Origin: Lachnospiraceae bacterium
GTDB taxonomy: Bacteria > Bacillota > Clostridia > Lachnospirales > Lachnospiraceae
DNA length: 64,000 nt
Direction of reading: 5' to 3'
NCBI GenBank assembly: GCA_015057945.1
Contig: SVDD01000007.1
Location: forward strand, 26,830-90,829
Both the position numbers and the translations under genes were made by a program. Shown here piece after piece: positions 1 through 64,000 of this stretch. How positions within the stretch are numbered: the stretch's first letter is position 1; each line of letters opens with the position of its first letter. Under the pieces are notes generated by a model. That model saw only the letters and a program-made list of their open reading frames with translations. It did not search any database and was not told the origin of the DNA.

Positions 1-1
1 G

Positions 2-1165
2 CCTTCACTCCCCCTCACCGAGCTGGAAATGGACGATGTCTACGCCCTGCCTTTTATGAGAGCATGGCATCCGATTTATGACAAAGAGGGCGGAATCCCT
101 GCCTTTGGTGAGATCAAGGAAAGTATCACTCAGGCAAGAGGCTGCTTCGGAGAATGTAATTTCTGTGCCATTACCATGCACCAGGGCCGTATCGTACAGG
201 CACGTTCTCACGAAAGTATTCTAAAGGAAGCAAAGGATATAACACAGGATCCCGAATTCAAGGGCTATATCTTTGATGTCGGCGGACCCACTGCGGAGTT
301 CAGAGGCCCTGCCTGCGGTAAGCAACTTACAAAGGGCGCCTGCATTAACAAGAAATGTCTCTGGCCGGAGCCCTGCAAAAACCTCAAAGTGGATCACTCC
401 GACTATGTTAAGCTCCTTCGGGAAGTGCGCTCATTACCGGGAGTTAAAAAGGTATTTGTCCGTTCCGGATTCCGTTTTGATTACCTCATGGCCGACTCCA
501 ACAAGGAATTCCTCAGGGAAATCTGCAAATATCACGTTTCTGGACAGATGCGTGTGGCTCCTGAGCATGTTTCGGATAATGTACTTAAAGAGATGGGAAA
601 GCCCGGAGTTTCCGTATATAACTCCTTCGTAAAGGAATTCGAGAAGATAAACAAGGAAATGGGCCTTAATCAGTATATCGTGCCGTATCTCATGTCCAGC
701 CATCCGGGATCACGGCTTAAGGATGCCATCACTCTTGCGGAGTACATAAGAGATATGGGCTATATCCCCGATCAGGTACAGGATTTCTATCCGACACCGG
801 GAACCGTATCCACCGCCATGTACTACACAGGCTTGAATCCTCTCACCATGGAAGAGGTATACGTTCCGAAAAATCCTCATGAAAAGGCGATGCAGCGTGC
901 CCTGATCCAGTATCGGAGACCTGAAAACTATGATCTGATAAAAGAGGCACTTATCAAGGAACATAGAGAGGACCTTATAGGCTTCGGACCGGAGTGCCTT
1001 ATTCGCCCGAGAAAGCCCCAGGAAGATGCATCTGCCGGAAAACGACCTGAAAGACATAACACAAGCGGTAAAAATCCAAAGGTCAAAGGAAATGACCGCC
1101 ACGAATCACATAAATCCCACCCTAAAGCTTCACGGGGCGGGAACAGGCAGAAAAGCCTGCGTTAA
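2..1165 (+). CDS. YgiQ/UPF0313-family radical SAM protein, 5' end outside the window
   Basis: Frame is open from position 2. CxxxCxxC motif (GCFGECNFC), DVGGPTA, APEH and QVQDFYPTP motifs typical of YgiQ; basic disordered C-tail. Confidence 0.9.
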
Positions 1166-1182
1166 AACCATCACTATCTTCC

Positions 1183-1210
1183 AGAGCATGACACCGTCAT
1201 GCTCTTTCTT
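1183..1210 (+). terminator. Intrinsic terminator after the radical SAM gene
   Basis: AGAGCATGAC-acc-GTCATGCTCT hairpin followed by TTCTTT. Confidence 0.6.
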
Positions 1211-1405
1211 TGTAATGCCGCCAAATCGAAATGATTTGTTAAGGTATGAAAAGCCATTCCCATGCTAAAATGTAGACACAAAAATGCTGCTATGAAAAAA
1301 CATCTGCGGAATGCAGTCAGTTAATTCCTGCGGCATCAGACAATAATTTAAGAGAGGATATGAGCAGGTCCCGGCACACGACCCGGGGATCAGCTCCTTT
1401 GTATT

Positions 1406-2743
1406 ATGAAAAACCGAAACAAATTCATCAAAAAAACCGCCGCGGAAATATTGATAGCAGTTTTAGCGACTGTCAATGTCTCCACCTTTGCACTTGCAGA
1501 CACAAATTCCGTCAAAGTGGAAATCACGGAATACGGTCCTGTTGGAACTGCATCTTCCGAACAAGAGAGCAGCGCAAGTACCGGTCCTGCCGGGAGCATC
1601 GTTTCCGATGGCACCGTAAATTCTGACGGAAATTCATCCTCGGCAGCTACAGCCGAAACAACTGCGGCTACTGTACAAGAAACAACAGCAGCTTCTATAC
1701 AGGAAACTACAGCTGCTGCTTCTCAGGTAACGGAAGGACCTACAGGAACAGCTGCAGCGACTGTCGATACCACTAAAGAGACAAAAGCTTCATCCGAAGC
1801 TTCAGCCGCCGCATCAGGAACCTCTGCCTCTTCCGGAACAACATCCGCCACTTCCGGAGCAGTAACAGAAGCATCCGAAACCACTGCGGCTTCCGGCACC
1901 GATACCTCATCAGCTACAAACTATTTCAAGAACTCCGGAAACACAAAGAGTTTCCTTAAGACAAGTCTTACAGCCACTCCCGAGGTAAATGCCAACTTTG
2001 CAATTCTTGTTGACACCGATTCCAACCTTGTGATTGCTGACAAAAACGGCGAAGCCAGGATGAATCCGGCATCCATGACCAAGGTAATGACACTTCTCGT
2101 TGCCTGTGAGCACCTTTCCGATCTCTCGGAAAAGATAGAGATAACCCAGGATATCGTGGACTATGTACAGAAGGAGGGTGCTTCTAACTGCGGATTTAAG
2201 GCAGGAGAAAAGGTGACTGTTCAGGATCTTCTCTACGGTCTCATACTTCCTTCAGGAGCTGATGCAGCCCTCGCACTGGTACGCCATATTGCAGGTTCAG
2301 AGGCACAGTTTGTAAATCTTATGAACCAGAAGGCTCAGGAGCTTGGTATTTCAGCGACAACACATTATACTAATTGTACAGGGCTTTACAATGCCGATCA
2401 TTACACAACCGCAAAGGACATGGCTCTCGTCATGAAATATGCCGCGGCTGACCCTTACGCAAGTGCAGTTCTTTCCACAAGAAGCTACACAACAAAAGCC
2501 AGCAACAAGCACAGCAGCGGCCTGTCATTTTCAAATCTCTTTTTGAAGCGTATAGATGGACAGGAGACCGGCGGTGAGGCTATGATGGCAAAGACAGGTT
2601 ATGTTGCAAAGGCCGGTAACTGTGCTGTTTCTTATTTCACGGCTGCCAGCGGACGACATTATATCTGTGTGACCGGAAAAACATCTGGGGCATGGAATGT
2701 TGTTTATGCACATGCCGACCTTTATAAAAAATACGGAAAATAA
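1406..2743 (+). CDS. D-alanyl-D-alanine carboxypeptidase (peptidase S11) with a long Ser/Thr/Ala-rich N-terminal stalk
   Basis: Signal peptide, low-complexity linker, SxxK (ASMTK), SGA at the SxN position, HYTNCTGL and KTG motifs. Confidence 0.88.
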   Translation: MKNRNKFIKKTAAEILIAVLATVNVSTFALADTNSVKVEITEYGPVGTASSEQESSASTGPAGSIVSDGTVNSDGNSSSAATAETTAATVQETTAASIQETTAAASQVTEGPTGTAAATVDTTKETKASSEASAAASGTSASSGTTSATSGAVTEASETTAASGTDTSSATNYFKNSGNTKSFLKTSLTATPEVNANFAILVDTDSNLVIADKNGEARMNPASMTKVMTLLVACEHLSDLSEKIEITQDIVDYVQKEGASNCGFKAGEKVTVQDLLYGLILPSGADAALALVRHIAGSEAQFVNLMNQKAQELGISATTHYTNCTGLYNADHYTTAKDMALVMKYAAADPYASAVLSTRSYTTKASNKHSSGLSFSNLFLKRIDGQETGGEAMMAKTGYVAKAGNCAVSYFTAASGRHYICVTGKTSGAWNVVYAHADLYKKYGK

Positions 2744-2833
2744 GTGAGCTCCAGCCTTCAAGTACGGCAAGATATCCATGAAACCTGCCGGAACGGACCG
2801 ATATGGGCTGCCAACCCACTTATGGAGGAAAAA

Positions 2834-4567
2834 ATGGCTGGAATTTTGGGCGAGCTGGTTGGACCTGCAAAACTGGTTGCTATCTCTATAGGGGAGATTC
2901 CCGAACAGTTTAAAGTAGATGGTGAACTGAAGATAGGCCGGCGACGTTTCTTTAAATTTAAGAATGAAACCAAAATATATCTGGAATATCCTCTTCTTGC
3001 AAAAGATCAGGGTAAGCTGATTCACCTGCTGGGAGAGTGGCATTATATAAATCTGACTGACCAGAATACCACCACCATTGATGATGAGGAACTGCCTCTG
3101 AAGGGAGACAGGATCCTGAAAAACGGAGATATCATAAGGATAAAAAGAGGTTCAGACATGCTTATCTTTGTTTTCCTCATGAAATTCTCCGGAGAACTTG
3201 AATGGAAGAGAGTCTTTCTGGACAGAGAGCAGAAGATCTATCATATCTACAGTCATGTCAGTGAATATGAGAAGGCCGGAGAGAGCTCTGCTTCTTCAGA
3301 TTCCGGAGCAGAAGCGGAGTCTCCGGATAAACCCGGGGCAGAAAAGAATGAAGCTCCGGATCCCGGGGCCCATCATGCCATCTTGCGTTACACTGACGGG
3401 TACTGGCAGGTGGAGGACACCAACACCAAAAGAGGTGTTTACGTAAACCAGAACAGGATAGACGGATATAAGCTTCTGAAGCTTTATGACATCATAAACA
3501 TCGGTAACACACATTTCGTATTCTACGGAGATTATATAGCCTATAATCTGGAGACCTTCAGGGACAATGATCTGGAGATCCACATCAAAGAAAGATCGGT
3601 AAGAGGATTTTTCAAACGTCAGATACTTCTTAAGGATATCAATTTACGGATTGAACCCGGAAATATGGTGCTTATCCTCGGCGGATCAGGTGCCGGAAAG
3701 ACCACCTTTATCAATGCCGTGACCGGCTATGAAAAGGCCAATGCCGCTATCCGGCAGGGCGACGTGGATGTTTATGACGACTACGAAAAAATGAAATACA
3801 GGATAGGCATGGTTCCGCAGCAGGATCTACTTCGTGGTGACGATACCGTCATCATGACTCTTTCCAATGCTGCGGAAATGCGTATGCCTACCACTTCCGA
3901 TCTTAATGAGAGGAAAGAACGGGTAAACGAACTTCTGCGTCTTTTCGGTCTTGAAAACGTAAGAGGCGAGCTGGTGGATAAGCTTTCAGGCGGACAGCGT
4001 AAACGTCTCTCCATCGCAACCGAGTTCGTTGCCAATCCGAGCATCTTCATCCTGGATGAGCCGGATTCCGGTCTCGACGGAGTTATGGCCAGAGATCTTA
4101 TGAAACAGCTTCGCAATATTGCGGATCAGAACAAGATCGTCATGGTCATCACCCACACCCCGGACAGAGTCATTGACATGTTTGACAAGGTCATAGTTCT
4201 TGCAAAGGACAGCAACCAGACCGGACAGCTGGCATTCTACGGAACTGTGGATGAAGCTAAAAAATTTTTCAACCGTGAGACCATGGAAGACATCATACTG
4301 ACGGTAAACAGTGAAGGTGAAGGCGGTGAAGGTCAGGCGGACATATACATCAGAAAATTCCAAAGACTCAGAGAAGAAGTTCCCTTTACTCCTCCCGATA
4401 CTATGGACAACGGGGTAGGAGTCAGGACTTCTGACGGAACCGCTCTTGAACCGGAGAGCATACCGGAGGATCCGATATATGCAGAGAATGATGAGAAGAT
4501 CAGCTCCGAGGATATACTGAAAGGGGATCTTCTGTCCGACGAAAAGGTTGAGGTAGATCTGAACTGA
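2834..4567 (+). CDS. FHA-domain ABC transporter ATP-binding protein (two FHA-like domains plus an ABCG-type ATPase)
   Basis: GGAGG RBS before ATG 2834 (track ORF starts at 2744). FHA-like segments (KIGR..., HHAIL...VEDTNTKRGVYVN), Walker A GGSGAGKT, LSGGQ signature, ILDEPDSGLD, THT switch. Confidence 0.85.
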   Translation: MAGILGELVGPAKLVAISIGEIPEQFKVDGELKIGRRRFFKFKNETKIYLEYPLLAKDQGKLIHLLGEWHYINLTDQNTTTIDDEELPLKGDRILKNGDIIRIKRGSDMLIFVFLMKFSGELEWKRVFLDREQKIYHIYSHVSEYEKAGESSASSDSGAEAESPDKPGAEKNEAPDPGAHHAILRYTDGYWQVEDTNTKRGVYVNQNRIDGYKLLKLYDIINIGNTHFVFYGDYIAYNLETFRDNDLEIHIKERSVRGFFKRQILLKDINLRIEPGNMVLILGGSGAGKTTFINAVTGYEKANAAIRQGDVDVYDDYEKMKYRIGMVPQQDLLRGDDTVIMTLSNAAEMRMPTTSDLNERKERVNELLRLFGLENVRGELVDKLSGGQRKRLSIATEFVANPSIFILDEPDSGLDGVMARDLMKQLRNIADQNKIVMVITHTPDRVIDMFDKVIVLAKDSNQTGQLAFYGTVDEAKKFFNRETMEDIILTVNSEGEGGEGQADIYIRKFQRLREEVPFTPPDTMDNGVGVRTSDGTALEPESIPEDPIYAENDEKISSEDILKGDLLSDEKVEVDLN

Positions 4568-4729
4568 ATCACTTATTTAAAATCTTTCGTTAACCAGTCT
4601 TAAGGCAGTGATTCACTTATATAAAATGAAGTGAGTGTCAAAATATTTTCCACTCACTGATAGCACCAACGCACAGATTCGCGTGCAATGTGCTGCAGAA
4701 CATTTAAACAACAACGAGGCATCAAGAAT

Positions 4730-5665
4730 ATGGGAGACGCACGTAACAATCTACATACAGGACGATGGACCCAGTCCAAGATCTACTTCGGAAAGCTCTG
4801 GAGGATCTTTATGAATGAACGGGACTGGAAGGGTCTCCCCCTTTCAGCGGCCATCGCTCTGCTTGTGGCCTTTGTCATGGGAAAGAGCCTCTTCACCAAC
4901 ATGGAGAGACTAAAGGCCGGATCCTTTGCCATGGTGTGCGTATGTATATGGAACGGTTTCTTCAATTCCATCCAGATGGTGTGCCGCGAGAGGGCCATCA
5001 TTAAAAGAGAGCACCGGGCAGGACTTCATATAACCGCTTATATAGGCGCACACATGATGTATCAGTCCATAATGTGCCTGCTTCAGGTAGTCATATCCAT
5101 AGCCATCTACAAGTGGTACGGAATAACATTTCCAGCCGAAAGCATCGTCACCGGAAACTTCGTTCTGGATTTCGGGATTACCCTCTGGGTCATCACCTAT
5201 GCAGCCGACATGATGGCTCTTATGATATCCTGTATAGTCAAAACAACCACCGCTGCAATGACAGTTATGCCTTTCATGCTCATCATTCAGCTCATCTTCG
5301 CAGGAATCATTTTTTCCTTTTCCGAAGGTCCTGCAGTTATCCTTGAAAAAATGACCATAAGTCATTGGGGTACAGTGGCCATCTGTTCCATTGCAGATTA
5401 CAACGACCTGACATCCCATGCCTTGTTCTCAGCCATCTATCAATTCAGGAGTGTGCCGGAGATACAGTCCATAGTTGACTATATACAGCGCACTGACATA
5501 CGTTACAAAATGGATGTACTAGCCGCGAGATCCATGCAGAACTCACTATATGAAGGTACCATATCCAACGTTTTGCAATGCTGGGGAGTCATTCTTCTCA
5601 TAGGAGGCGTAAGTGTCATCATCGGAATCCTTTTCCTTGAAATGATAGATCTGGATAAGCGCTGA
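4730..5665 (+). CDS. ABC-2 type exporter permease, partner of the upstream FHA-ATPase
   Basis: About 6 hydrophobic segments; the RERAIIKREHRAGL motif resembles the ABCG/ABC-2 ER...RE motif. Start ATG 4730 chosen over 4688. Confidence 0.8.
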   Translation: MGDARNNLHTGRWTQSKIYFGKLWRIFMNERDWKGLPLSAAIALLVAFVMGKSLFTNMERLKAGSFAMVCVCIWNGFFNSIQMVCRERAIIKREHRAGLHITAYIGAHMMYQSIMCLLQVVISIAIYKWYGITFPAESIVTGNFVLDFGITLWVITYAADMMALMISCIVKTTTAAMTVMPFMLIIQLIFAGIIFSFSEGPAVILEKMTISHWGTVAICSIADYNDLTSHALFSAIYQFRSVPEIQSIVDYIQRTDIRYKMDVLAARSMQNSLYEGTISNVLQCWGVILLIGGVSVIIGILFLEMIDLDKR

Positions 5666-5783
5666 TGGGGCTTATAATGCCATGATTCATGCAGTCTGTA
5701 TCCCGCTTTTGTGCAGGCACAATCGAAGCAAGAGACTTATGGCACTTATATCATACCCTAACCAGATATCCTAAAAGCAAAAT

Positions 5784-5826
5784 CCGGATACAATTCTTAA
5801 TTGCAGAATTGTATCCGGATTTTTTA
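5784..5826 (+). terminator. Intrinsic terminator
   Basis: ATCCGGATACAATTC ... GAATTGTATCCGGAT perfect stem followed by a T tract. Confidence 0.75.
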
Positions 5827-5976
5827 ATGACTTTCTTAAGTTTTTCTTGTCACTTTTACTATTATATGATATAAAATTTTTCCCGATAATATTTTATGCA
5901 AACTAAAATCACCCTCATGTTCCTTTTCCGGATGGTTGCGGAATTCATGAGGATAATATTAATAAATGGATCATAT

Positions 5977-8481
5977 ATGAAAAAATTACTGGAAAAACTA
6001 ATAATATTCAATAATTACGGATATAAACAGGATGCCTATGATGAAAGCCGCCGTAAAATACTTGAACAGGCTTACAGAAAGAGTGTGAATTTCACTGCTA
6101 TTTTTCAAACTCTCATGGGTATATTTGCTGTGCTCAGTATCATGGGGATCATAAGACCCGAGATGCTTCCGGAATACATAGGTTTCTTCACCATAACCTC
6201 CATACTCCGGGTTTATTATCACTTCAGCAGGAAGAATTCAATCCTATATTATTCGACAGTGTGTCGATTATCCATCGCTCTACTTCTGTTTTTCAGCATC
6301 ATAGAGTCCGTATCTGATGTAAATGTGGTGGCAACAGCCATGCTTGCACTTTTGATAGTCACATCGACCATGTTTGCAGACTCCATGATCGTATATATGA
6401 TAATCTGCATCATAAATGTCAGCCTCCTCATATTTACGTCCTTTCTGTTTAAATCAGCCTCCATTGCCACAGGAGATCTGGTAAACTGTGTGACCTTTGC
6501 CATAGTGTCCATATCCATCCATTATATTCTGCAGAGAGAACGTATAGAACATCTTGTGACCTCCTATCAGCTCCACAAGCTGCAGGATGAAAAGATGGCC
6601 CGGGAGCTTTCCGATATGCAGGCTGCAAACGATGCCAAATCCATGTTCCTTTCAAAGATGTCCCATGAGATACGCACACCTATCAATGCTATCCTTGGCA
6701 TGAACGAAATGATCATGCGTGAATATGATGATTTAAAGCTCAATGAGTATACTGCCAATATTAAAAGCGCAGGGGAAGCACTCCTTTATATCATCAGCGA
6801 CATACTGGATTTCTCAAAGATAGAAGCTCGTAAGATGGATATAATCCCTGTAAACTATGAGCTAAGCACCCTTATCAATGACATAGTCTACATGACAAAG
6901 TCAAGGATCAAGGATAAACCCATAGAATTCAAGGTGGAAGTTTCATCGGATATCCCAAACTATCTCTATGGTGATGATATCCGTATAAAACAATGCGTTC
7001 TGAACATCCTCATCAATGCCGTCAAATACACGGAAAGCGGATCAATAACATTTAGTGTGACTTCAAGAAGAGGAGCAGACGAAAACATATACCTCCGTTT
7101 CAGATCTGTAGATACCGGTATAGGGATAAAAGAAGATGATCTCAAAAAGCTGTTTTCTCCTTTTGAACGCATTGAAGAAAACAGAAACAGATCCATCGAG
7201 GGTACGGGTCTCGGAATGAATATCGTAAAACATATCCTCGCCCTTATGGATTCAAGACTTGAGGTAAGCAGTGTTTACGGAGAAGGCAGTGATTTTTCCT
7301 TTGAGATAAAGCAGAAGCTGATAAAGGATATCCCAATAGGTGATTACACAGAATCCTACAGAGAGCATCTGAGAAGCAAAAGAGTCAAACATGCGAGCTT
7401 TTCTGCCCCTGAGGGCCGTATACTTGTCATCGATGATAATTCCATGAACCTTACTGTCATAACCGGTCTTCTCAAGGAAACACAGATTCAGGTAGATACA
7501 GTCAAAAACGGTCCGGACGGAATCAGAAAAGTATGCGAAGAAAAGTATGATTGTATATTTATCGATCATCTCATGCCGGATATGGACGGTGTGGAGACCT
7601 TGATGAGGATGCGTGAAAGAGCCGATAATAAAAATAAAGTAACTCCATACATAGCCCTTACTGCCAATGCCATACACGGAGCAAGAGAGGAGTACCTGAA
7701 TCTCGGATTCGACGATTACATTTCAAAACCTGTTAACGTGGAACTTTTGGAAAAGCTTCTCATCAATTATCTCCCGAAGGATAAGGTCATCCTGTCGGAT
7801 GACGGTGGATTTAACGGAAATCCGGTCACTCCCAAAAAACTCCGGAATCTAAGCATTGAATCCGAAGGAGATGCATCAGATGATGAAATATACCAAGATG
7901 ATACATCCCTGGATCTTTCCGGTCTAAAAGGGATCCATCTTCCTGCCGCACTGAAAAATACGGGAAATGCCCGGCTTCTCAGCACCGTTATCACAGAATT
8001 CAGGAATCATATATCCGAAAATGCAGACAATATAGAGAAGGATTACAATCAGAAAGACTGGGAAAACTACACTATTTCAGTCCATGCTCTGAAAAGTACC
8101 TCAAAAGTGATAGGTGCCAACGAGCTTTCAGGGCTCTGTCAAATGCTTGAAACTGCCGGAAAGAATCATGACACAGATACTCTGGATTCCCTGACAGCAC
8201 CTATGCTTGCTCTCTATCGAAGCTATAATAAAAATCTTAATCTTCCGGAGGATATGGGCACAAAGCAGGAGGAAAATAAGACAAAAGATCTTTCCGATGT
8301 ACTGGCACGAATCAAAAGCTCTTTGAACAATTATGATTATGACTCCGCTGAAAAGGCCCTTAATGAGCTTGATGAATCAGAACTTACAGATGATATAAAA
8401 AAGAAATTGCAGGACATCGGGGATGCTCTTTCTACCCTTGATGCCGAGATCGCTATAGAGATAATAGATTCCATACTGTAA
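5977..8481 (+). CDS. Membrane hybrid sensor histidine kinase/response regulator with C-terminal Hpt domain
   Basis: Multi-TM N-terminus, H-box FLSKMSHEIRTPIN, N/G1/G2 boxes (NAVKYT, DTGIG, GTGLG), receiver (VIDDN, FIDHLMP, YISKP), Hpt VHALKST. Start estimated at MKKLL. Confidence 0.9.
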   Translation: MKKLLEKLIIFNNYGYKQDAYDESRRKILEQAYRKSVNFTAIFQTLMGIFAVLSIMGIIRPEMLPEYIGFFTITSILRVYYHFSRKNSILYYSTVCRLSIALLLFFSIIESVSDVNVVATAMLALLIVTSTMFADSMIVYMIICIINVSLLIFTSFLFKSASIATGDLVNCVTFAIVSISIHYILQRERIEHLVTSYQLHKLQDEKMARELSDMQAANDAKSMFLSKMSHEIRTPINAILGMNEMIMREYDDLKLNEYTANIKSAGEALLYIISDILDFSKIEARKMDIIPVNYELSTLINDIVYMTKSRIKDKPIEFKVEVSSDIPNYLYGDDIRIKQCVLNILINAVKYTESGSITFSVTSRRGADENIYLRFRSVDTGIGIKEDDLKKLFSPFERIEENRNRSIEGTGLGMNIVKHILALMDSRLEVSSVYGEGSDFSFEIKQKLIKDIPIGDYTESYREHLRSKRVKHASFSAPEGRILVIDDNSMNLTVITGLLKETQIQVDTVKNGPDGIRKVCEEKYDCIFIDHLMPDMDGVETLMRMRERADNKNKVTPYIALTANAIHGAREEYLNLGFDDYISKPVNVELLEKLLINYLPKDKVILSDDGGFNGNPVTPKKLRNLSIESEGDASDDEIYQDDTSLDLSGLKGIHLPAALKNTGNARLLSTVITEFRNHISENADNIEKDYNQKDWENYTISVHALKSTSKVIGANELSGLCQMLETAGKNHDTDTLDSLTAPMLALYRSYNKNLNLPEDMGTKQEENKTKDLSDVLARIKSSLNNYDYDSAEKALNELDESELTDDIKKKLQDIGDALSTLDAEIAIEIIDSIL

Positions 8482-8530
8482 TCATAAAAAGAAGGTTCAG
8501 AGATAATTGCCTCTAACAGGGTAAACCCGA

Positions 8531-8698
8531 TAAACAAAAAATGCTGCGGGACATGCACCTTGGCTTGCGAGTTGAAAGAACAGACAGCGAAGATGTGTAC
8601 GCATCCTGGCACAAAGCGTGTGCCAGGTGCGAACACATCAAGCAGGATGTACTTTCAACCGAGTGAGCCGTTGCGGTTCCGCAGCATTTTTATTTACT
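8531..8698. repeat. About 165-bp nested inverted-repeat (MITE/REP-like) element between convergent genes
   Basis: Ends AAAAATGCTGCGG / CCGCAGCATTTTT; nested inner stems GTTGAAAG/CTTTCAAC, GATGTG..CGC/GCG..CACATC and CCTGGCACA/TGTGCCAGG. Confidence 0.7.
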
Positions 8699-9709
8699 TC
8701 ACATCGTTGACTCCGACCAGTTCACCGAGCACTTCAGCGTCTGGTGTATCTTTTCTTCATTGGTTTCCTCAATCTGATCGATAAGTATCTCTGCAGCCTT
8801 CTGGCCCTCTTCATAGGCCGGCTGGACTATGGTACTTATCTTCGGATATGAGAACTCCGCCCATTCAACATTATCAAAGCCTATGATCCCCAGCTTATGA
8901 GGTATATTGTCCTTCAAAGGCTGTAAAGCTCTGTAGACCTCCGGCAGTGCCCAGCAGTTCGGAACATAGACCAGTGTAGGCTTTTCAGTGTCCATATTGA
9001 GCCTTACAAATCTCTCAACTTCTTCTTTGTCTATGGCGCCGTCCCTTATCTCGAGATTCCTGTAGCTGAGCCCGTTTTTTTCCATACAGTCAGTGAAACC
9101 CGAAGAACGTTCTATACGGGTACTGAGCCTTGAAGGATCTGCGCCTATCATCAGAAAATTCCCGTATCCCTTTTGGATAAGCTTATCTATAGCCCTGTAA
9201 GTGGCTGTATAGTTATCTGTCTTTACCCAATAGGCATCATCCTCATAAACCTTACTGTCAAAATAAACAAAGGGTTTGTTTTCATCTCTTATGATCTCCG
9301 AAGTTACATGGAATCCGGGTGTTGGCTGTATGATGAAGCCATCAGCACCGAGAGTGAGCATCCTGCTTACATAACTTGATTCCATCTCCGTGTCATAAGC
9401 GGAATTTCCTATCAATGTCTGGTATCCGCGCTTTCTGGCGGTATCTTCAATTCCCTTAACTATCTTATTGGAGAATGTATTGGTGATATCACCTATGATG
9501 ACTCCTATGAGATTTGTTTTCTTCTGATTAAGTGTCCGGGCTGCGATATTGGGACGATAATTTGTTTTCTGAATTATCTCCTGTATCTTTGTTCTGGTCT
9601 CAGGCGACATTTTGTCGGTCTTTCCGTTTAAAAAGAAGGAGACAGTGGTCTTGGATACCCCTGCCATCTCCGCTATATCCTTAATTGTGATTTTTCCTTC
9701 ACGTCCCAT
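8699..9709 (-). CDS. LacI-family transcriptional regulator, RegR-like
   Basis: HTH ITIKDIAEMAGVSKTTVSFFLNGK; as recalled, close along its length to streptococcal RegR (LIGVIIGDITN.FSN.IVKGIED, SRLSTRIER.SGF, PNCWALP). ATG 9709 with GGGGAG RBS. Confidence 0.9.
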   Translation of the reverse strand: MGREGKITIKDIAEMAGVSKTTVSFFLNGKTDKMSPETRTKIQEIIQKTNYRPNIAARTLNQKKTNLIGVIIGDITNTFSNKIVKGIEDTARKRGYQTLIGNSAYDTEMESSYVSRMLTLGADGFIIQPTPGFHVTSEIIRDENKPFVYFDSKVYEDDAYWVKTDNYTATYRAIDKLIQKGYGNFLMIGADPSRLSTRIERSSGFTDCMEKNGLSYRNLEIRDGAIDKEEVERFVRLNMDTEKPTLVYVPNCWALPEVYRALQPLKDNIPHKLGIIGFDNVEWAEFSYPKISTIVQPAYEEGQKAAEILIDQIEETNEEKIHQTLKCSVNWSESTM

Positions 9710-9784
9710 ATAACTCCCCAACTGTCTATATCATGAAATATGTGCAAAAAGTCGATGCCGACCCGGTGGGGGCCGTGCACCTTA

Positions 9785-9850
9785 TTAACCGGTTAACCCG
9801 TTGATTTTCCTGGCTGTGTTAATTTTAGTTTTCCCTCAACTTCTTGTCAA
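9785..9850 (-). promoter_or_regulatory. sigma-A promoter of the LacI gene plus palindromic operator
   Basis: Minus strand TTGACA (9850-9845)-N17-TAAAAT (9827-9822); perfect palindrome TTAACCGGTTAA at 9785-9796 in the leader. Confidence 0.7.
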
Positions 9851-10031
9851 GAATACCGTCAATATAGCATATGGAATAAACCGTGTGCTTTATATATAAT
9901 TATACCAGCACATTTTGTAAGCACTTACATTTTTGAATGATCAGATTGTATTCAGATAGATACACATTTTTCGAAAAGAAAGGCATATAATGCCAAACTA
10001 TGCGCCTGCTGAGAGTCCCGAAGAGGCTTTT

Positions 10032-10127
10032 GATACCGGCCAAAGCATTGGCATACAAAATTTACGGCGCTTGTGCCGGTGAGATCTTTGAGCTTCAGAT
10101 ACCGGGCAAAGCATCGGCATACAAAAT
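10032..10127. repeat. Two 30-bp direct repeats separated by 36 bp
   Basis: GATACCGGCCAAAGCATTGGCATACAAAAT (10032-10061) and GATACCGGGCAAAGCATCGGCATACAAAAT (10098-10127), 28/30 identical. Confidence 0.75.
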
Positions 10128-10176
10128 CTCCACGGTACAGAGACTGTGAACAGTATTGATTTTGAAAGGAATCTTT

Positions 10177-10812
10177 ATGCATATAAATCGTTTTATTCTG
10201 GCTTCCGGTTCGCCGCGAAGAAAAGAGCTTCTTGAACAGATCGGCATTGTGCCCGAGATCATTCCAAGCAGCATAGAAGAGGTCATTACATCTACAGTGC
10301 CGTCCGAGGTGGTCATGTCTCTTTCAAAACAGAAGGCTTCGGATATCGCTTCGAAAACCGTGGCAGAAGATGGCACTGCTGCCCTGATACTGGGAGCAGA
10401 CACAGTTGTATCTATAGACGGAAGCATTCTCGGAAAGCCTCATTCACATGAAGAGGCAGCGGAGATGATTAGAAAACTTCAGGGAAGGACCCATCAGGTC
10501 TATACAGGAGTAACAGTCATAGTAGTCCCTTCCATGGCCTCTCCGGAAGATAACAGGAATCAGGGCAGCTTCACTGAGCCTTACGGAACTATGGTCGAGA
10601 ACTTTTCAGTACGGACGGATGTTCATGTATATCCCATGACTGAAGATGAGCTTCTTTCCTATTCTGACTCCGAAGAGCCTATGGACAAGGCGGGTGCCTA
10701 TGGTATACAGGGAACCTTCGCAAAATATGTGAAGGGTATAGATGGTGATTACAACAATGTTGTGGGCCTTCCTGTAGCCGAGGTCTTTCAGCGGATCAAA
10801 CATTTACTCTGA
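10177..10812 (+). CDS. maf: Maf-family nucleoside triphosphate pyrophosphatase
   Basis: ILASGSPRRKELL, GADTVV, LGKP, DKAGAYGIQG and NVVGLP motifs; GAAAGGA RBS before ATG 10177. Confidence 0.93.
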   Translation: MHINRFILASGSPRRKELLEQIGIVPEIIPSSIEEVITSTVPSEVVMSLSKQKASDIASKTVAEDGTAALILGADTVVSIDGSILGKPHSHEEAAEMIRKLQGRTHQVYTGVTVIVVPSMASPEDNRNQGSFTEPYGTMVENFSVRTDVHVYPMTEDELLSYSDSEEPMDKAGAYGIQGTFAKYVKGIDGDYNNVVGLPVAEVFQRIKHLL

Positions 10813-10958
10813 CAGGATTCTGAGGTCAGCACCTTTCGTCACAGGACTGCCACAGGTTTTCCTCGGAACTTTTGTCCCTGTACCCACATAGGTATACAGT
10901 AGTCATTTCACCCGGACAGGGCACTGCTTCTGTCCCTTTACATAAAGGAGAATAACCG

Positions 10959-12347
10959 GTGTATCACTATCTATTTCGATTAAACCGCTTATATGACAAA
11001 TCAAAAATAAAGTGGGATGATCTGGAGTTTTCAAACCTTGACCTGAAAAAGCTCCTCATTCCACTCATGATCGAGAACCTCCTTACAGCCTTTATGGGCA
11101 TGGCGGATTCCATGATGGTCACCCGTGTAGGAAGCGAAGCCATCTCCGCAGTTTCACTGACGGATTCCATCAATACCCTGGTCATCCAGATGTTCTCTGC
11201 TATCGCAACAGGCGGAACCATCATCTGTTCCCAGTATATAGGATCCGGCAACACCGGGAGAGCTAACAAAGCTGCCCAGCAGATAATCCTGTCTGTCATA
11301 GCCATATCTCTTTCGGTAATGCTTATGGCAGAGCTCTTCAATGCAGGTATCCTTCGTCTTGTTTTCGGTCAGGTCGCAGATGGAGTTATGGAGAACTCCA
11401 AAATATATTTCAGATATACCGCCGCATCCTTTCCTTTTATAGCGCTTTATCAGGTTGGGGCTGCATTTTACAGGGCAGGTGGGAACAGTAAATTCCCCAT
11501 GAAGATATCCATCATATCCAATATCCTGAACATCATCGGAAATTATGTTTTCATTTTCATCTTCGGATGGAGCGTCTTCGGTGCCGCACTGTCAACACTA
11601 ATCTCCCGTATGTTTTCAGCCATAGTTCTGATCATTGCCCTTCGACGTCCGGCACAGCCTATAGTCATAAGACAATACATTATAAAACCTGATTTTGATA
11701 TGATAAAACGTATACTCTTCATCGGAATTCCATCCGGTGTGGAGAACAGTATGTTCCAGTTCGGAAAGCTGGCGATCCAGTCCTCAGTCTCAACTCTGGG
11801 CACCACCGCTATAGCGGCTCAGGCCATGACCATCATCTTTGAAAATGTGAACGGAATCGCCGCCATTGCTGTCGGAACGGGTCTTATGACCGTGACAGGT
11901 CAGACCCTTGGAGCCGGAAGAAGAGAAGAGGCAAAATACTACATAGTAAAGCACATGAGAATAGGTGATTACGTCATCATAGGTTCCTGTCTCCTGACAT
12001 TTGCACTTTGCAAGCCTGTCATGTGGCTGGCCGGTATGGAGCCGCAAAGCGCAGCTATGTGCTTCGATATGATGATTTATATCACAGTCCTCAAATGTAT
12101 CTTCTGGGTGCCAAGCTTCATCATTCCTTACGGACTCAGGGCTGCCGGGGATGTAAGCTACACCATGATAGTTTCTTCCATGTCCATGTGGTGCACAAGA
12201 GTGGCACTTACGACCTTCCTCATTCGCGTCATGGGCTTCGGCCCCATCGCAGTATGGTACGGCATGTCCCTGGACTGGCTGGTACGCGGACTTTTCTATA
12301 TTCACAGGCTTATGGGCAAGAAATGGATGAGACATCAGCTCATCTGA
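10959..12347 (+). CDS. MATE-family efflux transporter
   Basis: About 12 TM with a duplicated MatE pattern (PLMIENLL, RAGGNSKFP, IGIPSGVEN, LRAAGDV); GTG start after AAGGAG. Confidence 0.9.
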   Translation: MYHYLFRLNRLYDKSKIKWDDLEFSNLDLKKLLIPLMIENLLTAFMGMADSMMVTRVGSEAISAVSLTDSINTLVIQMFSAIATGGTIICSQYIGSGNTGRANKAAQQIILSVIAISLSVMLMAELFNAGILRLVFGQVADGVMENSKIYFRYTAASFPFIALYQVGAAFYRAGGNSKFPMKISIISNILNIIGNYVFIFIFGWSVFGAALSTLISRMFSAIVLIIALRRPAQPIVIRQYIIKPDFDMIKRILFIGIPSGVENSMFQFGKLAIQSSVSTLGTTAIAAQAMTIIFENVNGIAAIAVGTGLMTVTGQTLGAGRREEAKYYIVKHMRIGDYVIIGSCLLTFALCKPVMWLAGMEPQSAAMCFDMMIYITVLKCIFWVPSFIIPYGLRAAGDVSYTMIVSSMSMWCTRVALTTFLIRVMGFGPIAVWYGMSLDWLVRGLFYIHRLMGKKWMRHQLI

Positions 12348-12354
12348 TATAAGT

Positions 12355-12402
12355 AAAAAAATTCAGCAGCACGTACATGAGTGTGTACGTGCTGCTGTTT
12401 TT
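12355..12402. terminator. Bidirectional terminator between the MATE gene and the convergent kinase
   Basis: CAGCAGCACGTACA/TGTACGTGCTGCTG stem with an A tract on the left and a T tract on the right. Confidence 0.75.
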
Positions 12403-13870
12403 ATGCCAGTGGCAATTCCACCTTAAAGGTATTGATTCCGTTACCGGATTCGGCCCATATACGTCCTTTATGTTCCTTCACTATATTCTCTGCTATGGAG
12501 AGCCCCAGTCCGTAGGAATGGTTCATGGCCCTAGCCTCATCTATACGATAGAAACGTTTGAATATGTTCTTCAGATCCTCATCTGAGATCTGTTCACCGG
12601 GGTCAGCCACGCTGAGAAGGCATTTGTGGGAGCCGGACTTCTTTAATGAGACCACCACATTTCCGTTAGGCAAGCTGTATTTCCGGGCATTATCAAGAAG
12701 TATCTCAATGACCTGTTTGATGTACTGGGGAGCGCCTTTGATGCTTATTCCCTTTTCGATATCCTCACTAAGCATCAGACCCTTCTCAAAGAACATCACT
12801 TCAAAGGTCATGATCTCGTTTGACACTGTCCGGGACAGATCGATGATCTGCTCAGGAGCTTTCTGTATGGCACCGTTATCAACTCTTGCCAGCTGCAGCA
12901 GACTTTCCACAAGTCCTCTCATCTGATGGGACATGGTCAGGATATTGTCGGCAAACTGCTTTTTCTTTAATTCATCAAAATCCTTTGACTTAAGCATTTC
13001 CGCATCCGTAAGAATGACAGACAGCGGTGTTTTCAGCTCATGTGAAGCATCGGATATGAACTGCCTCTGTCTGATCCAGGCATCCTCCACGGGTTTTACA
13101 GCCCATCTTGCGAAGAACATGGCGATGACCAGAAAGACTATGAAGCTCAGAAGTCCTATAAAAAAACAGTTTCGTATAAGATTTTTCATAGTGGCGACTT
13201 CAGAGGAAACGTCTGCAAAAACTATTATCCTGTTGCTCTTGCCGTCCCAGTTTTCATCCATGATCTCAGATGGATCCGGTTCCCCGTTTCCACCGTCAGG
13301 TATAGCTTCAGCATTTCCGGGTGCCTCAGGCTCCGGTCCTGCCTTTACCTTTTCAGCATCTGCACTATCAGAGACCCCGGGCTCTGTATCCGGATTTATC
13401 CCCGTCTGTTTATCAGGCTCCGGGCCCGGCGGATCGCCCCCGGACAGCTTTGTATCTTTTCTTAGTTGAGAGGGCACTGCCCGGAAATATCTAAGATTAT
13501 AATCAGACAGATCCCCGAGTCTTTCTTTTCTGGACAAAACCTCACTTACCAGGGAATTTATAGTCTCTTCATCCGTAAGATCATAGAAATCCCCGTCGGT
13601 ATCTACTATATTGCCATCTGTATCCACCTCAACTCTGAAGAAGGGCAGCTGTACATCTGTATTTTCGTTTACTCCACGCCTTTCGGGACGACGATTTTTA
13701 TTCTTTCCCATCGGAATAGAGGACACGCCTTCTATCATCTTCACGCTGTCGGTAAAGATACGGCGATGGGTGAGACCAAGTACCAGTCCGAAGATCACAA
13801 AAAGCATTATGGTCACTATGACCATGGTTATGACCACGAATCGGACTCTCAGTTTTTTTATCATCTCCAT
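12401..13870 (-). CDS. Sensor histidine kinase with a Pro/acidic insertion in the extracytoplasmic domain
   Basis: Two TM segments, FISDASHELKTPL H-box, DNARKYS, FKRFYRID and GLGLSIA motifs. Confidence 0.92.
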   Translation of the reverse strand: MEMIKKLRVRFVVITMVIVTIMLFVIFGLVLGLTHRRIFTDSVKMIEGVSSIPMGKNKNRRPERRGVNENTDVQLPFFRVEVDTDGNIVDTDGDFYDLTDEETINSLVSEVLSRKERLGDLSDYNLRYFRAVPSQLRKDTKLSGGDPPGPEPDKQTGINPDTEPGVSDSADAEKVKAGPEPEAPGNAEAIPDGGNGEPDPSEIMDENWDGKSNRIIVFADVSSEVATMKNLIRNCFFIGLLSFIVFLVIAMFFARWAVKPVEDAWIRQRQFISDASHELKTPLSVILTDAEMLKSKDFDELKKKQFADNILTMSHQMRGLVESLLQLARVDNGAIQKAPEQIIDLSRTVSNEIMTFEVMFFEKGLMLSEDIEKGISIKGAPQYIKQVIEILLDNARKYSLPNGNVVVSLKKSGSHKCLLSVADPGEQISDEDLKNIFKRFYRIDEARAMNHSYGLGLSIAENIVKEHKGRIWAESGNGINTFKVELPLA

Positions 13871-13876
13871 AAGAAA

Positions 13877-14548
13877 TCACTCCTCCAGTTCAAGATGATA
13901 CCCGAGTCGTCTTGCAGCAACGATATTGACATTGGAACCGATGGACTTCAGTTTCTTTCTGAGAAATCCTACATATACTTCAACATGATTTTCCACCGCA
14001 TCGGAATCATATCCCCATACTTTACTGAGAATGTACTCCTTGGAAAGATTCTTGTCCTTTGACTGCATAAGCATCCTCATGACCTCAAATTCCTTGGCGC
14101 TCAGGCGAAGCTCGTTTTCATCGCATATAAGACTTCCAGAGCCAAGCTCAAGTGAAGTATTTCCAAAAACAAGCTCATCAACTTCCGTGCCCTGTCGTCT
14201 GAGAAGAGCTGTCACACAGGCCAGAAGCTCACGACTGTCAAAAGGCTTGGTGAGATAGTAGTCTGCACCTGAATTGAGACCCTCGACCCTGTCCAGGAGA
14301 TCAGACTTTGCTGTGAGCATGAGAATAGGTGTGCTGAGATGTATCTGACGGAGCTTTTTTGCCACCTGGAAACCATTCATCTTCGGCATCATGACATCAA
14401 GTATCAAAAGGTCATAGACCCCGGTTTCAGCATAGTCAACTCCAGACTCACCATCGTACACCGCATCCGCCTCATAACCCTTATCCTCAAGAAGGGTCTT
14501 TATGGAATCCGCAAGGAGCTTTTCATCTTCAACAACCAGTATTTTCAT
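13877..14548 (-). CDS. OmpR-family response regulator
   Basis: ILVVEDE, ILDVMMP, YLTKPF receiver; winged-helix VEVYVGFLRKKL and GYHL. Confidence 0.95.
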   Translation of the reverse strand: MKILVVEDEKLLADSIKTLLEDKGYEADAVYDGESGVDYAETGVYDLLILDVMMPKMNGFQVAKKLRQIHLSTPILMLTAKSDLLDRVEGLNSGADYYLTKPFDSRELLACVTALLRRQGTEVDELVFGNTSLELGSGSLICDENELRLSAKEFEVMRMLMQSKDKNLSKEYILSKVWGYDSDAVENHVEVYVGFLRKKLKSIGSNVNIVAARRLGYHLELEE

Positions 14549-14710
14549 TTCTGTTTCCTCTTATTTTATTGATATCTGTTTAACATATAAATGTTGTACC
14601 TAAATCCCGGAAGCATACATCTTTAACCTGCTTCGGACTGTTCTTCTTTCACTTACGCTGAAGGCGGATATATCCGCCATTATCATCAGTATAGCTGAAT
14701 AAACATCTGA

Positions 14711-14878
14711 ATTGTAGAATTTAAAGCTGAAAACAGTCTGAAAACAGTCTCCGGATATACAAAAAAGATGTTTCATTAATGATGAAAAGCCCGGGTTTGT
14801 GAACAATTTGTGAAAACTTGATTTCTGAATGTTTCCTTAAAGAATTTTCAGCTGCATTTCAGCTTTCATAGTTAAAAT
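14711..14878. promoter_or_regulatory. Divergent promoters, each with a TTTCAG-N5-TTTCAG box 10 bp upstream of a -10 element
   Basis: Plus: TTTCAG 14846-51 and 14857-62, TAAAAT 14873-78. Minus: TTTCAG 14743-38 and 14732-27, TACAAT 14716-11. Confidence 0.7.
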
Positions 14879-14980
14879 CCCACTAGCTTTTGATGAAAAT
14901 GTCCCGGGTGTTTCTTTTGACGCCTCCCGTCACAGACAATCGGACTTTCATCCCTTTGATTCACTTGAAAAGGAGATACT

Positions 14981-16081
14981 ATGAACAGAAGATTAATGTA
15001 CGGCACTCTGGCTGCAGTCACCGGCATAGTGAGTATCGTTTCATATACCCCGTTAACGGCATTTGCCTCTACCTCACTTACCCAGAGGAAAAACGCTCTG
15101 ATAAGTGCAAAGATAATAGAAAACTTTGACGTGACACTGAACGAACAGCCGGTTTCGAGAGCAGAGTTCGCAAAAATGGTAGTCATGGCCTCAACATACC
15201 ACACCATGGTGGCATCAGAGTCCAATGTCTCCGTCTTTTCAGATGTGCTTTCAACCTCACAGTATGCTTCCTATATACGTATAGCCGCAGAGCAGGGCTG
15301 GCTCAGTGCGTACCTTGGCGGTCTTTTCAAGCCGGATCAGGGTATCAAGATGACAGAAGCAGAAAAAGCCTGCCTTACACTTCTCGGATACTCAAATTCC
15401 GACTTCACGGGAAATCTTGTGAACAACAGGCACGCCAAGGCGACTGCCATAGGTCTCATCGAAAACGTAAACAAAGGTGTAAATGAATACCTTACCTACC
15501 AGGATTGTGTAAATATCCTTTATAACCTCATGAAGACCAACACCTATGCCAACGAATCCGCCACAAGGACAAACAACACCATCTACGGAAAGATTTTCGG
15601 CTTCGAACTTACTGACAACGACGATCTTAACCTTCTCAGCACTCTGGAAGCAAATCTCAAAGGTCCTTATCTTCTTAAGGTCGATAAGAGCATTTCGAGC
15701 ATCATTCCTTTCAGCGAAAGCTCAGGAAGCTATACCCTCAATGGCGAAACCTCTTCAGCAGACGCCATCGAGGATGCGGCTTCAAGCGGAGATCCTGTGG
15801 TTATATACTACAACTCCTCAACAAAGTCGGTTTATGCATATTCATCCTCCGGTACAGATATGGGAACAGTCACCGGTACTATCGATGCTGTATATTACAG
15901 CTCAACAAATCTCATGACACCGACCTCGGTTTCCATCGACGGTGTCGAATATACTGTAGGAAACGATGATGTGGCTTATGCCTTCTCCGTATACGGAAGT
16001 CTGGAAAAGGATGACAAGGTCACCATCGTCTGGTCACTCAATTCAGAGGGCGAGCAGGAGATCACTGCAGTCGCAAATTAA
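14981..16081 (+). CDS. Secreted S-layer homology (SLH) domain protein
   Basis: Signal peptide; SLH-like motifs VSRAEFAKMV, FSDV, FKPDQGIKMTEA, YLTYQDCVNILYN. Confidence 0.75.
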   Translation: MNRRLMYGTLAAVTGIVSIVSYTPLTAFASTSLTQRKNALISAKIIENFDVTLNEQPVSRAEFAKMVVMASTYHTMVASESNVSVFSDVLSTSQYASYIRIAAEQGWLSAYLGGLFKPDQGIKMTEAEKACLTLLGYSNSDFTGNLVNNRHAKATAIGLIENVNKGVNEYLTYQDCVNILYNLMKTNTYANESATRTNNTIYGKIFGFELTDNDDLNLLSTLEANLKGPYLLKVDKSISSIIPFSESSGSYTLNGETSSADAIEDAASSGDPVVIYYNSSTKSVYAYSSSGTDMGTVTGTIDAVYYSSTNLMTPTSVSIDGVEYTVGNDDVAYAFSVYGSLEKDDKVTIVWSLNSEGEQEITAVAN

Positions 16082-16087
16082 TAATCA

Positions 16088-16158
16088 TGATGTAAGTGTT
16101 ATGAGACTCCGCACACATTTTCAGCCCATATAAGAGAAGCCTTATGACACCTGTATCA
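16088..16158. mobile_element. Miniature degenerate copy of the 182-bp TIR element, with a 5-bp TSD (AATCA)
   Basis: Ends TGATGTAAGTGTTATGAG / CTTATGACACCTGTATCA; AATCA at 16083-87 and 16159-63. Confidence 0.6.
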
Positions 16159-16184
16159 AATCATCAGAAAATCTGGAGCAGCAA

Positions 16185-17969
16185 ATGAAACTTAAATTCC
16201 CATCAAAAAAACTGATCTTCGCCGCTGTGGTTCTCATAGCCGCAGCAGCCGGAGCTTTCTTTTATCTCACCAAACAGAAAGTCTCTGTTTCATCAGATTC
16301 AAAAGTAAAAACCGGAACCGTTACAAGGCAGACCATCCAGTCCTCTTTATCCAGCTCCGGTACCATCTCACCGAAGAACAGCTACAAAATCACCTCAATG
16401 GTTGATGGAACCATCATCTCGGCAGACTTTCAGGAAGGGGATGTGGTGGAAGAGGGGCAGGTACTTTACCAGATAGATTCCTCCTCCATAAATTCGAAGC
16501 TCAGTTCCGCAAACAGTTCACTGGAGCGTTCAGAGAACAGTTACTCAAGAGCTGTCAGCAATTATGACAAGGCATCCTCGGATTTCAGCGGCAATACCGT
16601 AAAGTCCAAGTATACCGGTCATATAAAATCCATAAATATCTCCATCGGAGATCAGGTAAGCTCAAACACGGAGATCGCAGAGATATACGACGATTCAACC
16701 ATGAAGCTGGATGTACCCTTCCTTTCAGTGGAAGCTGCCATGATACCTGTTGGAACTGCAGCAACCGTAGTTATCGAAGATACGCTTGAAGAGGTCATCG
16801 GAATCGTCACTTCGGTTGACTCAATGGAATCCACCCTTACCGGCGGTCAGCTGGTCAGATACGTGACCATTGAGGTTTCTAATCCCGGCGGTCTTACCAC
16901 AGATATGTCCGCCACCGCCAGCATTAACGGCATGAACTCATCCGGTGACGGTACATTCCAGGCAGCAAGAGACTTCACCATAAAGGCAGACAATCTTACT
17001 TCCTCGGTAACTGTAGAACAGCTTCTGGTAAATGAAGGAGACTATGTGGTAGCAGGACAGGCACTTTTCCTTGCGGATGCCGACGACATTGAAGATATCA
17101 TTTACAACTACAAGGACAAGGTCGACAGCGCAAAGTCCTCAGTTGAGAGCGCTCAGTCCAGTCTCGATTCAACAACAGACACTTTCGAAAATTACACCAT
17201 TACGGCACCTATTTCAGGTACTGTAGTCACAAAGAGCGTAAATGTCGGCGAGAACGTTCAGAACGGTTCCTCAGCCACATCCCTCGCAGTAATATATGAC
17301 CTCACAGAAGTCACCTTCGATATGAACATCGATGAGCTTGATATTTCCGCAGTCAAGGTCGGTCAGTCTGTTGATGTAACGGCAGACGCCTTCGAGGGAG
17401 AGACCTTTAAGGGAACTGTTACAAAGATATCCATGGAGGGAACATCTTCAAACGGTGTTACATATTACCCTGTAACAGTGACCATGACAGATTTCGGAGG
17501 CCTTCTTCCCGGCATGAACGTTGAAGGCGTTATCATCCTTGATGAATCCGAAAACGCTCTTGCGATCCCAGTGGATGCCCTTCAGCGCGGCAACAAGGTA
17601 TATGTTAAGAACAAGGCCGGAGAGACCTATGACAGTTCAGCATCATCCGGTGATTCGGATAAATCCGAAAAAACATCTTTCTCAAGCATACCTGACGGCT
17701 TCCATGAAGTTTCAGTAGAAACAGGCCTGACATCAGACACTTATGTGGAGATCGTTTCCGGGGAACTTGAAGAAGGAGACGAGGTCTATGTTTCCCAGTC
17801 CACCGTAAGCTCTGACGAGAACCCGGGCATGATGATGGGAGGTCCCGGCGGATCAGGTGGTCCGGAAGGCTCAGGCGGCCCCGGCGGCGGATTCAGCGGA
17901 TCAGGTGGCGGAAACCGAAGCGGCGGAAGCGGAAACCGAAGCGGTGGAAGCGGTGGTCCTCCAATGTAA
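16185..17969 (+). CDS. MacA/HlyD-type membrane fusion (adaptor) protein with a Gly-rich tail
   Basis: N-terminal TM, two lipoyl-like segments (ITSMVDGTI...EGDVVEEGQVL; ITAPISGTV...VGENV), coiled coils, GG-rich C-terminus. Confidence 0.85.
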   Translation: MKLKFPSKKLIFAAVVLIAAAAGAFFYLTKQKVSVSSDSKVKTGTVTRQTIQSSLSSSGTISPKNSYKITSMVDGTIISADFQEGDVVEEGQVLYQIDSSSINSKLSSANSSLERSENSYSRAVSNYDKASSDFSGNTVKSKYTGHIKSINISIGDQVSSNTEIAEIYDDSTMKLDVPFLSVEAAMIPVGTAATVVIEDTLEEVIGIVTSVDSMESTLTGGQLVRYVTIEVSNPGGLTTDMSATASINGMNSSGDGTFQAARDFTIKADNLTSSVTVEQLLVNEGDYVVAGQALFLADADDIEDIIYNYKDKVDSAKSSVESAQSSLDSTTDTFENYTITAPISGTVVTKSVNVGENVQNGSSATSLAVIYDLTEVTFDMNIDELDISAVKVGQSVDVTADAFEGETFKGTVTKISMEGTSSNGVTYYPVTVTMTDFGGLLPGMNVEGVIILDESENALAIPVDALQRGNKVYVKNKAGETYDSSASSGDSDKSEKTSFSSIPDGFHEVSVETGLTSDTYVEIVSGELEEGDEVYVSQSTVSSDENPGMMMGGPGGSGGPEGSGGPGGGFSGSGGGNRSGGSGNRSGGSGGPPM

Positions 17970-18066
17970 AGATGTGAGTGTCAAAAGTCGATATCGGGAC
18001 GTGTCATGATTCTTCCGTCACTTTTGTGGAAGCTCAGGTGAAGGTAAGCTTATGACACTTATATCC
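17970..18066 (+). mobile_element. Internally deleted copy (97 bp) of the 182-bp TIR element
   Basis: Both ends present (GATGTGAGTGTCAAAAGTCGATATCGG ... CTTATGACACTTATATC); the central module is missing. Confidence 0.8.
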
Positions 18067-18119
18067 AAATCTTGAAGGGAATCACTTGCGGATTCCCTGA
18101 TTTTAAAAAAGGACATTAT

Positions 18120-19097
18120 ATGGCAATTAAAGACATTATCAAAAAACAGGAGGCAGAATCGGCCGAACCCGTAAGAACCGGAGAACCCGGTACGGAGGAA
18201 AATGCGAAAAAGGCGGATGGAATTTACAAAGACACTGCCGCTGCTTTTCAGGAGCCCGGTTCTGACGAATCGGAGCCTGATGAATATGCCGAGAACCACG
18301 AAGAAATCGCAAAGCTTAAAGCTGCTCAGGAAGCAGTACGGAACAGGGGAGGAAAAAATCAGACCCTGTACATTCCTAAGGAGCACATAGGCAAGCTGCC
18401 TCTTCTGGAGCTTAGGGATATATATAAGATCTACAAGATGGGCTCCGAGGAGGTCCACGCCAACGACGGAATTTCCATCAATATATATGACGGTGATTTC
18501 GTCGCCATTGTCGGAAAGTCAGGTTCCGGCAAATCCACCCTCATGAACATCATCGGAGCCCTGGATGTACCGACCAGCGGAAGATATCTCATAAACGGTC
18601 AGGATACTTCCTCCATGACAGATGACGAGCTTGCCAACATCAGAAACAAAAAGATAGGATTCATTTTCCAGCAGTATAATCTTCTTCCGAAGGATAATCT
18701 TCTGGACAATGTCTGCCTGCCCCTTCTTTATGCCGGTGTTCCTAAGGCAGAACAGAAGGAGCGTGCCATGAAGCAGCTTGAGAGAGTAGGCCTTGCTGAC
18801 AAGTGGATGCAAAAGCCCGCTCAGCTTTCCGGAGGTCAGCAGCAAAGAGTATCCATTGCAAGAGCCCTTGCGGGGGACCCTGAGCTTATCCTTGCGGACG
18901 AGCCCACCGGAGCTCTTGATTCAAAGACTTCAAGACAGGTGCTTGGCTTCCTGAAAGATATCAACAGAGACGGCAATACCGTCGTGATGATCACACATGA
19001 CAATTCCATCGCGCTTGAAGCGAAAAGAATAGTGCGTATATCCGACGGTAAGGTAGTTTATGACGGAACAGCGGAGGACTATGCTAAACTCATTTAA
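18120..19097 (+). CDS. MacB/LolD-type ABC ATP-binding protein with a charged N-terminal extension
   Basis: GKSGSGKST, FIFQQYNLL, LSGGQQQRV, ADEPTGALD, ITHD; AAGGA RBS before ATG 18120. Confidence 0.93.
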   Translation: MAIKDIIKKQEAESAEPVRTGEPGTEENAKKADGIYKDTAAAFQEPGSDESEPDEYAENHEEIAKLKAAQEAVRNRGGKNQTLYIPKEHIGKLPLLELRDIYKIYKMGSEEVHANDGISINIYDGDFVAIVGKSGSGKSTLMNIIGALDVPTSGRYLINGQDTSSMTDDELANIRNKKIGFIFQQYNLLPKDNLLDNVCLPLLYAGVPKAEQKERAMKQLERVGLADKWMQKPAQLSGGQQQRVSIARALAGDPELILADEPTGALDSKTSRQVLGFLKDINRDGNTVVMITHDNSIALEAKRIVRISDGKVVYDGTAEDYAKLI

Positions 19098-20271
19098 TCT
19101 GGCTCTTAAGAGCATATGGTCAAACAAGATGCGATCGTTCCTGACCATGCTTGGAATCATCATCGGCGTGGCTGCAGTCATCATACTTGTAGGTATAGTC
19201 AACGGCGAAATGTCCTACATGACCGAAAGCTTTGCATCCATGGGAACAAATCGTATCAATGTCAATGTTACAAACCTGAGCTCCCGTTCGGTATCAGTGG
19301 ACGAGATGTATTCATTTTATGCTGATAATGAAGAGTATTTCTCCAACCTTTCTCCAACAGTTTCGGTCAGCGCCACAGTAAAGGTAGGAAATGAAAATTC
19401 AGACCAGACATCGGTCACGGGAGTTTCAGAGGATTATCTCTCTATCATGGATTATGACCTTGAAAAGGGACGTTTTATCCAGTACGCGGACATCGCAGCG
19501 AGACAGAAGGTGGCGGTCATAGGTCTTTATGTAGCGGAGACCTATTATGTGTCTGCGGAGAAAGCCATCGGGCAGCGTATCAGTGTTAACGGAACAAAAT
19601 ATCAGATCGTGGGGGTCGTTGAACGTCAGACCTCCGCAAGCGAGGAGATGAGCGAGGGAGGAAGCGATGACTTCCTGTATATACCTTATACAGCAGCCGT
19701 AAAGCTCTCACGTAACGGAACCATAAACAGTTATATCTTCACACTGCGGGACAGCTATGTGGAGAAGGCCTCAACAGTAACAGAGGTCATCGAGGATTTC
19801 CTCTACACCATCTTCAAAAACGAGGATCTGTACAGAGTAACAGCCATGAGTGAACTTCTTGACTCCATGAATGACATGATAGCCCAGATGTCACTTATGC
19901 TCGGTGGTATAGCCGGTATCTCACTGCTTGTTGCCGGTGTCGGCGTCATGAACATCATGCTGGTATCCGTAACCGAACGAACCAGAGAGATTGGAATCAG
20001 AAAGGCTCTCGGTGCAAAAAAATCCACCATACTTATGCAGTTCGTTATCGAAGCAGCCGTGACCAGTTCCATGGGCGGTATCATCGGTATCGTCATCGGC
20101 TGCATCGGAACCACCATGGCAGGAAAGATCATGAGTATCGATGCACAGCCCTCCTTCGGCTGGATTATCGCATCCTTCACCATCTCCATGAGCATCGGTC
20201 TTATCTTCGGATATATGCCTGCAAGAAGTGCCGCAACACTGAATCCTATCGATGCGCTTCGCTCGGATTGA
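19081..20271 (+). CDS. MacB/FtsX-like ABC permease
   Basis: NKMRSFLTMLGIIIGV, ISLLVAGVGVMNIMLVSVTERTREIGIRKALGA, A.LNPIDALRSD. Confidence 0.95.
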   Translation: MLNSFNLALKSIWSNKMRSFLTMLGIIIGVAAVIILVGIVNGEMSYMTESFASMGTNRINVNVTNLSSRSVSVDEMYSFYADNEEYFSNLSPTVSVSATVKVGNENSDQTSVTGVSEDYLSIMDYDLEKGRFIQYADIAARQKVAVIGLYVAETYYVSAEKAIGQRISVNGTKYQIVGVVERQTSASEEMSEGGSDDFLYIPYTAAVKLSRNGTINSYIFTLRDSYVEKASTVTEVIEDFLYTIFKNEDLYRVTAMSELLDSMNDMIAQMSLMLGGIAGISLLVAGVGVMNIMLVSVTERTREIGIRKALGAKKSTILMQFVIEAAVTSSMGGIIGIVIGCIGTTMAGKIMSIDAQPSFGWIIASFTISMSIGLIFGYMPARSAATLNPIDALRSD

Positions 20272-20317
20272 TGTAAATCATTTACCAATCATTTAAAATG
20301 AACAGTGGCATACAGGA

Positions 20318-20360
20318 CAGAATTCGGTGACCGGTGCGGTGACCGAATTCTTCTTGCTTT
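20318..20360 (+). terminator. Terminator of the SLH-exporter operon
   Basis: AGAATTCGGT...ACCGAATTCT stem followed by TCTTGCTTTT. Confidence 0.6.
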
Positions 20361-20392
20361 TCGGAACTATTACCTGCAAATGATTTTTCTGT

Positions 20393-20512
20393 TTGCAAAA
20401 TAGCTTCTGCAGTGTTATCATTCACTATGTTTTTTTAGGAAGTAAATTATAAGAGGTGACAAAGGCGTCACAGGGACACTCGGGGTGTCTCTGGCCTTGT
20501 CACCTCTTTTTT
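20393..20512 (+). promoter_or_regulatory. pyrG promoter with a T7 tract at the predicted start site and a leader terminator
   Basis: TTGCAA (20393-98)-N17-TATCAT (20416-21) with extended TG; GTTTTTTT at 20429-36; hairpin AGAGGTGACAA...TTGTCACCTCT plus T6 at about 20452-20512. Confidence 0.65.
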
Positions 20513-20514
20513 AG

Positions 20515-20766
20515 TGCATAAGTCCCTGTCAGGCGGCTATGCAGACTGCAAGTTTACTTGCAAGGATGCATAGGCATCTGACAGGACAACAGAAATCGAG
20601 AAGCAGCGCATCGCGCGGATTCGAGATTTCTGCAGGATTGCGAGAGTGCGAAGCACGAAGCAATCCGTGGGACTTATGCACGTATGCATATTATAAGTCC
20701 CTGTCAGGCGACTATGCAGACTGCAAGTTTACTTGCAAGGATGCATATTATAAGTCCATATCAGGC
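20515..20766. repeat. Inverted-repeat element (TGCATAAGTCCC...GGGACTTATGCA, about 165 bp) followed by a re-duplication of its first ~55 bp
   Basis: TAAGTCCCTGTCAGGCG(G/A)CTATGCAGACTGCAAGTTTACTTGCAAGGATGCATA occurs at about 20519 and 20694. Confidence 0.7.
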
Positions 20767-20791
20767 TCAGCAACAGAAAGGGGAGTAGCAT

Positions 20792-22387
20792 ATGATCAAG
20801 TACGTATTTGTAACAGGTGGAGTGGTTTCCGGTCTCGGAAAGGGAATTACAGCCGCATCTCTGGGAAGACTTCTTAAAGCGAGAGGCTACAAGGTGACCA
20901 TGCAGAAGTTCGACCCGTATATTAACATCGACCCTGGCACCATGAATCCTATCCAGCATGGTGAGGTCTTTGTCACAGATGACGGAACTGAGACAGACCT
21001 GGATCTCGGACACTATGAGCGTTTCATTGACGAATCCCTTGACCATCGTTCCAATGTCACTTCCGGAAAGGTATACTGGTCCGTTCTTAACAAGGAACGC
21101 CACGGTGAGTACGAAGGTCACACTGTACAGGTCATCCCTCACATAACAAATGAAATAAAGTCTGATTTCTATCGTTCCGATGATCCTGAAGAGGACCGCA
21201 TAGCCATCATCGAGGTAGGCGGAACAGTAGGAGATATAGAGTCACAGCCTTTCCTTGAGGCCATCCGTCAGTTCCAACATGATATCGGTCATGAAAATGC
21301 CATCATGATCCATGTGACCCTCATTCCTTACCTTCACGCTTCGGAGGAGCTTAAAACCAAGCCCACACAGATGAGCGTAAGAGAGCTTCAGCGTCTCGGA
21401 CTTCAGACAGATATCCTTGTATGCCGCACAGAGCATCCTATCCCTCAGGACATCAAGGACAAGATCGCCATGTTCTGTAACCTGCCTGCAAACCACGTTC
21501 TTCAGAACACCAATGCCGAGTTCATTTACGAAGTACCTCTTCTTATGGAGCACGAGCATCTCGCACAGTCTGTGTGCGAATGTCTCCACCTTCCATGCCC
21601 CGAGCCGGATCTTTCGGGCTGGAAGTCCATGGTTGAAAATCTCCGCCATCCCGAAAAGGAAGTAGTCATTGCCCTTGTCGGAAAGTACACTCAGCTTCAT
21701 GATGCATACCTTAGTGTTGCAGAGTCTCTTAAGCACGGCGGTGTTGCAAATCATGCCAAAGTAAACATCCGCTGGGTGGACTCAGAGGAGGTAGAAAAGG
21801 TAGGTGCCGCAACACTCCTTCAGGGTGTAGACGGAATCCTGGTTCCCGGAGGGTTCGGTCAGAGAGGTATCGAAGGCATGATCATGGCTGCCCGGTATGC
21901 AAGAGAAAACAAGATACCTTACCTCGGCATCTGTCTCGGTATGCAGATCTCCATCATCGAATTTGCAAGAAATGTTCTCGGCTGGAAGGATGCAAATTCA
22001 ACCGAGTTCGATCCTAATACAACCCACCCTGTCATCGACCTTATGCCGGAGCAGAAGACTGTAACAGATCTCGGAGGAACCATGCGTCTCGGAGCTTATC
22101 CTTGTGATCTCCGTGAAGGAACAAAGGCACACGCTGTTTACGGAAAGACTTCCATTTCCGAGCGTCACAGACACAGATACGAGGTGAACAATGACTTCCG
22201 CAGGGAGCTTGAAGAGGCAGGTATGGAGCTTGTAGGACAGTCACCTGACGGTCACATCGTTGAGATAGTTGAGCTTAAGGACCATCCTTACTTCCTGGCA
22301 ACTCAGGCACACCCTGAATTCAAGTCAAGACCGAACGATGCACATCCTCTTTTCAAGGGACTCATAGAGGCAGCGCTTAAGAGATAA
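20792..22387 (+). CDS. pyrG: CTP synthase
   Basis: [50 protein letters not shown]. Confidence 0.99.
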
Positions 22388-22392
22388 TTCAA

Positions 22393-22574
22393 TGACGATA
22401 TAGTAAACCGTCGATATCGGAACGCTTCGCGCTATGCGCTCTCGCGTTCCTCCCACATTCCGCACTCTCAGGCCGATAAATCGTCCCTTCGTGCTCCATG
22501 TGGGGCGTGTCATGAAGTCTGTCTTCCACTTTAGTGCAAGCACAAGTGGAAGAAGACTTATGACACTTATATCA
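22393..22574 (+). mobile_element. Full-length (182 bp) TIR element with a degenerate left end
   Basis: Body nearly identical to 53106-53287; right end ACTTATGACACTTATATCA. Confidence 0.85.
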
Positions 22575-22722
22575 TATTAACACATGTTCATGTGATTATG
22601 CACGTGTTGACAGGTATGATATTCTATAATACGACTCATGAAATATTAAGAAGAGGCTCCTGAGGAACCTCTTCTTTTAATTTGCTTTTTGAATTACATT
22701 TATATTTAAGGAGGACTTATTC

Positions 22723-23826
22723 ATGGATATGATAACTGATGCACTCATGGATGCCATTATCGATACCGTAAAGCTGATTCCGTTCCTGCTTGTGACCTAT
22801 ATGGCCATGGAATATATGGAACATAAGACAGAAAAGAGCACAACTGCCATGCTGGAGAAAGCCGGCCGTTTCGGTCCGCTTATCGGAGGTGCGGCAGGAA
22901 TGCTCCCCCAGTGCGGATTCTCGGCTGCCGCATCAAGCCTTTTCGCCGGAGGCGTGATCTCGGTGGGAACACTTATCGCCGTATTTCTTTCAACATCAGA
23001 TGAGATGCTTCCTATATTCATTTCAGAGCAGGTTGCACCAAAGACCATTATCGCAATCATGGTCACAAAGATGGTTCTCGGCATCATAAGCGGTTTTGCA
23101 CTTGATATTTTCATGCACCACGGAAAACATACACCGGCACCTGAAAAGCACATTCACGATCTTTGTGAACACGATCACTGTGCCTGTGATGACGAGGATA
23201 TGGACGAAGAAGAGGATGATGACGAAGATCATCACGAAGAGGAATCACAGCATACACAGCACCATTCAGAGGAACATGATGAATCCCGGGAAAGCGGCCA
23301 CGAAGCACATAATGCAGTATCTGAAGTTGCTGAGCACCATGAACATCACGGTCATGAGCATTCACACGGGCATCATGATCACCATGGGCACGATCATCAC
23401 GGACAACATCACCATCATAAAAGCGGCATTGCCGGAATACTTCAGCCTGCATTCCATCATACCTTCCAGATCACCGTTTTCATTTTCCTCATCACATTTG
23501 TTATCACACTTCTTGTGGAGGGAATAGGGAAGGATGCTATCGGAACATTCCTTTCAGGAAAACCTGTCGTTGGTGTTTTCCTTTCGGGCATCATCGGACT
23601 TATACCTAACTGTGCAGCCTCTGTAAGCATTACCGAGCTTTATCTTATGGGCATCCTTGATGCAGGACAGATGATGGCTGGACTCATGGTCGGTGCCGGA
23701 GTCGGACTTCTCGTTCTTTTCCGTACAAACTATCACCCAAATGAGAATCTCCGTATCGGAGTGATACTTTATTCTATCGGTGTTTTCTGGGGCCTGGTAA
23801 TCCAGTTCCTCGGAGTAACATTCTAA
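22723..23826 (+). CDS. Putative manganese/divalent metal transporter with a long acidic and His-rich loop
   Basis: LPQCGFS and IPNCAASV duplicated Cys motifs, STSDEMLP, hydrophobic helices; central D/E- then H-rich stretch. Confidence 0.75.
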   Translation: MDMITDALMDAIIDTVKLIPFLLVTYMAMEYMEHKTEKSTTAMLEKAGRFGPLIGGAAGMLPQCGFSAAASSLFAGGVISVGTLIAVFLSTSDEMLPIFISEQVAPKTIIAIMVTKMVLGIISGFALDIFMHHGKHTPAPEKHIHDLCEHDHCACDDEDMDEEEDDDEDHHEEESQHTQHHSEEHDESRESGHEAHNAVSEVAEHHEHHGHEHSHGHHDHHGHDHHGQHHHHKSGIAGILQPAFHHTFQITVFIFLITFVITLLVEGIGKDAIGTFLSGKPVVGVFLSGIIGLIPNCAASVSITELYLMGILDAGQMMAGLMVGAGVGLLVLFRTNYHPNENLRIGVILYSIGVFWGLVIQFLGVTF

Positions 23827-24096
23827 AAAAATATTCCTACGAGACCCTTAAAAGTCTGTCAGCCGCTGCAGTTCCGACGAATCTGGCTGACAGACTTTTC
23901 CTTTTATGGCATTTAGTTAGAATTGTGCTTAAATTTTTTTGATTTTTGTTTACTTTTCACCTGATTCCGTCTAAGATTAGAATACAAAGATGTCTTAAGG
24001 ATGTGACAGCTATTGTTTCCATCCTGTCACTAAGCGTCAGTCTTTTGCGATGCAAAATATAAACAGGCTGAAGTTCTAAAGGGCAAGGGGTTAAAA

Positions 24097-25377
24097 ATGA
24101 GTGAGAGTGAAAATCGTATAGAGATCCGCATGCTGGGAGGCTTTTCCATCACCGTAAACGGTCAGTACATGGGTCTCGGTCAGAACAACAAAGCAAATTT
24201 TCTTAAACTGATTCAGATCATCCTTTTAAATCACAAAAAAGGAATCTCAAAGAGAGAGCTTATCGACGGTGTCTTCGGATATAAGGATCTTCTCGATGAA
24301 AACAACAGTTTGAACAATCTGCTTCATCAGGCAAGGACACAGCTTAAGAAAAGCGGAGTTCCCGGGAAGCGTTATATCGAAGGAAAGAAGGGCATATACT
24401 TCCCTGAAAAACCTGAGGGTTACGAATTAAGTCTTGATGTAAAGACTTATATGGATGACTGCCGTAAAGCAGGTGAGACAGAAGATCCGGCTGCGAAGGC
24501 TGCTCTGTATGAGCATGCATTTGAGCTTTACCGGGGCGAACTTCTTCCGGAGTTCTCCACAGACAACTGGGTCATCGTAGAATCCGTAAAACTCAAGCAT
24601 CTGTTCGATGAGCTTGTTATGTTCCTGGGTGAGTATTACAGAGAAAAGGGAGCGTACGAAAACCTCTATAAGCTCTATAACCGCGCAAGCCAGATCTATC
24701 CAGATGCAGGATGGCAGATCAATGTCATCGACGCTCTTATACTTCGTAAAGAGTACAAGGAGGCCTACGAGCTTTATAACAAGACCGCCCGCTATTACCT
24801 CGATGATCTGGAAGTACCCCTTCCTGACGATCTTATCAGATGCTATGAGCGTATCTATGACGATATCAAGGTAGTATCAGATGACATCGAAGAGATTCAG
24901 GCAGGTATCCTTGAAAGAGATGCCGCATTAAAGAACAGCAAGGGTGACAGCAGAAGCCTCGGTTCATACTATTGTGCATTCTCAAGCTTCATCGATGTAT
25001 ATAATGTACTCCGCAGAAACCTTGTACGTCGCGGAAATTCTATATTCATGATGCTTTGTACACTTGTTGACTACGAAGGAAAGCCCATACAGAATCAGGA
25101 AAAGCTTTCGACCCGTTCCGAAGCGTTGAAAAACGCTCTGTATGCAGAGCTTCGTCAGGGTGATGTATATACCAAGTACAGCTCAAGCCAGTATCTGCTC
25201 CTCCTTATCGGAACAAAGAAGGAAGACTGCGGTATCATCTACCACAGAATTTCAAAGAAGCTGAAGGAGCTTGCCGGTTCACGTGCAGAACTCAAGTATC
25301 GTATCGTATCTCTTGCAGAGATTCCTTCCATACTTGAAAACGGCGGAACTGCCCAGAGAGCTGCCGATCAAATTTAA
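24097..25377 (+). CDS. SARP-like regulator: winged helix + BTAD/TPR + degenerate GGDEF-like C-terminal domain
   Basis: IEIRMLGGFSI start, LYRGELLPE...WV BTAD motif, C-terminal LRQGDVYTKYSSSQYLLLL aligning with a GGDEF fold. Confidence 0.7.
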   Translation: MSESENRIEIRMLGGFSITVNGQYMGLGQNNKANFLKLIQIILLNHKKGISKRELIDGVFGYKDLLDENNSLNNLLHQARTQLKKSGVPGKRYIEGKKGIYFPEKPEGYELSLDVKTYMDDCRKAGETEDPAAKAALYEHAFELYRGELLPEFSTDNWVIVESVKLKHLFDELVMFLGEYYREKGAYENLYKLYNRASQIYPDAGWQINVIDALILRKEYKEAYELYNKTARYYLDDLEVPLPDDLIRCYERIYDDIKVVSDDIEEIQAGILERDAALKNSKGDSRSLGSYYCAFSSFIDVYNVLRRNLVRRGNSIFMMLCTLVDYEGKPIQNQEKLSTRSEALKNALYAELRQGDVYTKYSSSQYLLLLIGTKKEDCGIIYHRISKKLKELAGSRAELKYRIVSLAEIPSILENGGTAQRAADQI

Positions 25378-25425
25378 TATAAAAGACTATTAAGAGCTTG
25401 CAGTTTTATGCAGGCTCTTTTATCA

Positions 25426-25604
25426 TGGCATAAGTGTCATAAGTCCATCCGGCATCTATGCTGGCATAAGTGCCGGATGGACTTAATGACGCGCCCTAAC
25501 ATGGAGCACGGAATGACGCTTTAGCGGCATGGGAGTGCGGAATGTGGGAGGAGCGCGTTAGCACGAAGTGCGAAGCGATCCTATGTCAAAATCGACAAGT
25601 CACT
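25426..25604 (-). mobile_element. Divergent member of the 182-bp element family with compensatory stem changes (end approximate)
   Basis: Shares ATAAGTGTCATAAGTC, CATGGAGCACG and GAGTGCGGAATGTGGGAGGA with the other copies; stems differ in sequence but still pair. Confidence 0.75.
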
Positions 25605-25615
25605 AAAGGAGTCTT

Positions 25616-26995
25616 ATGAGTAACAAACGTGAAAGCTTCAAATCAAGAATAGGTTTTATCCTGGTAAGCGCAGGATGCGCCATAGGTATAGGAAACGTAT
25701 GGAAGTTCCCATACCTTGTAGGGCAGAACGGCGGCGGAATCTTCGTTCTTTTCTACCTCATCTTCCTGATCGTTATGGGTGTTCCTGTTCTCACCATGGA
25801 ACTGGCAGTGGGCCGTGCCTCAAGAAAGAGTGCGGTACTTGCATATAAAAAGCTGGAACCCGCCGGCAGTAAATGGCACTTGCACGGATGGTTCGCCGTA
25901 GCCGGTGCCTATCTTCTCATGATGTACTACACCACAGTCTCGGGGTGGATGATATCTTATTTTTTCAAATTTGCATCAGGTACATTTGACAGGGTCGCCA
26001 TGGACAGTGTGGATTCCGTATTTTTTGATATGCTCGGTAACCCCACAGAGATGATGATCTGCATGATGGCCACTGTTATAGTGGGCTTTCTCGTTTGCTC
26101 CTTCGGCATTCAGCGTGGACTTGAAAAGGTAACCACCACCATGATGAGCGCACTTCTGGTTCTCATCGTGATCCTCGCCGTAAGAAGTGTTTCTCTTCCG
26201 AATGCTCAGGCAGGTGTTGAGTTCTACCTTATTCCAAGCCTGGACAGAGTATATGAAGCAGGCAGCGGCAATCTCCTGAAGGGCTTTGGCTCTGTTATTT
26301 CCGCAGCCATGAACCAGGCCTTCTTTACACTGAGCCTGGGTGTTGCCTGCATGGAGATCTTCGGTTCCTACATGTCCGAGAATTTCTCACTGGTGGGAGA
26401 GTCGGTCAGAATATGTGCTCTTGATACATTTGTAGCTATCATCTCGGGTCTTATTATTTTCCCTGCATGCTTCAGCTTCAATGTTCAGCCTGATGCAGGT
26501 CCCAGCCTTATCTTCATGACCCTCCCCAAGGTATTTATGAGCATGCCGGGAGGAAGACTCTGGGGAACACTTTTCTTCATGTTCATGTCCTTTGCAAGCT
26601 TCAGTACAGTCATAACTGTTTTTGAGAACCTTCTTGCCACATCCATCGACAACTTCGGTCTCACAAGAAAAAAAGCTGTAATAGTGAACTGTATTTACAT
26701 CCTCATTGCAAGCATCCCTTGTGTCCTCGGATACAACATCTGGTCAGGTGTCCACCTCATCGGTGCAAGGGACATCCTGGACTCCGAGGATTTCATCGTT
26801 TCCAACATACTGCTTCCCCTCGGTTCTCTTATTTACCTTCTGTTCTGTGTGACCAAATGGGGCTGGGGCTTCGACAGTTATATGGCAGAGTGCAACAAGG
26901 GTGTCGGCATGAAGCTGAGCCGTATGGTGAAACCGTATTTTCAGTATGTACTTCCTGTACTTATCTTCATTATTTTCATACAGGGAGTGATTTAA
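25616..26995 (+). CDS. Sodium-dependent transporter, NSS/SNF family
   Basis: GCAIGIGNVWKFPY, GGGIFVLFY, QAFFTLSLG and GPSLIF motifs. Confidence 0.95.
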   Translation: MSNKRESFKSRIGFILVSAGCAIGIGNVWKFPYLVGQNGGGIFVLFYLIFLIVMGVPVLTMELAVGRASRKSAVLAYKKLEPAGSKWHLHGWFAVAGAYLLMMYYTTVSGWMISYFFKFASGTFDRVAMDSVDSVFFDMLGNPTEMMICMMATVIVGFLVCSFGIQRGLEKVTTTMMSALLVLIVILAVRSVSLPNAQAGVEFYLIPSLDRVYEAGSGNLLKGFGSVISAAMNQAFFTLSLGVACMEIFGSYMSENFSLVGESVRICALDTFVAIISGLIIFPACFSFNVQPDAGPSLIFMTLPKVFMSMPGGRLWGTLFFMFMSFASFSTVITVFENLLATSIDNFGLTRKKAVIVNCIYILIASIPCVLGYNIWSGVHLIGARDILDSEDFIVSNILLPLGSLIYLLFCVTKWGWGFDSYMAECNKGVGMKLSRMVKPYFQYVLPVLIFIIFIQGVI

Positions 26996-27038
26996 AGAGG
27001 CTTCCGGGCCCGGTTTCCGGATTTCAGGCTCAAAAAAG

Positions 27039-27125
27039 TCTTGATTTTACTATATTCCTATGTTATTGTAATTCAGTATTTATTGACTAGTTGAAAGGAG
27101 CAGGCGAAACGCCCGCTCCTTTTGC
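27039..27125 (+). promoter_or_regulatory. rimP-nusA promoter region and leader attenuator hairpin (rimP leader)
   Basis: GGAGCAGGC-GAAA-CGCCCGCTCC-TTTT terminator-like hairpin with a GNRA loop just upstream of rimP, the position where the rimP-leader terminator is known in Firmicutes. Confidence 0.65.
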
Positions 27126-27146
27126 TTAGGTTTAGAGGAAATTTTT

Positions 27147-27524
27147 ATGCAGGCAAATAACTATACCGAAAGGGTAAAAAAATATCTCGATGAGATATGT
27201 CCGCAGGACGGATATGAAACAGACAGTGTGACTTTCACACAGGAAAATAACGAATGGTACTTAAGAGCATTCATATTTCGCATAGATGGTGTCGATATGA
27301 CTGTAGACGACTGTGCAAAGGTTTCCCGAAAGCTGTCAAAATGGCTTGATAAGGAAGATTTCATTCCAGAGCAATATATGTTAGAGGTATGTTCACTCGG
27401 CTTTAAGGATCATCCTGGAAATGCCGATGTAGAACCTCAGGGTGCGGATGAAGAGACATTAACAGAAGAATCCGCAGAAGATGCAACAGAAGATATTATC
27501 ACCGGGAGGGATATGAACAAATGA
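27147..27524 (+). CDS. rimP: Ribosome maturation factor RimP, N-terminal domain only, with an acidic tail
   Basis: First gene of the nusA operon; WYLRAFI, TVDDCAKVSR.LS..LD and YMLEVCSLG (canonical YxLEVSSPG) motifs; only about 40 acidic residues follow. Confidence 0.8.
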   Translation: MQANNYTERVKKYLDEICPQDGYETDSVTFTQENNEWYLRAFIFRIDGVDMTVDDCAKVSRKLSKWLDKEDFIPEQYMLEVCSLGFKDHPGNADVEPQGADEETLTEESAEDATEDIITGRDMNK

Positions 27525-28717
27525 ATACAGAACTTAGCGAAGCACTCGATCTACTGGAGAAGGAAAAAGGAATTTCAAAGCAGTCTTTGATCGAAGCAAT
27601 CGAGCTTTCACTTCAGACAGCCTGCAAGAATCACTTCGGTTCTTCAGACAATATAAGAGTAAGTGTCGATCCTGTGACCTGTGATTTCTCGGTCATCGCT
27701 GACAAGACAGTAGTTGAAGAAGTACTTGATAAGAATACAGAGATTTCCCTTGCAGATGCAAGAATGATCGATGCAGGCTATACACTTGGCTCTATCGTAC
27801 CAGTAAAGGTTGATTCCAAGACCTTCGGACGTATAGCAACACAGAATGCGAAGGGCGTTATAGTACAGCGTATCCGTGAGGAAGAGCGTAAGGTTCTTTA
27901 CAACGAGTACTATTCCATGGAGAAGGAAGTTGTTACCGGAACCATCGACAGAAATACAGGAAGATCCATCATCGTTAATCTCGGCAAGGTAGACGGTTAC
28001 CTTTCAGAGAACGAGCAGATCAAGGACGAGAAGCTTGAGACAAATGACAGAGTAAAGGTTTATGTCATTGAAGTAAGAGATACCCCTCGCGGACCTCGCG
28101 TTATGGTATCCAGAACACATCCTGAGCTTGTAAAGCGTCTCTTCGAAGAGGAGGTTTCCGAAGTAAGAGACGGTATCGTTGAGATCAAGGCTATCTCACG
28201 TGAAGCAGGTTCCAGAACAAAGATGGCAGTTATGTCCAACGATCCTAATGTAGATCCTGTAGGTGCATGTGTAGGTCTTAACGGTTCACGTGTAAATACA
28301 GTAGTAGAAGAGCTCCGCGGTGAGAAGATCGATATCATTAATTATGATGAGAACCCTGCATACCTTATCGAGAATGCTCTTTCACCTGCAAAGGTAATCG
28401 CAGTTATCGCAGATCAGGACAACAAGGAGGCTATGGTCATCGTACCTGATGCCCAGCTCAGTCTGGCTATCGGTAAGGAAGGTCAGAATGCCCGTCTTGC
28501 TGCAAAGCTCACAAGCTACAAGATCGATATCAAGTCTGAGTCACAGGCTCAGGAGCAGGGCATCTTCGATGAGATGGGTATCGACTATCAGGGTGAGGAT
28601 GTTGATTCCGAAGAGGATACAGAGCTTATGGATGAAACATTTGCTGAGGATTACAGCGAAGAAACAACCGATGAGACATTTGCCGAAGACGCAGATGGCG
28701 AAAGCGGAGAGATGTGA
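27521..28717 (+). CDS. nusA: Transcription termination/antitermination factor NusA
   Basis: FGRIATQNAK, SRTHPELVKRLF, AREAGSRTK-like motif, DPVGACVG, SLAIGKEGQNARLAAKLT. Confidence 0.99.
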   Translation: MNTELSEALDLLEKEKGISKQSLIEAIELSLQTACKNHFGSSDNIRVSVDPVTCDFSVIADKTVVEEVLDKNTEISLADARMIDAGYTLGSIVPVKVDSKTFGRIATQNAKGVIVQRIREEERKVLYNEYYSMEKEVVTGTIDRNTGRSIIVNLGKVDGYLSENEQIKDEKLETNDRVKVYVIEVRDTPRGPRVMVSRTHPELVKRLFEEEVSEVRDGIVEIKAISREAGSRTKMAVMSNDPNVDPVGACVGLNGSRVNTVVEELRGEKIDIINYDENPAYLIENALSPAKVIAVIADQDNKEAMVIVPDAQLSLAIGKEGQNARLAAKLTSYKIDIKSESQAQEQGIFDEMGIDYQGEDVDSEEDTELMDETFAEDYSEETTDETFAEDADGESGEM

Positions 28718-28722
28718 CCGGT

Positions 28723-28989
28723 ATGAAAAAGATACCGGAGAGAACGTGCATTGGTTGCGGTCAGAAAAAGGAAAAGCCGGAACTGATACGTATCGTTCAT
28801 GCACTTGACGATACCTTCAGCATAGATCCAACCGGACGTAAAAACGGTCGGGGCGCATACATTTGCAATGACATTTCATGCCTCGACAAAGCCATTAAGC
28901 GAAAGGCTCTGGATCGGGCTTTCAAGGTTTCCGTTTCCGAAGAGACTGCACAGGCACTCAGAGAGGAACTGATACAGCTTGGTAGATGA
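28723..28989 (+). CDS. rnpM: YlxR/RnpM RNA-binding protein
   Basis: PERTCIGC, GRGAYIC; canonical position after nusA. Confidence 0.93.
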   Translation: MKKIPERTCIGCGQKKEKPELIRIVHALDDTFSIDPTGRKNGRGAYICNDISCLDKAIKRKALDRAFKVSVSEETAQALREELIQLGR

Positions 28990-29302
28990 AAGAATATACG
29001 GCCTTCTCGGATTATGTCAGAGGGCAGGCAAACTGAAAAGCGGCGAGTTCGCAGTGGAGAAATCTCTCAAGGGCCACAAATCACAGCTTGTGATAGTGCC
29101 TGAGGACGCGTCGGATAACACAAAGAAGAAGTTCAGAAATATGACTACATTCCGCAATGTTCCGTATTTCGAATTAGGCACAAAAGAAAAGCTGGGGATG
29201 CAGCTCGGCAAGTCCGAAAGGTCATCAATCAGCATAGAAGATGAAGGATTCGCTAAGGCGATGATCAAATATATTGACGGAGGTAATGTGAATGTCAGAT
29301 GA
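28979..29302 (+). CDS. ylxQ: L7Ae-family RNA-binding protein (YlxQ)
   Basis: [24 protein letters not shown]; TTG start; canonical position. Confidence 0.92.
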
Positions 29303-32066
29303 GAACCAGAAAGAAAATGGATTAAACAGCAAGGATGAAAAGAAGGGTGAAGCTCCTAAGAAAAAGAAGCTTGCTGTAGTTTTCCATTCCCAGAACTCCG
29401 CAAACCACAAAAATCATCCCCTTGGAGGAAAGCTTTCAACAGCTAAGGAGCAGGGCGCCAGAAAGACACAGCAGTCCGTAGAGCAGAAAGCACAGAGCGA
29501 GAAGCCCAAGAAGACAAGTCCTAACGGAAGACCTCTTCCACCCGGAACAGCCCGTGTGACTCCTCTTCGTGAGCTTAACGAGATCCAGAAGCGTCAGGCT
29601 GAGGAAGAAGCAAGGAGAGAGGCTGAGCGTAAGGCTCAGGAAGAAGAGGCCAGAAGAAAGGCCGCTGAAGAAGCAAAGAGAGAGGCTGAACGTAAGGCTC
29701 AGGAAGAAGAGGCCAGAAGAAAGGCCGCTGAAGAAGCAAAGAGAGAGGCTGCTCAGGCACCGGCTGAGAGAAGCTCAGACCGTCCTGTAAGAAACGGCGA
29801 GCAGAGACCTCGTTTCGATCGTTCAAATGACAGAAATGACCGTAACGATCATCAGTCAAAGCCTGCTTTCGGACAGAGAGGTGACCGCAACGGAGATCGT
29901 CCTCAGGGCGGCTTCCGTAAGGATGGTTCTCGCCCTGCAGGAGGTGCAGGCCGTCCTGCAGACAGAAACGGTCAGCAGAGACCGGGCCAGAGACCTGCAG
30001 GTTTCGGCGGACAGAGACGTCCTCAGGAGACTTCATCGGTTGCAGCCGTAGATATTTCTTCAAAGCCGACAGCCGGAAGAAATGCTCACAAGCCGGGTGA
30101 CAAGAATTTCGGAAACAAGAATTTCGACAACGAGAGGGCAGAGGCAGCAAAGAGAAATCGTAACAATCGTAAGCAGAACAAGTACACTGCAGAGCAGTCT
30201 TACGAAAGAGACGATGAGATGGCTGCACGCAAGAAGAAGACCGGCAAGGGCGCATTTATCAAGCCTGAGGTAGTTAAGCCGGTTGAAGAGGAGATCAAGT
30301 CCATCACCATACCTGAGGTTATCACCATCAAGGATCTGGCTGACAAGATGAAGCAGAAGCCTGCAGATATCATCAAGAAGCTCTTCATGAAGGGCCAGAT
30401 GGTAACACTTAATACAGAGCTTTCATACGAGGACGCCGAGAACATCGCTGTGGAATATGATATTCTTTGCGAGCAGGAAGAGAAGATCGACGTTATCGCT
30501 GAGCTTATCAAGGATGACATCGAGGATACAGATGAGGATATGGTTTCAAGACCTCCTGTAGTCTGTGTAATGGGTCACGTTGACCATGGTAAAACTTCTA
30601 TACTTGACGCCATCAGAAATACAAACGTAACTGCAAAGGAAGCCGGCGGTATCACACAGTCAATCGGTGCTTACCAGGTTTCTGTAAATGTAAACGGCGA
30701 AGACCGTGTCATCACCTTCCTTGATACACCGGGACACGAGGCATTCACAGCCATGCGTATGCGTGGTGCACAGTCAACCGATATCGCAGTTCTCGTTGTT
30801 GCTGCGGACGACGGTGTCATGCCGCAGACAGTCGAGGCTATCAACCATGCGAAGGCTGCCAATACTCCTATCATCGTAGCTATCAACAAGATCGATAAGG
30901 AGGGTGCTAACCCTGACCGTGTCAAGCAGGAGCTCATGAAATATGATCTTGTTCCTGAGGATTACGGCGGAGACACAATCTGTGTACCTGTATCTGCAAA
31001 GAAGAACATCGGCATCGAGGATCTTCTTGAGAACGTAGTTCTTGAGGCTGACGTTATGGAGCTTAAGGCTAACCAGAACCGTTCAGCTTACGGTGTAGTA
31101 ATCGAGGCAGAGCTTGATAAGGGACGCGGTTCCGTTGCAAGACTTCTCGTTCAGAAGGGTACTCTTCATCAGGGCGATGTAGTTGCTGTAGGTTCTGCTT
31201 ACGGTAAGGTACGTGCCATGACAGATGACAAGGGAAGACGTATCAAGAAGGCAGGTCCTTCACAGCCATGTGAGATTCTTGGTCTCAATGCGGTTCCTAA
31301 TGCCGGTGAGATATTCCAGGTTAAGGACAGCGAGAAGGAAGCAAAGGCTTATGCTGCAGCATTCGTAACAGAGAGCAAGCAGAAGAAGGTAGAGGAGTCC
31401 AAGAAGAAGGTTTCTCTTGATGCTCTCTTTGATCAGATCAAGGCAGGCGAGATCAAGGAACTTCCTATCGTTATCAAGGCTGACGTACAGGGTTCTGTTG
31501 AGGCCGTTAAGGATTCTCTTGAGAAGATCAAGAACGACGAGGTTGCCGTTAAGGTAATCCATGCCGGTGTTGGTGCGATCAGTGAGTCTGACGTTGTTCT
31601 CGCAAGTGCATCCAATGCTATCGTAATCGGTTTCGACGTTAAGCCGGACGCAACAGCAAAGGAGATCGCTGAGCGTGAGAACGTTGACGTAAGACTTTAC
31701 AATATTATTTACAAGGCTATCGAGGATATCGAAGATGCCATGAAGGGCATGCTCGCTCCTGTATACGAGGAGAAGGTTATCGGACATGCTGAGATCCGTC
31801 AGATCTTCAAGGCTTCCGGTGTCGGAAATATCGCCGGATGTATGGTCAAGGACGGTCTCGTACAGAGAGGTGCCAAGGCACGTATCATGCGCGGACCTAA
31901 GCAGGATCAGGTATTCGAGGGCGAGATTGCTTCCGTTAAGCGTTTCAAGGATGACGTAAAGGAAGTAAAGGCCGGCTACGAGTGTGGTCTTGTATTTGAC
32001 GGCTTCAACGAAATCGAGCTCGATGATTATGTTGAAGTTTATGTAATGGAAGAGGTTAAGCGTTGA
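29292..32066 (+). CDS. infB: Translation initiation factor IF-2
   Basis: [53 protein letters not shown]. Confidence 0.99.
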
Positions 32067-32479
32067 AAAAAAATTCTGTAAAAAACACCAGGATCAATGC
32101 AGAGGTCATGCGTGAGCTTTCAGTAGCCATCCGCGACCTCAAGGATCCCCGCATTTCACCTATGGTATCTGTTACAGGTGCGGAGGTTACTCCGGACCTT
32201 CAGTACTGCAAGGTATATATATCAGTTCTGGGAAGCGAGGAATCTCTCGCAAAGACTATGGAAGGACTGAAAGCAGCCGGCGGCTTCCTGAGAAGAGAGC
32301 TGGCTCAGACAGTAAATCTTCGTCATACACCTGAGCTTCAGTTTGTTGAAGATCATTCCATCGAGTATGGTGCCCGTATGGATGCCCTCATCAACAAGGT
32401 TGCGAAGGAAGATGCTGAAAAGCATGTTGACACAGAGGAGGATTCTCAGGAAGAGAACGACTCCGATGAAGAAAATTAA
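32063..32479 (+). CDS. rbfA: 30S ribosome-binding factor RbfA
   Basis: [34 protein letters not shown]. Confidence 0.97.
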
Positions 32480-32583
32480 GGAATTACTGATTTAATCGGC
32501 ATTTCCCCAGATAGTATCATTTACAGGCAGAGATGCGTTTTTGCGTCTTCTGCCTGTAATGTGTATAGAGAAAGGATTTTTTC

Positions 32584-33561
32584 ATGAATGAATTTCAGCA
32601 GTTGATCGAAGCTGCGGGCAGCATCTGTATACTGGGACATACCAATCCCGACGGAGATTGTCTGGGCTCGACTCTCGGCACAAAAAATTATATAAAGAAC
32701 CGTTATCCGGATAAAAAGGTCAATGTTTATCTCCAGGCGGCCAATGAAAAATTCCGTTTCATGCCCGGATTTTCAGACATCATACATGTTCCGTCGGACC
32801 GAAAGTATGATCTGTGCATCATGTGTGACTGCAATGGTTTCGACAGACTGGGAGATTACAAGACCCTGGCAGAGAATGCTTCTGTTCTTTATGTTGCAGA
32901 TCATCACATCCCGGGAAACCAGAAGTTCGAGCATGGCACCATCATCCCGGAAGCCTCCAGCACCTGCGAAGTCATTTTCGACCTTTTAGACAAAGAATCC
33001 ATAACCGGGGAAGTGGCAGAATGTCTCTATCTCGGCATTGTCCATGACACAGGAGTCTTCAAGTACAGCTGTACTTCTCCTCACACCATGGAGATCGCAG
33101 GCTTCCTCATGCAAAAAGGCATAGACTTCGGTCACATTATCGACGATACCTTTTTCACAAAGACCTATCCGCAGCAGCAGGTTCTGGGACGCGTTCTTAT
33201 GGAAAGTCTCATGGTCATGGACGGTCGCTGTCTGGCCGGCTGGCTAACATGCAAGGAAATGAAGTTCTACAATGTAGGCTCCAAGGATATCGACGGAATA
33301 GTCAGTGTGATGAGGGAAACCAGCGGCATAGACTGTGCCATCTTCATCTACGAAATGACCAACCAGAACTTCAAGGTAAGTCTCCGAAGCAACAACCATA
33401 TGCTTGACGTTGCCCGTGTTGCCGCTCATTTCGGCGGAGGCGGTCACAAGATGGCAGCCGGCTGCACTTTACAGGGATCATATCACGATGTTATAAACAA
33501 CATCACAAGGCAGCTGGCACTTCAGATGGATGCGCCTGACTTCATATCGAACAGAACATAA
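32584..33561 (+). CDS. nrnA: DHH-family phosphoesterase (NrnA nanoRNase/pAp phosphatase-like)
   Basis: GHTNPDGDC, DHH, DTGVF, SLRS, GGGHKMAAG; canonical position between rbfA and truB. Confidence 0.9.
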   Translation: MNEFQQLIEAAGSICILGHTNPDGDCLGSTLGTKNYIKNRYPDKKVNVYLQAANEKFRFMPGFSDIIHVPSDRKYDLCIMCDCNGFDRLGDYKTLAENASVLYVADHHIPGNQKFEHGTIIPEASSTCEVIFDLLDKESITGEVAECLYLGIVHDTGVFKYSCTSPHTMEIAGFLMQKGIDFGHIIDDTFFTKTYPQQQVLGRVLMESLMVMDGRCLAGWLTCKEMKFYNVGSKDIDGIVSVMRETSGIDCAIFIYEMTNQNFKVSLRSNNHMLDVARVAAHFGGGGHKMAAGCTLQGSYHDVINNITRQLALQMDAPDFISNRT

Positions 33562-33595
33562 ATGTGAGACCGGTCTGAAAGAACGATTAACGATT

Positions 33596-33623
33596 CGATA
33601 TCGGCTTTTTGACACTCACATCA
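33596..33623 (-). repeat. Isolated left end of the 182-bp element
   Basis: CGATATCGGCTTTTTGACACTCACATCA is approximately the reverse complement of the element left end. Confidence 0.65.
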
Positions 33624-33641
33624 TAATCTTACAGGAAATCA

Positions 33642-35234
33642 ATGGACGGAATTATAGTAGTTAAGAAGGAAAAGGATTGGACCAGCTTTGATGTTACAAA
33701 AAAGCTTCGATCCATCCTTCATGAGAAAAAAATAGGCCATACGGGAACACTCGATCCTATGGCAGAAGGTGTTCTGGTAGTCTGCGCAGGCATGGCCACC
33801 AAACTTGTTGATGCCATAGCCGGCACCACAAAAATCTATGAAGCCGAAATGAAGCTGGGCATCACTACAGACACAGAAGACACCACAGGGACCATCCTTG
33901 CGGAGAAGCCTGTGGCGGTTTCGGAAGAAGAGGTAAGAGCTGCCATAGAAAGCTTCATCGGAACTTACGATCAGATCCCTCCCATGTACAGTGCAAAAAA
34001 GATCAACGGAAAAAAGCTTTATGATCTTGCCAGACAGGGAAAGACAGTCGAGCGTAAGCCAAATCCCATAACCATACATGATATAAAGATAAATGAGATC
34101 AGTCTTCCCCATGTAAAGATGGAGGTCACCTGCTCAAAGGGAACCTACATCAGAACCCTTTGTAAGGATATAGGTGAAAAACTCGGAACAGGTGCTGCCA
34201 TGTCAGCGCTTCTCCGTACAAGAGTAGGTCAGTACGGAATCGAGGAAAGTCATACTCTCAGTGAGATATCTGCCATGGCAGAAAAGGGTGAGCTCTTCTC
34301 CATCATGAAGCCGCCTATCTTCATACCGGAACCCACAGTGGTCTCTTTCGGTAAGTTTGACGGAAGCCATCGCGGACATCAGCTCATATTTGAGAATATG
34401 TTCAGGATAGCATCGGAGAAGCACCTTAAAACAGCGGTATTGACCTTCTCCCAGAATCCGGAGAACCTTTTCACCGGAATCAGGAAAACCTCCATCTCAT
34501 CAGGTGACGAACATCTTACCAGACTTCGTAATCTTGGTTTTGATTATGTTTTTTCATATCCGGTGAACAGCGATACCATGAAGGTACCTGCCGAGCATTT
34601 CCTTCGGGATGTGCTTATAGAGGGTATGCACGCAGAAGACATCGTAGTCGGAACCGACTGCAGCTTCGGTCATAAGGCTCAGGGCAATGCCGAAATGCTC
34701 GCCTCACTTCAGGACAGATACGGGTATAAAGCCCACATCATAAAGAAGAGAGAGGTCCTTGATGAAAACGGAAATCCACGTGAGATCTCAAGCACATACA
34801 TAAGAGAAGAGATACAGAAGGGCAATGTAAAGCTCGCGGCTGAGCTTCTGGGACGGCACGTTTCTCTCAGCGGAACCGTTGTATACGGAAAGCAGATAGG
34901 TTCCACCGTACTGGGATTCCCTACCGCAAATCTGATTCCGAAGGAAGGAAAGACGATCCCCAAGGCAGGAGTTTATGTAAGCCGTGTACTCGTAGGTCAA
35001 AAGCTTTACAAAGGCATGACCAATGTAGGTACAAATCCTACGGTATCCGATGGCAATCCTGTGGATGTGGAGACCTTTATCATTGGCTTCAACGGTGATA
35101 TCTACGGAAAGAAGATAAGAGTGGAGTTCATGGACAGACTCAGGGATCAGGAGAAATTCCCATCTCTCGAGGAACTGAAAAAGCAGCTTGAAAGGGATGT
35201 GGAAAAGGCCGCACATTATCCCATGGATCTTTGA
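33642..35234 (+). CDS. truB-ribF: TruB-RibF fusion: tRNA pseudouridine-55 synthase core (no C-terminal domain) fused to riboflavin kinase/FAD synthetase
   Basis: aa 1 to about 225 TruB (GHTGTLDP, PPMYSAKK, SKGTYIR). From about aa 230 RibF (GKFDGSHRGH, ISSTYIRE, GFPTAN, NVGTNPT, LRDQEKF). Single uninterrupted frame of 530 aa. Confidence 0.92.
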   Translation: MDGIIVVKKEKDWTSFDVTKKLRSILHEKKIGHTGTLDPMAEGVLVVCAGMATKLVDAIAGTTKIYEAEMKLGITTDTEDTTGTILAEKPVAVSEEEVRAAIESFIGTYDQIPPMYSAKKINGKKLYDLARQGKTVERKPNPITIHDIKINEISLPHVKMEVTCSKGTYIRTLCKDIGEKLGTGAAMSALLRTRVGQYGIEESHTLSEISAMAEKGELFSIMKPPIFIPEPTVVSFGKFDGSHRGHQLIFENMFRIASEKHLKTAVLTFSQNPENLFTGIRKTSISSGDEHLTRLRNLGFDYVFSYPVNSDTMKVPAEHFLRDVLIEGMHAEDIVVGTDCSFGHKAQGNAEMLASLQDRYGYKAHIIKKREVLDENGNPREISSTYIREEIQKGNVKLAAELLGRHVSLSGTVVYGKQIGSTVLGFPTANLIPKEGKTIPKAGVYVSRVLVGQKLYKGMTNVGTNPTVSDGNPVDVETFIIGFNGDIYGKKIRVEFMDRLRDQEKFPSLEELKKQLERDVEKAAHYPMDL

Positions 35235-35334
35235 GTTCCCCTGCAATACGGAGCTACGTAAGACCTGACTAAAGTTAATCAAATATTTATGCTTATACAT
35301 TGACAAATATATAGGTTTTTGTTAGATTACAGTA

Positions 35335-35420
35335 GTATGCGCGTTGGCGTGGTTTTACGGAACTCCTTCCGGGAACTCCGTTAACGTAAGTTAATCGCGA
35401 TTTATCGATCGCGACAGTTA
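35335..35420 (+). promoter_or_regulatory. rpsO 5' leader, probable S15 autoregulatory RNA
   Basis: TTGACA (about 35301) ... TTACAG promoter region followed by paired stems (TTACGGA/TCCGTTAA, TCGCGAT/ATCGCGA). S15 leaders are established in Firmicutes. Confidence 0.5.
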
Positions 35421-35436
35421 TTTAGGAGGAATTATC

Positions 35437-35703
35437 ATGATTTCAAAAGAGAAGAAGGCAGAGATTATCGCACAGTACGGCCGTAAGGCAGGCGACACAG
35501 GTTCACCTGAGGTTCAGGTTGCTATCCTTACAGCAAGAATCAACGAGCTTACTGAGCACCTTAAGAAGAACCCTAAGGATCACCACTCAAGAAGAGGACT
35601 TCTTATGATGGTTGGTCAGAGAAGAGGACTTCTTCAGTACCTTGCCAAGACAGATCTTGAGGGATACAGATCACTCATCGAGAAGCTCGGTATCAGAAAG
35701 TAA
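35437..35703 (+). CDS. rpsO: 30S ribosomal protein S15
   Basis: [30 protein letters not shown]. Confidence 0.99.
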
Positions 35704-35842
35704 TTTTGAAGAAGGGCGGAGATATGATCTCTGCTCTTTTTTTCATTTTCTGAAAAAAGCTGTCGACCTCCCTTAAAGAATTTGTTAAAATCTCTATGGT
35801 TAGTCGTAGCTTAATTTGAAAGTGATAAACTAAAGTATACGT

Positions 35843-35945
35843 ATATGACAGGAGAGACATCCGAGATCACTGACGTGATTCCGGCCGAAGTGACTTCCTA
35901 CGGGCAGGATCTCATCAGTGTTTTTGGACCTCCCTGTCTATATAT
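35843..35945 (+). promoter_or_regulatory. Long hairpin in the pnp 5' leader
   Basis: GACAGGAGAG...CTCCCTGTC outer stem and GAGATC/GATCTC inner stem, ending just upstream of the AGGAGG RBS. Confidence 0.55.
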
Positions 35946-35957
35946 CAGGAGGTAAAA

Positions 35958-38051
35958 ATGTATAAGAGTTATTCTATGGAACTCGCCGGCAGAACACTTA
36001 CCGTTGATATCGGTCGTGTTTGTGCTCAGGCAAACGGTGCAGCACTTATGCACTATGGCGATACAACTGTTCTTTCAACATGTACCGCATCAGCCGCTCC
36101 AAGAGAGGGTATCGATTTCTTCCCACTCCAGATCGAGTATGAAGAGAAGATGTATGCCGTTGGTAAATTCCCGGGCGGATTTAAGAAGAGAGAAGGACGT
36201 GCAAGCGACAGCGCCATCTTAACATCACGTGTTATCGACCGTCCGATGAGACCGCTTTTCCCTAAGGATTTCCGTAACGACTGTCTCGTAGACAACCTCG
36301 TTATGTCAGTGGATCAGGATTGCTCACCTGAGCTTCTTGCCATGCTCGGTTCATCCCTTGCTACAGCTATTTCAGATGTACCTTGGGACGGTCCTTGTGC
36401 TTCAACACAGGTAGGTATGATCGACGGAGAGCTGATCATCAACCCTACAAACGCTGAGAAGGCTGTTTCAGACCTTGCTCTTACCGTTGCTTCAACACGT
36501 GATAAGGTAATCATGATCGAAGCAGGTGCGAACTGCATTTCCGACGAGAAGATGATCGAGGCCATCTACAAGGCTGACGAAATAAACAAACAGATCATCG
36601 GTTTCTTCGATTCCATCATCGCAGAGTGCGGAAAGAAGAAGATGGAGTATGTAAGTGCTGCGGTTCCTGAGGAGCTTTTCGAGAAGATCAAGACTATCGT
36701 TACTCCGGAAGAGATGGAGAACGCAGTATTTACAGATGACAAGCAGCAGAGAGATCAGAACATCGCAGAGGTAACAAAGAAGCTTGAAGAGGCTCTCGCT
36801 GATGATGAGGAGGCACTCGCTATCCTTCCGGATGCTGTATACCAGTATGAGAAGAAGACTGTACGTAAGATGATCCTCAAGGATCACAAGAGACCTGACG
36901 GACGTAAGATCGACGAGATCAGACCTCTTGAGGCTGAAGTTGATCTCATTCCAAGAGTTCACGGTTCAGCTATGTTCAAGCGCGGACAGACCCAGATCCT
37001 CGACATCGTAACCCTTGCACCTCTTTCAGAGGTTCAGAAGGTTGAGGAGCTCAACGAGTACATCACAGAGAAGAGATATCTTCACCAGTACAACTTCCCA
37101 GGCTACTCAGTAGGTGAGGCAAAGGCAAGCCGCGGACCGGGACGTCGTGAGATCGGCCACGGAGCTCTTGCAGAGAGAGCGCTTCTCCCTGTTCTTCCTT
37201 CAGTAGAGGACTTCCCATACGCTATTCGTGCCGTATCAGAGACTATGGAGTCAAACGGATCAACATCCATGGGTTCAACCTGTGCTTCATGTCTTTCACT
37301 TATGGCAGCCGGCGTACCTATCAAGGAGCCTGTAGCAGGTATCAGCTGTGGTCTCGTAACCGGCGATACTGACGATGATTATCTCGTACTTACAGATATC
37401 CAGGGTCTCGAGGACTTCTTCGGAGATATGGATTTCAAGGTAACAGGTACTCACGAGGGTATCACTGCTATCCAGATGGATATCAAGATCCACGGTCTTA
37501 CAAAGGAAATCGTTACAGAAGCTATCAAGAGAGCTCACGAAGCGCGTCTTTTCATCATGGACGGCGTTATGCATGACGCTATTGCAGAGCCTCGTAAGGA
37601 GCTTTCACCATACGCACCTAAGATCATCACCATCCAGATCGATCCTGAGAAGATCGGTGATGTTATCGGTAAGCAGGGCAAGACTATCAACGGCATCATC
37701 GATGAGACAGGTGCCAAGATCGACATCGACGATTCAGGTATGGTTTCTATTTCAGGAATCGACCTTGCAGCTCTTGAGAAGGCAAAGAAGATCATCGAGT
37801 CTATCGTCAATGATATCGAGCCAGGCCAGATTCTCACAGGTAAGGTAGTACGCCTCATGAACTTCGGTGCATTCGTACAGCTCAGCCCCAACAAGGACGG
37901 TATGGTTCACATCTCTAAGCTTGCTGACGGAAGAGTAGAGAAGGTTGAAGATGTTGTCAGCATCGGCGATGAAGTTACCGTAAAGGTACAGGAAATCGAC
38001 AAGATGGGCAGAATCAATCTTACTATGAGACCTCAGGATCTTAAGGACTGA
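35958..38051 (+). CDS. pnp: Polyribonucleotide nucleotidyltransferase
   Basis: RVIDRPMRPLFP, GRREIGHGALAE, SNGSTSMGS, GDMDFKV; KH and S1 domains. Confidence 0.99.
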   Translation: MYKSYSMELAGRTLTVDIGRVCAQANGAALMHYGDTTVLSTCTASAAPREGIDFFPLQIEYEEKMYAVGKFPGGFKKREGRASDSAILTSRVIDRPMRPLFPKDFRNDCLVDNLVMSVDQDCSPELLAMLGSSLATAISDVPWDGPCASTQVGMIDGELIINPTNAEKAVSDLALTVASTRDKVIMIEAGANCISDEKMIEAIYKADEINKQIIGFFDSIIAECGKKKMEYVSAAVPEELFEKIKTIVTPEEMENAVFTDDKQQRDQNIAEVTKKLEEALADDEEALAILPDAVYQYEKKTVRKMILKDHKRPDGRKIDEIRPLEAEVDLIPRVHGSAMFKRGQTQILDIVTLAPLSEVQKVEELNEYITEKRYLHQYNFPGYSVGEAKASRGPGRREIGHGALAERALLPVLPSVEDFPYAIRAVSETMESNGSTSMGSTCASCLSLMAAGVPIKEPVAGISCGLVTGDTDDDYLVLTDIQGLEDFFGDMDFKVTGTHEGITAIQMDIKIHGLTKEIVTEAIKRAHEARLFIMDGVMHDAIAEPRKELSPYAPKIITIQIDPEKIGDVIGKQGKTINGIIDETGAKIDIDDSGMVSISGIDLAALEKAKKIIESIVNDIEPGQILTGKVVRLMNFGAFVQLSPNKDGMVHISKLADGRVEKVEDVVSIGDEVTVKVQEIDKMGRINLTMRPQDLKD

Positions 38052-38147
38052 TGTCCGGAAGGCCGGTTTTACCAGCGTTCCACATATTTTGATCAATCGC
38101 GAAGGGACTGGCGACAGTCCCTTCTTAATATTTGATGAACAGGCTTC

Positions 38148-38194
38148 ATCAGTGAGTGACAGATCTTAGTTATAGCTTTATAACACTTATGTCA
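38148..38194. repeat. 47-bp remnant carrying both ends of the 182-bp element
   Basis: GTGAGTGACA ... TTTATAACACTTATGTCA; the right end matches 15/18 of CTTATGACACTTATATCA. Confidence 0.45.
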
Positions 38195-38222
38195 CATCAT
38201 TTCATCATGATAGGAGAACACA

Positions 38223-39671
38223 ATGAAAATAAGAACACGATACGCTCCGTCACCAACCGGAAGAATGCATGTTGGTAATCTCAGAACTGCATTATATGCT
38301 TATCTTATTTCAAAGCATGAGGGCGGAGACTTTCTCTTAAGAATCGAGGACACCGATCAGGAGCGTCTTGTGGAAGGCGCAGTCGACCTTATCAACAGAA
38401 CCCTTGCCGATACAGGACTCATCCCTGATGAGTCACCTGACAAGCCGGGAGAGTGCGGTCCTTACGTGCAGTCCGAGCGGGTTAATTCCGGCGTTTATAT
38501 GCAGTACGCCAAGCAGCTTGTGGATGAAGGCAAGGCTTACTACTGCTTCTGTACCAAGGAGCGTCTTGAGTCTCTCAAGACCACTGTGAATGGCGAAGAG
38601 ATCATGCACTATGATAAGCATTGTCTCGGACTTTCAAAGGAAGAGATCGAAGAGAATCTCAAGGCCGGCAAGCCCTATGTTATCCGTCAGAACAACCCGA
38701 CAGAGGGAACCACAACCTTCCATGACGAGCTTTACGGAGATGTCACCGTAGATAACTCCGAGCTTGACGATATGGTACTTATCAAGTCAGACGGTTTCCC
38801 TACCTACAATTTTGCCAATGTTATCGACGATCATCTTATGGGCATCACCCACGTTGTCCGCGGAAACGAGTATCTGAGCTCCAGTCCCAAGTACAACCGT
38901 CTCTACGATGCTTACGGATGGGAGATTCCAAAGTATGTGCATTGTCCTCTCATAACAGATGAAAATCACAAGAAGCTTTCAAAGCGTTCAGGTCATTCAT
39001 CCTTCGAGGATCTCATCGATCAGGGATTTGTAGCTGAAGCAGTTGTTAACTTCGTAGCTCTTCTCGGATGGTCACCTGATGACAACGAAGAGATCATGTC
39101 TCTTTCCGACCTTATCCGCAAGTTCGACTACACACGTATCTCCAAGAGCCCTGCTGTTTTTGATATGGGCAAGCTCCGCTGGATGAACGGTGAGTACATC
39201 AAGGCTATGGACTTCGACAGGTTCTACGAGAGAGCACTTCCTTTCATACAGAAAACCATAAAGAAGCCTCTTGACCTTAAGCACATCGCCAACATGGTAA
39301 AGACCCGTATCGAGATCTTCCCTGATATCCCGGACATGATCTCATTCTTTGAGGAGGTTCCTGAGTACGACACTGCACTTTACGTGAACAAGAAATCAAA
39401 GACAAACCTCGAGAATTCCCTTGAGCTCTTAAAGGATGTACTTCCACTCCTTAAGGAGCAGGAGGATTACTCCAACGATGCTCTTTTTGCCCTCCTTTCA
39501 GAGTACGGCACAAAGAAGGAATTTAAGACAGGCTTCGTAATGTGGCCTATCCGTATCGCTCTTTCAGGTCGTCAGATGACACCTGCAGGGGCTACTGAAA
39601 TCATGGAGGTTCTCGGCAAAGAAGAGTCCATAAAGAGAATTGAAGCCGGAATCGCAAAGCTTCAGGGCTGA
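38223..39671 (+). CDS. gltX: Glutamate--tRNA ligase
   Basis: [31 protein letters not shown]. Confidence 0.99.
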
Positions 39672-39687
39672 TAACAATTTAAGAGCC

Positions 39688-39725
39688 TTCGCCCCGTTCT
39701 GTATCATGCAGAACGGGGCTTTTTG
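39688..39725 (+). terminator. gltX terminator
   Basis: GCCCCGTTCTG-tatcatg-CAGAACGGGGC followed by TTTTT. Confidence 0.8.
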
Positions 39726-39933
39726 CGTGGTAAGGCTAATGCTCACAGTAATGGCTTCCCGATCAGAATTTGGTGCCCGGTGCGGCAAGGCTTGCTTTTC
39801 TTTACAAAAATCTTGTGTTTACATTACCTCTATATGAAAGTTTTTCAAATATGATATTATAACTGATGTGAAAAATATCTTTTTTAATATTATTTGAGGA
39901 GTGACAACATTCCCAAAAGAGAAGGAGTAGTTA

Positions 39934-41040
39934 ATGAGAAACAGGAAAGATACAAACGGTTCTCAGCCCGAGATGCCGCATTTTGAAATGCCGGATCCCG
40001 ACAAGGCCAAAGCCGGATTTGGAAAGATCCTAAAATTCGTAATTGCGGGAGCAGTTGTTGTGGGGGGACTTTACATCGTCAATTCCGGGCTCTACAGAGT
40101 ATCGGAACAGGAGCAGGCAGTAGTCACAAGGCTCGGGAAGGTACAGGATGTAAAAACTGCCGGCATGTACTTTAAGATTCCCGTTATCGATACCGTTCAG
40201 AAGGTCAGGACCACAACCTACGGTATCCCTATCGGCTATATAACCAACGAAAGCTACGGAGAAAGCGGTTATGCCGAGAACATCCCTGAGCAGTCCCTTA
40301 TGATCACCTCAGACTTCAACTTCGTAAACACTGATTTCTATATAGAGTATCGTGTTTCAGATCCAGTTAGTTATCTTTATAACTCAAGCGAGCCCGAAGC
40401 AATACTCGAGAACCTGGCACAGGCTGCTATCCGTACAGTGGTTTCAAATTACAACGTAGATGATGTCATGACCACAAGCAAGAACAAGGTTCAGTCAGAT
40501 GTCCGTGATTCTCTGGTAAGCGCCCTTACAAATGCAAATATAGGTCTTGAGGTTGTCAATGTCTCCATCCAGGACGTAGAACCTCCTACCAAGGATGTCA
40601 TGTCCGCATTTAAGGCAGTAGAAAATGCAAAGCAGGGCTCAGAGACCTCTATCAACAATGCCAACAAATATAAGTCAGAGCAGCTTCCTGCAGCGGAGGC
40701 CAATGCGGATAAGATAGTGAAAGCCGCAGAAGCAAAGAAGGAAGCCCGCATAGCGGAAGCAGAGGGACAGGTGGCACGTTTCAATGCCATGTACGACCAG
40801 TACAGACTCAATCCCCTCATCACAAAGCAGCGTATGTTCTATGAAGCCATGGAGGATATCCTTCCGGATCTCAAGGTCATAATCGATGACGGCGGCACAC
40901 AGACCATGCTTCCTCTTGAAAGCTTCGTGAATTCTGCTTCTGCCGTAAGCAGCAACGTCCCGGCATTGCCGGCTTCTTCCAAAGATACCGGTTCCGCTGT
41001 CGAAACAGATGAGCATACAGAGGAGGATACAAATTCATGA
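39934..41040 (+). CDS. hflK: FtsH modulator HflK (SPFH domain)
   Basis: One TM, EQAVVTRLGK, MITSDFNFV, AFKAVENAKQ, AEGQVARF; overlaps hflC (ATGA). Confidence 0.92.
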   Translation: MRNRKDTNGSQPEMPHFEMPDPDKAKAGFGKILKFVIAGAVVVGGLYIVNSGLYRVSEQEQAVVTRLGKVQDVKTAGMYFKIPVIDTVQKVRTTTYGIPIGYITNESYGESGYAENIPEQSLMITSDFNFVNTDFYIEYRVSDPVSYLYNSSEPEAILENLAQAAIRTVVSNYNVDDVMTTSKNKVQSDVRDSLVSALTNANIGLEVVNVSIQDVEPPTKDVMSAFKAVENAKQGSETSINNANKYKSEQLPAAEANADKIVKAAEAKKEARIAEAEGQVARFNAMYDQYRLNPLITKQRMFYEAMEDILPDLKVIIDDGGTQTMLPLESFVNSASAVSSNVPALPASSKDTGSAVETDEHTEEDTNS

Positions 41041-41924
41041 AAAAAACCACATTGATCAGAATAATCGCAGTAGCTGTACTGATCTTTTTCCTGATGATCT
41101 CCGGCTCGTTTTTTTACACCGTTGCTCCAAACGAATACGGCGTCGTGACTCATCTCGGCCGTATAACAAGAGTATCCACCGAAGCCGGTTTTTACAGTAA
41201 GCTGCCGTTTTTCGAGAGCGTAAGATTTATACCTAAGGATCTTCAGATCTATGACATTCAGCCTTCCGATGTCATCACAAAGGATAAAAAGTCAATGATC
41301 GCCGATGACTTCATCCTTTGGAAGGTAACTGACCCGGTCAAGTTCACACAAACCCTGAATGCTTCTACAAGAAGTGCCGAGGACCGTGTGGGTGTTGCCG
41401 TTTACAATGCCACAAAGAACATACTTTCATCCATGTCTCAGGACGAGGTCATTGCCGCAAGAGGTGAGCAGCTCACAAAGCTCATAACAGAGGATTCCAA
41501 CTCTGATATCGGAGGATACGGAATCACCATCTATCAGGCAAAGATCAAGGCTCTGGATCTTCCCGATGACAACAAGGATGCCGTATACGAGCGCATGATC
41601 TCCGAAAGACAGAACATCGCCGCTTCCTATAAGGCACAGGGCGACAGTCAGGCGCAGAAGATCAGGAACGACACTAACCGTCAGGTGACCATCATGGAGG
41701 CAGAGGCTGAAAAGCAGGCTGCCATAACAGAGGCTGAAGGTGAAGCAGAGTACATGAAGACTCTTTCCGAAGCCTACAATACAACCGACAAGGCGGATTT
41801 CTACAACTATATCCGTTCCCTGGACGCTCTGAAGAATTCCTTGAAGGGCAGAGGAGATAAGACCATCATCCTCGACAAGGATTCCGAGATCGCAAAGATA
41901 CTCTACGGAACGGGACTTAACTGA
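41037..41924 (+). CDS. hflC: FtsH modulator HflC
   Basis: ITKDKKSM, VYERMISER, AEGEAE, FYNYIRSL motifs. Confidence 0.93.
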   Translation: MKKTTLIRIIAVAVLIFFLMISGSFFYTVAPNEYGVVTHLGRITRVSTEAGFYSKLPFFESVRFIPKDLQIYDIQPSDVITKDKKSMIADDFILWKVTDPVKFTQTLNASTRSAEDRVGVAVYNATKNILSSMSQDEVIAARGEQLTKLITEDSNSDIGGYGITIYQAKIKALDLPDDNKDAVYERMISERQNIAASYKAQGDSQAQKIRNDTNRQVTIMEAEAEKQAAITEAEGEAEYMKTLSEAYNTTDKADFYNYIRSLDALKNSLKGRGDKTIILDKDSEIAKILYGTGLN

Positions 41925-42026
41925 TAAGGCCAGTCGCTTTATAATATAGTCAATAGGCCAAATAAAACCTGCAATAAGAGCTGTCCGGCTCTACCGCAGG
42001 TTTTTTACATTGGTGTATATTTCTGT

Positions 42027-42344
42027 TTAATGTTTAACAACGTACTGGTCAATAGTCAGCTGTCCCAAAGAAAGCAATTCCAAAATCCTAAGAGCCGGCC
42101 CACTAGGAACATTTATTCCTTCTTCCCACGCCTCTACAGTTTTCTTTGAAACACCGAAACATTTGGCAAAAACAGCTTGTGAAATCCCTGATTTTAGACG
42201 CAGTTCCTTTATCTCCTTTGCAGAATAGTCCTTCACTGGTCTTATCTCCAAGACTGTCTTTCTACCTTTTGATTTACCATATTTTTTTATGTCTTCAACT
42301 TCTTCACTGAGACTGCTTATGAGACTTTCATACATTGAACTCAT
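42027..42344 (-). CDS. HTH (Xre/HigA-like) antitoxin
   Basis: IKELRLKSGISQAVFAKCFGVSKKTVEAWEEG..PSGPALRIL; GAGGT RBS before ATG 42344 (track start 42446 is too far upstream). Confidence 0.88.
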   Translation of the reverse strand: MSSMYESLISSLSEEVEDIKKYGKSKGRKTVLEIRPVKDYSAKEIKELRLKSGISQAVFAKCFGVSKKTVEAWEEGINVPSGPALRILELLSLGQLTIDQYVVKH

Positions 42345-42351
42345 ATTTACC

Positions 42352-42684
42352 TCACCCAAATTCTTTAATAAATTCAACCAATTTCCTGATTTCATTTCTC
42401 TCTGCCATTGATAAATTTTCTTTTTCATTTTTCGCAAAGATATCAATCAGATGTATCTCTTCTCTTATTTCGATATCCAGATAACACACTCTGGATGATC
42501 CACTTTTTCCGCGATTATCATATGAAAATCTCATTTTTCTGAGACCACCAGTTCCACGCATTACGTCTCCGACCTTGGGATTCTCCAATAATACCTCTTG
42601 AAGTCTGCGTAAATCTCCATCGCCAAAACCAAGTTCTTTCCATTTTGCAGTAAAATATTTTGTTTCAATAAACGTTCTTTTCAT
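42352..42684 (-). CDS. RelE/HigB2-like toxin
   Basis: FIET..F, GDVMRGTGGLRKMR, GKSGSSRVCY, IFAKNEKENLS; lies upstream of the antitoxin (higBA order). Minus-strand TTGACA-N18-TAGAAT ends 4 nt before ATG 42684. Confidence 0.88.
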   Translation of the reverse strand: MKRTFIETKYFTAKWKELGFGDGDLRRLQEVLLENPKVGDVMRGTGGLRKMRFSYDNRGKSGSSRVCYLDIEIREEIHLIDIFAKNEKENLSMAERNEIRKLVEFIKEFG

Positions 42685-42825
42685 ATACATTCTATATCCC
42701 ATTAAATAGGACTGTCAACCAATCCTTAAATCTATTTGCGAGCATTATAACAGATTAAAACTCTGCATCATATGGTCTTAATTCAGACTATAGGCGTTTT
42801 CAAAAGCTCATGGTACACTTGTGCC

Positions 42826-44679
42826 ATGAGCTTTTCTAATGAACAAATTGCTGCAATACATCATGTAAAGGGGCCCGCCATGGTGCTGGCAGGTCCGGGT
42901 TCCGGAAAAACCACCGTCATAACCCACAGGATCATGCACCTCCTGTCAATAGGCATCCCCCCTGACAGGATACTCGTCATAACATTTACAAAGGATGCCG
43001 CCACGGAGATGGAGGCCCGCTTCAAAAAACTCCTTGCTGGAGATTCAAAAAAACCCGCTTTGTGTAAAGGCGGCGGAGAGGTCTCCTTCGGCACATTTCA
43101 TTCCGTTTTTTTCTACATACTGCGTCTCCGATACAATCTTTCCTTCAAAAATATCATCACAGACAGAAATAAGACCCTTCTTCTCCGGGAACTCACCGAA
43201 AGAGAACGGATAGACAGTTCCTATGATACTGATTTCTTCCGTCTTCTTCTGTCTGAAATTTCAAAATATAAATCCCTGGGAGAAGCGGGTGCCTCTTTCC
43301 GTTCAAAGCTTATGGACACTGAACAATTCAAGAGGATCCTGAGCTCTTATCAGAATGAATTAAAATCACAAAGGCTGCTTGATTTCGATGATATGCTGCT
43401 TTTATGTCATGAGCTGTTCCTGAAAGAACCAGAAGAAAGAAAGCTCTGGCAGAGTAAATTCAGCTTTATACTGGTGGATGAATTCCAGGATATAAATCCC
43501 GTACAATACAGCATAGTGCGCATGCTCGCAGAACCCGAGAACAATCTTTTCATAGTCGGGGATGATGACCAGTCCATATACCGTTTCAGAGGAGCAGAGC
43601 CTTCGATCATGCTTGGCTTCGAAAGGGATTATCCCGGGGCAGTACGCATACTTCTTTCCAACAATTACCGGTCTCGGAGAGAGGTGGTAAGCTTCGCAAA
43701 GAATGTGATAAGCCATAATAAGCAGCGTTTCAAAAAGGATATAAAAGCCGCAAACGGTCCCGGAGGCTCAACTCTGTACTACAGAGCCGACAATACTGCT
43801 TCAGAGTACTCCCAGGTCATAAGAAACATAAAAAGAGAGCTGAACTCAGGTGTCCCTTTAAGTGAAATCGCCGTACTTTTCAGGACTGAGACCATCATTC
43901 AGCCTCTTATTGCGGAACTTAACCGGACACAGATCCCATTCTGTCTGAAAAACAAGGTCAGGAACATCTACGAAAGCAGTACAGCAGAGGACTTCATTTC
44001 CTACATCAGACTTTCCCTGAACATGGGGAATCGTGCAGATTTTCTCCGTGTTATGAACAAGCCCCTGAGATATATTTCCAGAAAAGCACTTGATGCCCGT
44101 GAAATGAATTTTGAAAAGCTGAAAGCGTACTACAGCCGCTCTTCAAGAATGCAGCGCACCATCGACCTGTTTATCCGAGATCTTCAGAATATCAGAAACC
44201 TTCCCACTGTTGCTGCCCTTATATACATCAGAAAAAAGATAGGCTATGAGAATTATCTTGAGGCCTTTCAAAGAGAAAACCATGTAAACCTCCAAAAGAT
44301 ACATGATATAATCAATGAGATTGAGGAGACCGCAAAGTCCTTCCCGGATAAAAGGAAGTGGCTTCAATATGTGGAATCCTACGGTGAAGAACTGAAGAAG
44401 ATAAAGCCCGATACGGAAGAGGGCATACGTCTCATGACCTTCCACAGCAGTAAAGGGCTCGAATTCGACATCGTCCATCTTGTTGACGTAAATGAAGGAA
44501 TCGTCCCTTACAGTAAGGCGGTGACTCCCGAAGATCTGGAGGAAGAACGCAGGGCATTTTATGTGGCTCTGACAAGAGCACGAAAGGAATTTCACATTTA
44601 CTTCACAGAACAAAGATATAGTAAACATTGCAGTCCCAGCAGATTCATATCAGAAGGACTGAAATCATTTAAGAATTAA
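42826..44679 (+). CDS. UvrD/PcrA-family SF1 ATP-dependent helicase (short form)
   Basis: AGPGSGKTT, TFHS, LVDEFQD, VGDDDQSIY.FRGA, NYRS, MTFHSSKGLEFD, EEERR.FYVALTRA. Confidence 0.95.
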   Translation: MSFSNEQIAAIHHVKGPAMVLAGPGSGKTTVITHRIMHLLSIGIPPDRILVITFTKDAATEMEARFKKLLAGDSKKPALCKGGGEVSFGTFHSVFFYILRLRYNLSFKNIITDRNKTLLLRELTERERIDSSYDTDFFRLLLSEISKYKSLGEAGASFRSKLMDTEQFKRILSSYQNELKSQRLLDFDDMLLLCHELFLKEPEERKLWQSKFSFILVDEFQDINPVQYSIVRMLAEPENNLFIVGDDDQSIYRFRGAEPSIMLGFERDYPGAVRILLSNNYRSRREVVSFAKNVISHNKQRFKKDIKAANGPGGSTLYYRADNTASEYSQVIRNIKRELNSGVPLSEIAVLFRTETIIQPLIAELNRTQIPFCLKNKVRNIYESSTAEDFISYIRLSLNMGNRADFLRVMNKPLRYISRKALDAREMNFEKLKAYYSRSSRMQRTIDLFIRDLQNIRNLPTVAALIYIRKKIGYENYLEAFQRENHVNLQKIHDIINEIEETAKSFPDKRKWLQYVESYGEELKKIKPDTEEGIRLMTFHSSKGLEFDIVHLVDVNEGIVPYSKAVTPEDLEEERRAFYVALTRARKEFHIYFTEQRYSKHCSPSRFISEGLKSFKN

Positions 44680-44697
44680 CGCCTGAGGAGGGTAGTT

Positions 44698-45369
44698 ATG
44701 GATAAATTAAAGGTACTGGTTGTTGATGATGAAGAACGTATGCGGAAGCTCATTTCCGATTTTTTGAAAATAAAGGACTTTGATGTAATAGAAGCGGGAG
44801 ACGGTGATGAAGCCGTGGACAAATTCTTCTCGGACAAAGACATCGCCCTTATCATCCTTGATGTGATGATGCCGAAGATGAACGGATGGGATGTTCTCAA
44901 AACCATAAGAGAACACAGCAAGGTCCCTGTCATCATGCTTACTGCACGTTCTGAAGAGCAGGATGAGCTCAAGGGCTTCGAATACGGCGCGGATGAGTAC
45001 ATCTCCAAGCCCTTCTCACCAAAGATACTTGTAGCAAGAGTTGAAGCCATACTACGTCGTTCGGGCATAAATCAGGATGATGTCATAAACATCGGTGGCA
45101 TAGAGATCGACAAGTCCGCCCATTCCGTAAAGATCGACGGGGCAGAGGTGGAGCTTAGCTTCAAGGAATATGAACTTCTGGTATATTTCATTGAGAACAA
45201 GGGAATCGCACTTTCCCGTGAGAAGATCCTCAATAATGTGTGGAACTATGACTATTTCGGCGACGCGAGAACCATCGATACCCACGTGAAGAAGCTCAGA
45301 GCCAAGATGGGCACGAAGGGGGATTACATAAAGACAGTCTGGGGCATGGGATACAAATTCGAGGCCTGA
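44698..45369 (+). CDS. OmpR-family response regulator
   Basis: VVDDE, ILDVMMP, ISKPFSP, RTIDTHVKKLRAK, VWGMGYKF. Confidence 0.96.
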   Translation: MDKLKVLVVDDEERMRKLISDFLKIKDFDVIEAGDGDEAVDKFFSDKDIALIILDVMMPKMNGWDVLKTIREHSKVPVIMLTARSEEQDELKGFEYGADEYISKPFSPKILVARVEAILRRSGINQDDVINIGGIEIDKSAHSVKIDGAEVELSFKEYELLVYFIENKGIALSREKILNNVWNYDYFGDARTIDTHVKKLRAKMGTKGDYIKTVWGMGYKFEA

Positions 45370-45420
45370 TAAAAATAATCATAAGATGACATAAGCATTA
45401 ACCATTTATCCTTTTCATAC

Positions 45421-45458
45421 ATATCCGTTCCGGTAACTTCCGGAACGGATTTTTTATG
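45421..45458 (+). terminator. Terminator, left copy of a duplicated hairpin
   Basis: ATCCGTTCCGG-taactt-CCGGAACGGAT-TTTTT. Confidence 0.8.
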
Positions 45459-45674
45459 GATTGCCATAGTTTCAGGCTCCAAAGTTATTTAGGGTCATAC
45501 ATTGGATGTCGGTTCATAATTACTGTTACAATGGTGCTTTTTATTTCACTATGTTTTGCATAATTTATCCTTGGAATCAGTACATTATGTTGATAAAATG
45601 TTAGTGATTATATCATAGGACAGGTGTAGGGAAGTTCCTGTCCTAAGCCTGATAAACAAAAAATAGGAGGGGTT

Positions 45675-47471
45675 ATGAGAAAACGAATATTTATAGTAGC
45701 TATGGCTACAGCTATGCTGCTGTCACTGGGGGCTATATCATCTATGGCTGATGGCGAAGATGGCAAAATAATCCATGGTGGAACAGAAACCGTTGATAGT
45801 ATCGATTCAAACAAGGAATATGGTGCAGTGGCTGAACCTGATGTTAATCAATCGGGAGCAAATGATGCCACCCTTAATGTAGAAAAAGATGTCGAGGTCG
45901 ATCCAACTTCCGAAACCCAAGGATCAGTTGGCATTGAAGCAACGGCTGATGATGGTGAAAAAGCAGAAGTAAACGTAGGTACAGGGGGAAGCGGAAATGT
46001 TACGGTAAATTCCGACTCTCGTCCTGCAACCGGCGTTAAAGTCAGTGCGAGCTCAAATAGCAATGATTCATCTGCTTCTGCCAAAGTCAACGGAGACGTA
46101 ACTGTAACTGCTGATAGTAGCACGAATGGTCATGCTTTTGGAATTAGAGCTAGCTCAGATGAAACCGGATCTGGAGATGCCAAAGCTTCTGTTGATGTCA
46201 CCGGAAGTGTAGATGTAACAGGCTCCGCAAGTGCTACAGGAATCGATGTTGATGATCTCGTTTTCCAACCCAACGGCAGCGGGGGTGATAACACTGTCAA
46301 AGTTGGCAAAGATCTCACTGTAAACGCGGGTAAGGGGGCAACTGCTACAGGAATCGACGTTCGTGCCGACGGAGATAATACCTCCATTGAAGTTGGCAAA
46401 AATCTCACTGTAACCGGTGGTGATGGAACAAGCGGTATTAAAATCACCACAGATGGTGATAACAATACTGAATCCACTGTAAAAGTCACCGTTAAGGGTG
46501 ATGTAAAAAGTTCAGATGACGGTATAGTTATTGAGACAGAAAAGGGTGATAAAATCGATGTTGTAATCGAAGGAACTCTCAAAGCGGACGGAAACGCTAT
46601 CGACTTAAGTAATCCCGTTGAGAACGCTGACAGCAATTTAAATATCACTGCCTGGAAGATAGAATCCGGTAATAATATGGTAACAGTAAACGGAGGAGCT
46701 AACGCTTCAGAAGCACAGAAAACCGTAGCTGAAAAGGTTGAGAAATCCATCAACTATATTCTCAGAATAGACGAAAACTCTGCCAGCAATGTTTCATTTA
46801 CAGGAAATAACATAAAAAAAATCGGCGACCTGGATACAGCTCACGCAGGGGCTAACGTAGCAATCAAGCTGAACACACCTGACGGATACATGGTAAAAAA
46901 TCTTTACGGCGATAAATCTAATAATGTAACATTGGAAAAAGGCAACGATGGTAATTACTATCTCGTTGTTCCATCAGGCGGTGGTGTCTGGGTAAGTCTC
47001 GAATTGGAGAAAATCCCTGATCCAGTTACTCCTGTAAATCCTGTTGATCCTGTCGATCCTGTTGATCCCGTAAATCCTGTTGATCCCGTAAATCCTGTTG
47101 TGCCATCAGAGCCATCCGATAATGATGACAGTAGTTCTGACCACTCTTATCTCGACAGAAACATTAACATATCAACTCTTTCAGACGGTGATATGTCATT
47201 TGATGAGAAAGAGGGTATACTGACCATTACCATTCCAAAGGGTATGAACGCATTTTACCTTGACTCATCAGTTCTTTTAGCCTTTAAGGCAAAGGGACTG
47301 AAAATTCTGAATCTTGATACCACAAGCGGAAAATACTCTATTCCTTTAACCAGCATAGACGACATAGTGAAGGAAGGAAATCTGCTTGCCTTTGTTATCA
47401 GAATCGAAAAGGTAGATATATACATCAATGGATTACTTACCAGAGAGTTCTACCGTGACAAAGTTGCATGA
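45675..47471 (+). CDS. Secreted/surface protein with beta-solenoid-like repeats, a PVDP/PVNP linker and a C-terminal domain of unknown function
   Basis: Signal peptide; repeated ATGI.V...VxVG.DLTV.GG units; (PV[D/N])n at about 47018-47105; AGGAGG RBS. Confidence 0.7.
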   Translation: MRKRIFIVAMATAMLLSLGAISSMADGEDGKIIHGGTETVDSIDSNKEYGAVAEPDVNQSGANDATLNVEKDVEVDPTSETQGSVGIEATADDGEKAEVNVGTGGSGNVTVNSDSRPATGVKVSASSNSNDSSASAKVNGDVTVTADSSTNGHAFGIRASSDETGSGDAKASVDVTGSVDVTGSASATGIDVDDLVFQPNGSGGDNTVKVGKDLTVNAGKGATATGIDVRADGDNTSIEVGKNLTVTGGDGTSGIKITTDGDNNTESTVKVTVKGDVKSSDDGIVIETEKGDKIDVVIEGTLKADGNAIDLSNPVENADSNLNITAWKIESGNNMVTVNGGANASEAQKTVAEKVEKSINYILRIDENSASNVSFTGNNIKKIGDLDTAHAGANVAIKLNTPDGYMVKNLYGDKSNNVTLEKGNDGNYYLVVPSGGGVWVSLELEKIPDPVTPVNPVDPVDPVDPVNPVDPVNPVVPSEPSDNDDSSSDHSYLDRNINISTLSDGDMSFDEKEGILTITIPKGMNAFYLDSSVLLAFKAKGLKILNLDTTSGKYSIPLTSIDDIVKEGNLLAFVIRIEKVDIYINGLLTREFYRDKVA

Positions 47472-47488
47472 TATTTATAAGGTATCTT

Positions 47489-47527
47489 ATATCCGTTTCG
47501 GCACCTGCCGGAACGGATTTTTTTATG
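47489..47527 (+). terminator. Terminator, right copy of the duplicated hairpin
   Basis: ATCCGTTTCGG-cacctg-CCGGAACGGAT-TTTTTT. Confidence 0.8.
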
Positions 47528-47658
47528 TCTCTTTTCAAAAAAAGGGTGTACAGCCTATAAATTCACAAAATAGCCAAATTATTAATATATGATATGTGCA
47601 TACAAGTGAGTTCCGTCAGGGGCTCTGCATTCATATTCCGAAAAAAGGATATAGCATC

Positions 47659-49224
47659 ATGAAACAGCCTACTATTCTCAAAAAAAGCATCAAATGGCGG
47701 TATACCTGCATTTTCATATGCCTTATAGCGGTGATACTTGCAGCCATACTACTGGTCAACACATTTCTTCTTGAACGTTATTACACCAAAGAGAAGATCA
47801 CCACACTGGAGAACGCCTACGAGACCCTGGACCGTATGATAAACACGGCGGCCGCGGACAATCAGAAGGTGTCATCCCTTTTCCCCCTAAATTACGATAC
47901 CTCCGATCCGAGCACCGAGACCCGGGCCACAGCCTATCTCAAGACCCTCTCCGAGACCTACAATGTCAACGTCCTTATTCTGGACACACAGACGGAAACC
48001 ATTTTTTCCACCTTCGGAGACCTTAACTTTCAGTCCAGAAGGCTTAACCAGTACATCTTCGGGAACAGGACATACTCGACCGCAGAAATAGTAAAACGCT
48101 TTGACAACTATTCCATAGAGAAGAATTCCGACAATATCTCCAAAAGCACCTATCTCGAAAGCTGGGGATATTTCTCCGACAACACCACCTGCTTCATCAT
48201 GTCCATGCCGGTCTCAAGTCTCAGGGAATCGGTCAGCTTCTTTAACCGTTTTCTTCTCATAATAGGTGTTTTCGCCATGATGGGCGGCTCCGTTATCGTC
48301 TACTTCATGAGCAGGGAGATAACAAAGCCCATTAACCAGCTTGCAAGACTCAGCGAGAAGATATCGGCCCTTGATTTCACGGCTCGCTATACAGGGGATT
48401 CCGTCGATGAAATAGGCGTTCTGGGAACTTCCATGAACACTCTGTCCGAGCGTCTCAGGACCTCCATCGCAGAGCTTAAAACCGCAAACAACGAGCTTCA
48501 GTCGGATATCGAGAACAAGACAAAGTACGCAGAACGCCAGCAGGAGTTCGTTGCCAATGTCTCCCACGAGCTTAAAACGCCCATAGCCCTGATACAGGGA
48601 TATGCCGAGGGGCTGAGTGAGGGGCTTGCCGATGATCCGGAATCGAGAGCCTATTACTGCGGTGTCATCGTGGATGAAGCCAGGAGAATGAACACTCTTG
48701 TACATGAACTAATGAATCTCAGCTCCATAGAGCAGGGAAAGGATCTTCCTGACTTCGCACTTTTCGATATTTCAAAGGTGGTGAAGGGAGTGATCACGAA
48801 ATCCGATATACTCATAAAGCAGCAGGATGCTCACGTGGAGGTAGACATTCCCGAAGGCACCATGGTCTGGGCGGATGAATTCAAGATCGAACAGATCATC
48901 ACCAATTATCTGAACAATGCCCTTCATCACCTGGAACAGCCAAACAACATAAGCATTTACTCACAGCGTGAGCCCAATGATATCCTTTCCATCCATGTGA
49001 CCAACACAGGAAAGCCTATACCGGAAGAGGATCTCATGAAGATATGGGAGAAGTTTTTCAAGGTGGACAAGGCCCACACCAGAAGCTATGGCGGAAGCGG
49101 TCTCGGTCTCAGTATAGTAAAGGCCATAGTTGATTCTCACCACCAGAAATGCGGTGCCAAAAACACAAGGACCGGTGTGGATTTCTGGTTCACTCTGGAG
49201 CGGGAGAACAAGAAGAAACCTTAA
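47659..49224 (+). CDS. Sensor histidine kinase with HAMP domain
   Basis: Two TM, HAMP (DEIGVLG.SMN.LS), FVANVSHELKTPI, FFKVDKAHTRSYGGSGLGLSI; start estimated at ATG 47659. Confidence 0.95.
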   Translation: MKQPTILKKSIKWRYTCIFICLIAVILAAILLVNTFLLERYYTKEKITTLENAYETLDRMINTAAADNQKVSSLFPLNYDTSDPSTETRATAYLKTLSETYNVNVLILDTQTETIFSTFGDLNFQSRRLNQYIFGNRTYSTAEIVKRFDNYSIEKNSDNISKSTYLESWGYFSDNTTCFIMSMPVSSLRESVSFFNRFLLIIGVFAMMGGSVIVYFMSREITKPINQLARLSEKISALDFTARYTGDSVDEIGVLGTSMNTLSERLRTSIAELKTANNELQSDIENKTKYAERQQEFVANVSHELKTPIALIQGYAEGLSEGLADDPESRAYYCGVIVDEARRMNTLVHELMNLSSIEQGKDLPDFALFDISKVVKGVITKSDILIKQQDAHVEVDIPEGTMVWADEFKIEQIITNYLNNALHHLEQPNNISIYSQREPNDILSIHVTNTGKPIPEEDLMKIWEKFFKVDKAHTRSYGGSGLGLSIVKAIVDSHHQKCGAKNTRTGVDFWFTLERENKKKP

Positions 49225-49292
49225 TAAGCTGCTGATTTCAGTTCACATACAAGCACAGACCTTAAGCTGCTTCTGATTTCAGTTCACATACA
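49225..49292. repeat. Short direct repeat just after the kinase stop codon
   Basis: TAAGCTGC(TTC)TGATTTCAGTTCACATACA at 49225-49251 and 49263-49292, followed by a terminator at about 49291-49322. Confidence 0.7.
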
Positions 49293-49502
49293 GCCCATCT
49301 CGATTGAGACGGGCTGTTTTTTTCACCTTTTGCAGGCTTCAGTTACCGCAAAAGTGCAGATGTCGGAGCTTATCCCTGACATCTCCACTTATTTTTTTAT
49401 TCACTTTTCACTTTCTAAATACGGTATTTTAGATTAATATAGTCTGATGGCATAGAATCAAAAGGCCAAAACACCAACACTCAGCTTATTTTGGAGGTAA
49501 TT

Positions 49503-49733
49503 ATGATCAATCCGGCAGAAATGCTCAAAATCGGAGGCATACTTAGAAAATTTCAGAGCAATCACCCTAAGGTGGCAGCTTTTTTGAATCATGAACTTTC
49601 ATCGGCCATTCCTGTAGGCTCTGTTATCGAAATGACGATCACAAAGCCGGGAGAGGCTCCTGTAACAACCAACTTCAGGGTACTTCAGGATGATCTGGAT
49701 ATGGTTGAAACTCTTAAAAAAATGCAGAAGTAA
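49503..49733 (+). CDS. Small conserved-looking hypothetical protein
   Basis: GGAGG RBS, ATG 49503, host-like codon usage. Confidence 0.7.
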   Translation: MINPAEMLKIGGILRKFQSNHPKVAAFLNHELSSAIPVGSVIEMTITKPGEAPVTTNFRVLQDDLDMVETLKKMQK

Positions 49734-49738
49734 GACAT

Positions 49739-51202
49739 ATGAATTTATCGAACTTATTAAAAGATCCCATAGACATCCCTTTACTGTTCATATACGTGGT
49801 CGGAGTTCTGATTATGGTTTACAGTGCCATGCAGTTCGTGCATGGCTTTTTATATAAGCAGAAGCCATACATACGTTCCGGAGTCAGGACACTGATTTTA
49901 GCCCTGGTACTGCTTGCTCCCAGGCTCGTATATCAGCATATCAGGGTAGACGGCTCTGATTACAAAAAAGAAATAAAGGCAGCCATAAAATCCATATCCG
50001 AAGTCTCAGACAGCGTCGGAACATCTGACAGCTCCATGATAAAAGCCCAGCTCGAGGCCCTTTCAGAAAGGCTTTCAGATGCAGGATTCACGGTTGCCTT
50101 AAGTTCTTCGGTTGAAAACGGGAATGATGGAAGTTTCACAGTCAGAATCCTCAGTGCAGTTAAGGCGGCTTCATCGGATGCCGAGGATGCAGATATCATT
50201 CTTATAAGCACTTCACTTAATCCGGACTATACTGAAGAGGGATTCCCCGGTGATGCTGCCGAAATATCCGTAATTGAGACAGCCGCAAAGAAATTACAGA
50301 AAACCGATACCGATACGGAACTCAGATTCCTTATAATCACAGATGGAATAAACGGTCAGGATGGTGTCAGTTCCTATATGGATTCACTGACAGAGGACGA
50401 AAAAAAGCGTATTATAGGAAATATTTCCATTGATCTCCCCGGTATGTCCGACTACACCGGCTTTGAATCCGCCACAGTCAACGGCATGGATAATCCTGTT
50501 TCGACTCTCATCAATTCTTCCGTGAAACGAATGACAGGGCAGAAGCTTTCCTGCAGTCAGGAAAAGGGCACGGAACTCACGGCCTTTCACATTAACGGAA
50601 TTCCGGGAGTGCTTCTTAAACAGGCTTACGTTGAGAAAGCATCCTATGCTAAGTCTTTAGATAAACTGAACGAAGATGAACTTGCAGATGCTGCCGCCAT
50701 AATAGGCGATGCTATAACAAGAGAGCTTAAATCCCGGGAGTCTGAATCCATCAGAGCACTTAGATCAGAAGACAGGACCACATACACTGCCGGTTCCTTC
50801 AGAATTGACAAGGACAGCTTTTCCTGTGGTCCGGCAATCAAGGATATTTCCGGAAACTTCGGAACAGCCCTTAAGGACACAGGTCTTAAGGATGCTTCAG
50901 GAAACAGCTTATACGAAGGAAGGCTATATTTACTGACTTTTGATTCTCCTTTACCGGTTGTTTTTCATGTCAATGAATCAGGTCTTTCAAGAGTGACTAT
51001 CGATACCGGAGCTGTCCCTTCATCGAAGGAGGAGCTTACCCGGATACTGAAAAATCTTTTAGGTGATCCTATAGATGACTCTGCCGTACTCAGCTGGACA
51101 GATGAAAAGGCCGGCGCGATATACCATATCGCAGCTTCGGAAAATACCGATGCCGGAAACAGCATGACCTCCGGAGGATACAGCTTCTATATCACTGCAT
51201 GA
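49739..51202 (+). CDS. Membrane-anchored protein with a degenerate M28 peptidase-like domain
   Basis: Two N-terminal TM; DIILIST, ELRFLII and IGNISIDLPG pattern of the M28 fold, but the metal ligands are missing. Confidence 0.55.
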   Translation: MNLSNLLKDPIDIPLLFIYVVGVLIMVYSAMQFVHGFLYKQKPYIRSGVRTLILALVLLAPRLVYQHIRVDGSDYKKEIKAAIKSISEVSDSVGTSDSSMIKAQLEALSERLSDAGFTVALSSSVENGNDGSFTVRILSAVKAASSDAEDADIILISTSLNPDYTEEGFPGDAAEISVIETAAKKLQKTDTDTELRFLIITDGINGQDGVSSYMDSLTEDEKKRIIGNISIDLPGMSDYTGFESATVNGMDNPVSTLINSSVKRMTGQKLSCSQEKGTELTAFHINGIPGVLLKQAYVEKASYAKSLDKLNEDELADAAAIIGDAITRELKSRESESIRALRSEDRTTYTAGSFRIDKDSFSCGPAIKDISGNFGTALKDTGLKDASGNSLYEGRLYLLTFDSPLPVVFHVNESGLSRVTIDTGAVPSSKEELTRILKNLLGDPIDDSAVLSWTDEKAGAIYHIAASENTDAGNSMTSGGYSFYITA

Positions 51203-51438
51203 CTTTAAGCTTATGCAGGAAGTCACCGGTTCTTCCCACCGGGAAGCCGCACAATTATGACGTAACATCAAAACCCCATTATTCCGATGCAGATTAACTC
51301 GCAAGGAATAATGGGGTTTTTACGCATATTCTTCATATTATGAAGTGCTCACATGACCGGTGACGGATTTCTTTAGAATCTGCCTCTGCCATACAGCACC
51401 GGCCTTTCGGGAAGTGATTAGTCATCAGCTTTGGACAT

Positions 51439-52161
51439 TCATCCTGTGATGTCCTTCATAGTACCGGTGGGAGAGGAGCTCAGCAAAACGCAGAAACCAA
51501 CTTCAGAGGTCGTTGATTCCTGAGCTGATGCATCATCGGTACTTCCACCTGCAACTACAACGGGGGTTGTATCCGTAATGCCCTGAGAGCTCGATGACAT
51601 AGCAGAAGCATATGAATCGGCATATGTATATGACGATGAGGTGTCAGCAGTCATATATGAATCTGCTGTTCCGACAGCATCGATGACAGGAGTCGATGCT
51701 GTTTTTCCTGTACTAAATGCTGTAGTAACGGAGGTTCCGGAGGATGCTGTGGAGACAACAGCTTTATCTGATCCTACAGTCACTATCGGTACTGATGCTG
51801 CAGTAACGGAGGTTCCGGATGTTGCTGCGGAAACAACAGCTTTATCTGATTCTACAGTCACTATCGGTACAGAAGCTGTAGTAACGGTTGTTCCGGAGGA
51901 TGCTGTGGAAGTTGCTTCACTGGATATAGCTGGGCTTGCATCTGAAGGAGTGGTCACAGCAGTGATGACCGGTGTCACCGGTATACTCTGACTGTAATTT
52001 ACGGATGCTGAGACTTGGTTTACAGATGAAGTCTGTGATATGTCTGTTCCCGGAAGTGTAGAAACCTCAACAACACCGGCCCACGCTGCAGTTCCGGCCC
52101 AGGCAGTCATAACTCCGCCTATTATAATGGTTTTAAAGATAGTATCTATAGTTTTTTTCAT
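51439..52161 (-). CDS. Secreted Ser/Thr/Ala-rich protein with 26-aa (78-bp) tandem repeats
   Basis: MKK signal peptide (AWA); repeat SGT(T/S)VT(T/A)ASVPIVTV(E/G)SDKAVVS at about 51722-51910. Confidence 0.65.
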   Translation of the reverse strand: MKKTIDTIFKTIIIGGVMTAWAGTAAWAGVVEVSTLPGTDISQTSSVNQVSASVNYSQSIPVTPVITAVTTPSDASPAISSEATSTASSGTTVTTASVPIVTVESDKAVVSAATSGTSVTAASVPIVTVGSDKAVVSTASSGTSVTTAFSTGKTASTPVIDAVGTADSYMTADTSSSYTYADSYASAMSSSSQGITDTTPVVVAGGSTDDASAQESTTSEVGFCVLLSSSPTGTMKDITG

Positions 52162-52531
52162 AAACAGATCCCTTTTTATGTATGTCGCAATGGTCATAAA
52201 GTATCCTCTCATGGCGCAGACACGCTATCAGACACTTTTGTCCCTTACATCTATCATTATAACCAAGATAAACCGTCTAAAATTTACATTTACTCTACAA
52301 TTTAAGCCTTATTTCAGGTTTTTCTGTGAACAGTTACCTTTGGGTTTTCGATTTACCGCGTCACCCGGTGCTCCTATTGGGAAAATACAAGTTTCTTCAT
52401 TCACCTAACTACTTTTCTCCCTTATGTCTTTAGCCTCCATCATCCTGTTTTGTGCTCCTGCGGACAAAAAAAGACCGTACCGGAAAGGTACGATCTTCAA
52501 ATATACATGATTTCTTGATTTAAACTTACTA

Positions 52532-52873
52532 TCAGTTATTTCCTGAATAGGCTGCGTTTGCTGCTGCGGCTAATGTAGCTGAGTCTGTAACCTCAGCCTT
52601 TACAAGCTGTCCGCCTGTCAGTACCTCAGGTGAAAGCACTACTGTGCCGTTTGCTACTGCAGCCAGAGCTGCTGAATCTGTAGCGCCTGCCTTTACAAGC
52701 TGTCCGCCTGTCAGTACCTCAGGTGGAAGCACCACTGTGCCGTTTGCTCTTGCAGCAGCTGTTGCCGAATCATAAAGATCTGCACGTACTACATCTGCAA
52801 GTGCAGGAACTGAAACAGATGCAGCAATGATCCCTGCCATAACTACAGTCATGAATCCCTTATTAGTCTTCAT
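52532..52873 (-). CDS. Small secreted protein built from two 31-aa (93-bp) repeats
   Basis: AAGGAG RBS, signal peptide (ALA-D), ANGTVVL(P/S)PEVLTGGQLVKA x2; minus-strand terminator at about 52466-52500. Confidence 0.75.
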   Translation of the reverse strand: MKTNKGFMTVVMAGIIAASVSVPALADVVRADLYDSATAAARANGTVVLPPEVLTGGQLVKAGATDSAALAAVANGTVVLSPEVLTGGQLVKAEVTDSATLAAAANAAYSGNN

Positions 52874-53105
52874 ATCAAACTACTCCTTTTGCAAAAAAAT
52901 ATCGCAATTTACGTAATTATTTAATTTCAATACCATTATACATTGTTAAGAAAACATTTCCATAGTATTCTTTCATTTTTCTTTTAATTCGCGTTTTTTA
53001 TAAAGTATTGATTAATTTTTTGTTAAATTTTACACTTGGTCCATGCCAATCAAGATAATAAGATTCATAATGATAAGTGTTATTCATAAAACAGAACTAA
53101 ATAAA

Positions 53106-53287
53106 TGATGTGAGTGTCAAAAGTAGATATCGGACCGCTTCGCGCTATGCGCTCTCGCGTTCCTCCCACATTCCGCACTCTCAGGCCGATAAATCGTCCT
53201 TTCGTGCTCCATGTGGGGCGTGTCATGAAGTCTATCCTCCACTTTTGTGCAAGCACAAGTGGAGGAAGACTTATGACACTTATATCA
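53106..53287 (+). mobile_element. Full-length 182-bp TIR element with a 6-bp TSD (AATAAA)
   Basis: TGATGTGAGTGTCAAAAGT ... ACTTATGACACTTATATCA; AATAAA at 53100-05 and 53288-93. Confidence 0.9.
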
Positions 53288-53373
53288 AATAAATGGTTTA
53301 TAACCAAAATAAAAAATGTGGTTCGATCATTGACAGCGATCTTGTACCATGCTAGTCTAAAACCAACAAGAGA

Positions 53374-53486
53374 ATATTTTCTTCGGGGCAGGGTGTGATT
53401 CCCTACCGGCGGTATAGTCCGCGAGCCTTTGTGCATGAACCGGTGTGATTCCGGTACCGACAGTATAGTCTGGATGAGAGAAGAAA
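53374..53486 (+). ncRNA. FMN riboswitch (RFN element)
   Basis: TCTTCGGGGCAGGGTG..ATTCCCTACCGGCGGTATAG...CCGGTG..ATTCCGGTACCGACAGTATAGTCTGGATGAGAGAAGA; promoter TTGACA-N17-TAGTCT upstream. Confidence 0.95.
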
Positions 53487-53504
53487 CGTAATGACGCGAT
53501 TATT

Positions 53505-53540
53505 TATCTCAGTACCCGAACAGGTACTGAGATTTTTTTA
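53505..53540 (+). terminator. Expression-platform terminator of the FMN riboswitch
   Basis: ATCTCAGTAC-ccgaacag-GTACTGAGAT followed by T7. Confidence 0.85.
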
Positions 53541-53565
53541 TTTCATTGTAAAGGAGAGTAGTATC

Positions 53566-54189
53566 ATGTCAAATAAGATTAATGTTCAGAAGCTGGTTTA
53601 CACAGGACTTCTTACAGCCCTTGCGGGAGTGCTCATGACCTTTGAGTTCAGCATTCCCTTCTTCCCGCCATTTTACAAGATAGACTTCAGTGATGTTCCC
53701 AGTGTCATCGCACTTTTCACCATGGGACCTTTATCCGGACTCTTCGTTGAGATAGCAAAGCTTGTCATCAAACTTATCACTGTGGGAACAAACAGTATGT
53801 ATGTTGGAGAAGTTTCAAACATGCTCGGAGCATTGCTCTTTATATTCCCTCTGTGGTTCCTTTTCAAGAAGACAGGAAAAACAGATAAGGGTATAGCAAT
53901 AGCTCTTATTACGAGCGTTATCATCCGCACAGCATGGATGTGCTTCTGCAATGCTTTTATCACACTTCCTATGTACGCAGCGGCAATGGGCTTAAGCATT
54001 AACGATGTGGTAGTTATGGTTTCCTCAGTTAACCCGATGATCAAGGATCTTCCTACATTCATCATCCTTGCTACCATTCCTTTCAACCTTATCAAGTTAT
54101 GTCTTGTATATGCACTTTCGTTTGTGCTTTTCTCAAGACTCAGAGTTTCCGTTCCCGGATTTCGGGCAATGAAGACAACCAATGTGTGA
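53566..54189 (+). CDS. ribU: ECF transporter S component, probably riboflavin-specific (RibU)
   Basis: FYKIDFSDVP, GEVSN and PFNLIK S-component motifs; directly under the FMN riboswitch; AAGGAG RBS before ATG 53566. Confidence 0.85.
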   Translation: MSNKINVQKLVYTGLLTALAGVLMTFEFSIPFFPPFYKIDFSDVPSVIALFTMGPLSGLFVEIAKLVIKLITVGTNSMYVGEVSNMLGALLFIFPLWFLFKKTGKTDKGIAIALITSVIIRTAWMCFCNAFITLPMYAAAMGLSINDVVVMVSSVNPMIKDLPTFIILATIPFNLIKLCLVYALSFVLFSRLRVSVPGFRAMKTTNV

Positions 54190-54310
54190 TAGATGGCTTT
54201 GAATATATTTTATTCGTATCATGGTCATCTGGGTCATTAAATGCAAAAGCTTTTTAAAAAGCCCTTTTTAAAAAGGCAAAGATCGTAAAAAAAACTTTTT
54301 AAAAAAAGCA

Positions 54311-54339
54311 TTGCCAACAGACATAAATTTATGTATTAT
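54311..54339 (+). promoter_or_regulatory. sigma-A promoter of tRNA-Pro(AGG)
   Basis: TTGCCA-N17-TATTAT with an upstream A-rich element. Confidence 0.7.
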
Positions 54340-54372
54340 ATCTTAGTCGCTTGATTTAAGTGATCAAGAAAT

Positions 54373-54447
54373 CGGGGTGTGGCTCAGTTTGGCTAGAGCG
54401 CTTGGTTAGGGACCAAGAGATCGTGGGTTCAAATCCCGTCACTCCGA
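54373..54447 (+). tRNA. tRNA-Pro with anticodon AGG (A34)
   Basis: Complete cloverleaf: acceptor CGGGGTG/CACTCCG + A73, anticodon arm CTTGG-TTAGGGA-CCAAG (AGG at 54408-10), T loop TTCAAAT; CCA not encoded. Confidence 0.92.
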
Positions 54448-54681
54448 TGAACAGTGAAAGACGAAGGCCTAAAGTGATCGGGCTTTCGTCTTTTTTTCTT
54501 ATAAATCAATTAGTTATCATTGTTCTCATAGACTTATATCAACTCATGGTATATGATAGCGGAATTTAAAAATACACTTCACGGCAGCATAGCTCAACAC
54601 TTATTTTTCAAAAAAGTGTTGACAAGAATCATGAATTTATGTAATATACAACGGTCGCTTGAAACGGGCGGCGAAATAGTC

Positions 54682-54756
54682 CGGGGTGTGGCTCAGTTTG
54701 GCTAGAGCACCTGGTTTGGGACCAGGGGGTCGCAGGTTCGAATCCTGTCACCCCGA
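54682..54756 (+). tRNA. tRNA-Pro(TGG)
   Basis: CCTGG-TTTGGGA-CCAGG anticodon arm; own promoter TTGACA (54619-24)-N17-TAATAT. Confidence 0.97.
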
Positions 54757-54967
54757 CGATGAGAGAGTGGGAATCCTTGTTTTAAAGGGTTCCTTTTTTT
54801 ATTTTTCATTCTGGTAGCGCCAGGTGATGCCGGTTTTTTTAACATCAATTTCCCATCATACGCATACGCGCATACGCTGAAATAATGATAAAATAAAAAA
54901 GCATTGACAAAAAGAGACTCTGGATTATATAATATGTAAGCTGTCTGAGACGGACAGCAAAAAAGCT

Positions 54968-55042
54968 CGGGGTGTGGCTCAGTTTGGCTAGAGCACCTGG
55001 TTTGGGACCAGGGGGTCGCAGGTTCGAATCCTGTCACCCCGA
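54968..55042 (+). tRNA. tRNA-Pro(TGG), identical second copy
   Basis: Identical to 54682-54756; own promoter TTGACA (54904-09)-N18-TATAAT. Confidence 0.97.
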
Positions 55043-55317
55043 CGAGGTTTAAAGAGGTTCGGATTTTTCCGGGCTTCTTTTTTTGTTATAAAACCGGTCC
55101 CATGTTCCTGAACCTGCACACGGGACCGGTAAGCGGAACAGGGCAGGATGACTGAGTTATGACAGAGCTGCGGATTTATTGCATAGCAGAATCTCCGGCA
55201 CATGACAGAGCTGCTGTTTTACCGTAACTCCCTTCATACAAAAGCTGTACTGTACAGGCATATCGCCCGCATCAGTACAGCTTTCTATAGATAACTCCCC
55301 CTATGAGCTTGTAAACA

Positions 55318-55803
55318 TCAATTATATCCAACACCTACTACGAAATCTCTGACCGTTTCTATATCGTCAGCGGCTGATTTTCCGTAAAGCAGAGTATTGT
55401 CCACCGCACACAGATGGTGATAATCCTTCTTTCCCGTCAGCTTGTAAACTAAAAAATTGTCTCCCGAATAGGTGGAATTGCCATCACTCACATATGTATT
55501 ATCCAGTGTCATTTTAAATATATCGAACTCGCAGTCTGCGGTATATGTATCTTCAAAAACGTAAAACTGACATACCATACTTCCGTCACTGTTGCTTGCG
55601 CAAAGGGCGCTTACCAGTCCTCTTACGTTGGAATAAAGCTCGGTATCATCCTTTACAGTAAAACCTGCAGACTCAGCTGCAGCAATGAATTTCTGATTAT
55701 CGATCACATTTTTTTTAAATTCAATCTTACTAACGACACCGCATCCAACTGCAATCAGAACGGTCAGCAGATATAAAATAATAAAAGCCTTCCTAACTCT
55801 CAT
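55318..55803 (-). CDS. Hypothetical membrane-anchored or lipoprotein-like exported protein
   Basis: N-terminal hydrophobic helix ending IAVGC followed by a soluble alpha/beta domain; start estimated. Confidence 0.65.
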   Translation of the reverse strand: MRVRKAFIILYLLTVLIAVGCGVVSKIEFKKNVIDNQKFIAAAESAGFTVKDDTELYSNVRGLVSALCASNSDGSMVCQFYVFEDTYTADCEFDIFKMTLDNTYVSDGNSTYSGDNFLVYKLTGKKDYHHLCAVDNTLLYGKSAADDIETVRDFVVGVGYN

Positions 55804-56056
55804 AATTTCCATCCGATATGATAAAAAAACATAAAGCATCCATTCTTTACATGTCTATAAACAATATACTCTTTCTTTTGTCACAAAAGTGTCACATTTT
55901 CTTCATAAATTCATAAAATATGGCCTTATCTTTTCGGCGGTTTTATTTACATAATTCTTTGAAGTGCGCTATAATATACACTATGAGGGGAACATGAATA
56001 GATATGGTTTTGTCATATATACCATATCGAAAGTGAAAGAAAGAGTGGGGATAGTT

Positions 56057-56227
56057 ATGAATGTAATAAGTAATCGTGAGCTCCATCTCAGAAAATTTGA
56101 GAGGAGACTGCAAAAAATAGGCGAGGAGGAATCGTATCAGAAACATTACCGTGATACGACGACCATCCTGAGTTTTGACAAATGCCGGAAAAAGAAGAGC
56201 CTTGATGTGAGGGTCGAAGCACTTTAA
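56057..56227 (+). CDS. Possible small basic hypothetical protein
   Basis: GGGA upstream of ATG 56057; no recognisable motif. Confidence 0.3.
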   Translation: MNVISNRELHLRKFERRLQKIGEEESYQKHYRDTTTILSFDKCRKKKSLDVRVEAL

Positions 56228-56328
56228 AACCGGACACGTATAGGGTTTATATCCATTTATTCAAATTTATACAGTATCTTTTACAGGAATTTTTAAAGGC
56301 CGACGGAGTTTCCCACGTCGGCCTTTTG

Positions 56329-56510
56329 TGATATAAGTGTCATAAGTCTTCCTCCACTTGTGCTTGCACAAAAGTGGAGGATAGACTTCATGACACGCCC
56401 CACATGGAGCACGAAAGGGCGATTTATCGGCCTGAGAGTGCGGAATGTGGGAGGAACGCGAGAGCGCATAGCGCGAAGTGGTCCGATATCGACTTTTGAC
56501 ACTAACATCT
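56329..56510 (-). mobile_element. Full-length 182-bp TIR element, inverted orientation
   Basis: Near-exact reverse complement of 53106-53287; no TSD seen. Confidence 0.9.
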
Positions 56511-56581
56511 TAAAATCATTTGCACCTCACTGATCAGCGCCAGCGCACACATACGTTTGCAATGTACCGCTTATCAGCACA

Positions 56582-57223
56582 TCAGCTTTTAACGATGCTT
56601 ACACCGCTTGATGCTCCGATTCTGTCTGCACCTGCAGCGATAAGCTCCTCTGTGAACTTCTTAGTGTGAATTCCTCCGCTTGCCTTGATCTTGAGCCGAT
56701 CGCCGACAGTCTGCTTCATCAGTTTAACATCCTCCACAGTGGCTCCTGCCGTTGAAAAGCCCGTGGAAGTCTTTACAAAGGCTGCTCCGGCTTCTTCCGC
56801 AAGCTCACAGGCCTTAACCTTTTCATCATCGCTCAGGAGACAGGTCTCTATGATCACCTTCACTATAGACGGTTTTGATGCTTCCACCACAGCCCTTATA
56901 TCATCTCTTACAAGATCATAGTTTCCATCCTTCAAGGCACCGACATTTATTACCATATCAACTTCACCGGCACCTCTTTTTACAGCTTCAGCCGCTTCAA
57001 AGGCCTTCGCAGCGGTTATCATGGCTCCAAGGGGGAACCCTACCACAACACATGGTGTCACATCTGAGCCCTTAAGCTCCGAGACCACCGTGTCTATGTG
57101 ACAGGTGTTGACACATACAGAATGAAATCCATATTCCTTTGCCTCAGCGCATAAACGTTTTACCTGTTCGGTCGTTGCATCCGCCTTAAGGATAGTGTGA
57201 TCTATCATTTTTGCCAAATTCAT
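56582..57223 (-). CDS. deoC: Deoxyribose-phosphate aldolase
   Basis: [53 protein letters not shown]; GGAGG RBS. Confidence 0.98.
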
Positions 57224-57432
57224 CATTAACCTCCAAAATCCAAACTGATTCCAAATGAGTTTTTTCAATTACATGGTCACGTATCTGTTCCATGAAACCT
57301 GACAGGAAACGATACAGAGCACTAAATTTTAATACCTCAGAAATCATTTGTAATGTTCATTTCATGATACGTCCTGTATAATTGTATTTGATATTATCAG
57401 TTCGTTCAATCTAATCATGAAAGGAGATCTAA

Positions 57433-58116
57433 ATGAGATATTCTATCGAAGGTGAACCGTTTCCTGTTGTGATATGTGATCTGGATTCAGGAGAAGAGAT
57501 GATTACCGAGTCAGGTGCCATGGCCTGGATGAGCAACAACATGAATATGGCTACTCAGGGCGGCGGAATCGGAAAGATGTTTGGCAGGATGGTATCAGGA
57601 GAATCCATCTTCCTGAACCGCTATACCGCTATGGGCGGTCCGGGAATGATCGCATTTGCATCAAGTTTTCCCGGCTCCATCAGAGCTTACGAGATAAGTC
57701 CGGGCAACGAGATCATCGCACAGAAAAAGGCTTTTCTCGCTGCGACAAGCGGTGTAGAGCTTTCTGTAGCATTCCAGAAGAAGGTCGGTAGCGGCTTCTT
57801 CGGCGGTGAGGGCTTCATCATGCAGAGAATTTCCGGTAACGGAATGGCATTTCTTGAGTTTGACGGATATGTCAAGGAGTATACTCTTCAGCCGGGACAG
57901 CAGATGATCATAGATACCGGTTACCTTGCCGCAATGGACAATACCTGCACTATTGATATCCAGATGATCAAGGGCGTAAAAAATATGCTCTTCGGCGGCG
58001 AAGGACTCTTCAACACAGTGCTCACCGGCCCCGGCAGGATATGGATACAGTCCTTGCCTATTCCTCAGGTAGCAACGAGCCTGATTCCATACCTCCCTCT
58101 CGGAAAGAGCAGTTAA
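57433..58116 (+). CDS. TIGR00266/AIM24-family protein
   Basis: ESGAMAWM, GESIFLNRY, FFGGEGFIMQ, GGEGLFNTVLTGPGRIWIQS. Confidence 0.9.
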   Translation: MRYSIEGEPFPVVICDLDSGEEMITESGAMAWMSNNMNMATQGGGIGKMFGRMVSGESIFLNRYTAMGGPGMIAFASSFPGSIRAYEISPGNEIIAQKKAFLAATSGVELSVAFQKKVGSGFFGGEGFIMQRISGNGMAFLEFDGYVKEYTLQPGQQMIIDTGYLAAMDNTCTIDIQMIKGVKNMLFGGEGLFNTVLTGPGRIWIQSLPIPQVATSLIPYLPLGKSS

Positions 58117-58134
58117 AAAGGATGTAGTATAATA

Positions 58135-58316
58135 TGATATAAGTGTCATAAGTCTTCCTCCACTTGTGCTTGCACAAAAGTGGAGGATAGACTTCATGAC
58201 ACGCCCCACATGGAGCACGAAAGGACGATTTATCGGCCTGAGAGTGCGGAATGTGGGAGGAACGCGAGAGCGCCTAGCGCGAAGCGGTCCTATATCGACT
58301 TTTGACACTAACATCA
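58135..58316 (-). mobile_element. Full-length 182-bp TIR element with a 5-bp TSD (TAATA), abutting the yjfB-like start codon
   Basis: TAATA at 58130-34 and 58317-21; the right TSD overlaps the A of ATG 58321. Confidence 0.9.
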
Positions 58317-58320
58317 TAAT

Positions 58321-58509
58321 ATGGATATTATTTCAAGCATTTCCACAGTTGCGGCTAATTACTCCATGCAGAAGGTGGCCACTGCCATAGGCACAGCCAT
58401 TTTTTCAAAGGTATTGGATCAGGCCGAAACAGGCGGAGCTGACATGATAAAGCTCCTTGAGCAGTCGGCCAATCCCGATTTAGGCGCCAATTTTGATGCC
58501 CTCGCATAA
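58321..58509 (+). CDS. YjfB-family small protein (putative motility protein)
   Basis: MDIISSIST...SKVLDQAE...M.KLLEQS.NPDLGANFD pattern. Confidence 0.75.
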   Translation: MDIISSISTVAANYSMQKVATAIGTAIFSKVLDQAETGGADMIKLLEQSANPDLGANFDALA

Positions 58510-58789
58510 AAAAGCCGTTCTTGTCAGAAACAGGACAGGTGTTCACAGGGATAGTGAACGCCTGTCTTTTTTTGCGCGAAAATCAGTATACACCGATACC
58601 TGTCCTATAAAGTTATGCATCGCCCTGAAAGACAAGTCAAAATATCCTTATTTTTTCCAAAATACGTGAATATTTTTTAAAATAGGTATTATTTTTATTT
58701 AAATCTGCCGATAGAAAGTATGTGATTTACAGTGAAGGTGTCTTGCGTTTAATTATACAATCCACCCTCATCATTTTCAGGAGGTTTCT

Positions 58790-59884
58790 ATGCAAAGTAA
58801 AGTAGGCTATAGTTCAAATCATGATGCTAGGTCCGCTGTTGAGGAAGCAACTCGTGATATATCCAACCCTATCGGTCTTATCATCATGACTGATCATGAT
58901 CGCCTTGCCGAGATATCGGCACTCCTTAAAAAGAAATATCCCAGAGCACAGTCTATCGGTGTCAGCGGCATAAACTATTACAATACACAGTATTCCGATC
59001 ACAATCTTGTCGTAACAGCGATTACCGGTGATGCAGTGCTCGATGCCGGCGTGATGAGATTTCTTTCAACCTGCCCGGCCGCAGACATTGCCTCACTAAA
59101 GGATAGTATCCGTGTTGTAAACGGAAACAGAGAGAATACAGTCCTTCTTGAATATTGCACAAATGATGAAGAGCGTCTCACAACAACACTCAACATCGCA
59201 CTGGGAGAAACCGGAATTCATGTGGTCGGCGGTACGGAGTTCGGTTATGCTGCCAATGCCACACCTGCTGTCACTGTAAACGGACAGCTTTATCCCGATG
59301 CCTGTGCATATATGCTCATCAAGAACACCAGCGGAAAAGTAAGAGTTTATTCTGAAATTGCGTACGGAGCTATGGATGGTCACCCTATGCACAAGGTAAC
59401 CAAAGTAAACCTTAAGGATAAGCAGGTATTTGAAGTTGACCACCGTCCCGTTGCCAATGTCTACAGCAATGAGATGCAGGTGCCCGTGGACAAGGTTGTT
59501 GACAGCGTTCTTGAACACCCCTTCGGTCGTATAGTAGGTGATCAGGTATTCATCGCATCACAGAAGGAATTAAAGGACGGAAACTCATTGACATTTTTTA
59601 AGAGACTCAATGTAAACGATGCAGTATCCATTCTCCAGTTAAACGATTATGATGCCATTAACAAAGAAACCGTCAGGGATATCCTGTCGGAAGGCAGCAA
59701 GCCTTCGCTTCTCATATCCGTAAACTGCATATACAGATATCTGCTGTATACCGGTAATGGCTTTTTCGGAACACTTCTTCAGAATATGGCTTCGTTGGGA
59801 CCGCACATCGGAAACATCGGAGGCGGTGAACAGGTAGATAACCAGCATGTAAACCAGACCATGGTCGTTGCCGTATTTGATTGA
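58790..59884 (+). CDS. FIST_N/FIST_C sensory domain protein
   Basis: VVGGT, EVDHRPVANVY, HPFGR, VNCIYR and GEQ...HVNQT motifs of FIST proteins; no TM. Confidence 0.85.
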   Translation: MQSKVGYSSNHDARSAVEEATRDISNPIGLIIMTDHDRLAEISALLKKKYPRAQSIGVSGINYYNTQYSDHNLVVTAITGDAVLDAGVMRFLSTCPAADIASLKDSIRVVNGNRENTVLLEYCTNDEERLTTTLNIALGETGIHVVGGTEFGYAANATPAVTVNGQLYPDACAYMLIKNTSGKVRVYSEIAYGAMDGHPMHKVTKVNLKDKQVFEVDHRPVANVYSNEMQVPVDKVVDSVLEHPFGRIVGDQVFIASQKELKDGNSLTFFKRLNVNDAVSILQLNDYDAINKETVRDILSEGSKPSLLISVNCIYRYLLYTGNGFFGTLLQNMASLGPHIGNIGGGEQVDNQHVNQTMVVAVFD

Positions 59885-59899
59885 TAAGGAGGATATACG

Positions 59900-60856
59900 A
59901 TGTTTGCATTTGGAAAAAATAATCAGGATACCTCAAGCGTTTCCTCAGGCAGATCCTTCCGTGCGGACGAACTCGAGGGCCTGCGTTCTATAGGTGAATA
60001 TGCTCTCAAGCAGAAAATGCTGCTTCAGAATGAGGAGACCAAGACCTCTGATGATCTTCAGGGCATTCAGGATTCCTTCGACATAGTGCGTCAGAAATCC
60101 GATGATATTTCCGATTCAGTAAGCTCTTTCCAGACCCAGTTTTCAAGGGTTCAGGAGATCGTGGACAGATTTGACAGCATCATCTCCAAGATGGCATCTA
60201 CCGTCAATGAATCTCACAACAGTATGGACATGGTCAGAGAGAAGTCAAATGACGTTTATGAGACCATTTCAGCCGTTGAGCAGGTTTTTGAAGAGTTCCA
60301 GAAGAGCTTCGCCGAAATTTCAAAGAACGTGGGAGCCATCAACAGAATAGCCAGCCAGACAAACCTCCTCGCTATCAATGCTTCCATTGAGGCGGCTCGT
60401 GCCGGACAGGCAGGAAAGGGCTTCGCAGTTGTTGCCACAGAGGTAAACAAGCTTTCCAAGAACATACAGGAGATCGTTGGTTCCATCGACAGAAGCATGA
60501 ACGATCTTAATTCAAATAACCTTAAGCTAAAGGATGCCATCATCAATACCAGAGCAGCTATCAACGAGTCCCAGACTCAGGTCAATGAGACCGATGCGGT
60601 TGTTGACAGCATCAACGCTGTTTCGGATGACATCGCAAACGGCAACAAGGAGATGCTTCAGGTATTTGATGACTGCAACAGAAACATTAACATGGTCGCT
60701 GCAAATGTCAGAGACTCCGCAGTTTACTACGATAAGGTTGAAGCCGATATCCAGACCATGATGACCAACATCACAAAGAAAGGCTTCGTTTTCGAGGATC
60801 TGAACAATGCTCTCGAGCAGATCGAGCCTCTGGTATCAAGAATGAACAACAGATGA
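59900..60856 (+). CDS. Soluble methyl-accepting chemotaxis protein (signalling domain only)
   Basis: [36 protein letters not shown] hairpin; no TM segment. Confidence 0.92.
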
Positions 60857-60880
60857 TAAAAATGAACAACAGGTGATAAA
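60841..60880. repeat. 20-bp tandem duplication spanning the MCP stop codon
   Basis: AATGAACAACAGATGATAAA AATGAACAACAGGTGATAAA. Confidence 0.8.
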
Positions 60881-61168
60881 GCGGATGCACCCTAACATCC
60901 ACTCTTTCATAAATATTTATACCCCTTCTTTAATAGCCCGCGGCGCAGAGCTGCGGGCTATATCCTCGTGAACGGATATTTCTTCTTTTGTAATCATTTC
61001 TAAAACAACTTCTATTTTTTTATTTTTTATTTGATGTTATATTAATTAAGAACTAATCCGTATGAACCGCCTGGTATAGACCATGTGTGTCTGCGAAAAA
61101 CTGTGTGCGTGTAAAGGTCCGTTATGAGACTTAGACGCTCACGCCATTAGTATAGGAGGATAGATATT

Positions 61169-62830
61169 ATGAGTAGAAAACATTTATCCGGAATGGCTCT
61201 TGCCATGTCTGTGGCTCTTTTGGTTTCAGGCTGCGGATCACAGACCACTCCGGAGATTCCGGAATCCACAACAGCGGAAACAGCTCAAGAAACAACTGCT
61301 GCCGAAGAGACCACGGCTGCCGCTGAAACGAAAGCACCGGAAGCTTCCGACACCGTCGAACAGCTCAGCTATGACCGTAAGTACAATTTCGATTATATTT
61401 ACAAGGATCCTGATGCAGGGTCTGACTCAAGGCTTATTGCCATAGGTCATTACCCTTCAATTAATCTTGGATTCTTCGAGGACGGAGAATTCCTGGAGTA
61501 TCAGGGTCTCTATGAAAAGCTGTCCGACGCCCTTTCAAGCTACAATCAGGACAAACAGGATGCCTTTAAGACCTTTACAGACGAGTGCAGAGAGGTTGCA
61601 GAGAACGACGATAACTTTGAAAAGGATACAGAGGACTCATACGAATACTATTATTCTGTTGACATGGATACTCTGGTCACACGTTCCGACGATGTTGTGT
61701 TCAGTATCTTTGATACCATATACACCAACATGATGGGACCTCATCCAAACACAAGCTTTGATTGCCGCAACATTGATTCAAAGACAGGAGAAGTCCTGAA
61801 GATTTCAGATGTTGTAACTGACAAGGATGCTTTCATTGATGCCCTTGACAAAAAACTTCACGAGGATTATCCCGATCTTGACAGAGAACTGTTCGATCCG
61901 GATCTCAAGGGCACCCTCAGCGATATGTATGATGAGATAGACGGTATGTCACTTACATATAATCTCACCTATGATTCACTCGTTGTAAGTTTTGCAGCTT
62001 ATGAGCTCGCACCATACGCTGTTGGACCTAAGGAGGCCGTACTCAGTTTTGAGGATTACAAGGATCTGATTGACCCTCGTTTCACCAAAACAGCAGATAA
62101 CTATGCATTTGAAGTGAGCATGAGCACACCTTACAGCTTCAAGACAGCCGATGGATCCGTAAAGGCACTTAAGGTTGATTGTGAGACTGCACAGGGCGAA
62201 TACATGGATGATTGCTATGACCTCACTATTTCACTTAACGGCAAGGAATTTAAGGATACCATCATGTATACCTATGGTGTAAGTCCTTACCTTATGTACG
62301 AGAACGGCAAGGCTTTCCTCTATGTACGCAGCAAATCCGACAATGATTACGAATTCACAAGCATCTATGACCTGAACGGCGAAAAGGCCAGAAAGGTAGA
62401 GGATAGTATGGATGGATCTTTCTATTCAACAACTCCTTCTGACCCTGAGGACTTCATCATGTACACAAGATCCGCTCTTTTAAGCACCTTCACTATTTTC
62501 CGTCATTACGAGCTTGATTCGGACGGAAGACCTCAGCCGAAGACAGAAGAGTGGTGGATCAAGACTGACAATGAGCTCACTCTTAAGAAGGATCTGACCC
62601 TTAGTGTGATGGATGAACTTACAAGTGATGGAATTGATAACGGAAAGGATGAGAAGCTTTCAAAGGGAACTGTCCTTAAGCCAAAGCGCACCAATGGTTC
62701 TGCCTGGGTTGACGCCGAAACAGAGGACGGAAGATATGCCCGTATCTATATTGACAATTCCGACTGGCCTCAGACTGTAGACGGTACAGATATCGAAGAG
62801 CTCTTCGACGGAATCATCTTTGCAGGCTAA
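61169..62830 (+). CDS. Lipoprotein with a DUF3298/PdaC-RsiV-like domain
   Basis: Lipobox LVSGC, Thr/Glu/Ala linker, YTNMMGPHPN, NIDSKTGEVLKISDV, F.AYELAPYAVG motifs. Confidence 0.7.
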   Translation: MSRKHLSGMALAMSVALLVSGCGSQTTPEIPESTTAETAQETTAAEETTAAAETKAPEASDTVEQLSYDRKYNFDYIYKDPDAGSDSRLIAIGHYPSINLGFFEDGEFLEYQGLYEKLSDALSSYNQDKQDAFKTFTDECREVAENDDNFEKDTEDSYEYYYSVDMDTLVTRSDDVVFSIFDTIYTNMMGPHPNTSFDCRNIDSKTGEVLKISDVVTDKDAFIDALDKKLHEDYPDLDRELFDPDLKGTLSDMYDEIDGMSLTYNLTYDSLVVSFAAYELAPYAVGPKEAVLSFEDYKDLIDPRFTKTADNYAFEVSMSTPYSFKTADGSVKALKVDCETAQGEYMDDCYDLTISLNGKEFKDTIMYTYGVSPYLMYENGKAFLYVRSKSDNDYEFTSIYDLNGEKARKVEDSMDGSFYSTTPSDPEDFIMYTRSALLSTFTIFRHYELDSDGRPQPKTEEWWIKTDNELTLKKDLTLSVMDELTSDGIDNGKDEKLSKGTVLKPKRTNGSAWVDAETEDGRYARIYIDNSDWPQTVDGTDIEELFDGIIFAG

Positions 62831-63009
62831 TGTATAAGTACAGCCTCCATGACTGATGCCTAAGATGATGAAATACCGGATACTCTTCAGGCTAATGTCT
62901 CCACAGGAAGCACAATAATTAACATTATTTAGAAAAAATTTTACATGGTATTAAAAAGCTGTCCTTTTATCATTATAAAAGGACAGTTTTTTTATTATGG
63001 GAGGAAGTA

Positions 63010-63819
63010 ATGAATATTTCTATATACAACGATTGGGATCATATCCCTAAATACACGGCGGAAGGACAGGATGAAGCAGTACTGTCCTTTGACGGTGAGT
63101 ACAGAAAGGGAGATGTGATACATATTTACGGCCTTGAGCCCGGAAGATTCTATGTCATGCAGCTTGATGCCGTACTGACCCCGTCAGTGGTTTACATAAC
63201 CAAAGAGGAGCTTCTTTATCCGATTCCCTTTTATGAGAAGAAGGAGAACCTTAATCCCCTTACCTTCTACGGAAACCGCCATGTAGTACGCATCAGAAAA
63301 GCAGAAAAACATGAGGTCATGATATACAGAAATCTCTCGGAGAACAGCTTTGATCCCCATGACGATACAGGTGTATATCCCCATGCCAGCGCCAACATCG
63401 AAACCCGCGGCGAATCTGTTTTTGCTGCCGCCAATGCCATAAACGGAAACATTGCCCACGGCTCCCACGGAGAGTGGCCCTACGAATCCTGGGGTATAAA
63501 CTGCAGAGATGACGCAGAGTTCCGTCTTGATTTCGGCCGTCCCGTAAACATCCGGGAAATCCGTATATATGAGCGCTGCGACTTTCCTCATGACAACTGG
63601 TGGACAGAGGGAACCGTCAGCTTTTCAAACGGAAAAAGGGAGATACTCAAGCTTGAAAAGCGGGAGGACGGAAGCGCTCAGAGATTTATGATAACAGAGG
63701 ACAATGTCACATGGCTCACTCTGGGAAACCTTATCAAGTCACAGGACCCAAGTCCATTCCCGGCACTTACCCAGATACAGGTGTTCGGAACGGAGGCATC
63801 CGGGACTGAATGGCGTTAA
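63010..63819 (+). CDS. Putative carbohydrate-binding protein (galactose-binding/F5-8-like C-terminal fold)
   Basis: FAAANAING, FRLDFGRPVNIREIRIY, ALTQIQVFG beta-sandwich pattern; GGAGG RBS. Confidence 0.6.
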   Translation: MNISIYNDWDHIPKYTAEGQDEAVLSFDGEYRKGDVIHIYGLEPGRFYVMQLDAVLTPSVVYITKEELLYPIPFYEKKENLNPLTFYGNRHVVRIRKAEKHEVMIYRNLSENSFDPHDDTGVYPHASANIETRGESVFAAANAINGNIAHGSHGEWPYESWGINCRDDAEFRLDFGRPVNIREIRIYERCDFPHDNWWTEGTVSFSNGKREILKLEKREDGSAQRFMITEDNVTWLTLGNLIKSQDPSPFPALTQIQVFGTEASGTEWR

Positions 63820-63878
63820 GCATCTAACCCACTTTTGTGCGAGCACAAGTGGGTGAGATACTTATGACACTTATATCA
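63820..63878 (+). mobile_element. Right-hand fragment of the 182-bp element
   Basis: CCACTTTTGTGC.AGCACAAGTGG...ACTTATGACACTTATATCA. Confidence 0.8.
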
Positions 63879-63922
63879 TATATAACTTAATCAAAGAAAA
63901 CCGACTTTACATAGGAGCTGTT

Positions 63923-64000
63923 ATGACTTCATCTAAACAAAATAATACCTGCCTGGAAATATCACAGGATCTTTCAGACTTCGATCCGCTATGTCTTCCG
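63923..64000 (+). CDS. Start of a CDS running out of the window (MTSSKQNNTCLEISQ...)
   Basis: AGGAG RBS followed by ATG 63923; frame open to the window end. Confidence 0.55.
   Translation, partial: MTSSKQNNTCLEISQDLSDFDPLCLP

Follow-up and report, generated by a model that had tools for sequence, protein, structure and literature searches.

The window analysed here, a stretch of 64,000 nt of a rumen Lachnospiraceae chromosome, carries copies of a short repeat (Table 1). Copies of this repeat range from 71 to 342 bp; they have no conserved ORF, and stems fill most of their length. A preliminary description of this DNA had reported four copies of exactly 182 bp at 22393, 53106, 56329 and 58135, and had called the repeat non-coding, intergenic, present in both orientations and bounded by inverted ends. 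All of this was confirmed, with the first two of the four copies in one orientation and the last two in the other. Three of the four copies show 97.8-100% identity to the copy at 53106, which served as the reference, and the copy at 22393 shows 95.8%. The 58135 copy was inserted between the stop codon of an AIM24-family gene and the ATG of a YjfB_motility-family ORF, the 53106 copy precedes an FMN riboswitch by 88 nt and the 22393 copy is flanked by the genes for CTP synthase and an ArsP_2-family protein. The 56329 copy abuts the right-hand portion of a member of a second family of small repeats, the final bases of which overlap the stop codon of a minus-strand DeoC-family gene. Copies thus directly adjoin start and stop codons as well as a riboswitch, and may alter gene expression.

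Table 1. Repeat copies and related features in the window. The strand of copies is that of the Rfam RF01699 model.
Feature	Position	Strand	Evidence
Full 182-bp copy	58135..58316	+	Rfam RF01699, 113 bits
Full 182-bp copy, terminal base T not A	56329..56510	+	Rfam, 108.1 bits
Full 182-bp copy	53106..53287	-	Rfam, 110.7 bits
Full-length copy with degenerate A-end	22393..22574	-	Rfam, 108.6 bits
Divergent copy, 79% identity to reference	25426..25607	+	Rfam, 92 bits
Copy of another subfamily, equal four-stem fold	20516..20676	+	Rfam, 100.5 bits
73-nt fragment of the 20516 subfamily (its hairpin 1 repeated)	20686..20758	+	
Internally deleted 97-bp copy: A-end, hairpin 1 and B-end	17970..18066	-	blastn
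71-bp miniature: two inverted ends around 33 nt	16088..16158	unassigned	
Partial copy, hairpin 1 and B-end, 79% identity	5687..5753	-	
Partial copy, hairpin 1 and B-end, 90% identity	63829..63878	-	
Lone 28-nt A-end TGATGTGAGTGTCAAAAAGCCGATATCG	33596..33623	-	
Weak, doubtful miniature, at least 2 mismatches in each end	38148..38194	unassigned	
Second small repeat family (~95 bp), start; end TGAAGTGAGTGTCAAAA, then TATTTTCCACTCACTGAT...	4627..4700	+	
Second small repeat family, right-hand part, terminus ...CAGCACATCA	56511..56584	+	

The divergent, internally deleted and miniature copies and the lone end at 33596 had also been described and were found again; the deleted copy corresponds to reference positions 2-28 and 110-181 by blastn. 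The earlier list was incomplete, lacking the copy at 20516-20676 with its adjacent 73-nt fragment and the partial copy at 5687-5753. The closing stem and inverted repeat of the 20516 subfamily are GTGCATAAGTCCC/GGGACTTATGCAC, and a relative lies at L056 7486-7649. The supposed lone end at 4627 turned out to be the start of the second repeat family, which bears the same ends and aligns with window positions 56511-56584, L037 5889-5975 and L074 1737-1825. The partial copy that had been placed at 63820-63878 consists of one end and hairpin 1 and has the extent given in Table 1, and the proposed copy at 38148-38194 is only a weak match.

The family, which had gone unrecognised, is the Clostridiales-1 RNA (Rfam RF01699). 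Six matches in the window cover the full model (positions 1-166) at 92-113 bits, with a curated gathering score of 48 bits. Weinberg et al. (2010, PMC2864571) described this RNA as a motif with four stems and no known function. Their account presents it as non-coding RNA and says nothing of mobility, inverted ends or target duplications, and Rfam lists the family under the type 'Gene; sRNA'. The window repeat shares with RF01699 its sequence family, its four-stem fold with covariation and its habitat in gut Clostridiales. In contrast, the Rfam model stops 19 nt before the real end of the element, and in the rumen 182-bp subfamily the inverted repeat is lengthened by an additional end of 19-20 nt.

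The repeat also occurs in Oribacterium isolates and in rumen Lachnospiraceae MAGs. In the reads of one isolate run with a single-copy depth of ~14, words from the ends reached depths of 1500-3200 and interior words 300-1400, corresponding to ~100-230 ends and 20-100 interiors per genome. Judged by the word depths of this one run, the earlier guess of hundreds of copies per genome is plausible for the ends. A blastn search of plasmid and phage collections with the element returned chance fragments only. Among viral contigs there were six matches to the end pattern; two are copies of another subfamily, one (L078) lies within an ORF and three were judged from their sequence to be chance.

Ends, target sites and strain polymorphism

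The element ends in TGATGTGAGTGTCAAAAGTC and TGATATAAGTGTCATAAGTC, inverted repeats of ~20 bp that are identical at 17/20 positions. The end pattern TGATRTNAGTGTCA, with up to 2 mismatches, was found 21 times in the window, compared with a mean of 3.8 and a maximum of 10 in shuffled sequence. The three target-site duplications claimed earlier are all real: AATCA around the 16088 miniature (16083-16087 and 16159-16163), the 6-bp AATAAA around the 53106 copy (53100-53105 and 53288-53293) and TAATA around the 58135 copy (58130-58134 and 58317-58321). When duplications were tabulated, an exact 5-bp duplication was present at 14 of the 27 distinct small elements with these ends, in excess of the chance level obtained from 2000 trials of shuffled flank pairings (mean 1.4, maximum 6) and of the 0-3 duplications in controls with a shifted right flank. 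At least three elements have a 6-bp duplication, and none could be clearly seen beside the 20516 subfamily. The target is AT-rich intergenic sequence with the consensus TnnTA flanked by A and T. Since A precedes and T follows the duplication in 14/14 elements with an exact 5-bp duplication, a reading as 7 bp is equally valid, in which case the element ends are GAT...ATC.

Comparison of strains, which the preliminary description had named as the decisive test, revealed empty sites. For the 58135 copy, the empty allele GTAGTATAATATGGAT is found in L068 and L070-L076 and also in one metatranscriptome contig, giving a net insertion of 187 bp. For the 53106 copy, the empty allele CTAAATAAATGG is found in L068, L070, L071 and L075, giving a net insertion of 188 bp. 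Both empty alleles hold a single copy of the target, and flank identity is 96-99%. The 22393 copy is likewise missing in sister strains L086-L088, where the flanks are ~99% identical, and the 20686-20758 fragment is missing in sister strains of ~99% identity. Other sites are less simple. At 25426, L086-L088 contain only a remnant of ~50 nt with large internal deletions. At 56329, L074 and L068 lack the copy and have TGATGTG(C/A)GTAT and the second repeat, which is not a clean empty site. At 63829, sister strain L068 has ~19 nt of unrelated sequence. The 17970-18066 copy is common to the sister strains, with an alignment unbroken across the site. Taken together, these results support the reading of the repeat as a MITE.

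A candidate autonomous partner

The preliminary description had proposed that the element is mobilised in trans by an enzyme encoded elsewhere, and a candidate family was identified. The lead was a 1279-bp deleted relative with matching ends. Intact insertion sequences of 1856-1857 bp are present in gut metagenome contigs, each with a single ORF that encodes a 534-aa IS1182-like DDE transposase. Intact transposases of 532-534 aa are abundant and contain the Pfam domains DUF772, DDE_Tnp_1 and DDE_Tnp_1_6. The protein aligns with the NCBIfam IS1182 model (NF033551) from end to end (positions 24-487 of 488) at 123-139 bits; as this is below the curated cut-off of 270 bits, the partner is termed IS1182-like and not a member of the family. 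It resembles IS1182 elements in the end-to-end model alignment, the set of domains, the single ORF within ~1.85 kb and the inverted ends, but would be at best a divergent subgroup.

The ends of this insertion sequence match those of the element at 22/23 and 18/20 bases. The best-matching form, of 1856 bp (L364-L372), ends in ATCGACTTTTGACACTTACATCA, which shares 22/23 bases with the element end ATCGACTTTTGACACTAACATCA. It is flanked by the duplications TAATA (twice), TGCTA and TATAA in A...T contexts at 4/6 distinct sites, and is present in at least one human-gut assembly (L373). The 1857-bp form, with ends TGATGTGGGTGTCAAAAGT, matches the element slightly less well and has the duplication TCACA in its one long contig; it comes from the XIEF21 and TONG22 samples, presumed from their labels to be ruminant gut surveys. 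A more distant relative of 1854 bp has TGNCA duplications at AATGNCATT, in 8/9 distinct places shown and 10 loci in all. Several short contigs with the insertion sequence have no duplication, possibly due to chimeric assembly. At the right end of the partner, the inverted end is followed by its own inverted copy, which is the layout of the element's end and hairpin 1. Further, the RF01699 consensus start uGaugccAGggccaAag resembles the inverted end of the partner (TGATGCCAGGGTCAAAAG). The likeness is confined to ~20-23 bp at each end; the interiors are unrelated, and the element is non-coding.

An outward TTGACA at one end of the element and an inward TATAAG at the other would lie 17 bp apart across a 5-bp spacer, which raises the idea of a circle-junction promoter. 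The left end of the insertion sequence itself has no -10-like hexamer, and we claim no such promoter.

Based on these observations, we place the probability at about 85% that the repeat is a non-autonomous DNA transposon (MITE) of the RF01699 family on which an IS1182-like transposase acts in trans. The DDE transposase, supplied in trans, would bind the shared ends and excise or copy the element, which would then be joined to a palindromic target cut with a 5-bp stagger. Gap repair would produce the target duplication of 5 bp, or occasionally 6. We infer that this enzyme is the mover and that it occurs, or once occurred, in the lineage of the window.

As the preliminary description had stated, the window has no transposase gene, and a tblastn search of it with the partner transposase found nothing. 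In ~0.5 Mb of loci fetched around element copies in Oribacterium and rumen Lachnospiraceae, as in the window, no copy of the insertion sequence was found. A search of the window and the first 77 loci for an autonomous copy, taken as two ends 0.3-7 kb apart with an ORF between them, gave only pairs of separate small copies. Metagenome end matches beside long ORFs were also considered as partners and rejected, as the ORFs encode EF-G, hydrogenase and other housekeeping proteins and the matches are lone ends.

This absence of an IS1182-like gene beside any copy or in the fetched element-bearing loci would suit mobilisation by another enzyme, either a DDE transposase of the IS3, IS21, Tn7 or Mu type that duplicates 5 bp or a single-copy, RAYT-like host transposase. 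Enzymes of the retroviral-integrase type, too, are typically associated with 5'-TG...CA-3' termini and 5-bp duplications; these features had pointed to an IS3, IS21, Tn7 or Mu-type partner, a candidate that was dropped upon the IS1182-like match. However, the end match is specific to the IS1182-like element, which also has the same duplication length, an AT-rich palindromic target flanked by A...T and the end-plus-hairpin layout. Moreover, the 120 metagenome loci chosen by end sequence yielded no element from a different family that bears these ends. We therefore consider another enzyme improbable and retain the IS1182-like transposase as the candidate.

The structured interior

Between its ends the element holds a core of three hairpins, and nothing similar exists in the insertion sequence. 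Conservation is higher in this interior than at the ends, contrary to what would be expected of a passive MITE. Among copies with overall identities of 71-100%, the block CGCCCCACATGGAGCACG...GAGTGCGGAATGTGGGAGGA shows at least 95% invariance, and the apical stems covary. Double changes were seen in 31/60 base pairs, compared with 9-11 when the 3' partner was slid, and 93.5% of cells were paired, compared with 28-48%; the structure used was derived from one aligned sequence, which somewhat favours that structure. Hairpins P3 and P4 have 10 G-U pairs and 0 A-C pairs, and the internal loops are all purine-rich on one strand. In contrast, hairpin 1 has no strand asymmetry (15 G-U vs 20 A-C). Both strands of the element fold about equally well. 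Between co-directional genes, 18/22 copies lie in the sense orientation, as counted with crude stop-to-stop ORFs. In some copies from Oribacterium and related Lachnospiraceae isolates, an extra 80-nt three-way-junction module sits precisely in the loops; this module has no match in Rfam. Neither a promoter nor a terminator was found within the element. Metatranscriptome contigs cover copies and run in from flanking genes, although these assemblies are unstranded, their depth reflects copy number and they gave no sign of a discrete RNA.

Could the copies simply be chromosomal genes for a trans-acting sRNA, immobile and multiplied by ordinary duplication? The strong covariance-model matches, the excess of compensatory changes over the controls, the conserved interior and the bias toward the sense of neighbouring genes are all in keeping with such genes. 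They would nevertheless have to accommodate insertions that are polymorphic between near-identical strains and flanked by target duplications, and the empty sites contradict them. Duplications at 10 times the chance level, inverted ends common to a transposase-bearing element, and miniature and deleted derivatives without any RNA core also argue against such genes, as do the failure to find an internal promoter or terminator and the near-equal folding of both strands. We regard immobile sRNA genes as a very improbable account of the repeat.

An extension of the MITE reading is that the core is itself selected, as RNA or as a single strand, and alters host transcripts or aids transposition. The near-invariant block with its covarying apical stems, the occurrence of G-U without A-C pairs in P3 and P4, the purine-rich loop strand and the sense bias are consistent with this. 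So are the precise placement of the 80-nt module in loops, as in functional RNAs, and the transcript contigs that enter the element from flanking genes. DNA palindromes, however, can acquire seemingly compensatory changes by template switching even where selection is absent, common descent of the copies means that the counts are not independent events, hairpin 1 is strand-symmetric and the orientation count depends on crude ORFs. On balance, selection on the core is a real but minority possibility. Our best guess is that the core would act at the transcript level, where compact folding of read-through RNA may allow sense insertions to be tolerated. That the core is a functional RNA module spread among the genomes of gut Clostridia by a DNA transposon, or a participant in the element's own transposition, we consider rather doubtful. 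If it were so, each sense insertion would add a folded RNA domain to a transcript of the host, with possible effects on processing, stabilisation or insulation, and Clostridiales-1 would be a mobile RNA device, neither a plain sRNA gene nor a plain MITE.

Significance and comparable mobile repeats

RF01699 has been listed since 2010 as an sRNA gene of unknown function and is very common in Clostridia of the human gut and rumen. Recognising its members as copies of a transposon for which there is a candidate transposase accounts for their number and scattered positions, and speaks against the annotation of each copy as an sRNA gene. The copies are also presence/absence markers between strains of ~98-99% identity, and so can help to track strains in metagenomes from the gut and rumen. 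A MITE does not usually have a conserved, covarying and orientation-biased interior, and one may ask why a DNA transposon would keep a structured single-strand module.

Bacterial MITEs that fold when transcribed include Correia of Neisseria, RUP and BOX of Streptococcus pneumoniae and ERIC of enterobacteria. Like the window element, these are short, non-coding and intergenic, present in tens to hundreds of copies, with inverted ends and target duplications. They are co-transcribed with their neighbours, form stable hairpins and probably depend on the transposase of an insertion sequence, acting in trans, for their movement. However, their fold arises mostly from the pairing of long inverted ends, whereas the window element has three independent internal hairpins, a near-invariant core and compensatory changes. 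Correia duplicates TA, whereas the window element duplicates 5 bp. REPINs are likewise abundant, short, hairpin-forming intergenic repeats with an enzyme encoded elsewhere, in their case a single-copy RAYT of the HUH/Y1 type that acts on single-stranded hairpins, and they move without target duplication. The window element differs from them in having target duplications and ends shared with an element that encodes a DDE transposase.

Family identity and copies in the window

The preliminary description did not recognise the family of the 182-bp element. Our Rfam scan of the window identified it as RF01699, the Clostridiales-1 RNA, with six matches of 92-113 bits (gathering score 48 bits) that cover the whole model. 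The model spans 163 of the element's 182 nt, and the last 19 nt, which lie outside it, are an inverted copy of the element's first 19 nt. The Clostridiales-1 motif has been described as a large four-stem structure with significant covariation that abounds in human-gut DNA and occurs in several Clostridiales, with no consistent gene association and no reported function (PMC2864571). No paper found in our literature search describes this motif as mobile. An 18-nt core from the element occurs in Oribacterium sp. P6A1, WCC10, C9 and UBA4274, as well as in Lachnospiraceae bacterium JC7 and rumen Lachnospiraceae MAGs.

Within the window (see table), all four 182-bp copies lie where they had been placed, two in each orientation, and the divergent, internally deleted, miniature and half copies and the lone end at 33596 are likewise real. 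Two other assignments stood only in part. A match is present at 38148, where a mini or partial copy had been proposed, but it is weak; the 4627 sequence is a genuine end, but not a lone one, as it starts a second repeat family with the same ends. A full copy of another subfamily and a partial copy (5687) are additions to the original list. The end motif, allowing up to two mismatches, occurs 21 times in the window, compared with a mean of 3.8 and a maximum of 10 after shuffling. As reported, every copy lies between ORFs, and a stop codon is often only a few bases away. The extrapolation to hundreds of copies per genome is plausible for the element ends: in reads of one isolate whose single-copy depth was about 14, words from the ends reached 1500-3200 and those from the interior 300-1400, which implies copy numbers from the tens to the low hundreds.

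A 119,763-bp contig from JGI sample 3300021306 (L069) contains the window sequence as an identical stretch. The gene surroundings are ordinary chromosomal ones; among them are CTP synthase, nusA-infB, tRNA-Pro genes, and an FMN riboswitch with an ECF transporter. The riboswitch lies 88 nt downstream of an element copy and upstream of the transporter S component, which is probably a riboflavin transporter. Three tRNA-Pro genes are packed within 700 bp, and this array differs among sister strains. ARAGORN assigned anticodon AGG, which is unusual for bacteria, to the first gene and TGG to the other two. Separately, a GC-rich inverted repeat downstream of an FtsX-family gene contains a 33-nt insertion that sister strain L088 lacks.

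Features of the window and of related loci (bare coordinates, window; L-numbers, other genome or metagenome loci)
Feature	Location	Details
182-bp copies	53106-53287 (identity reference), 56329-56510, 58135-58316	97.8-100% identical to reference
182-bp copy	22393-22574	95.8% identical to reference; one end degenerate
Divergent copy	25426-25607	79% identical
Internally deleted copy	17970-18066	97 bp
Miniature	16088-16158	71 bp
Half copy	63829-63878	
Full copy, another subfamily	20516-20676	
Fragment	20686-20758	
Partial copy	5687-5753	
Lone end	33596-33623	
Weak match	38148-38194	
Second small repeat family, about 95 bp	4627-4700, 56511-56584; L037 5889-5975; L074 1737-1825	ends TGATGTGAGTGTCAAAA...CAGCAYATCA, interior ATTTGCCACTCACTGATCAGCGCCAACGCACACAT; at 56329 its left end is replaced by the 182-bp element
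80-nt module	L016, L027, L042, L058, L067, L010, L025 (Oribacterium spp., Lachnospiraceae JC7)	GGGAACGTCAGCCC...GGGCTGACGCTATATGCCAGATTCC..GGAATCTGCCAC
IS1182-like, 1854-bp form	L343-L352 (10 loci)	ends TGATGCCAGGGTCAAAAGCCCC; TGNCA duplicated at AATGNCATT, a strict palindromic target, in 8 of 9 distinct places
IS1182-like, 1856-bp form	L364-L372	right end ATCGACTTTTGACACTTACATCA, 22 of 23 bases of element end ATCGACTTTTGACACTAACATCA
IS1182-like, 1857-bp form	L353-L359	ends TGATGTGGGTGTCAAAAGT; TCACA duplication in its one long contig
71-bp miniature with the same ends, human-gut contigs	L213, L217, L232, L234, L235 and others	TGATGTGAGTGTCAAAAGTCCTCTTGCAAGCAAGCTTGCATCGGCTTTCTGACCTTTTGACCCTGGTATCA; very common
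End-like sequence	L332 2114-2878	TGATGTTGGGGTCAAAAGCCCC; bounds a non-coding stretch and precedes the insertion sequence's left end by 765 bp
FMN riboswitch	53375-53489	115 bits
ECF-transporter S component	53491-54189	
tRNA-Pro array	54372-55043	
33-nt insertion	20327-20360	inverted repeat GAATTCGGTGACCGGTGCGGTGACCGAATTC

Insertion polymorphism and target

Our comparisons have also shown that close strains differ by gain or loss of the element together with a 5-bp duplication, as expected if the repeat is mobile. This was demonstrated using contigs from other samples that encode the same proteins on either side and whose surrounding DNA is 96-99% identical. Nine places without the 58135 copy (eight listed: sister strains L068 and L070-L076) read GTAGTATAATATGGAT, and the filled site in the window reads GTAGTATAATA and TAATATGGAT on either side of the 182 bp, a net insertion of 187 bp with TAATA duplicated. 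The same empty allele was found in one metatranscriptome contig. For the 53106 copy, the empty allele is CTAAATAAATGG and the filled one has AATAAA on both sides (net insertion 188 bp). The 22393 copy and the 20686-20758 fragment are missing in three contigs that are about 99% identical, and at 25426 and 56329 the alternative alleles are deleted or rearranged remnants with no clean empty site.

The flanking duplications exceed chance. Exact 5-bp duplications were present at 14 of 27 distinct small elements with these ends (from the window, genome loci and metagenome loci), compared with a mean of 1.4 and a maximum of 6 in 2000 trials with shuffled flank pairs, and with 0-3 of the 27 when the right flank was shifted; at least three further elements have 6-bp duplications. 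Since an A precedes and a T follows every 5-bp duplication (14 of 14), the target can be written A|TnnTA|T, a loose palindrome, for example ATAATAT. Because of these A...T flanks, the insertion can be read in two ways, as a 5-bp duplication with ends TGAT...ATCA or as a 7-bp duplication with ends GAT...ATC.

The 58135 insertion parts the ATG (58320) of a YjfB_motility-family ORF from its likely Shine-Dalgarno sequence, AAGGA (about 58118-58122). An outward TTGACA within this copy (58302-58307) and a flanking TATTAT (58326-58331) form a promoter-like 11/12 match.

A candidate partner transposon

In line with the preliminary description, no transposase was found within the window, and none lies beside any fetched element copy. 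A search for one flanked by the same ends was productive in metagenome contigs, which were scanned with the 20-nt end and filtered against the usual element interior. This end is shared by many small elements of human gut, fermentation and rumen samples; as both the human-gut 71-bp and the fermentation 46-110-bp miniatures carry it, it is common to many small element families across gut Firmicutes. One of the hits, an element of 1279 bp, combined matching ends with a truncated gene for a DUF772 transposase, and a protein search with its transposase recovered thousands of relatives, one of them named "transposase [[Clostridium] symbiosum]". Intact relatives are 532-534 aa long with DUF772, DDE_Tnp_1 and DDE_Tnp_1_6 domains. 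In NCBIfam they match the IS1182 family best; we call them IS1182-like only, because the scores (123-139 bits) are below the cut-off of 270 bits despite end-to-end alignment.

Three forms of the insertion sequence were examined. In the 1854-bp form the inverted end has nearly the same letters as the start of the Rfam family consensus; several of its insertions lie inside or beside other transposase genes (DDE_Tnp_1, IS66). The 1856-bp form has duplicated TAATA (twice), TGCTA and TATAA, each within A...T, at four of six distinct sites. The 1857-bp form comes from samples that, judging from their labels, we take to be ruminant gut surveys. A frameshifted further copy (L305) has ends that match the window element at 19 of 20 positions. 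At its right, the insertion sequence has the inverted end followed, after a short loop, by the inner 12 nt of that end in inverted orientation, and this plan matches the element's end plus hairpin 1. These observations show that metagenome contigs contain an element that encodes a transposase and shares its ends, duplication and target with the 182-bp element. Comparison of the two by blastn found only the ends in common, and an Rfam scan of the insertion sequences gave no Clostridiales-1 match. Judged from these comparisons, the element's interior cannot be derived from the insertion sequence.

The conserved interior and its possible role

The interior is under constraint. In 31 distinct copies (71-100% identical overall, and related by descent, so that counts are not independent events), standard pairs filled 93.5% of cells, compared with 28-48% in slid controls, and 31 of 60 pairs had changes on both sides, compared with 9-11. 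The block CGCCCCACATGGAGCACG ... GAGTGCGGAATGTGGGAGGA, from which the second hairpin's base and the junction are built, shows at least 95% invariance and is more conserved than the element ends. Among the Oribacterium and Lachnospiraceae JC7 copies, some reach 259-342 bp and carry one or two 80-nt modules, part of them with a 53-nt insert as well. Both sit precisely in a P3 internal loop or the P4 hairpin, with no duplication on insertion. The 80-nt module folds as a three-way junction (-39.5 kcal/mol, z = -5.2), was found only inside element copies and matched no Rfam family.

The two strands fold with about equal energy (-79.5 and -76.5 kcal/mol). P3 and P4 together have 10 G-U and no A-C pairs, compared with 15 G-U and 20 A-C pairs in hairpin 1, and the internal loops are purine-rich on the Rfam strand. 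That strand is sense in 18 of 22 copies between co-directional genes (two-sided binomial about 0.004, computed by hand from crude stop-to-stop ORFs and copies that are related by descent rather than independent). The strand asymmetry and the bias in orientation point to the transcript level.

Based on these observations, we predict that an IS1182-like DDE transposase acts in trans by binding the 20-bp ends that both elements share, and that the element would be integrated at staggered cuts in a palindromic AT-rich target. Copies may adjoin gene ends because stop codons and AT-rich spacers offer such targets. We hypothesise a role for the interior at the transcript level, either in tolerance or in function: insertions might be tolerated only if the element, once co-transcribed, adopts a compact fold, or the folded domain might serve the transcript or the element itself.

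In conclusion, these sequences belong to a known Rfam family and behave as a MITE, itself an established type of element. The apparent novelty lies in connecting the two, in the candidate partner family and in the rule for target and duplication. Unlike textbook bacterial MITEs (Correia, RUP, BOX and ERIC, for example), the element owes its fold not to pairing of its ends but to a conserved, covarying internal core.

Follow-up and report, generated by a model that had tools for sequence, protein, structure and literature searches.

Clostridiales-1 RNA copies in a Lachnospiraceae genome very probably form the body of a ~180-bp MITE with a candidate IS1182-like partner

Like the repeat described here, the Correia elements of Neisseria, the ERIC/IRU elements of enterobacteria and the BOX, RUP and SPRITE elements of Streptococcus pneumoniae are short, non-coding, intergenic bacterial elements that occur in multiple copies. 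These families have terminal repeats, are co-transcribed with their neighbours and are predicted to fold; Correia and RUP also make target duplications, and BOX is modular. [quoted passage not shown] In the accessible portions of the text and supplement of that paper, Clostridiales-1 is not flagged as a repeat element, unlike a neighbouring motif, and we found no mention of TIRs, target duplications, empty sites or a cognate IS. In their accessible parts, the other publications that name Clostridiales-1 are not mechanistic and mention no TIRs, duplications, empty sites or cognate IS, and in the portions available to us a literature search gave nothing tying Clostridiales-1 or Lachnospiraceae MITEs to a transposon. 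Clostridiales-1 has been an orphan motif since 2010, despite its great abundance in human gut DNA. What was known already is the motif as an Rfam family; what is added here is its MITE nature and an IS1182-like candidate partner.

In this study, the window (the whole stretch of 64,000 nucleotides that was analysed) was scanned with the Rfam 15 covariance models at gathering thresholds. The repeat under study, at 25426-25588 on the plus strand, matched RF01699 at 92 bits against a gathering score of 48. It was one of six full-length matches in the window (92-113 bits), each of which spanned model positions 1-166, and the five others scored 100.5-113 bits (Table 1). The preliminary description of this DNA had suggested that the repeat could be an undescribed mobile system, and had itself named a match to a described family as one result that would overturn this suggestion; the match to RF01699 therefore overturns it. 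Because RF01699 is a known Rfam family, the finding at the level of the window is an ordinary one for annotation. The Rfam search that had been proposed as a check thus returned a described family, and families of the omega-RNA or guide-RNA type gave no match in the window. Taking the Rfam matches together with the ends, the duplications and the empty site reported below, we conclude that the repeat is very probably both the Clostridiales-1 RNA of RF01699 and the body of a non-autonomous MITE of ~180 bp.

Table 1. Matches to RF01699 and copies of the repeat in the window
Feature	Position	Strand	Remarks
RF01699 match	20519-20676	+	100.5 bits, Rfam 15
RF01699 match	22412-22574	-	Rfam 15
RF01699 match	25426-25588	+	92 bits, Rfam 15
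RF01699 match	53125-53287	-	Rfam 15
RF01699 match	56329-56491	+	Rfam 15
RF01699 match	58135-58297	+	Rfam 15
Truncated copy: 5' TIR (one mismatch) and degenerate hairpin A	5700-5752	-	
69-bp mini form: two TIRs, ~30 nt between	16089-16157	-	
95-bp internally deleted form: both TIRs and hairpin A, without hairpins B and C	17971-18065	-	
Full copy, second subfamily	20513-20683	+	TIRs AGTGCATAAGTCCC / GGGACTTATGCAC form the closing stem
Partial copy, second subfamily	20697-20760	+	directly downstream of 20513-20683
Full four-stem copy, 3' TIR lost	22412-22574	-	antisense to both neighbour genes
Divergent full copy, 3' TIR degenerate	25426-25604	+	between a terminator and an SNF-transporter gene
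3'-end remnant (GATATCGGCTTTTTGACACTCACATC)	33590-33622	+	
Weak 3' TIR remnant	52235-52251	+	
Full copy	53107-53286	-	8-bp duplication AAATAAAT at 53099-53106 and 53287-53294
Full copy, TIR to TIR (GATATAAGTGTCATAAGTC ... GACTTTTGACACTAACATC)	56330-56509	+	comparison copy of the preliminary description
Full copy	58136-58315	+	7-bp direct repeat ATAATAT at 58129-58135 and 58316-58322
Truncated copy: 5' TIR and hairpin A	63822-63877	-	abuts stop codon of ORF 63010-63819

The limits of the element were determined by comparing copies together with their flanks. In one subfamily, the element starts at GATATAAGTGTCATAAGTC and ends at GACTTTTGACACT(A/C)ACATC, 19-25 nt past the 3' end of the Rfam model; the overall span runs from GATAYA/C... 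to ...ACATC, over ~180 bp. The two ends are 19-bp imperfect TIRs, GATATAAGTGTCATAAGTC and GACTTTTGACACTAACATC, which match at 16 of 19 bases and share the core GTGTCA(A/T)AAGTC, and equivalent repeats are present in other subfamilies. In the second subfamily (20513-20683 in the window, and many loci with TAAGCTC...AGCTTA), the TIRs themselves form the closing stem P1. Target sites are AT-rich and the duplication is 7-8 bp long; the same layout recurs in other species as an AT-rich 7-8-mer, GATAYCAGGGTCAAAAGG, the four stems, CCTTTTGACCCCAACATC and the identical 7-8-mer. When the 16 distinct elements with both TIRs were examined, an exact 7-8-bp direct repeat was found in 9 and a repeat with no more than one mismatch in 13, compared with 5% and 16%, respectively, of mismatched control pairs. 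Moreover, runs X11, X12 and X15 carry an empty allele of the site occupied by copy 53107-53286, ...GAACA-AAATAAAT-GGTTT, with a single AAATAAAT. The proposal that the repeat family is mobile is therefore supported by TIRs, target duplications and this empty site.

Other sites also differed between strains. Other strains lack the copies at 22412, 25426 and 56329 or have them in reduced form, with alleles that carry extra or rearranged bases or a deletion remnant; clean empty sites at these three positions were considered and rejected, and only 53107-53286 gives a textbook one. Specifically, copy 22412-22574 is absent in L003-L005, X10, X12 and X15, related strains have a 48-nt deletion remnant at the 25426 site, and run X10 has 9 nt in place of copy 56330-56509. 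X10 and X12 have 10 nt where the window has the partial copy 20697-20760, a 3'-end remnant stands at the 63822-63877 site in other strains, and the 95-bp short form also occurs as a variant in X11 contigs. Given that copies decay and are deleted between strains, most individual copies are evidently not protected by the host. The 69-bp and 95-bp forms have the ends of the full element, and the fold is thus dispensable for the existence of the element. The modular construction that had been proposed for the repeat stands, with a correction to its examples. Module A had been said to survive alone at 17970 and 63820, but 17971-18065 is an internal deletion with both ends retained; at 63820 the statement holds in part, as 63822-63877 comprises a truncated 5' end and hairpin A.

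Copy number was estimated in isolate run X12, where word depth was 390-1040 in the element and ~15 on unique flanks; this ratio of 27-71x implies tens of copies per genome (~30-70). Whole-element queries of PLSDB plasmids and GenBank phages gave no match, and the sole match to terminal-repeat queries of plasmids and phages was a 31-nt remnant on a plasmid of Agathobacter rectalis, where no transposase adjoined it. The hairpin C pattern had 0 matches in IMG/VR viral contigs.

Comparison of the copies at 25426 and 56329 had led to the proposal that a multi-hairpin structure is preserved by compensatory substitution. The strings quoted for 25426-25604 and 56329-56500 were all found in the sequence, and every stem shows compensatory changes between the two copies. 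Hairpin A reads AAGTC-CATCCGGCA...TGCCGGATG-GACTT at 25426 and AAGTC-TTCCTCCACT...AGTGGAGGA-TA-GACTT at 56329; the inner stem reads ATGACGC-TTTA-GCGGCAT and AGGGCGA-TTTA-TCGGCCT, and the small stem GCAC-GAA-GTGC and GCGC-ATA-GCGC, respectively. The segment GAGTGCGGAATGTGGGAGGA, described as invariant, is exact in 5 copies, with 0 expected. RNAalifold analysis of the five subfamily-I copies in the window yielded the closing stem P1 and hairpins A, B and C, with 58 pairs in all, and in this alignment copy 25426 departs from the other four at 9 pairs, through double changes that preserve the pairing. At the base of hairpin A, the terminal-repeat core pairs with its own internal inverted copy; in the closing stem, bases 2-6 of the left repeat are joined to bases immediately internal to the right repeat. 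The loop of hairpin A is mostly GCUUGC, which we take to be a CUUG tetraloop closed by G-C.

The larger alignment that had been called for was then supplied by a pattern for hairpin C, with which at least 116 blocks were collected from a one-genome-per-species collection. Among the matches listed, nearly all were from Lachnospiraceae, including Muricomes, Bilifractor, Butyrivibrio, Oribacterium, Lachnoanaerobaculum, Blautia, Agathobacter, Roseburia, Hungatella and others. With a covariance model built on the five window copies, 106 matches were obtained from the window together with 99 of these loci, and 105 of the copies were distinct. Across these 105 copies, standard pairs occupied 93.3% of cells, compared with 29-46% when partners were slid by 1-3 columns, and 55 of the 58 pairs had changes on both sides; none of 500 shuffles reached the observed values. 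The alignment behind these figures had been fitted to the model, and two helices of hairpin C are partly fixed by the pattern used for collection, but the remaining six helices are free of pattern bias and all covary. Bases of the junction and internal loops are constant in the cross-species alignment while the stems vary. These data show that the four-stem fold of one strand is kept by compensatory substitution across species, and they bear out the earlier proposal that selection acts on the body to keep a multi-hairpin fold. Fold energies did not discriminate RNA from DNA or strand from strand: copy 58136-58315 folds at -79.5 kcal/mol (z -8.1), the DNA fold (z -8.7) is as exceptional as the RNA fold, and for either strand, modelled as RNA or DNA, the fold is far better than that of shuffled sequences.

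A scan of 20 window ORFs and of the genes called on contig L001, which matches the window, revealed no transposase gene, and an autonomous partner was sought elsewhere. Pairs of end motifs lying 0.7-4 kb apart in the genome loci included no IS among the 116 matches listed. Metagenome contigs were also scanned for the right-end repeat, with the requirement that the three preceding bases differ from those of the MITE. The matches were mostly other MITE subfamilies, and one contig, L209, carried an IS of 1,840 bp with the MITE right end and a 7-bp duplication, arranged as ATGAATT, GGTGTGGGTGTCAAATG, transposase gene, GACTTTTGACACTCACATC and ATGAATT; its left end was read as GGTGTGGGTGTCAAATGCATGG. 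In L209, a frameshift and two in-frame TAG codons interrupt the transposase gene, whose product has the Pfam domains DUF772 and DDE_Tnp_1_6, with IS1182 as the best NCBIfam match. The read-through protein retrieved 1592 relatives at E<=1e-10, most of them intact, 533-534 aa long and encoded on contigs of ~1.8-2 kb. Relatives fetched by protein identity alone, without selection for a DNA pattern, belong to ISs whose ends read GATGTG[GT]GTGTCAAAAGT ... ACTTTTGACAC[ACT]CACATC. The IS copies with matching ends (L209 and L240-L252), which come from gut metagenomes, are 1.84-1.87 kb long. On its right side L246 ends in CGACTTTTGACACTCACATC, and window copy 17971-18065 agrees with it there at 20 of 20 bases. 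At the ends of the IS, too, the repeat core and an inverted copy form a small hairpin, as at the base of hairpin A in the MITE. Agreement between the left repeat of the MITE and the left IS end is limited to ~13 of 19 bases.

Intact proteins of this group score 118-133 bits against NCBIfam NF033551 (IS1182), over positions 20-487 of 488; because these scores fall below the curated cut-off of 270 bits, we use the label "IS1182-like". On the L240/L241 contig, 700 bp separate the IS from a truncated MITE. The link is limited in that the other IS copies had no MITE within 10 kb, and that X12, the isolate run closest to the window, contained no IS at >=80% identity to the L209 IS. The covariance model had no match inside the partner IS, so that stem P1 and the hairpins B and C belong to the MITE alone. 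On the evidence of matching end sequences, an IS1182-like IS, with a DDE transposase of 533-534 aa and 7-bp duplications, is quite probably the partner of the MITE, and its transposase, acting in trans, would be the likely mobiliser. IS256 or ISL3, suggested at first by duplication length and end sequences, had been considered as partners and were dropped once the IS1182-like IS was found; an IS256-type motif was absent from 850 kb of loci.

The orientation of copies relative to genes was examined at the genome loci collected with the hairpin C pattern (at least 116 blocks). Among copies lying between co-directional genes, 33 were sense and 8 antisense (binomial p = 1e-4), and roughly half of the sense copies begin no more than ~20 nt from the upstream stop codon. 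When an ORF cut-off of 85 aa was used and 16 further copies were added, intact copies were 30 sense to 9 antisense, compared with 3 to 8 for truncated copies and solo ends (Fisher p = 0.004). Within the window, five of the six intact copies are sense to a neighbour gene, and the truncated copies that could be classified comprised five antisense and one or two sense. A human-gut subfamily, at ~10 further unique metagenome loci, had ~3 sense and 2-3 antisense copies, with no clear bias. Mismatches on the modelled strand were 135 G·T compared with 71 A·C (p = 1e-5), G·T making up 2.7% of cells. At this frequency G·U pairs are rare for an RNA, which counts against RNA action. GC skew in 8-kb blocks tracks the coding strand and is therefore useless as a proxy for replication direction, and copies between minority-orientation genes provided only 3 informative cases for separating transcription from replication.

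Transcription was assessed from faecal metatranscriptome contigs, which are unstranded. These run from neighbour genes into copies 56330 and 58136, and at 58136-58315 they extend into the copy from the upstream gene. The unique copy at 25426, which lies behind a terminator, had no RNA-contig coverage, whereas its upstream gene was covered. Word depth of the element relative to its flanks was 11-45x in RNA, not above the 27-71x of DNA. No terminator-like site was found within the element; the right repeat contains TTGACA, which together with the AT-rich flank makes a promoter-like site at 58302-58331.

As between RNA and single-stranded DNA as the form in which the fold acts, the evidence leans towards RNA: the orientation bias, the contrast between intact and truncated copies, the G·T excess, the transcription and the GCUUGC loop all fit selection on a sense-strand RNA. 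We hold only tentatively that the fold may act on the modelled strand at the RNA level. The main alternative is that it acts in transposition as single-stranded DNA or an extruded cruciform, in which the closing stem and four-way junction would juxtapose the TIRs for pairing by a DDE transposase and lineages losing the fold would stop spreading. We judge this unlikely, but the decay of copies and the logic of selfish elements give it real weight, since a selfish multi-copy element is expected to conserve what transposition needs, and here single copies decay and are deleted. The way in which the closing stem joins the left repeat to bases inside the right repeat is in keeping with it, as are the dominance of Watson-Crick pairs, with G·T so infrequent, the DNA fold that is as exceptional as the RNA fold, and the small hairpins that inverted copies of the repeat core form at the IS ends too. 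Hairpin C also has C-GNA-G-type triloops and the string GCGAAGC, known as very stable DNA mini-hairpins. Furthermore, because most genes in these bacteria point with replication, the sense bias and the G·T excess are also expected from folding of lagging-strand-template DNA. However, the 69-bp and 95-bp forms exist without the fold, and the excess of G·T over A·C speaks against a symmetric cruciform. The window has intact copies on both strands though its genes nearly all run in one direction, the minus-strand intact copy 53107-53286 is sense to a minus-strand neighbour, and the antisense enrichment of truncated copies points to selection after insertion. To our knowledge, no DDE transposase needs such a structure.

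Three further readings were weighed against the same data. If the motif were an independent trans-acting sRNA gene with its own promoter and terminator, as its Rfam type (Gene; sRNA) and strong covariation might suggest, the terminal repeats and duplications would be incidental. In the accessible portions of its source paper, the motif is not bound to particular downstream genes (PMC2864571), which speaks for this reading. But the element has no terminator-like site, copy 25426 is without RNA-contig coverage despite its covered upstream gene, the depth ratio in RNA does not exceed that in DNA, and there are tens of copies per genome, many of them truncated and varying between strains; moreover, flanks differ completely right up to the TIRs, so that no promoter is shared. 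This reading is accordingly very improbable. Somewhat less so, though still improbable, is a fold without function, a by-product of a palindromic MITE origin, the palindrome being maintained by template switching within a strand or gene conversion between its arms. In favour of this, many MITEs are foldback elements, hairpin A has at its base no more than the TIR core with an inverted copy, and hairpin-templated repair can alter both arms in one event. Against it stand the number of hairpins, three separate ones besides the closing stem, and the conservation of loops and junctions next to stems that all vary, with covariation at 55 of 58 pairs across species-level divergence. The strand asymmetry of mismatches and the orientation bias also count against it, since a neutral palindrome should show neither.

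The last of these readings had been put forward in the preliminary description: a system like REP/RAYT or IS200/IS605, in which an HUH enzyme acts on a folded single strand, or a TnpB/IscB guide RNA. Intergenic multi-hairpin repeats are consistent with it, and the orientation bias is of a kind known for IS200/IS605. Nevertheless, the analogy with REP/HUH systems is wrong, and we give this class of explanation hardly any credence, since the element has TIRs and 7-8-bp target duplications and its ends match those of an IS1182-like IS with a DDE transposase; HUH elements, as far as we know, make neither TIRs nor target duplications. The gene search that had been suggested found no RAYT, IS200/IS605, TnpB or IscB gene adjoining any copy examined, and no HUH, TnpB or IscB gene was present among the window ORFs scanned or the ORFs called on contig L001. 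A TnpB/IscB omega RNA or an IS110 bridge RNA was considered separately and rejected: the copies are solitary and intergenic, and the partner IS gave no covariance-model match.

We consider it likely, overall, that RF01699 is the body of a MITE that has an IS1182-like partner and a fold that may act as RNA. On this explanation, the element would have no promoter of its own and would be co-transcribed within the UTRs of neighbour genes, where its compact, stable fold could render sense insertions harmless or even useful, for example as a module for 3'-end protection or processing. Sense copies would then remain intact and serve as sources of new copies, and antisense copies would decay. A more speculative and rather doubtful idea is that the four-stem module is a nucleic-acid cofactor of the IS1182-like DDE transposase, either as single-stranded DNA that pairs the ends or as RNA that recruits or regulates the transposase. 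If true, this would explain a MITE body kept by covariation across all Lachnospiraceae, although we know of no requirement for a structured nucleic acid among DDE insertion sequences.

These findings bear on how the motif is read elsewhere. With a transposon and an identifiable transposase family, the function of the motif becomes a testable question. "sRNA" counts in metagenomes and metatranscriptomes, as in a disease-association preprint, would depend on the copy number of a transposon and on strain content, and would not be a readout of a regulated RNA gene. The element also offers a rare example of a MITE whose interior, besides its ends, is under long-term structural selection.

When compared with known systems, the window copies belong to the same family as RF01699, with which they agree in four-stem structure, covariation, taxon and habitat (Clostridiales, gut). 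The candidate partner shares with the IS1182 family the domain set (DUF772 with DDE_Tnp_1 or DDE_Tnp_1_6), TIRs and the best NCBIfam match, but at 118-133 bits it is a distant relative outside certified membership. REP/REPIN-RAYT systems and the IS200/IS605-derived PATEs likewise have structured intergenic repeats, a fold on one strand and an orientation bias; they have no TIRs, no duplication and an HUH Y1 transposase, and all three of these features are contradicted for the Clostridiales-1 element. Correia, ERIC, BOX, RUP and SPRITE elements form mainly one long foldback hairpin, whereas the Clostridiales-1 element has a closing stem and three hairpins and, unlike them, conserved loops and a fold that covaries across a whole bacterial family. 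Finally, the partner of RUP is of the IS630 type, whereas the candidate partner of the Clostridiales-1 MITE is IS1182-like.

At window positions 63821-63883, different fragments of the element were found in two alleles. In the window strain, this site was occupied by the left terminal inverted repeat together with hairpin A of the MITE fold, in the minus orientation; in sequencing runs X10, X11, and X12 of other strains, a right-end remnant (GAGTCCGATATAAACTTTTGACAC) was found there instead, in the plus orientation. At window positions 58302-58331 on the plus strand, the right terminal repeat contributed a perfect TTGACA, which together with an AT-rich flank formed a promoter-like site (11/12). 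This site is directed outward from the element, toward the downstream gene, and is a possible further source of orientation-dependent effects.

Human-gut subfamilies of the element, sharing the right end of the MITE, were present on metagenome contigs L123-L239. Measured between their two ends, full elements of these subfamilies were approximately 194 or 245 bp long, and alignment to the model placed a bigger insert in hairpin B of the longer ones. Moreover, the same subfamilies recurred as a 69-bp mini form.

The partner insertion sequence (IS), whose ends match those of the MITE, came to light through the copy at positions 2854-4693 of metagenome contig L209. The transposase gene of this copy carried a frameshift near its 5' end and two in-frame stops, both TAG, and the copy is most likely dead. 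On another metagenome contig, L240 (positions 1379-3833), and also on L241, the left end of the IS was found together with a gene for a nitroreductase and a truncated Clostridiales-1 MITE in inverted orientation. An identical 7-mer, ATGATAT, was found on both outer sides of this arrangement; the right end of the IS, on the inner side, was degenerate (CACATT). The arrangement could be a composite transposon with an acquired passenger gene, or a coincidence of preferred target.

Within the window, the MITE copy at 53107-53286 was located about 90 nt from an FMN riboswitch, on the opposite strand.

RNA features in the vicinity of the FMN riboswitch (window coordinates)
Feature	Position	Strand	Remarks
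FMN riboswitch	53375-53489	+	115 bits; upstream of ORF 53491-54189
Three tRNA genes	54373-55042	+	after the FMN riboswitch and ORF 53491-54189

Indels were observed in two coding sequences of the window. ORF 16185-17969 ends in Gly/Ser/Asn/Arg-rich repeats (17850-17969), and a 9-nt indel was detected at position 17937 in the isolate run. The ArsP_2 permease gene contained in-frame indels, one of 27 nt at position 23337 and another of 12 nt at position 23343. Elsewhere in the window, a single plus-strand ORF of 530 aa (33642-35234) encoded TruB_N and TruB_C_2 domains followed by FAD_syn and Flavokinase domains; truB and ribF, which are usually separate neighbouring genes, appear to be joined here into one reading frame.

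Follow-up and report, generated by a model that had tools for sequence, protein, structure and literature searches.

The locus described here raises a simple question: is a gene in which truB appears to run straight into ribF genuine, and, if it is, how did it come about and do its two halves depend on each other? The window, as the whole 64-kb stretch of DNA that was analysed is called here, belongs to a rumen Oribacterium. It contains, on the + strand, a frame of 530 codons plus a stop codon, which starts with the ATG at 33642 and ends with the stop at 35232–35234. It is likely that this gene specifies a trifunctional polypeptide that was fixed through a tolerated ancestral deletion, and that the two halves of the product work independently. 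The evidence set out below is the basis on which we infer an origin by deletion, activity in both halves and the independence of the halves.

Domains of the TruB-RibF protein

The preliminary description of this DNA proposed one 530-aa frame in which a TruB core is followed by a complete bifunctional RibF, and the open reading frame, Pfam and NCBIfam agree on this arrangement (Table 1). The TruB_N profile is matched from position 1 to 149 of 149 (193.7 bits, with a cutoff of 27.3), and the Flavokinase profile is also matched over its full length. Among NCBIfam models, TIGR00431 (TruB) scores 249.2 bits over residues 1–208 against a curated cutoff of 151.45, TIGR00083 (RibF) scores 222.5 bits over residues 235–526 against a curated cutoff of 184.35, and NF004162 scores 247.8 bits against 241. 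The motifs that had been named are all present. In the TruB half, the catalytic Asp38 (codon 33753–33755) is intact within GHTGTLDP; the RibF half contains H243-R-G-H246 and P427-T-A-N430, as well as S383-S384 (ISST).

Table 1. Features of the fused gene and of its surroundings, with positions in the window
Feature	Position	Strand	Evidence
infB	29292-32066	+	ORF
rbfA	32063-32479	+	ORF, Pfam RBFA
DHH/DHHA1 NrnA-like gene	32584-33561	+	ORF, Pfam DHH/DHHA1
AGGA, Shine-Dalgarno-like, five bases 5′ of the ATG	33633..33636	+	sequence reading
Whole fusion gene, truB(no PUA)-ribF	33642..35234	+	ORF list, sequence, Pfam, NCBIfam; identical public protein P0001
TruB_N catalytic domain, residues 23-170, GHTGTLDP inside	33708..34151	+	Pfam PF01509, E 3e-57
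TruB_C_2, first two thirds kept, residues 171-214	34152..34283	+	Pfam PF16198, profile 1-44 of 66
Junction/linker, residues 215-228, KGELFSIMKPPIFI	34284..34325	+	gap between Pfam domains
FMN adenylyltransferase module FAD_syn, residues 229-374; HxGH at 34368-34379	34326..34763	+	Pfam PF06574, E 2e-36
Riboflavin kinase module Flavokinase, residues 403-525; PTAN at 34920-34931	34848..35216	+	Pfam PF01687, E 2e-42
Promoter-like site before rpsO, TTGACA-17-TAGATT	35300-35328	+	consensus scan
rpsO, 3′ of the fusion	35437-35703	+	ORF

Residues 1–215 of the fusion align across the whole catalytic core of the bacterial TruB proteins of known structure (E. coli 1K8W and 1R3F, T. maritima 1R3E and 1ZE2) with an E value of 5e-50 and about 40% identity, and the AF2 model superposes on them. 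Like these proteins, the fusion has the catalytic Asp of GHxGTLDP, a conserved Tyr and the thumb-loop region, and D38, Y66 and R171 align with the T. maritima motif. Unlike them, it lacks the C-terminal 80–90 residues, which comprise the end of the core and the PUA domain that most bacterial TruB proteins have, and has RibF in their place. TruB homology stops at residue 216 of 309 in T. maritima and 232 of 314 in E. coli, and full-length fusions and stand-alone relatives have 70–90 residues more than the TruB part in the window. The earlier statement that the C-terminal domain of TruB is absent is correct for the PUA domain; of TruB_C_2, which belongs to the catalytic core, two thirds are kept, and this segment forms the last β-hairpin and helix of the core (strand 185–195 and helix 206–214 in the AF2 model).

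The second half, residues 229–526, matches type-I RibF/RibC over full length (C. ammoniagenes 2X0K, S. pneumoniae 3OP1, T. maritima 1MRZ), with an E value of 6e-39 and a TM score of 0.88 to 3OP1. It keeps the HxGH, ISST and PTAN motifs and the catalytic Glu of these enzymes, and differs from them in that the segment before the first β-strand is the TruB linker, for which roughly the first 10–15 residues of a stand-alone RibF have been exchanged. The FMN adenylyltransferase (FMNAT) module is a Rossmann-type nucleotidyltransferase. The 14 residues of the linker stand where the PUA domain, the spacer between the genes and the N-terminus of RibF would otherwise be. The evidence from the AF2 model consists of pLDDT (89 overall and at least 90 in the linker, which is predicted to be ordered), a pTM of 0.82 and fold matches, in which each half finds solved TruB or FADS structures; no solved structure among these matches has an N-terminal TruB on RibF.

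The product would be a single chain of about 59 kDa that carries three predicted enzymatic activities, the activity of either half being predicted from its conserved residues. The N-terminal TruB core would isomerise U55 of tRNA via Asp38 without a PUA domain, and it would be followed, after the ordered linker, by a type-I bifunctional FAD synthetase made up of FMNAT and riboflavin kinase modules.

Authenticity and conservation of the fusion

Such a gene might stem from an error of assembly or sequencing, or from a lesion that recently turned it into a pseudogene in this one genome. An A7 homopolymer at 33726–33732 is a conceivable site for an indel error, and no other support for this reading was found. 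Against it, no indel is seen at the junction, which the preliminary description had proposed to check, in contigs from four independent DNA studies, and three metatranscriptome contigs from three RNA runs span it without gaps. Cultured isolates have this junction too, and the TruB-RibF architecture is found in more than 110 protein clusters. An artefact or indel at the junction is refuted by the contigs, the wider reading has next to no probability, and the fusion is real. Strain variants, which are spread over both halves, comprise 27 synonymous and 7 non-synonymous changes, and the gene has been kept under purifying selection since its origin.

Across 33 fusions with identities of 43–83%, the catalytic residues do not vary in either half. 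In the TruB half these are H33, D38, Y66, R171 and the GHxGTLDP motif; in the FMNAT module, G237-G241, H243, G245, H246 and S383-S384; and in the riboflavin kinase module, P427, T428, N430 and E477. The carriers with names are Oribacterium sp. C9, P6A1 and WCC10, O. parvum, O. asaccharolyticum and oral taxon 108, in which the fusion is on a contig of 2.5 Mb. The distance from GTYIR to HxGH is exactly 80 aa in Oribacterium proteins from the rumen and the mouth that are 49–56% identical. This spacing, together with a homologous linker, is found in the window protein (P0001), P0035, P0038 and P0096, and it sets the Oribacterium type apart from other TruB-RibF fusions. The linker pattern L(K/L)PP.Y...T..(S/T)FGKFDG is common to Oribacterium species, and conservation of the linker residues ends with the genus. 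Proteins of 330 aa and of 423–430 aa in oral Oribacterium clusters, which at first sight looked like truncated variants with a disrupted TruB half, are unrelated proteins that a clustering artefact had brought in, namely the product of the adjacent DHH gene and another enzyme.

It could be argued that the TruB half is decaying or catalytically silent, that it serves at most as a tRNA-binding or chaperone module and that the gene is effectively ribF with an N-terminal extension. The loss of the PUA domain fits this, as does the automatic NCBI name “bifunctional riboflavin kinase/FAD synthetase”, which omits TruB. An engineered E. coli TruB without PUA, made with a stop after M244, is still active on tRNA, although its catalysis is about 25-fold slower; the loss has little effect on how it binds tRNA or acts as a chaperone (PMC13492117). 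By analogy with that enzyme, the TruB half of the fusion may be slow; its homology ends about 12 residues before the engineered cut. A silent TruB half is nevertheless very unlikely, since it is at odds with the TIGR00431 score (249 bits, cutoff 151), with the invariance of the catalytic Asp, GHxGTLDP, Tyr66 and Arg171 in all 33 fusions down to 43% identity, and with variants in the TruB half that are mostly synonymous. It is also at odds with natural forms that lack PUA. Such TruB reading frames occur in Bacteroidota and Elusimicrobia and end at about the same point; those of Bacteroidota end 177–200 residues past GTLDP, compared to 181 for the TruB part in the window, and in the Bacteroidota loci listed they are the only truB frame at the operon position. 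The eukaryotic orthologs Pus4/TRUB1 also lack PUA (PMC13492117). All of these PUA-less enzymes, natural and engineered, are free-standing, whereas the core of the fusion runs into a second enzyme. The Oribacterium protein is in this respect a natural experiment, in which a bacterial TruB has long been without PUA, and it complements the engineered E. coli form.

A single reading frame might also give two proteins, through an internal start near Met212 or Met222 or through proteolysis in the linker, so that TruB and RibF would remain functionally separate. In-frame ATG codons are indeed present at residues 212 and 222, and the stretch AGGGTGAG lies 12 bases before the second. This Shine-Dalgarno-like element is poorly spaced, however, the Met222 column holds M, V or L in Oribacterium homologs, and Met212 is variable. 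In addition, the linker is predicted to be ordered in the AF2 model, there is no stop codon that would end a TruB fragment, and in the RNA contigs no 5′ ends pile up at the site. An internal start for a separate RibF was rejected as a candidate on the grounds of spacing and conservation, and the two-protein reading is kept as an unlikely rival to the single trifunctional polypeptide.

Neighbourhood, distribution and origin

The gene occupies the truB-ribF slot of the infB operon. The slot is syntenic in O. parvum, and the upstream gene order is identical in the O. parvum locus L082. An RNA contig covering 33406–33686 runs from the DHH gene into the fusion, and a consensus scan found no terminator-like site between the two. 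The depth of the rpsO RNA contig is far above that of the fusion. No second truB or ribF is found within the 64-kb window. As the preliminary description had claimed, an FMN riboswitch (53375–53489, 115 bits) and, after it, an ECF S component (53563–54186) lie about 18 kb away, downstream of the fusion; beyond these two, the window contains no riboflavin biosynthesis or extra flavin genes.

It had also been stated that truB and ribF are adjacent but separate genes in the Firmicute infB operon. Among relatives, this arrangement is present in all 78 complete loci of the matches listed, a sample drawn from taxa other than Oribacterium, and Lachnospiraceae relatives keep the PUA tail of TruB. In the loci listed, the two genes often overlap or are parted by a single in-frame stop, and about a third of the genomes among the matches listed are a single stop codon short of a fusion.

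A search for proteins with both TruB and RibF domains, another of the checks proposed at the outset, found them to be widespread, with 82 fusions among the best 150 representatives at 50% identity. Three architectures can be distinguished: PUA-less, full-length and reverse order. About 50 of the 82 keep a full TruB including the PUA tail, with a spacer of 65–240 aa, and the reverse order is represented by one protein (P0107). PUA-less fusions recur in several lineages, and one clade, the P0212 group, has TruB and FMNAT and has lost the kinase module. A neighbor-joining tree with Fitch parsimony gives about 18–20 fusion origins, a count that comes from a noisy tree of 215 residues in which the “stand-alone” neighbor P0213 is probably a truncated fusion; judged from this tree, the independent origins are probably several. 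The many independent fusions, in three architectures, arose where truB and ribF lie close together, and they illustrate that tightly packed operon neighbors fuse again and again.

The fusion of neighboring genes by an in-frame deletion, suggested in the preliminary description, remains the best account of its origin, given the 78 separate loci and the PUA tails of Lachnospiraceae. The deletion is not private to this genome; it is old, fixed and genus-wide in Oribacterium, with identical junction spacing, and similar fusions have arisen many times elsewhere. The ancestral setting would have been a nusA-infB-rbfA-nrnA-truB-ribF-rpsO-pnp operon with truB and ribF adjacent. In the ancestor of Oribacterium, an in-frame deletion would have reached from the 3′ end of truB, which encodes the PUA domain, across the intergenic spacer and into the first codons of ribF. 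The cell would have tolerated such a loss, since TruB is active in the absence of PUA and RibF requires nothing ahead of its first β-strand.

Probable independence of the halves

The two halves are most likely independent, and the fusion would therefore be a by-product of tight gene packing and not a coupling device. The alternative is that the fusion ties FMN and FAD production to modification of the tRNA T-arm, either by supplying FAD to TrmFO, which methylates U54 beside Ψ55, or by placing FMNAT in the role of PUA at the acceptor end. Several observations would fit such coupling: fusions are frequent and have arisen repeatedly, once in reverse order; PUA-less forms recur; one clade retains TruB and FMNAT after loss of the kinase module; and the AF2 model has an ordered linker and a confident domain arrangement. 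Yet all the fusions seen are found where the two genes are neighbors to begin with, the genes are separate in the great majority of relatives, no trmFO is present within the 64-kb window, the linker residues are not conserved beyond the genus, and no support for coupling was found in the literature. Recurrence is expected even without selection, because so many of the genomes listed are a single stop codon from a fusion. FAD is a tightly held cofactor of TrmFO, and this enzyme is not known to depend on a local FAD supply. The proposed link to TrmFO and the T-arm is unsupported, as adjacency and tight spacing, which the fusions track, are a sufficient explanation, and coupling in general is improbable.

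The PUA domain normally contacts the acceptor end of tRNA. A more specific form of coupling would have FMNAT held rigidly at the PUA site, where it would either position the tRNA in place of PUA or make flavin synthesis responsive to tRNA binding, which would link the supply of flavin to T-arm modification, with FAD-dependent TrmFO acting on the adjacent U54. The ordered linker and high pTM in the model hint at a fixed inter-domain arrangement, perhaps one beyond passive tethering, and the repeated PUA-less fusions could reflect selection rather than mere tolerance. If this reading were true, the recurrent PUA-less TruB-FMNAT proteins, including the kinase-less clade, would be the outcome of selection for the arrangement; we regard it as distinctly improbable. 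An influence of the halves on each other would constitute a new link between flavin supply and tRNA modification, and nothing here points in that direction.

The protein is essentially an ordinary fusion of neighboring genes. A literature search found no paper describing a TruB-RibF fusion, and the work found on both genes treats a truB-ribF operon with separate genes. The fusion itself is already known from databases, and the caveat that wide prior annotation would lower its novelty applies. The protein cluster of the window is already in RefSeq and GenBank, and some records of the architecture bear the name [quoted passage not shown]; in the window's own cluster, all three activities are named once. 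The main significance of the locus concerns annotation. Oribacterium is a common rumen and oral genus, and the RefSeq names “bifunctional riboflavin kinase/FAD synthetase” and “TruB” each hide one half of the protein; therefore, inventories of its pathways and tRNA modifications can wrongly list truB or ribF as absent.

Architecture of the fusion protein

The TruB-RibF gene carries AGGA five bases 5′ of its ATG and encodes one frame in which a TruB core runs directly into a complete RibF, as the preliminary description had read it and as ORF, Pfam, NCBIfam and motif evidence confirms. The product passes the NCBIfam equivalogs for TruB (TIGR00431, 249 bits against a curated cutoff of 151) and RibF (TIGR00083, 222 against 184), and also the RibF model NF004162 (248 against 241). 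Its motifs are GHTGTLDP with Asp38, H243-R-G-H246, S383-S384 and P427-T-A-N430.

The reported absence of the TruB C-terminal domain also holds, as alignment to TruBs of solved structure stops before the PUA, the RNA-binding domain typical of bacterial TruB. Residues 4–216 of 309 in the T. maritima enzyme align to fusion residues 3–215, and residues 12–232 of 314 in the E. coli enzyme to 2–222, so that the final 80–90 residues of canonical TruB (the core end and the whole PUA) are missing. FAD synthetases of solved structure align over their full length to residues 226–523, and 14 residues bridge the TruB helix and the first RibF β-strand.

Features of the TruB-RibF gene and of other loci in the window
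Feature	Position	Strand	Detail
TruB-RibF fusion ORF	33642–35234	+	530 aa
TruB_N	residues 23–170		Pfam, whole profile
TruB_C_2	residues 171–214		Pfam, profile 1–44 of 66 only
FAD_syn	residues 229–374		Pfam
Flavokinase	residues 403–525		Pfam
FMN riboswitch	53375–53489	+	115 bits
ECF-transporter S component	53563–54186	+	PF12822; weak match to riboflavin-type PF07155
tRNA gene	54373–54447	+	first of three in a row, just 3′ of ECF S component
tRNA gene	54682–54756	+	second
tRNA gene	54968–55042	+	third
Clostridiales-1 RNA, RF01699	20519–20676	+	
Clostridiales-1 RNA, RF01699	22412–22574	-	
Clostridiales-1 RNA, RF01699	25426–25588	+	
Clostridiales-1 RNA, RF01699	53125–53287	-	
Clostridiales-1 RNA, RF01699	56329–56491	+	
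Clostridiales-1 RNA, RF01699	58135–58297	+	

An AlphaFold2 model built on a 33-sequence alignment has a mean pLDDT of 89 and a pTM of 0.82; the linker (215–228) reaches pLDDT ≥ 90, and confidence drops only in the TruB thumb-loop region (111–140) and in one kinase loop. Foldseek matches the RibF half to FAD synthetases (3OP1, TM 0.88) and the TruB half to TruB 1K8W (TM 0.74), and no solved chain found by it covers both halves. The evidence best fits a trifunctional polypeptide of predicted activities, whose halves would work independently. It is improbable that internal initiation or cleavage yields two proteins from this ORF, as candidate internal Met codons are not conserved, an SD-like element is badly spaced, and the model predicts an ordered linker.

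Integrity, variation and transcription of the gene

Eight public runs each contain all sampled 31-mers of the fusion gene. At the junction (34290–34340), contigs from four independent DNA studies differ by substitutions only, with no insertion or deletion, and metatranscriptome contigs of three runs, from libraries that may include DNA, cross it intact (34128–34490, 34170–34576 and 33927–34485). An assembly or sequencing artefact is thus refuted. An A7 homopolymer at 33726–33732, within the E-K-K-I codons just 5′ of the catalytic GHTGTLDP, is constant in length in all DNA and RNA contigs compared.

Strain substitutions, located in both halves, are 27 synonymous versus 7 non-synonymous. Among 33 fusions (43–83% identity), the invariant residues are H33, G35–P39 including Asp38, Y66 and R171 in TruB, and G237–G241, H243, G245, H246, S383, S384, P427, T428, N430, E477 and R501 in RibF. 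With the TruB active site invariant and substitutions mostly synonymous, it is most unlikely that the TruB half is a silent remnant.

A metatranscriptome contig (33406–33686), again from a library that may include DNA, bridges the upstream DHH gene and the fusion, which fits their co-transcription; terminator-like sites were found neither 5′ of nor within the fusion gene. The downstream gene rpsO is preceded by a promoter-like site of its own (TTGACA-17-TAGATT, TG-extended, region 35300–35703), and metatranscriptome contigs cover rpsO tens to hundreds of times more deeply than the fusion. The rpsO leader contains a hairpin at 35395–35414 and, in one related strain, a 4-base deletion at 35404.

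Distribution and origins of TruB-RibF fusions

The architecture is widespread, with the same four Pfam domains in more than 110 clusters (100% to 40% identity) in a search of ~5.8 billion proteins. The window fusion's 90% cluster includes RefSeq/GenBank proteins of Oribacterium sp. C9 and P6A1, and one GenBank record in it is named [quoted passage not shown]. The fusion is therefore not a new discovery, and the novelty caveat of the preliminary description applies. The usual RefSeq names, “bifunctional riboflavin kinase/FAD synthetase” or “TruB”, each conceal half the protein. In full-text searches no publication dealt with the fusion, which suggests that its biochemistry is unstudied.

More distant carriers are Oribacterium sp. 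WCC10, O. parvum, O. asaccharolyticum and Oribacterium sp. oral taxon 108, and gene order is conserved in O. parvum (rimP-nusA-ylxR-L7Ae-infB-rbfA-DHH-fusion-rpsO-pnp). Exactly 80 residues separate GTYIR from HxGH in Oribacterium proteins of rumen and oral origin that are only 49–56% identical to the window fusion, and the fusions share the linker pattern L(K/L)PP.Y...T..(S/T)FGKFDG. This spacing and linker point to one ancestral fusion event for the genus. Member counts of the 90% clusters of oral Oribacterium proteins P0038 and P0096 are unreliable, because a 330-aa neighbouring DHH protein and a different 423–430-aa enzyme, both unrelated, are listed as members.

When 1.84 billion representatives were searched exhaustively with HMMER, TruB-RibF fusions made up 82 of the 150 best 50%-identity clusters, and the length of their spacer between TruB core and RibF is bimodal. 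Approximately 31 have a short spacer (0–36 residues) and lack the PUA, as in the window, while ~50 have a long spacer (65–240 residues) and a full TruB with its PUA tail, an architecture confirmed by Pfam for P0103 and P0108. A single metagenomic contig encodes the reverse order, RibF then full-length TruB (P0107, 604 aa, L081 2813–4627), at the matching operon position, downstream of rbfA and the DHH gene.

The short type is not confined to Oribacterium: it is also present in other Lachnospiraceae, Defluviitaleaceae, Oscillospiraceae, an Actinomycetes MAG and a complete Kiritimatiellota genome, with linkers unrelated in length and sequence. In an NJ tree of the TruB core, the Oribacterium clade adjoins PUA-containing stand-alone TruBs, and other short-type clades adjoin such TruBs, long-type fusions or naturally short TruBs. 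With these three kinds of neighbours, the short type must have arisen along several different paths; a parsimony estimate of ~18–20 events is too high because of noise in the tree and reads only as “several”.

A monophyletic clade from AT-rich organisms (P0212, P0225, P0237, P0247, P0215 and P0292) has an Oribacterium-like junction, with 79 aa from GTYIR to HxGH and the linker KP.YY...VVTFGKF. The first four (423–443 aa) end naturally after “LLGR”, and are thus PUA-less TruB joined to the FMN adenylyltransferase module without riboflavin kinase; in P0215 and P0292 (482–494 aa) the kinase module is degenerate and without PTAN.

Among the GTDB loci listed (L001–L080), truB and ribF are adjacent and separate in all 78 complete loci, typically overlapping (many by 3–60 bases) or with only a few bases between them. 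Roughly one third have both genes in one frame with exactly one in-frame stop codon between them, and are therefore one point mutation away from a long-type fusion. The short type results if a deletion begins with the PUA region and ends immediately ahead of the first RibF strand. The window fusion probably goes back to an ancestral deletion that joined neighbouring operon genes in frame and was then kept by purifying selection; the deletion first proposed was right in kind and wrong in scale, since the event is old, fixed and genus-wide.

TruBs of other organisms indicate why loss of the PUA can be tolerated. Eukaryotic TruB orthologs lack one. In Bacteroidota and Elusimicrobia (L001–L006, L023), truB ORFs end 177–200 residues past GTLDP, compared to 181 for the window TruB part, and each is directly followed by ribF (Dawidia, Cytophagaceae, Cyclobacteriaceae, Chitinophagaceae, Spirosomataceae, Polaribacter and an Elusimicrobia MAG); these are natural PUA-less TruBs. 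E. coli TruB cut after M244 retains activity (PMC13492117). Earlier work, as cited there, found tRNA binding and chaperone function of PUA-less E. coli TruB little affected and its catalytic step 25-fold slower (PMC13492117).

Flavin supply and other features of the window

The proposed tie between FAD synthesis and T-arm modification through FAD-dependent TrmFO is unsupported: the 64-kb window holds no trmFO (nor rib biosynthesis genes or a second truB or ribF), most relatives keep the genes separate, and truB/ribF adjacency sufficiently explains the recurrence of fusions. The FMN-riboswitch-controlled S component is real; the riboswitch lies directly 5′ of it, and together they point to regulated riboflavin uptake, for which RibF activity would be important. 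The pair carries no information on coupling to TruB. RF01699 has six full-length copies in 64 kb, on both strands and mostly intergenic (92–113 bits; gathering score 48), a density suggestive of a dispersed repeat and not of one sRNA gene.

Follow-up and report, generated by a model that had tools for sequence, protein, structure and literature searches.

Why bacteria avoid A34 tRNAs other than tRNA-Arg(ACG) is an old open question. Reviews and surveys describe bacteria as devoid of ANN tRNAs save Arg(ACG), with Leu(AAG) and Thr(AGU) of some Firmicutes and Mollicutes as retained exceptions. Other bacterial ANN tRNA genes are described as sporadic, and surveys of about 4,000 GtRNAdb genomes recognized only Leu(AAG) and Thr(AGU) as retained. 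A 2026 study reported that A34 tRNAs of four-fold boxes, including Pro(AGG), are neutral or beneficial in E. coli, and described their absence from nature as a paradox. The 64-kb stretch of Lachnospiraceae DNA analyzed here (hereafter the window) raises this question anew, as it carries a gene for tRNA-Pro with the anticodon AGG. Is the encoded A34 real, is the gene maintained, and how would it be used? The gene is real, conserved and widespread, and the codon preference of the window fits its use. Most probably, Pro(AGG) is a working and selectively maintained isoacceptor with an encoded A34 that reads CCU and CCC in place of Pro(GGG). Full-text searches of the literature gave no account of a natural bacterial Pro(AGG) shared by a whole clade. 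The 2018 survey of Rafels-Ybern et al. may mention it, and Pro(AGG) genes are surely already annotated automatically in public genomes.

The AGG gene and its locus

ARAGORN identified three tRNA genes in the window, all on the plus strand and all specific for proline (agg at 54372-54448, tgg at 54682-54757 and tgg at 54968-55043; Table 1). The Rfam tRNA model RF00005 matched the AGG gene (54373-54447) over its full length, from model position 1 to 71, with 61.5 bits and an E value of 1.5e-12 (gathering score 29), while the UGG copies scored 67.3 bits. All 21 stem pairs of the cloverleaf are standard or G-U, and the anticodon loop reads UUAGGGA (U32-U33-A34-G35-G36-G37-A38), with A34 at window position 54408 and G37 at 54411. 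The set of identity elements established for E. coli ProRS, C1-G72, A73, G35 and G36, can be read directly in the sequence, and G36-G37, the substrate of TrmD for m1G37, is present as well. The original prediction of a complete tRNA-Pro with loop TT-AGG-GA and intact proline identity elements (C1-G72, A73, G35, G36 and G37) is thus borne out by ARAGORN, RF00005 and the reading of the loop.

The two UGG copies are identical to each other; 11 of the 75 positions are different in the AGG gene, exactly the number given in the original prediction. Pairing is kept at every stem change, as had also been claimed: two changes are compensatory (C28-G42 to U-A and A51-U63 to G-C) and two produce wobble pairs (G4-C69 to G-U and C50-G64 to U-G). 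The other differences lie outside the cloverleaf stems, at positions 26, 34, 44, 46 and 57.

Each of the three tRNA genes forms its own unit, with a sigma-70-type promoter-like site, a short leader, a tRNA lacking an encoded CCA, and a hairpin followed by a U-run (Table 1). The -35 and -10 hexamers of the AGG unit probably act as a promoter, in line with the earlier claim that the gene has its own sigma-A promoter, and both hexamers are kept in the related strains JC7 and C9. Inverted repeats comparable to the leader hairpin of the AGG unit precede both UGG genes. The terminator-like hairpin after the AGG gene was assessed on the fold of 54450-54505, where none of 200 shuffled sequences folded as well. 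The AGG unit and the first UGG unit share promoter and leader sequences of the form CAT[A/G]AATTTATGTA[T/A]TATA ... GTCGCTTGA, a homology which indicates that the array grew by tandem duplication.

Table 1. Features of the proline tRNA array and its surroundings, in window coordinates
Feature	Position	Strand	Details
Clostridiales-1 RNA	20519-20676	+	RF01699
Clostridiales-1 RNA	22412-22574	-	RF01699
Clostridiales-1 RNA	25426-25588	+	RF01699
Clostridiales-1 RNA	53125-53287	-	RF01699
FMN riboswitch	53375-53489	+	RF00050, 115 bits; immediately precedes the ECF S-component gene
ECF S-component gene (putative RibU/FmnP-type riboflavin transporter)	53566-54189	+	FMN riboswitch upstream
Promoter-like site of the AGG unit	54311-54339	+	-35 TTGCCA 54311-54316, 17-nt spacer, -10 TATTAT 54334-54339; consensus scan 10/12
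Leader hairpin of the AGG unit	54350-54368	+	Just 5' of the mature 5' end; 7-bp stem, -6.4 kcal/mol, z = -2.57 (fold of 54345-54372)
tRNA-Pro(AGG)	54373-54447	+	Anticodon 54408-54410, A34 = 54408; CCA not encoded
Intrinsic-terminator-like hairpin after the AGG gene	54456-54500	+	15 bp, 9-nt loop, then U-tract; -20.9 kcal/mol, z = -4.45
Promoter-like site of UGG unit 1	54619-54647	+	TTGACA-17-TAATAT; homologous to that of the AGG unit
tRNA-Pro(UGG) copy 1	54682-54756	+	ARAGORN; RF00005, 67.3 bits
Terminator-like hairpin after UGG copy 1	54769-54794	+	z = -3.83
Promoter-like site of UGG unit 2	54904-54933	+	TTGACA-18-TATAAT, 12/12
tRNA-Pro(UGG) copy 2	54968-55042	+	ARAGORN; RF00005; identical to copy 1
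Terminator-like hairpin after UGG copy 2	55051-55080	+	z = -4.24
Clostridiales-1 RNA	56329-56491	+	RF01699
Clostridiales-1 RNA	58135-58297	+	RF01699

Upstream of the array lies an ECF S-component gene, which the FMN riboswitch directly preceding it suggests to encode a riboflavin transporter of the RibU/FmnP type. Downstream of the array are a small hypothetical gene, a DeoC-family aldolase gene and a gene for an AIM24/TIGR00266 protein. In relatives, a creatininase-family gene and sbcCD stand between the RibU gene and the downstream genes, while the window has neither. No mobile-element or phage genes adjoin the tRNA array in the window. The surrounding DNA is also dense in Clostridiales-1 RNA, a dispersed structured repeat of about 163 nt, with six copies in 64 kb scoring 92-113 bits.

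An A at 54408 could result from an assembly or sequencing error that hides a true CGG, GGG or UGG anticodon. We examined sequencing data in the form of assembled Logan contigs, aligning contigs with proline tRNAs at least 80% alike to the AGG gene. The exact AGG gene was present in contigs of four independent fecal DNA runs (X1-X4), at depths of about 857, 216, 25 and 57. The only other letters at 54408 among these proline tRNAs were T and C, and G was found in none of them. In X1, T occurred at about twice the depth of the organism, which fits the two UGG copies; C occurred either at low depth or at a depth that did not track the window organism across runs. The AGG-UGG-UGG array is kept in six further assemblies encoding an identical AIM24 protein, among them the NCBI MAG GCA_017934265.1 and the JGI metagenome 3300021306, and the exact AGG tRNA of the window is also found in two isolate genomes (JC7 and C9) and in four isolate-size runs. 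The A is therefore seen at 25-857x in contigs of four DNA runs and in six other assemblies, and the AGG anticodon of the window is real and no assembly or sequencing error. With the same A in the isolate genomes and isolate-size runs, the probability left to an error is negligible.

Conservation and spread of Pro(AGG)

The window organism is a gut or rumen member of the Lachnospiraceae. Judged from the proteins adjoining the array, its closest named relatives are three isolates, Lachnospiraceae bacterium JC7 (90-92% amino-acid identity), Oribacterium sp. C9 (89%) and Oribacterium sp. WCC10 (79-82%). We compared the site 3' of RibU among relatives, using the 207-aa RibU as query. The window organism and Oribacterium sp. 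C9 (RibU 89% identical) carry AGG + UGG + UGG, JC7 (90%) carries AGG + UGG, a more distant relative (L258/L259; 70%) carries UGG + UGG, and Oribacterium sp. WCC10 (79%) carries no tRNA there. On the AIM24 side of the relatives' loci synteny breaks, and no tRNAs were found there. Since the relative at 70% RibU identity has UGG + UGG alone, the AGG gene is dispensable at the RibU locus in some lineages.

Among the close relatives that carry it, the gene is invariant. This survey recovered the identical AGG gene in JC7 and C9 (75 of 75 positions), while only 52-54 of the 70 nt upstream are identical (23-26% diverged). Despite this surrounding divergence, the TTGCCA and TATTAT hexamers before the AGG gene are conserved in both strains. 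Across the six other assemblies, the three tRNAs have no variable site, compared with 9-33 variable columns per flank segment. The absence of any change in 75 nt across three species would be unexpected by chance at such flank divergence, which argues for selection on the AGG gene.

Both window copies share one and the same Pro(UGG) body with all relatives examined (L255, L256, L258 and L259), down to 70% RibU identity. The promoters and spacers of the UGG genes vary while their body does not, and the AGG copy beside them stays distinct. This suggests concerted evolution of the UGG body or a very strong constraint on it.

We then looked for Pro(AGG) in one genome per GTDB species, with a pattern that fixes positions 31-39 and the T arm (GTTAGGGAC, 12-15 bases, GGTTCRAATCC), keeping the taxon labels of MAGs as recorded. 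Among the scan matches listed, ARAGORN called Pro(AGG) in 112 of 120 loci. At least 66 of the listed matches belong to Bacillota, mostly Lachnospiraceae, "Eubacterium", Herbinix and other Clostridia, and include the isolates Diplocloster agilis and Lientehia hominis. At least 35 are Bacteroidota-like, mostly Cytophagales (Cyclobacteriaceae, Fulvivirga, Reichenbachiella), with Fulvivirga sediminis and Fulvivirga sp. M361 among them; at least three are labeled Succinivibrionaceae/Enterobacterales and at least eight are other or unlabeled. Pro(AGG) thus occurs in at least three phyla, cultured strains included.

The 64 distinct AGG sequences among the listed matches behave as a tRNA family. As much as 99.8% of their cells are paired according to the cloverleaf, and 13 of the 21 pairs show compensatory changes, a level reached in none of 500 shuffles and approached by no slid register. 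C1-G72 and A73 are invariant in all 64 sequences, G35 and G36 being fixed by the search pattern. Among the listed matches, the nearest AGG genes of other species (L013 and L017) differ from that of the window at 7 positions and share with it G26, A44, A57 and U69, against the UGG body. These shared letters speak against a fresh mutation and for an AGG lineage that predates the Oribacterium-like clade. Of the 11 sites that distinguish AGG from UGG, 7 have in the AGG gene the letter of a Lachnospiraceae-like GGG tRNA (L157), whose acceptor stem is also the same. Its lower anticodon stem and A38 are of the UGG/CGG type, unlike L157.

Taken as sequences, these genes indicate that Pro(AGG) recurs in bacteria, as an old lineage of many Lachnospiraceae and, with independent origins, in Cytophagales and Succinivibrionaceae. 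The original prediction had placed A34 tRNAs other than Arg(ACG) mostly in some Firmicutes. This holds in part, with many Lachnospiraceae and other Clostridia among the carriers, but Pro(AGG) recurs beyond them, in Cytophagales and Succinivibrionaceae. It would then stand as a third A34 tRNA conserved across clades, beside Leu(AAG) and Thr(AGU).

Certain neighbors of the AGG gene recur in other Clostridia: a Pro(CGG) gene with a near-identical body, a Thr(GGU) gene immediately upstream, or the arrangement Asn(GUU)-Pro(AGG)-Arg(UCU) (L002, L008, L016, L029, L063, L067, L071, L098, L109, L118 and others; further loci are L007, L015, L032, L050, L055, L061, L086, L090 and L112). These arrangements suggest that the gene has several stable genomic settings. 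More Pro(AGG) variants, with anticodon stems CACATTAGGGATGTGG and CGTCTTAGGGAGGCGG, occur in metatranscriptome contigs from gut and rumen (X10, X25 and X28, with loose ends at 54401). As the scan pattern would miss these variants, the true spread of Pro(AGG) is presumably wider than the 112 listed matches. ARAGORN also called a Pro(agg) on a 1-kb contig binned as Nanoarchaeota (L092, JBBSWY010000040.1, 397-472). Archaea are reported to have no A34 tRNAs, and this case could be a mis-binning or a real exception.

Carriage by a phage or another mobile element, outside the core translation machinery, is suggested by Pro(AGG) genes in the tRNA arrays of a handful of very large viral contigs. Such matches number only 8 in 2.9 million viral contigs, and in the window the gene lies between a riboswitch-RibU transporter unit and housekeeping genes, in synteny across strains and species and with no phage genes adjoining. 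We therefore regard mobile carriage as highly improbable. The viral contigs (L261-L266) have arrays of 11-31 tRNAs with Pro(AGG), Leu(aag), Ser(aga), Phe(aaa) and Asn(att); two of them, L265 and L266, correspond to IMGVR_UViG_3300028591_000087 (193 kb). The same contigs carry Ile(tat) and a tRNA with a CUA anticodon that ARAGORN labels Pyl.

The gene could also be a neutral or decaying proline duplicate that mutated at position 34 and goes unused in translation. The homology of its promoter and leader to those of a UGG unit, in an array grown by tandem duplication, would fit such an origin, as would the absence of the AGG unit at the syntenic site of the more distant relative and the lack of any sign of high expression in RNA-run contigs. 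Decay is nevertheless hard to reconcile with 0 of 75 changes over three species next to an upstream region 23-26% diverged, with stem changes that are all compensatory or G-U, with the strong family-wide covariation, with the conserved hexamers and terminator, and with an AGG gene in more than 100 species-level genomes. We consider it very unlikely. The original prediction had seen in Pro(AGG) a maintained isoacceptor and not a decaying copy. The three-species identity amid diverging flanks, the conserved hexamers, the gene's own terminator and the covariation of 64 AGG tRNAs all argue that Pro(AGG) is indeed a selectively maintained isoacceptor.

Codon use, Pro(GGG) and the state of A34

In 43 non-overlapping ORFs of the window, proline is encoded by CCU (42%), CCC (22%), CCA (11%) and CCG (24%). 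The fraction U/(U+C) is 0.65 in the Pro box, between that of the Arg CGN box, decoded by an A34/I34 tRNA (0.75), and those of the Ala (0.45), Thr (0.34) and Ser UCN (0.30) boxes. CCU is preferred over CCC, most strongly in translation genes: the ratio is 66:13 in the nusA-infB-rbfA-truB-ribF-pnp block and 176:113 elsewhere (Fisher p = 1.5e-4). In rpsO (35437-35703), proline is encoded twice, both times by CCT, as had been noted in the original prediction. This codon use is consistent with a U-preferring main decoder but not specific for AGG, because Pro boxes tilt alike in bacteria having GGG; a Pro U/(U+C) above those of Thr and Ala is also seen in GGG-bearing bacteria, such as E. coli. For this reason we set aside as evidence the observation that, in 8-kb loci around other AGG genes, Pro U/(U+C) exceeds those of Thr and Ala in three phyla, as E. 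coli trends alike.

Two further features of codon use stand out in the window. Ala, Thr, Gly and Val are most often encoded by the A-ending codon of their boxes, whereas that codon is depleted in the Pro (11%) and Arg (9%) boxes. CUU accounts for 48% of the Leu CUN box and CUA for only 2%, a bias which may hint at the Leu isoacceptor set of the organism, encoded outside the window.

If Pro(AGG) replaces Pro(GGG), the latter should be missing. As a GGG reference we used L157 (44% GC, with the same acceptor stem as the AGG gene), taken from a metagenome scan with the GGG anticodon arm, which is very widespread in soil, water and gut. No proline tRNA with 80% or more similarity to the AGG gene had G34 in X1-X4, although the window organism reaches about 860-970x in X1. 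GGG-type contigs in X1 had depths of 2600-3800 or below 170. We considered whether a Pro(GGG) at about 3600x in X1 could belong to the window organism and rejected this, as its depth does not track the organism across X1-X4. The matching GGG loci (L136, L191, L200, L222 and L237) have an encoded CCA and lie on contigs of 49-61% GC, and the high-depth Pro(GGG) of X1 is assigned to other, more abundant bacteria. In the four isolate-size runs that hold the exact AGG tRNA of the window (3.5-5.1 Mb of contigs), the canonical GGG tRNA had no match, nor did it in a fifth isolate-size run holding a Lientehia-type AGG tRNA at 142x. The same procedure recovered diverse GGG and CGG tRNAs in metagenomes. 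To be detected by the test, a tRNA had to share long exact stretches with the canonical GGG arm or reach 80% similarity to the AGG gene, and the AGG gene itself, identical to the GGG reference at 62 of 75 positions, was missed by it. Given this need for long exact seeds, we conclude that canonical Pro(GGG) is likely, but only likely, absent from the window organism.

We infer the expression, charging and decoding of Pro(AGG) as follows. The gene would be transcribed as its own unit of promoter, short leader, tRNA and terminator, and the CCA end would be added post-transcriptionally. ProRS would charge the tRNA through the usual bacterial set of G72, A73, G35 and G36, which leaves position 34 outside. 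Pro(AGG) would then most likely read CCU through an A:U pair and CCC through A-C or I-C wobble, the job of Pro(GGG) in most bacteria, while the two adjoining UGG genes would cover CCA and CCG. The original prediction had held that A34 implies a broadened TadA or superwobbling. Neither follows, as an engineered Pro(AGG) works unmodified and, with two UGG genes adjacent, superwobbling or four-codon reading by AGG is unneeded.

Whether A34 stays adenosine or is deaminated to inosine is a separate matter. We lean towards an adenosine, while granting inosine a substantial, if smaller, chance. A34 has proved unmodified in all G35-bearing tRNAs studied to date, among them the Thr(AGU) and Ser(AGA) tRNAs of Oenococcus oeni and engineered Pro(AGG). 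The loop of Pro(AGG) departs from the known TadA specificity, U33-A34-C35-G36 (or A35), by having G35 in place of C35 or A35. No TadA-like ORF with a deaminase motif was found within the 64-kb window.

Contigs of RNA runs bear on this question as well. They contain AGG-specific sequence at 2-30x, at or below flank depth, which could be DNA or precursor. A was seen at 54408 at 2-4x, and one contig (X26) starts within the tRNA and continues across the terminator. We discounted this A as evidence of an unmodified A34, since the X26 contig may be precursor or DNA. No G was found at 54408 in the low-depth assembled contigs of about six RNA runs (including X9, X10, X25, X26 and X28), which is weak evidence against editing, because minor variants are lost in contigs and m1G37 impedes reverse transcription.

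The competing scenario is a functional isoacceptor in which a TadA of widened specificity converts A34 to inosine, yielding a Pro(IGG) that reads CCU, CCC and, weakly, CCA, much like the Pro(IGG) of eukaryotes and in parallel to Leu(IAG) of Lactobacillales. TadA of Streptococcus pyogenes and O. oeni has already expanded to Leu(AAG). The loop UUAGGGA differs only at positions 32 and 35 from the CUACGGA of two bacterial Arg(ACG) tRNAs from metagenomes; G36, present in both known TadA substrates, is kept, as are U33, G37 and A38 of these two Arg(ACG) loops. The proline codon profile, with U far above C and A depleted, also resembles that of the Arg CGN box read by ICG. Set against the unmodified state of all A34+G35 tRNAs examined and, weakly, the lack of an A-to-G change in RNA-run contigs, these similarities make this scenario a tentative one. 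It is equally tentative that TadA widened to Pro(AGG) independently in Lachnospiraceae, Cytophagales and Succinivibrionaceae, which would make Pro(IGG) the third natural bacterial I34 tRNA.

Either outcome matters. If A34 is unmodified, these would be natural organisms with an adenosine wobble as main decoder. If it is inosine, bacterial TadA would have broadened repeatedly towards eukaryote-like substrates and retraced a step in the expansion of I34 in eukaryotes, and edited mRNA sites would probably shift too, as in S. pyogenes. Both can be tested in cultured isolates: Oribacterium sp. C9, Lachnospiraceae bacterium JC7, Diplocloster agilis, Lientehia hominis and Fulvivirga sediminis.

Comparison with known A34 tRNAs

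The closest laboratory counterpart is the engineered proL G34A Pro(AGG) of Salmonella enterica and E. coli, which is functional and unmodified, reads CCU about as well as CCC, and replaces Pro(GGG) at no measurable cost; an orthogonal AGG tRNA is also unmodified. The engineered tRNA has the same anticodon on a bacterial tRNA-Pro body, but it is a laboratory mutant of a GGG gene, whereas the AGG gene of the window is natural and conserved. The anticodon arm of the window gene is also remodeled, with G31-C39 and A38 where canonical GGG tRNAs have C31-G39 and U38.

Natural unmodified A34 is known from Thr(AGU) of Mycoplasma and Leuconostocaceae and from Thr(AGU) and Ser(AGA) of O. oeni. Like Pro(AGG), these Thr(AGU) and Ser(AGA) tRNAs combine A34 with G35 and serve a four-fold box. 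The A34 tRNA of Mycoplasma reads its whole box, while in the window two UGG genes coexist with AGG.

The Leu(AAG) of Lactobacillales, which becomes Leu(IAG) in O. oeni, S. pyogenes and oral streptococci, resembles Pro(AGG) in more respects. Both are non-Arg A34 tRNAs of a four-fold box, found clade-wide in Bacillota, that go with a preference for U-ending codons; Leu(AAG) stands in for its G34 isoacceptor, as Pro(AGG) probably does. They differ at position 35 (A35 in Leu, G35 in Pro), and I34 is demonstrated for Leu. Their hosts differ too: Leu(AAG) is found in AT-rich lactic acid bacteria, and Pro(AGG) in Lachnospiraceae, Cytophagales and Succinivibrionaceae, the window having about 45% GC.

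Bacterial Arg(ACG), edited to ICG by TadA, is the one near-universal bacterial A34 tRNA. Its loops of the G37 type share U33-A34-N35-G36-G37-A38 with Pro(AGG), and its CGN box has a codon profile resembling that of the Pro box in the window. Arg(ACG) has C35 and C32 where Pro(AGG) has G35 and U32, and its editing is both essential and demonstrated.

Finally, the cytosolic Pro(AGG) of eukaryotes has the same encoded anticodon, in place of GGG as is likely in the window organism, and is edited to IGG by ADAT2/ADAT3. The eukaryotic ADAT is a heterodimer with relaxed loop specificity, while bacterial TadA is a homodimer that is strict about the loop, and nothing suggests a common descent of the eukaryotic and bacterial Pro(AGG) genes.
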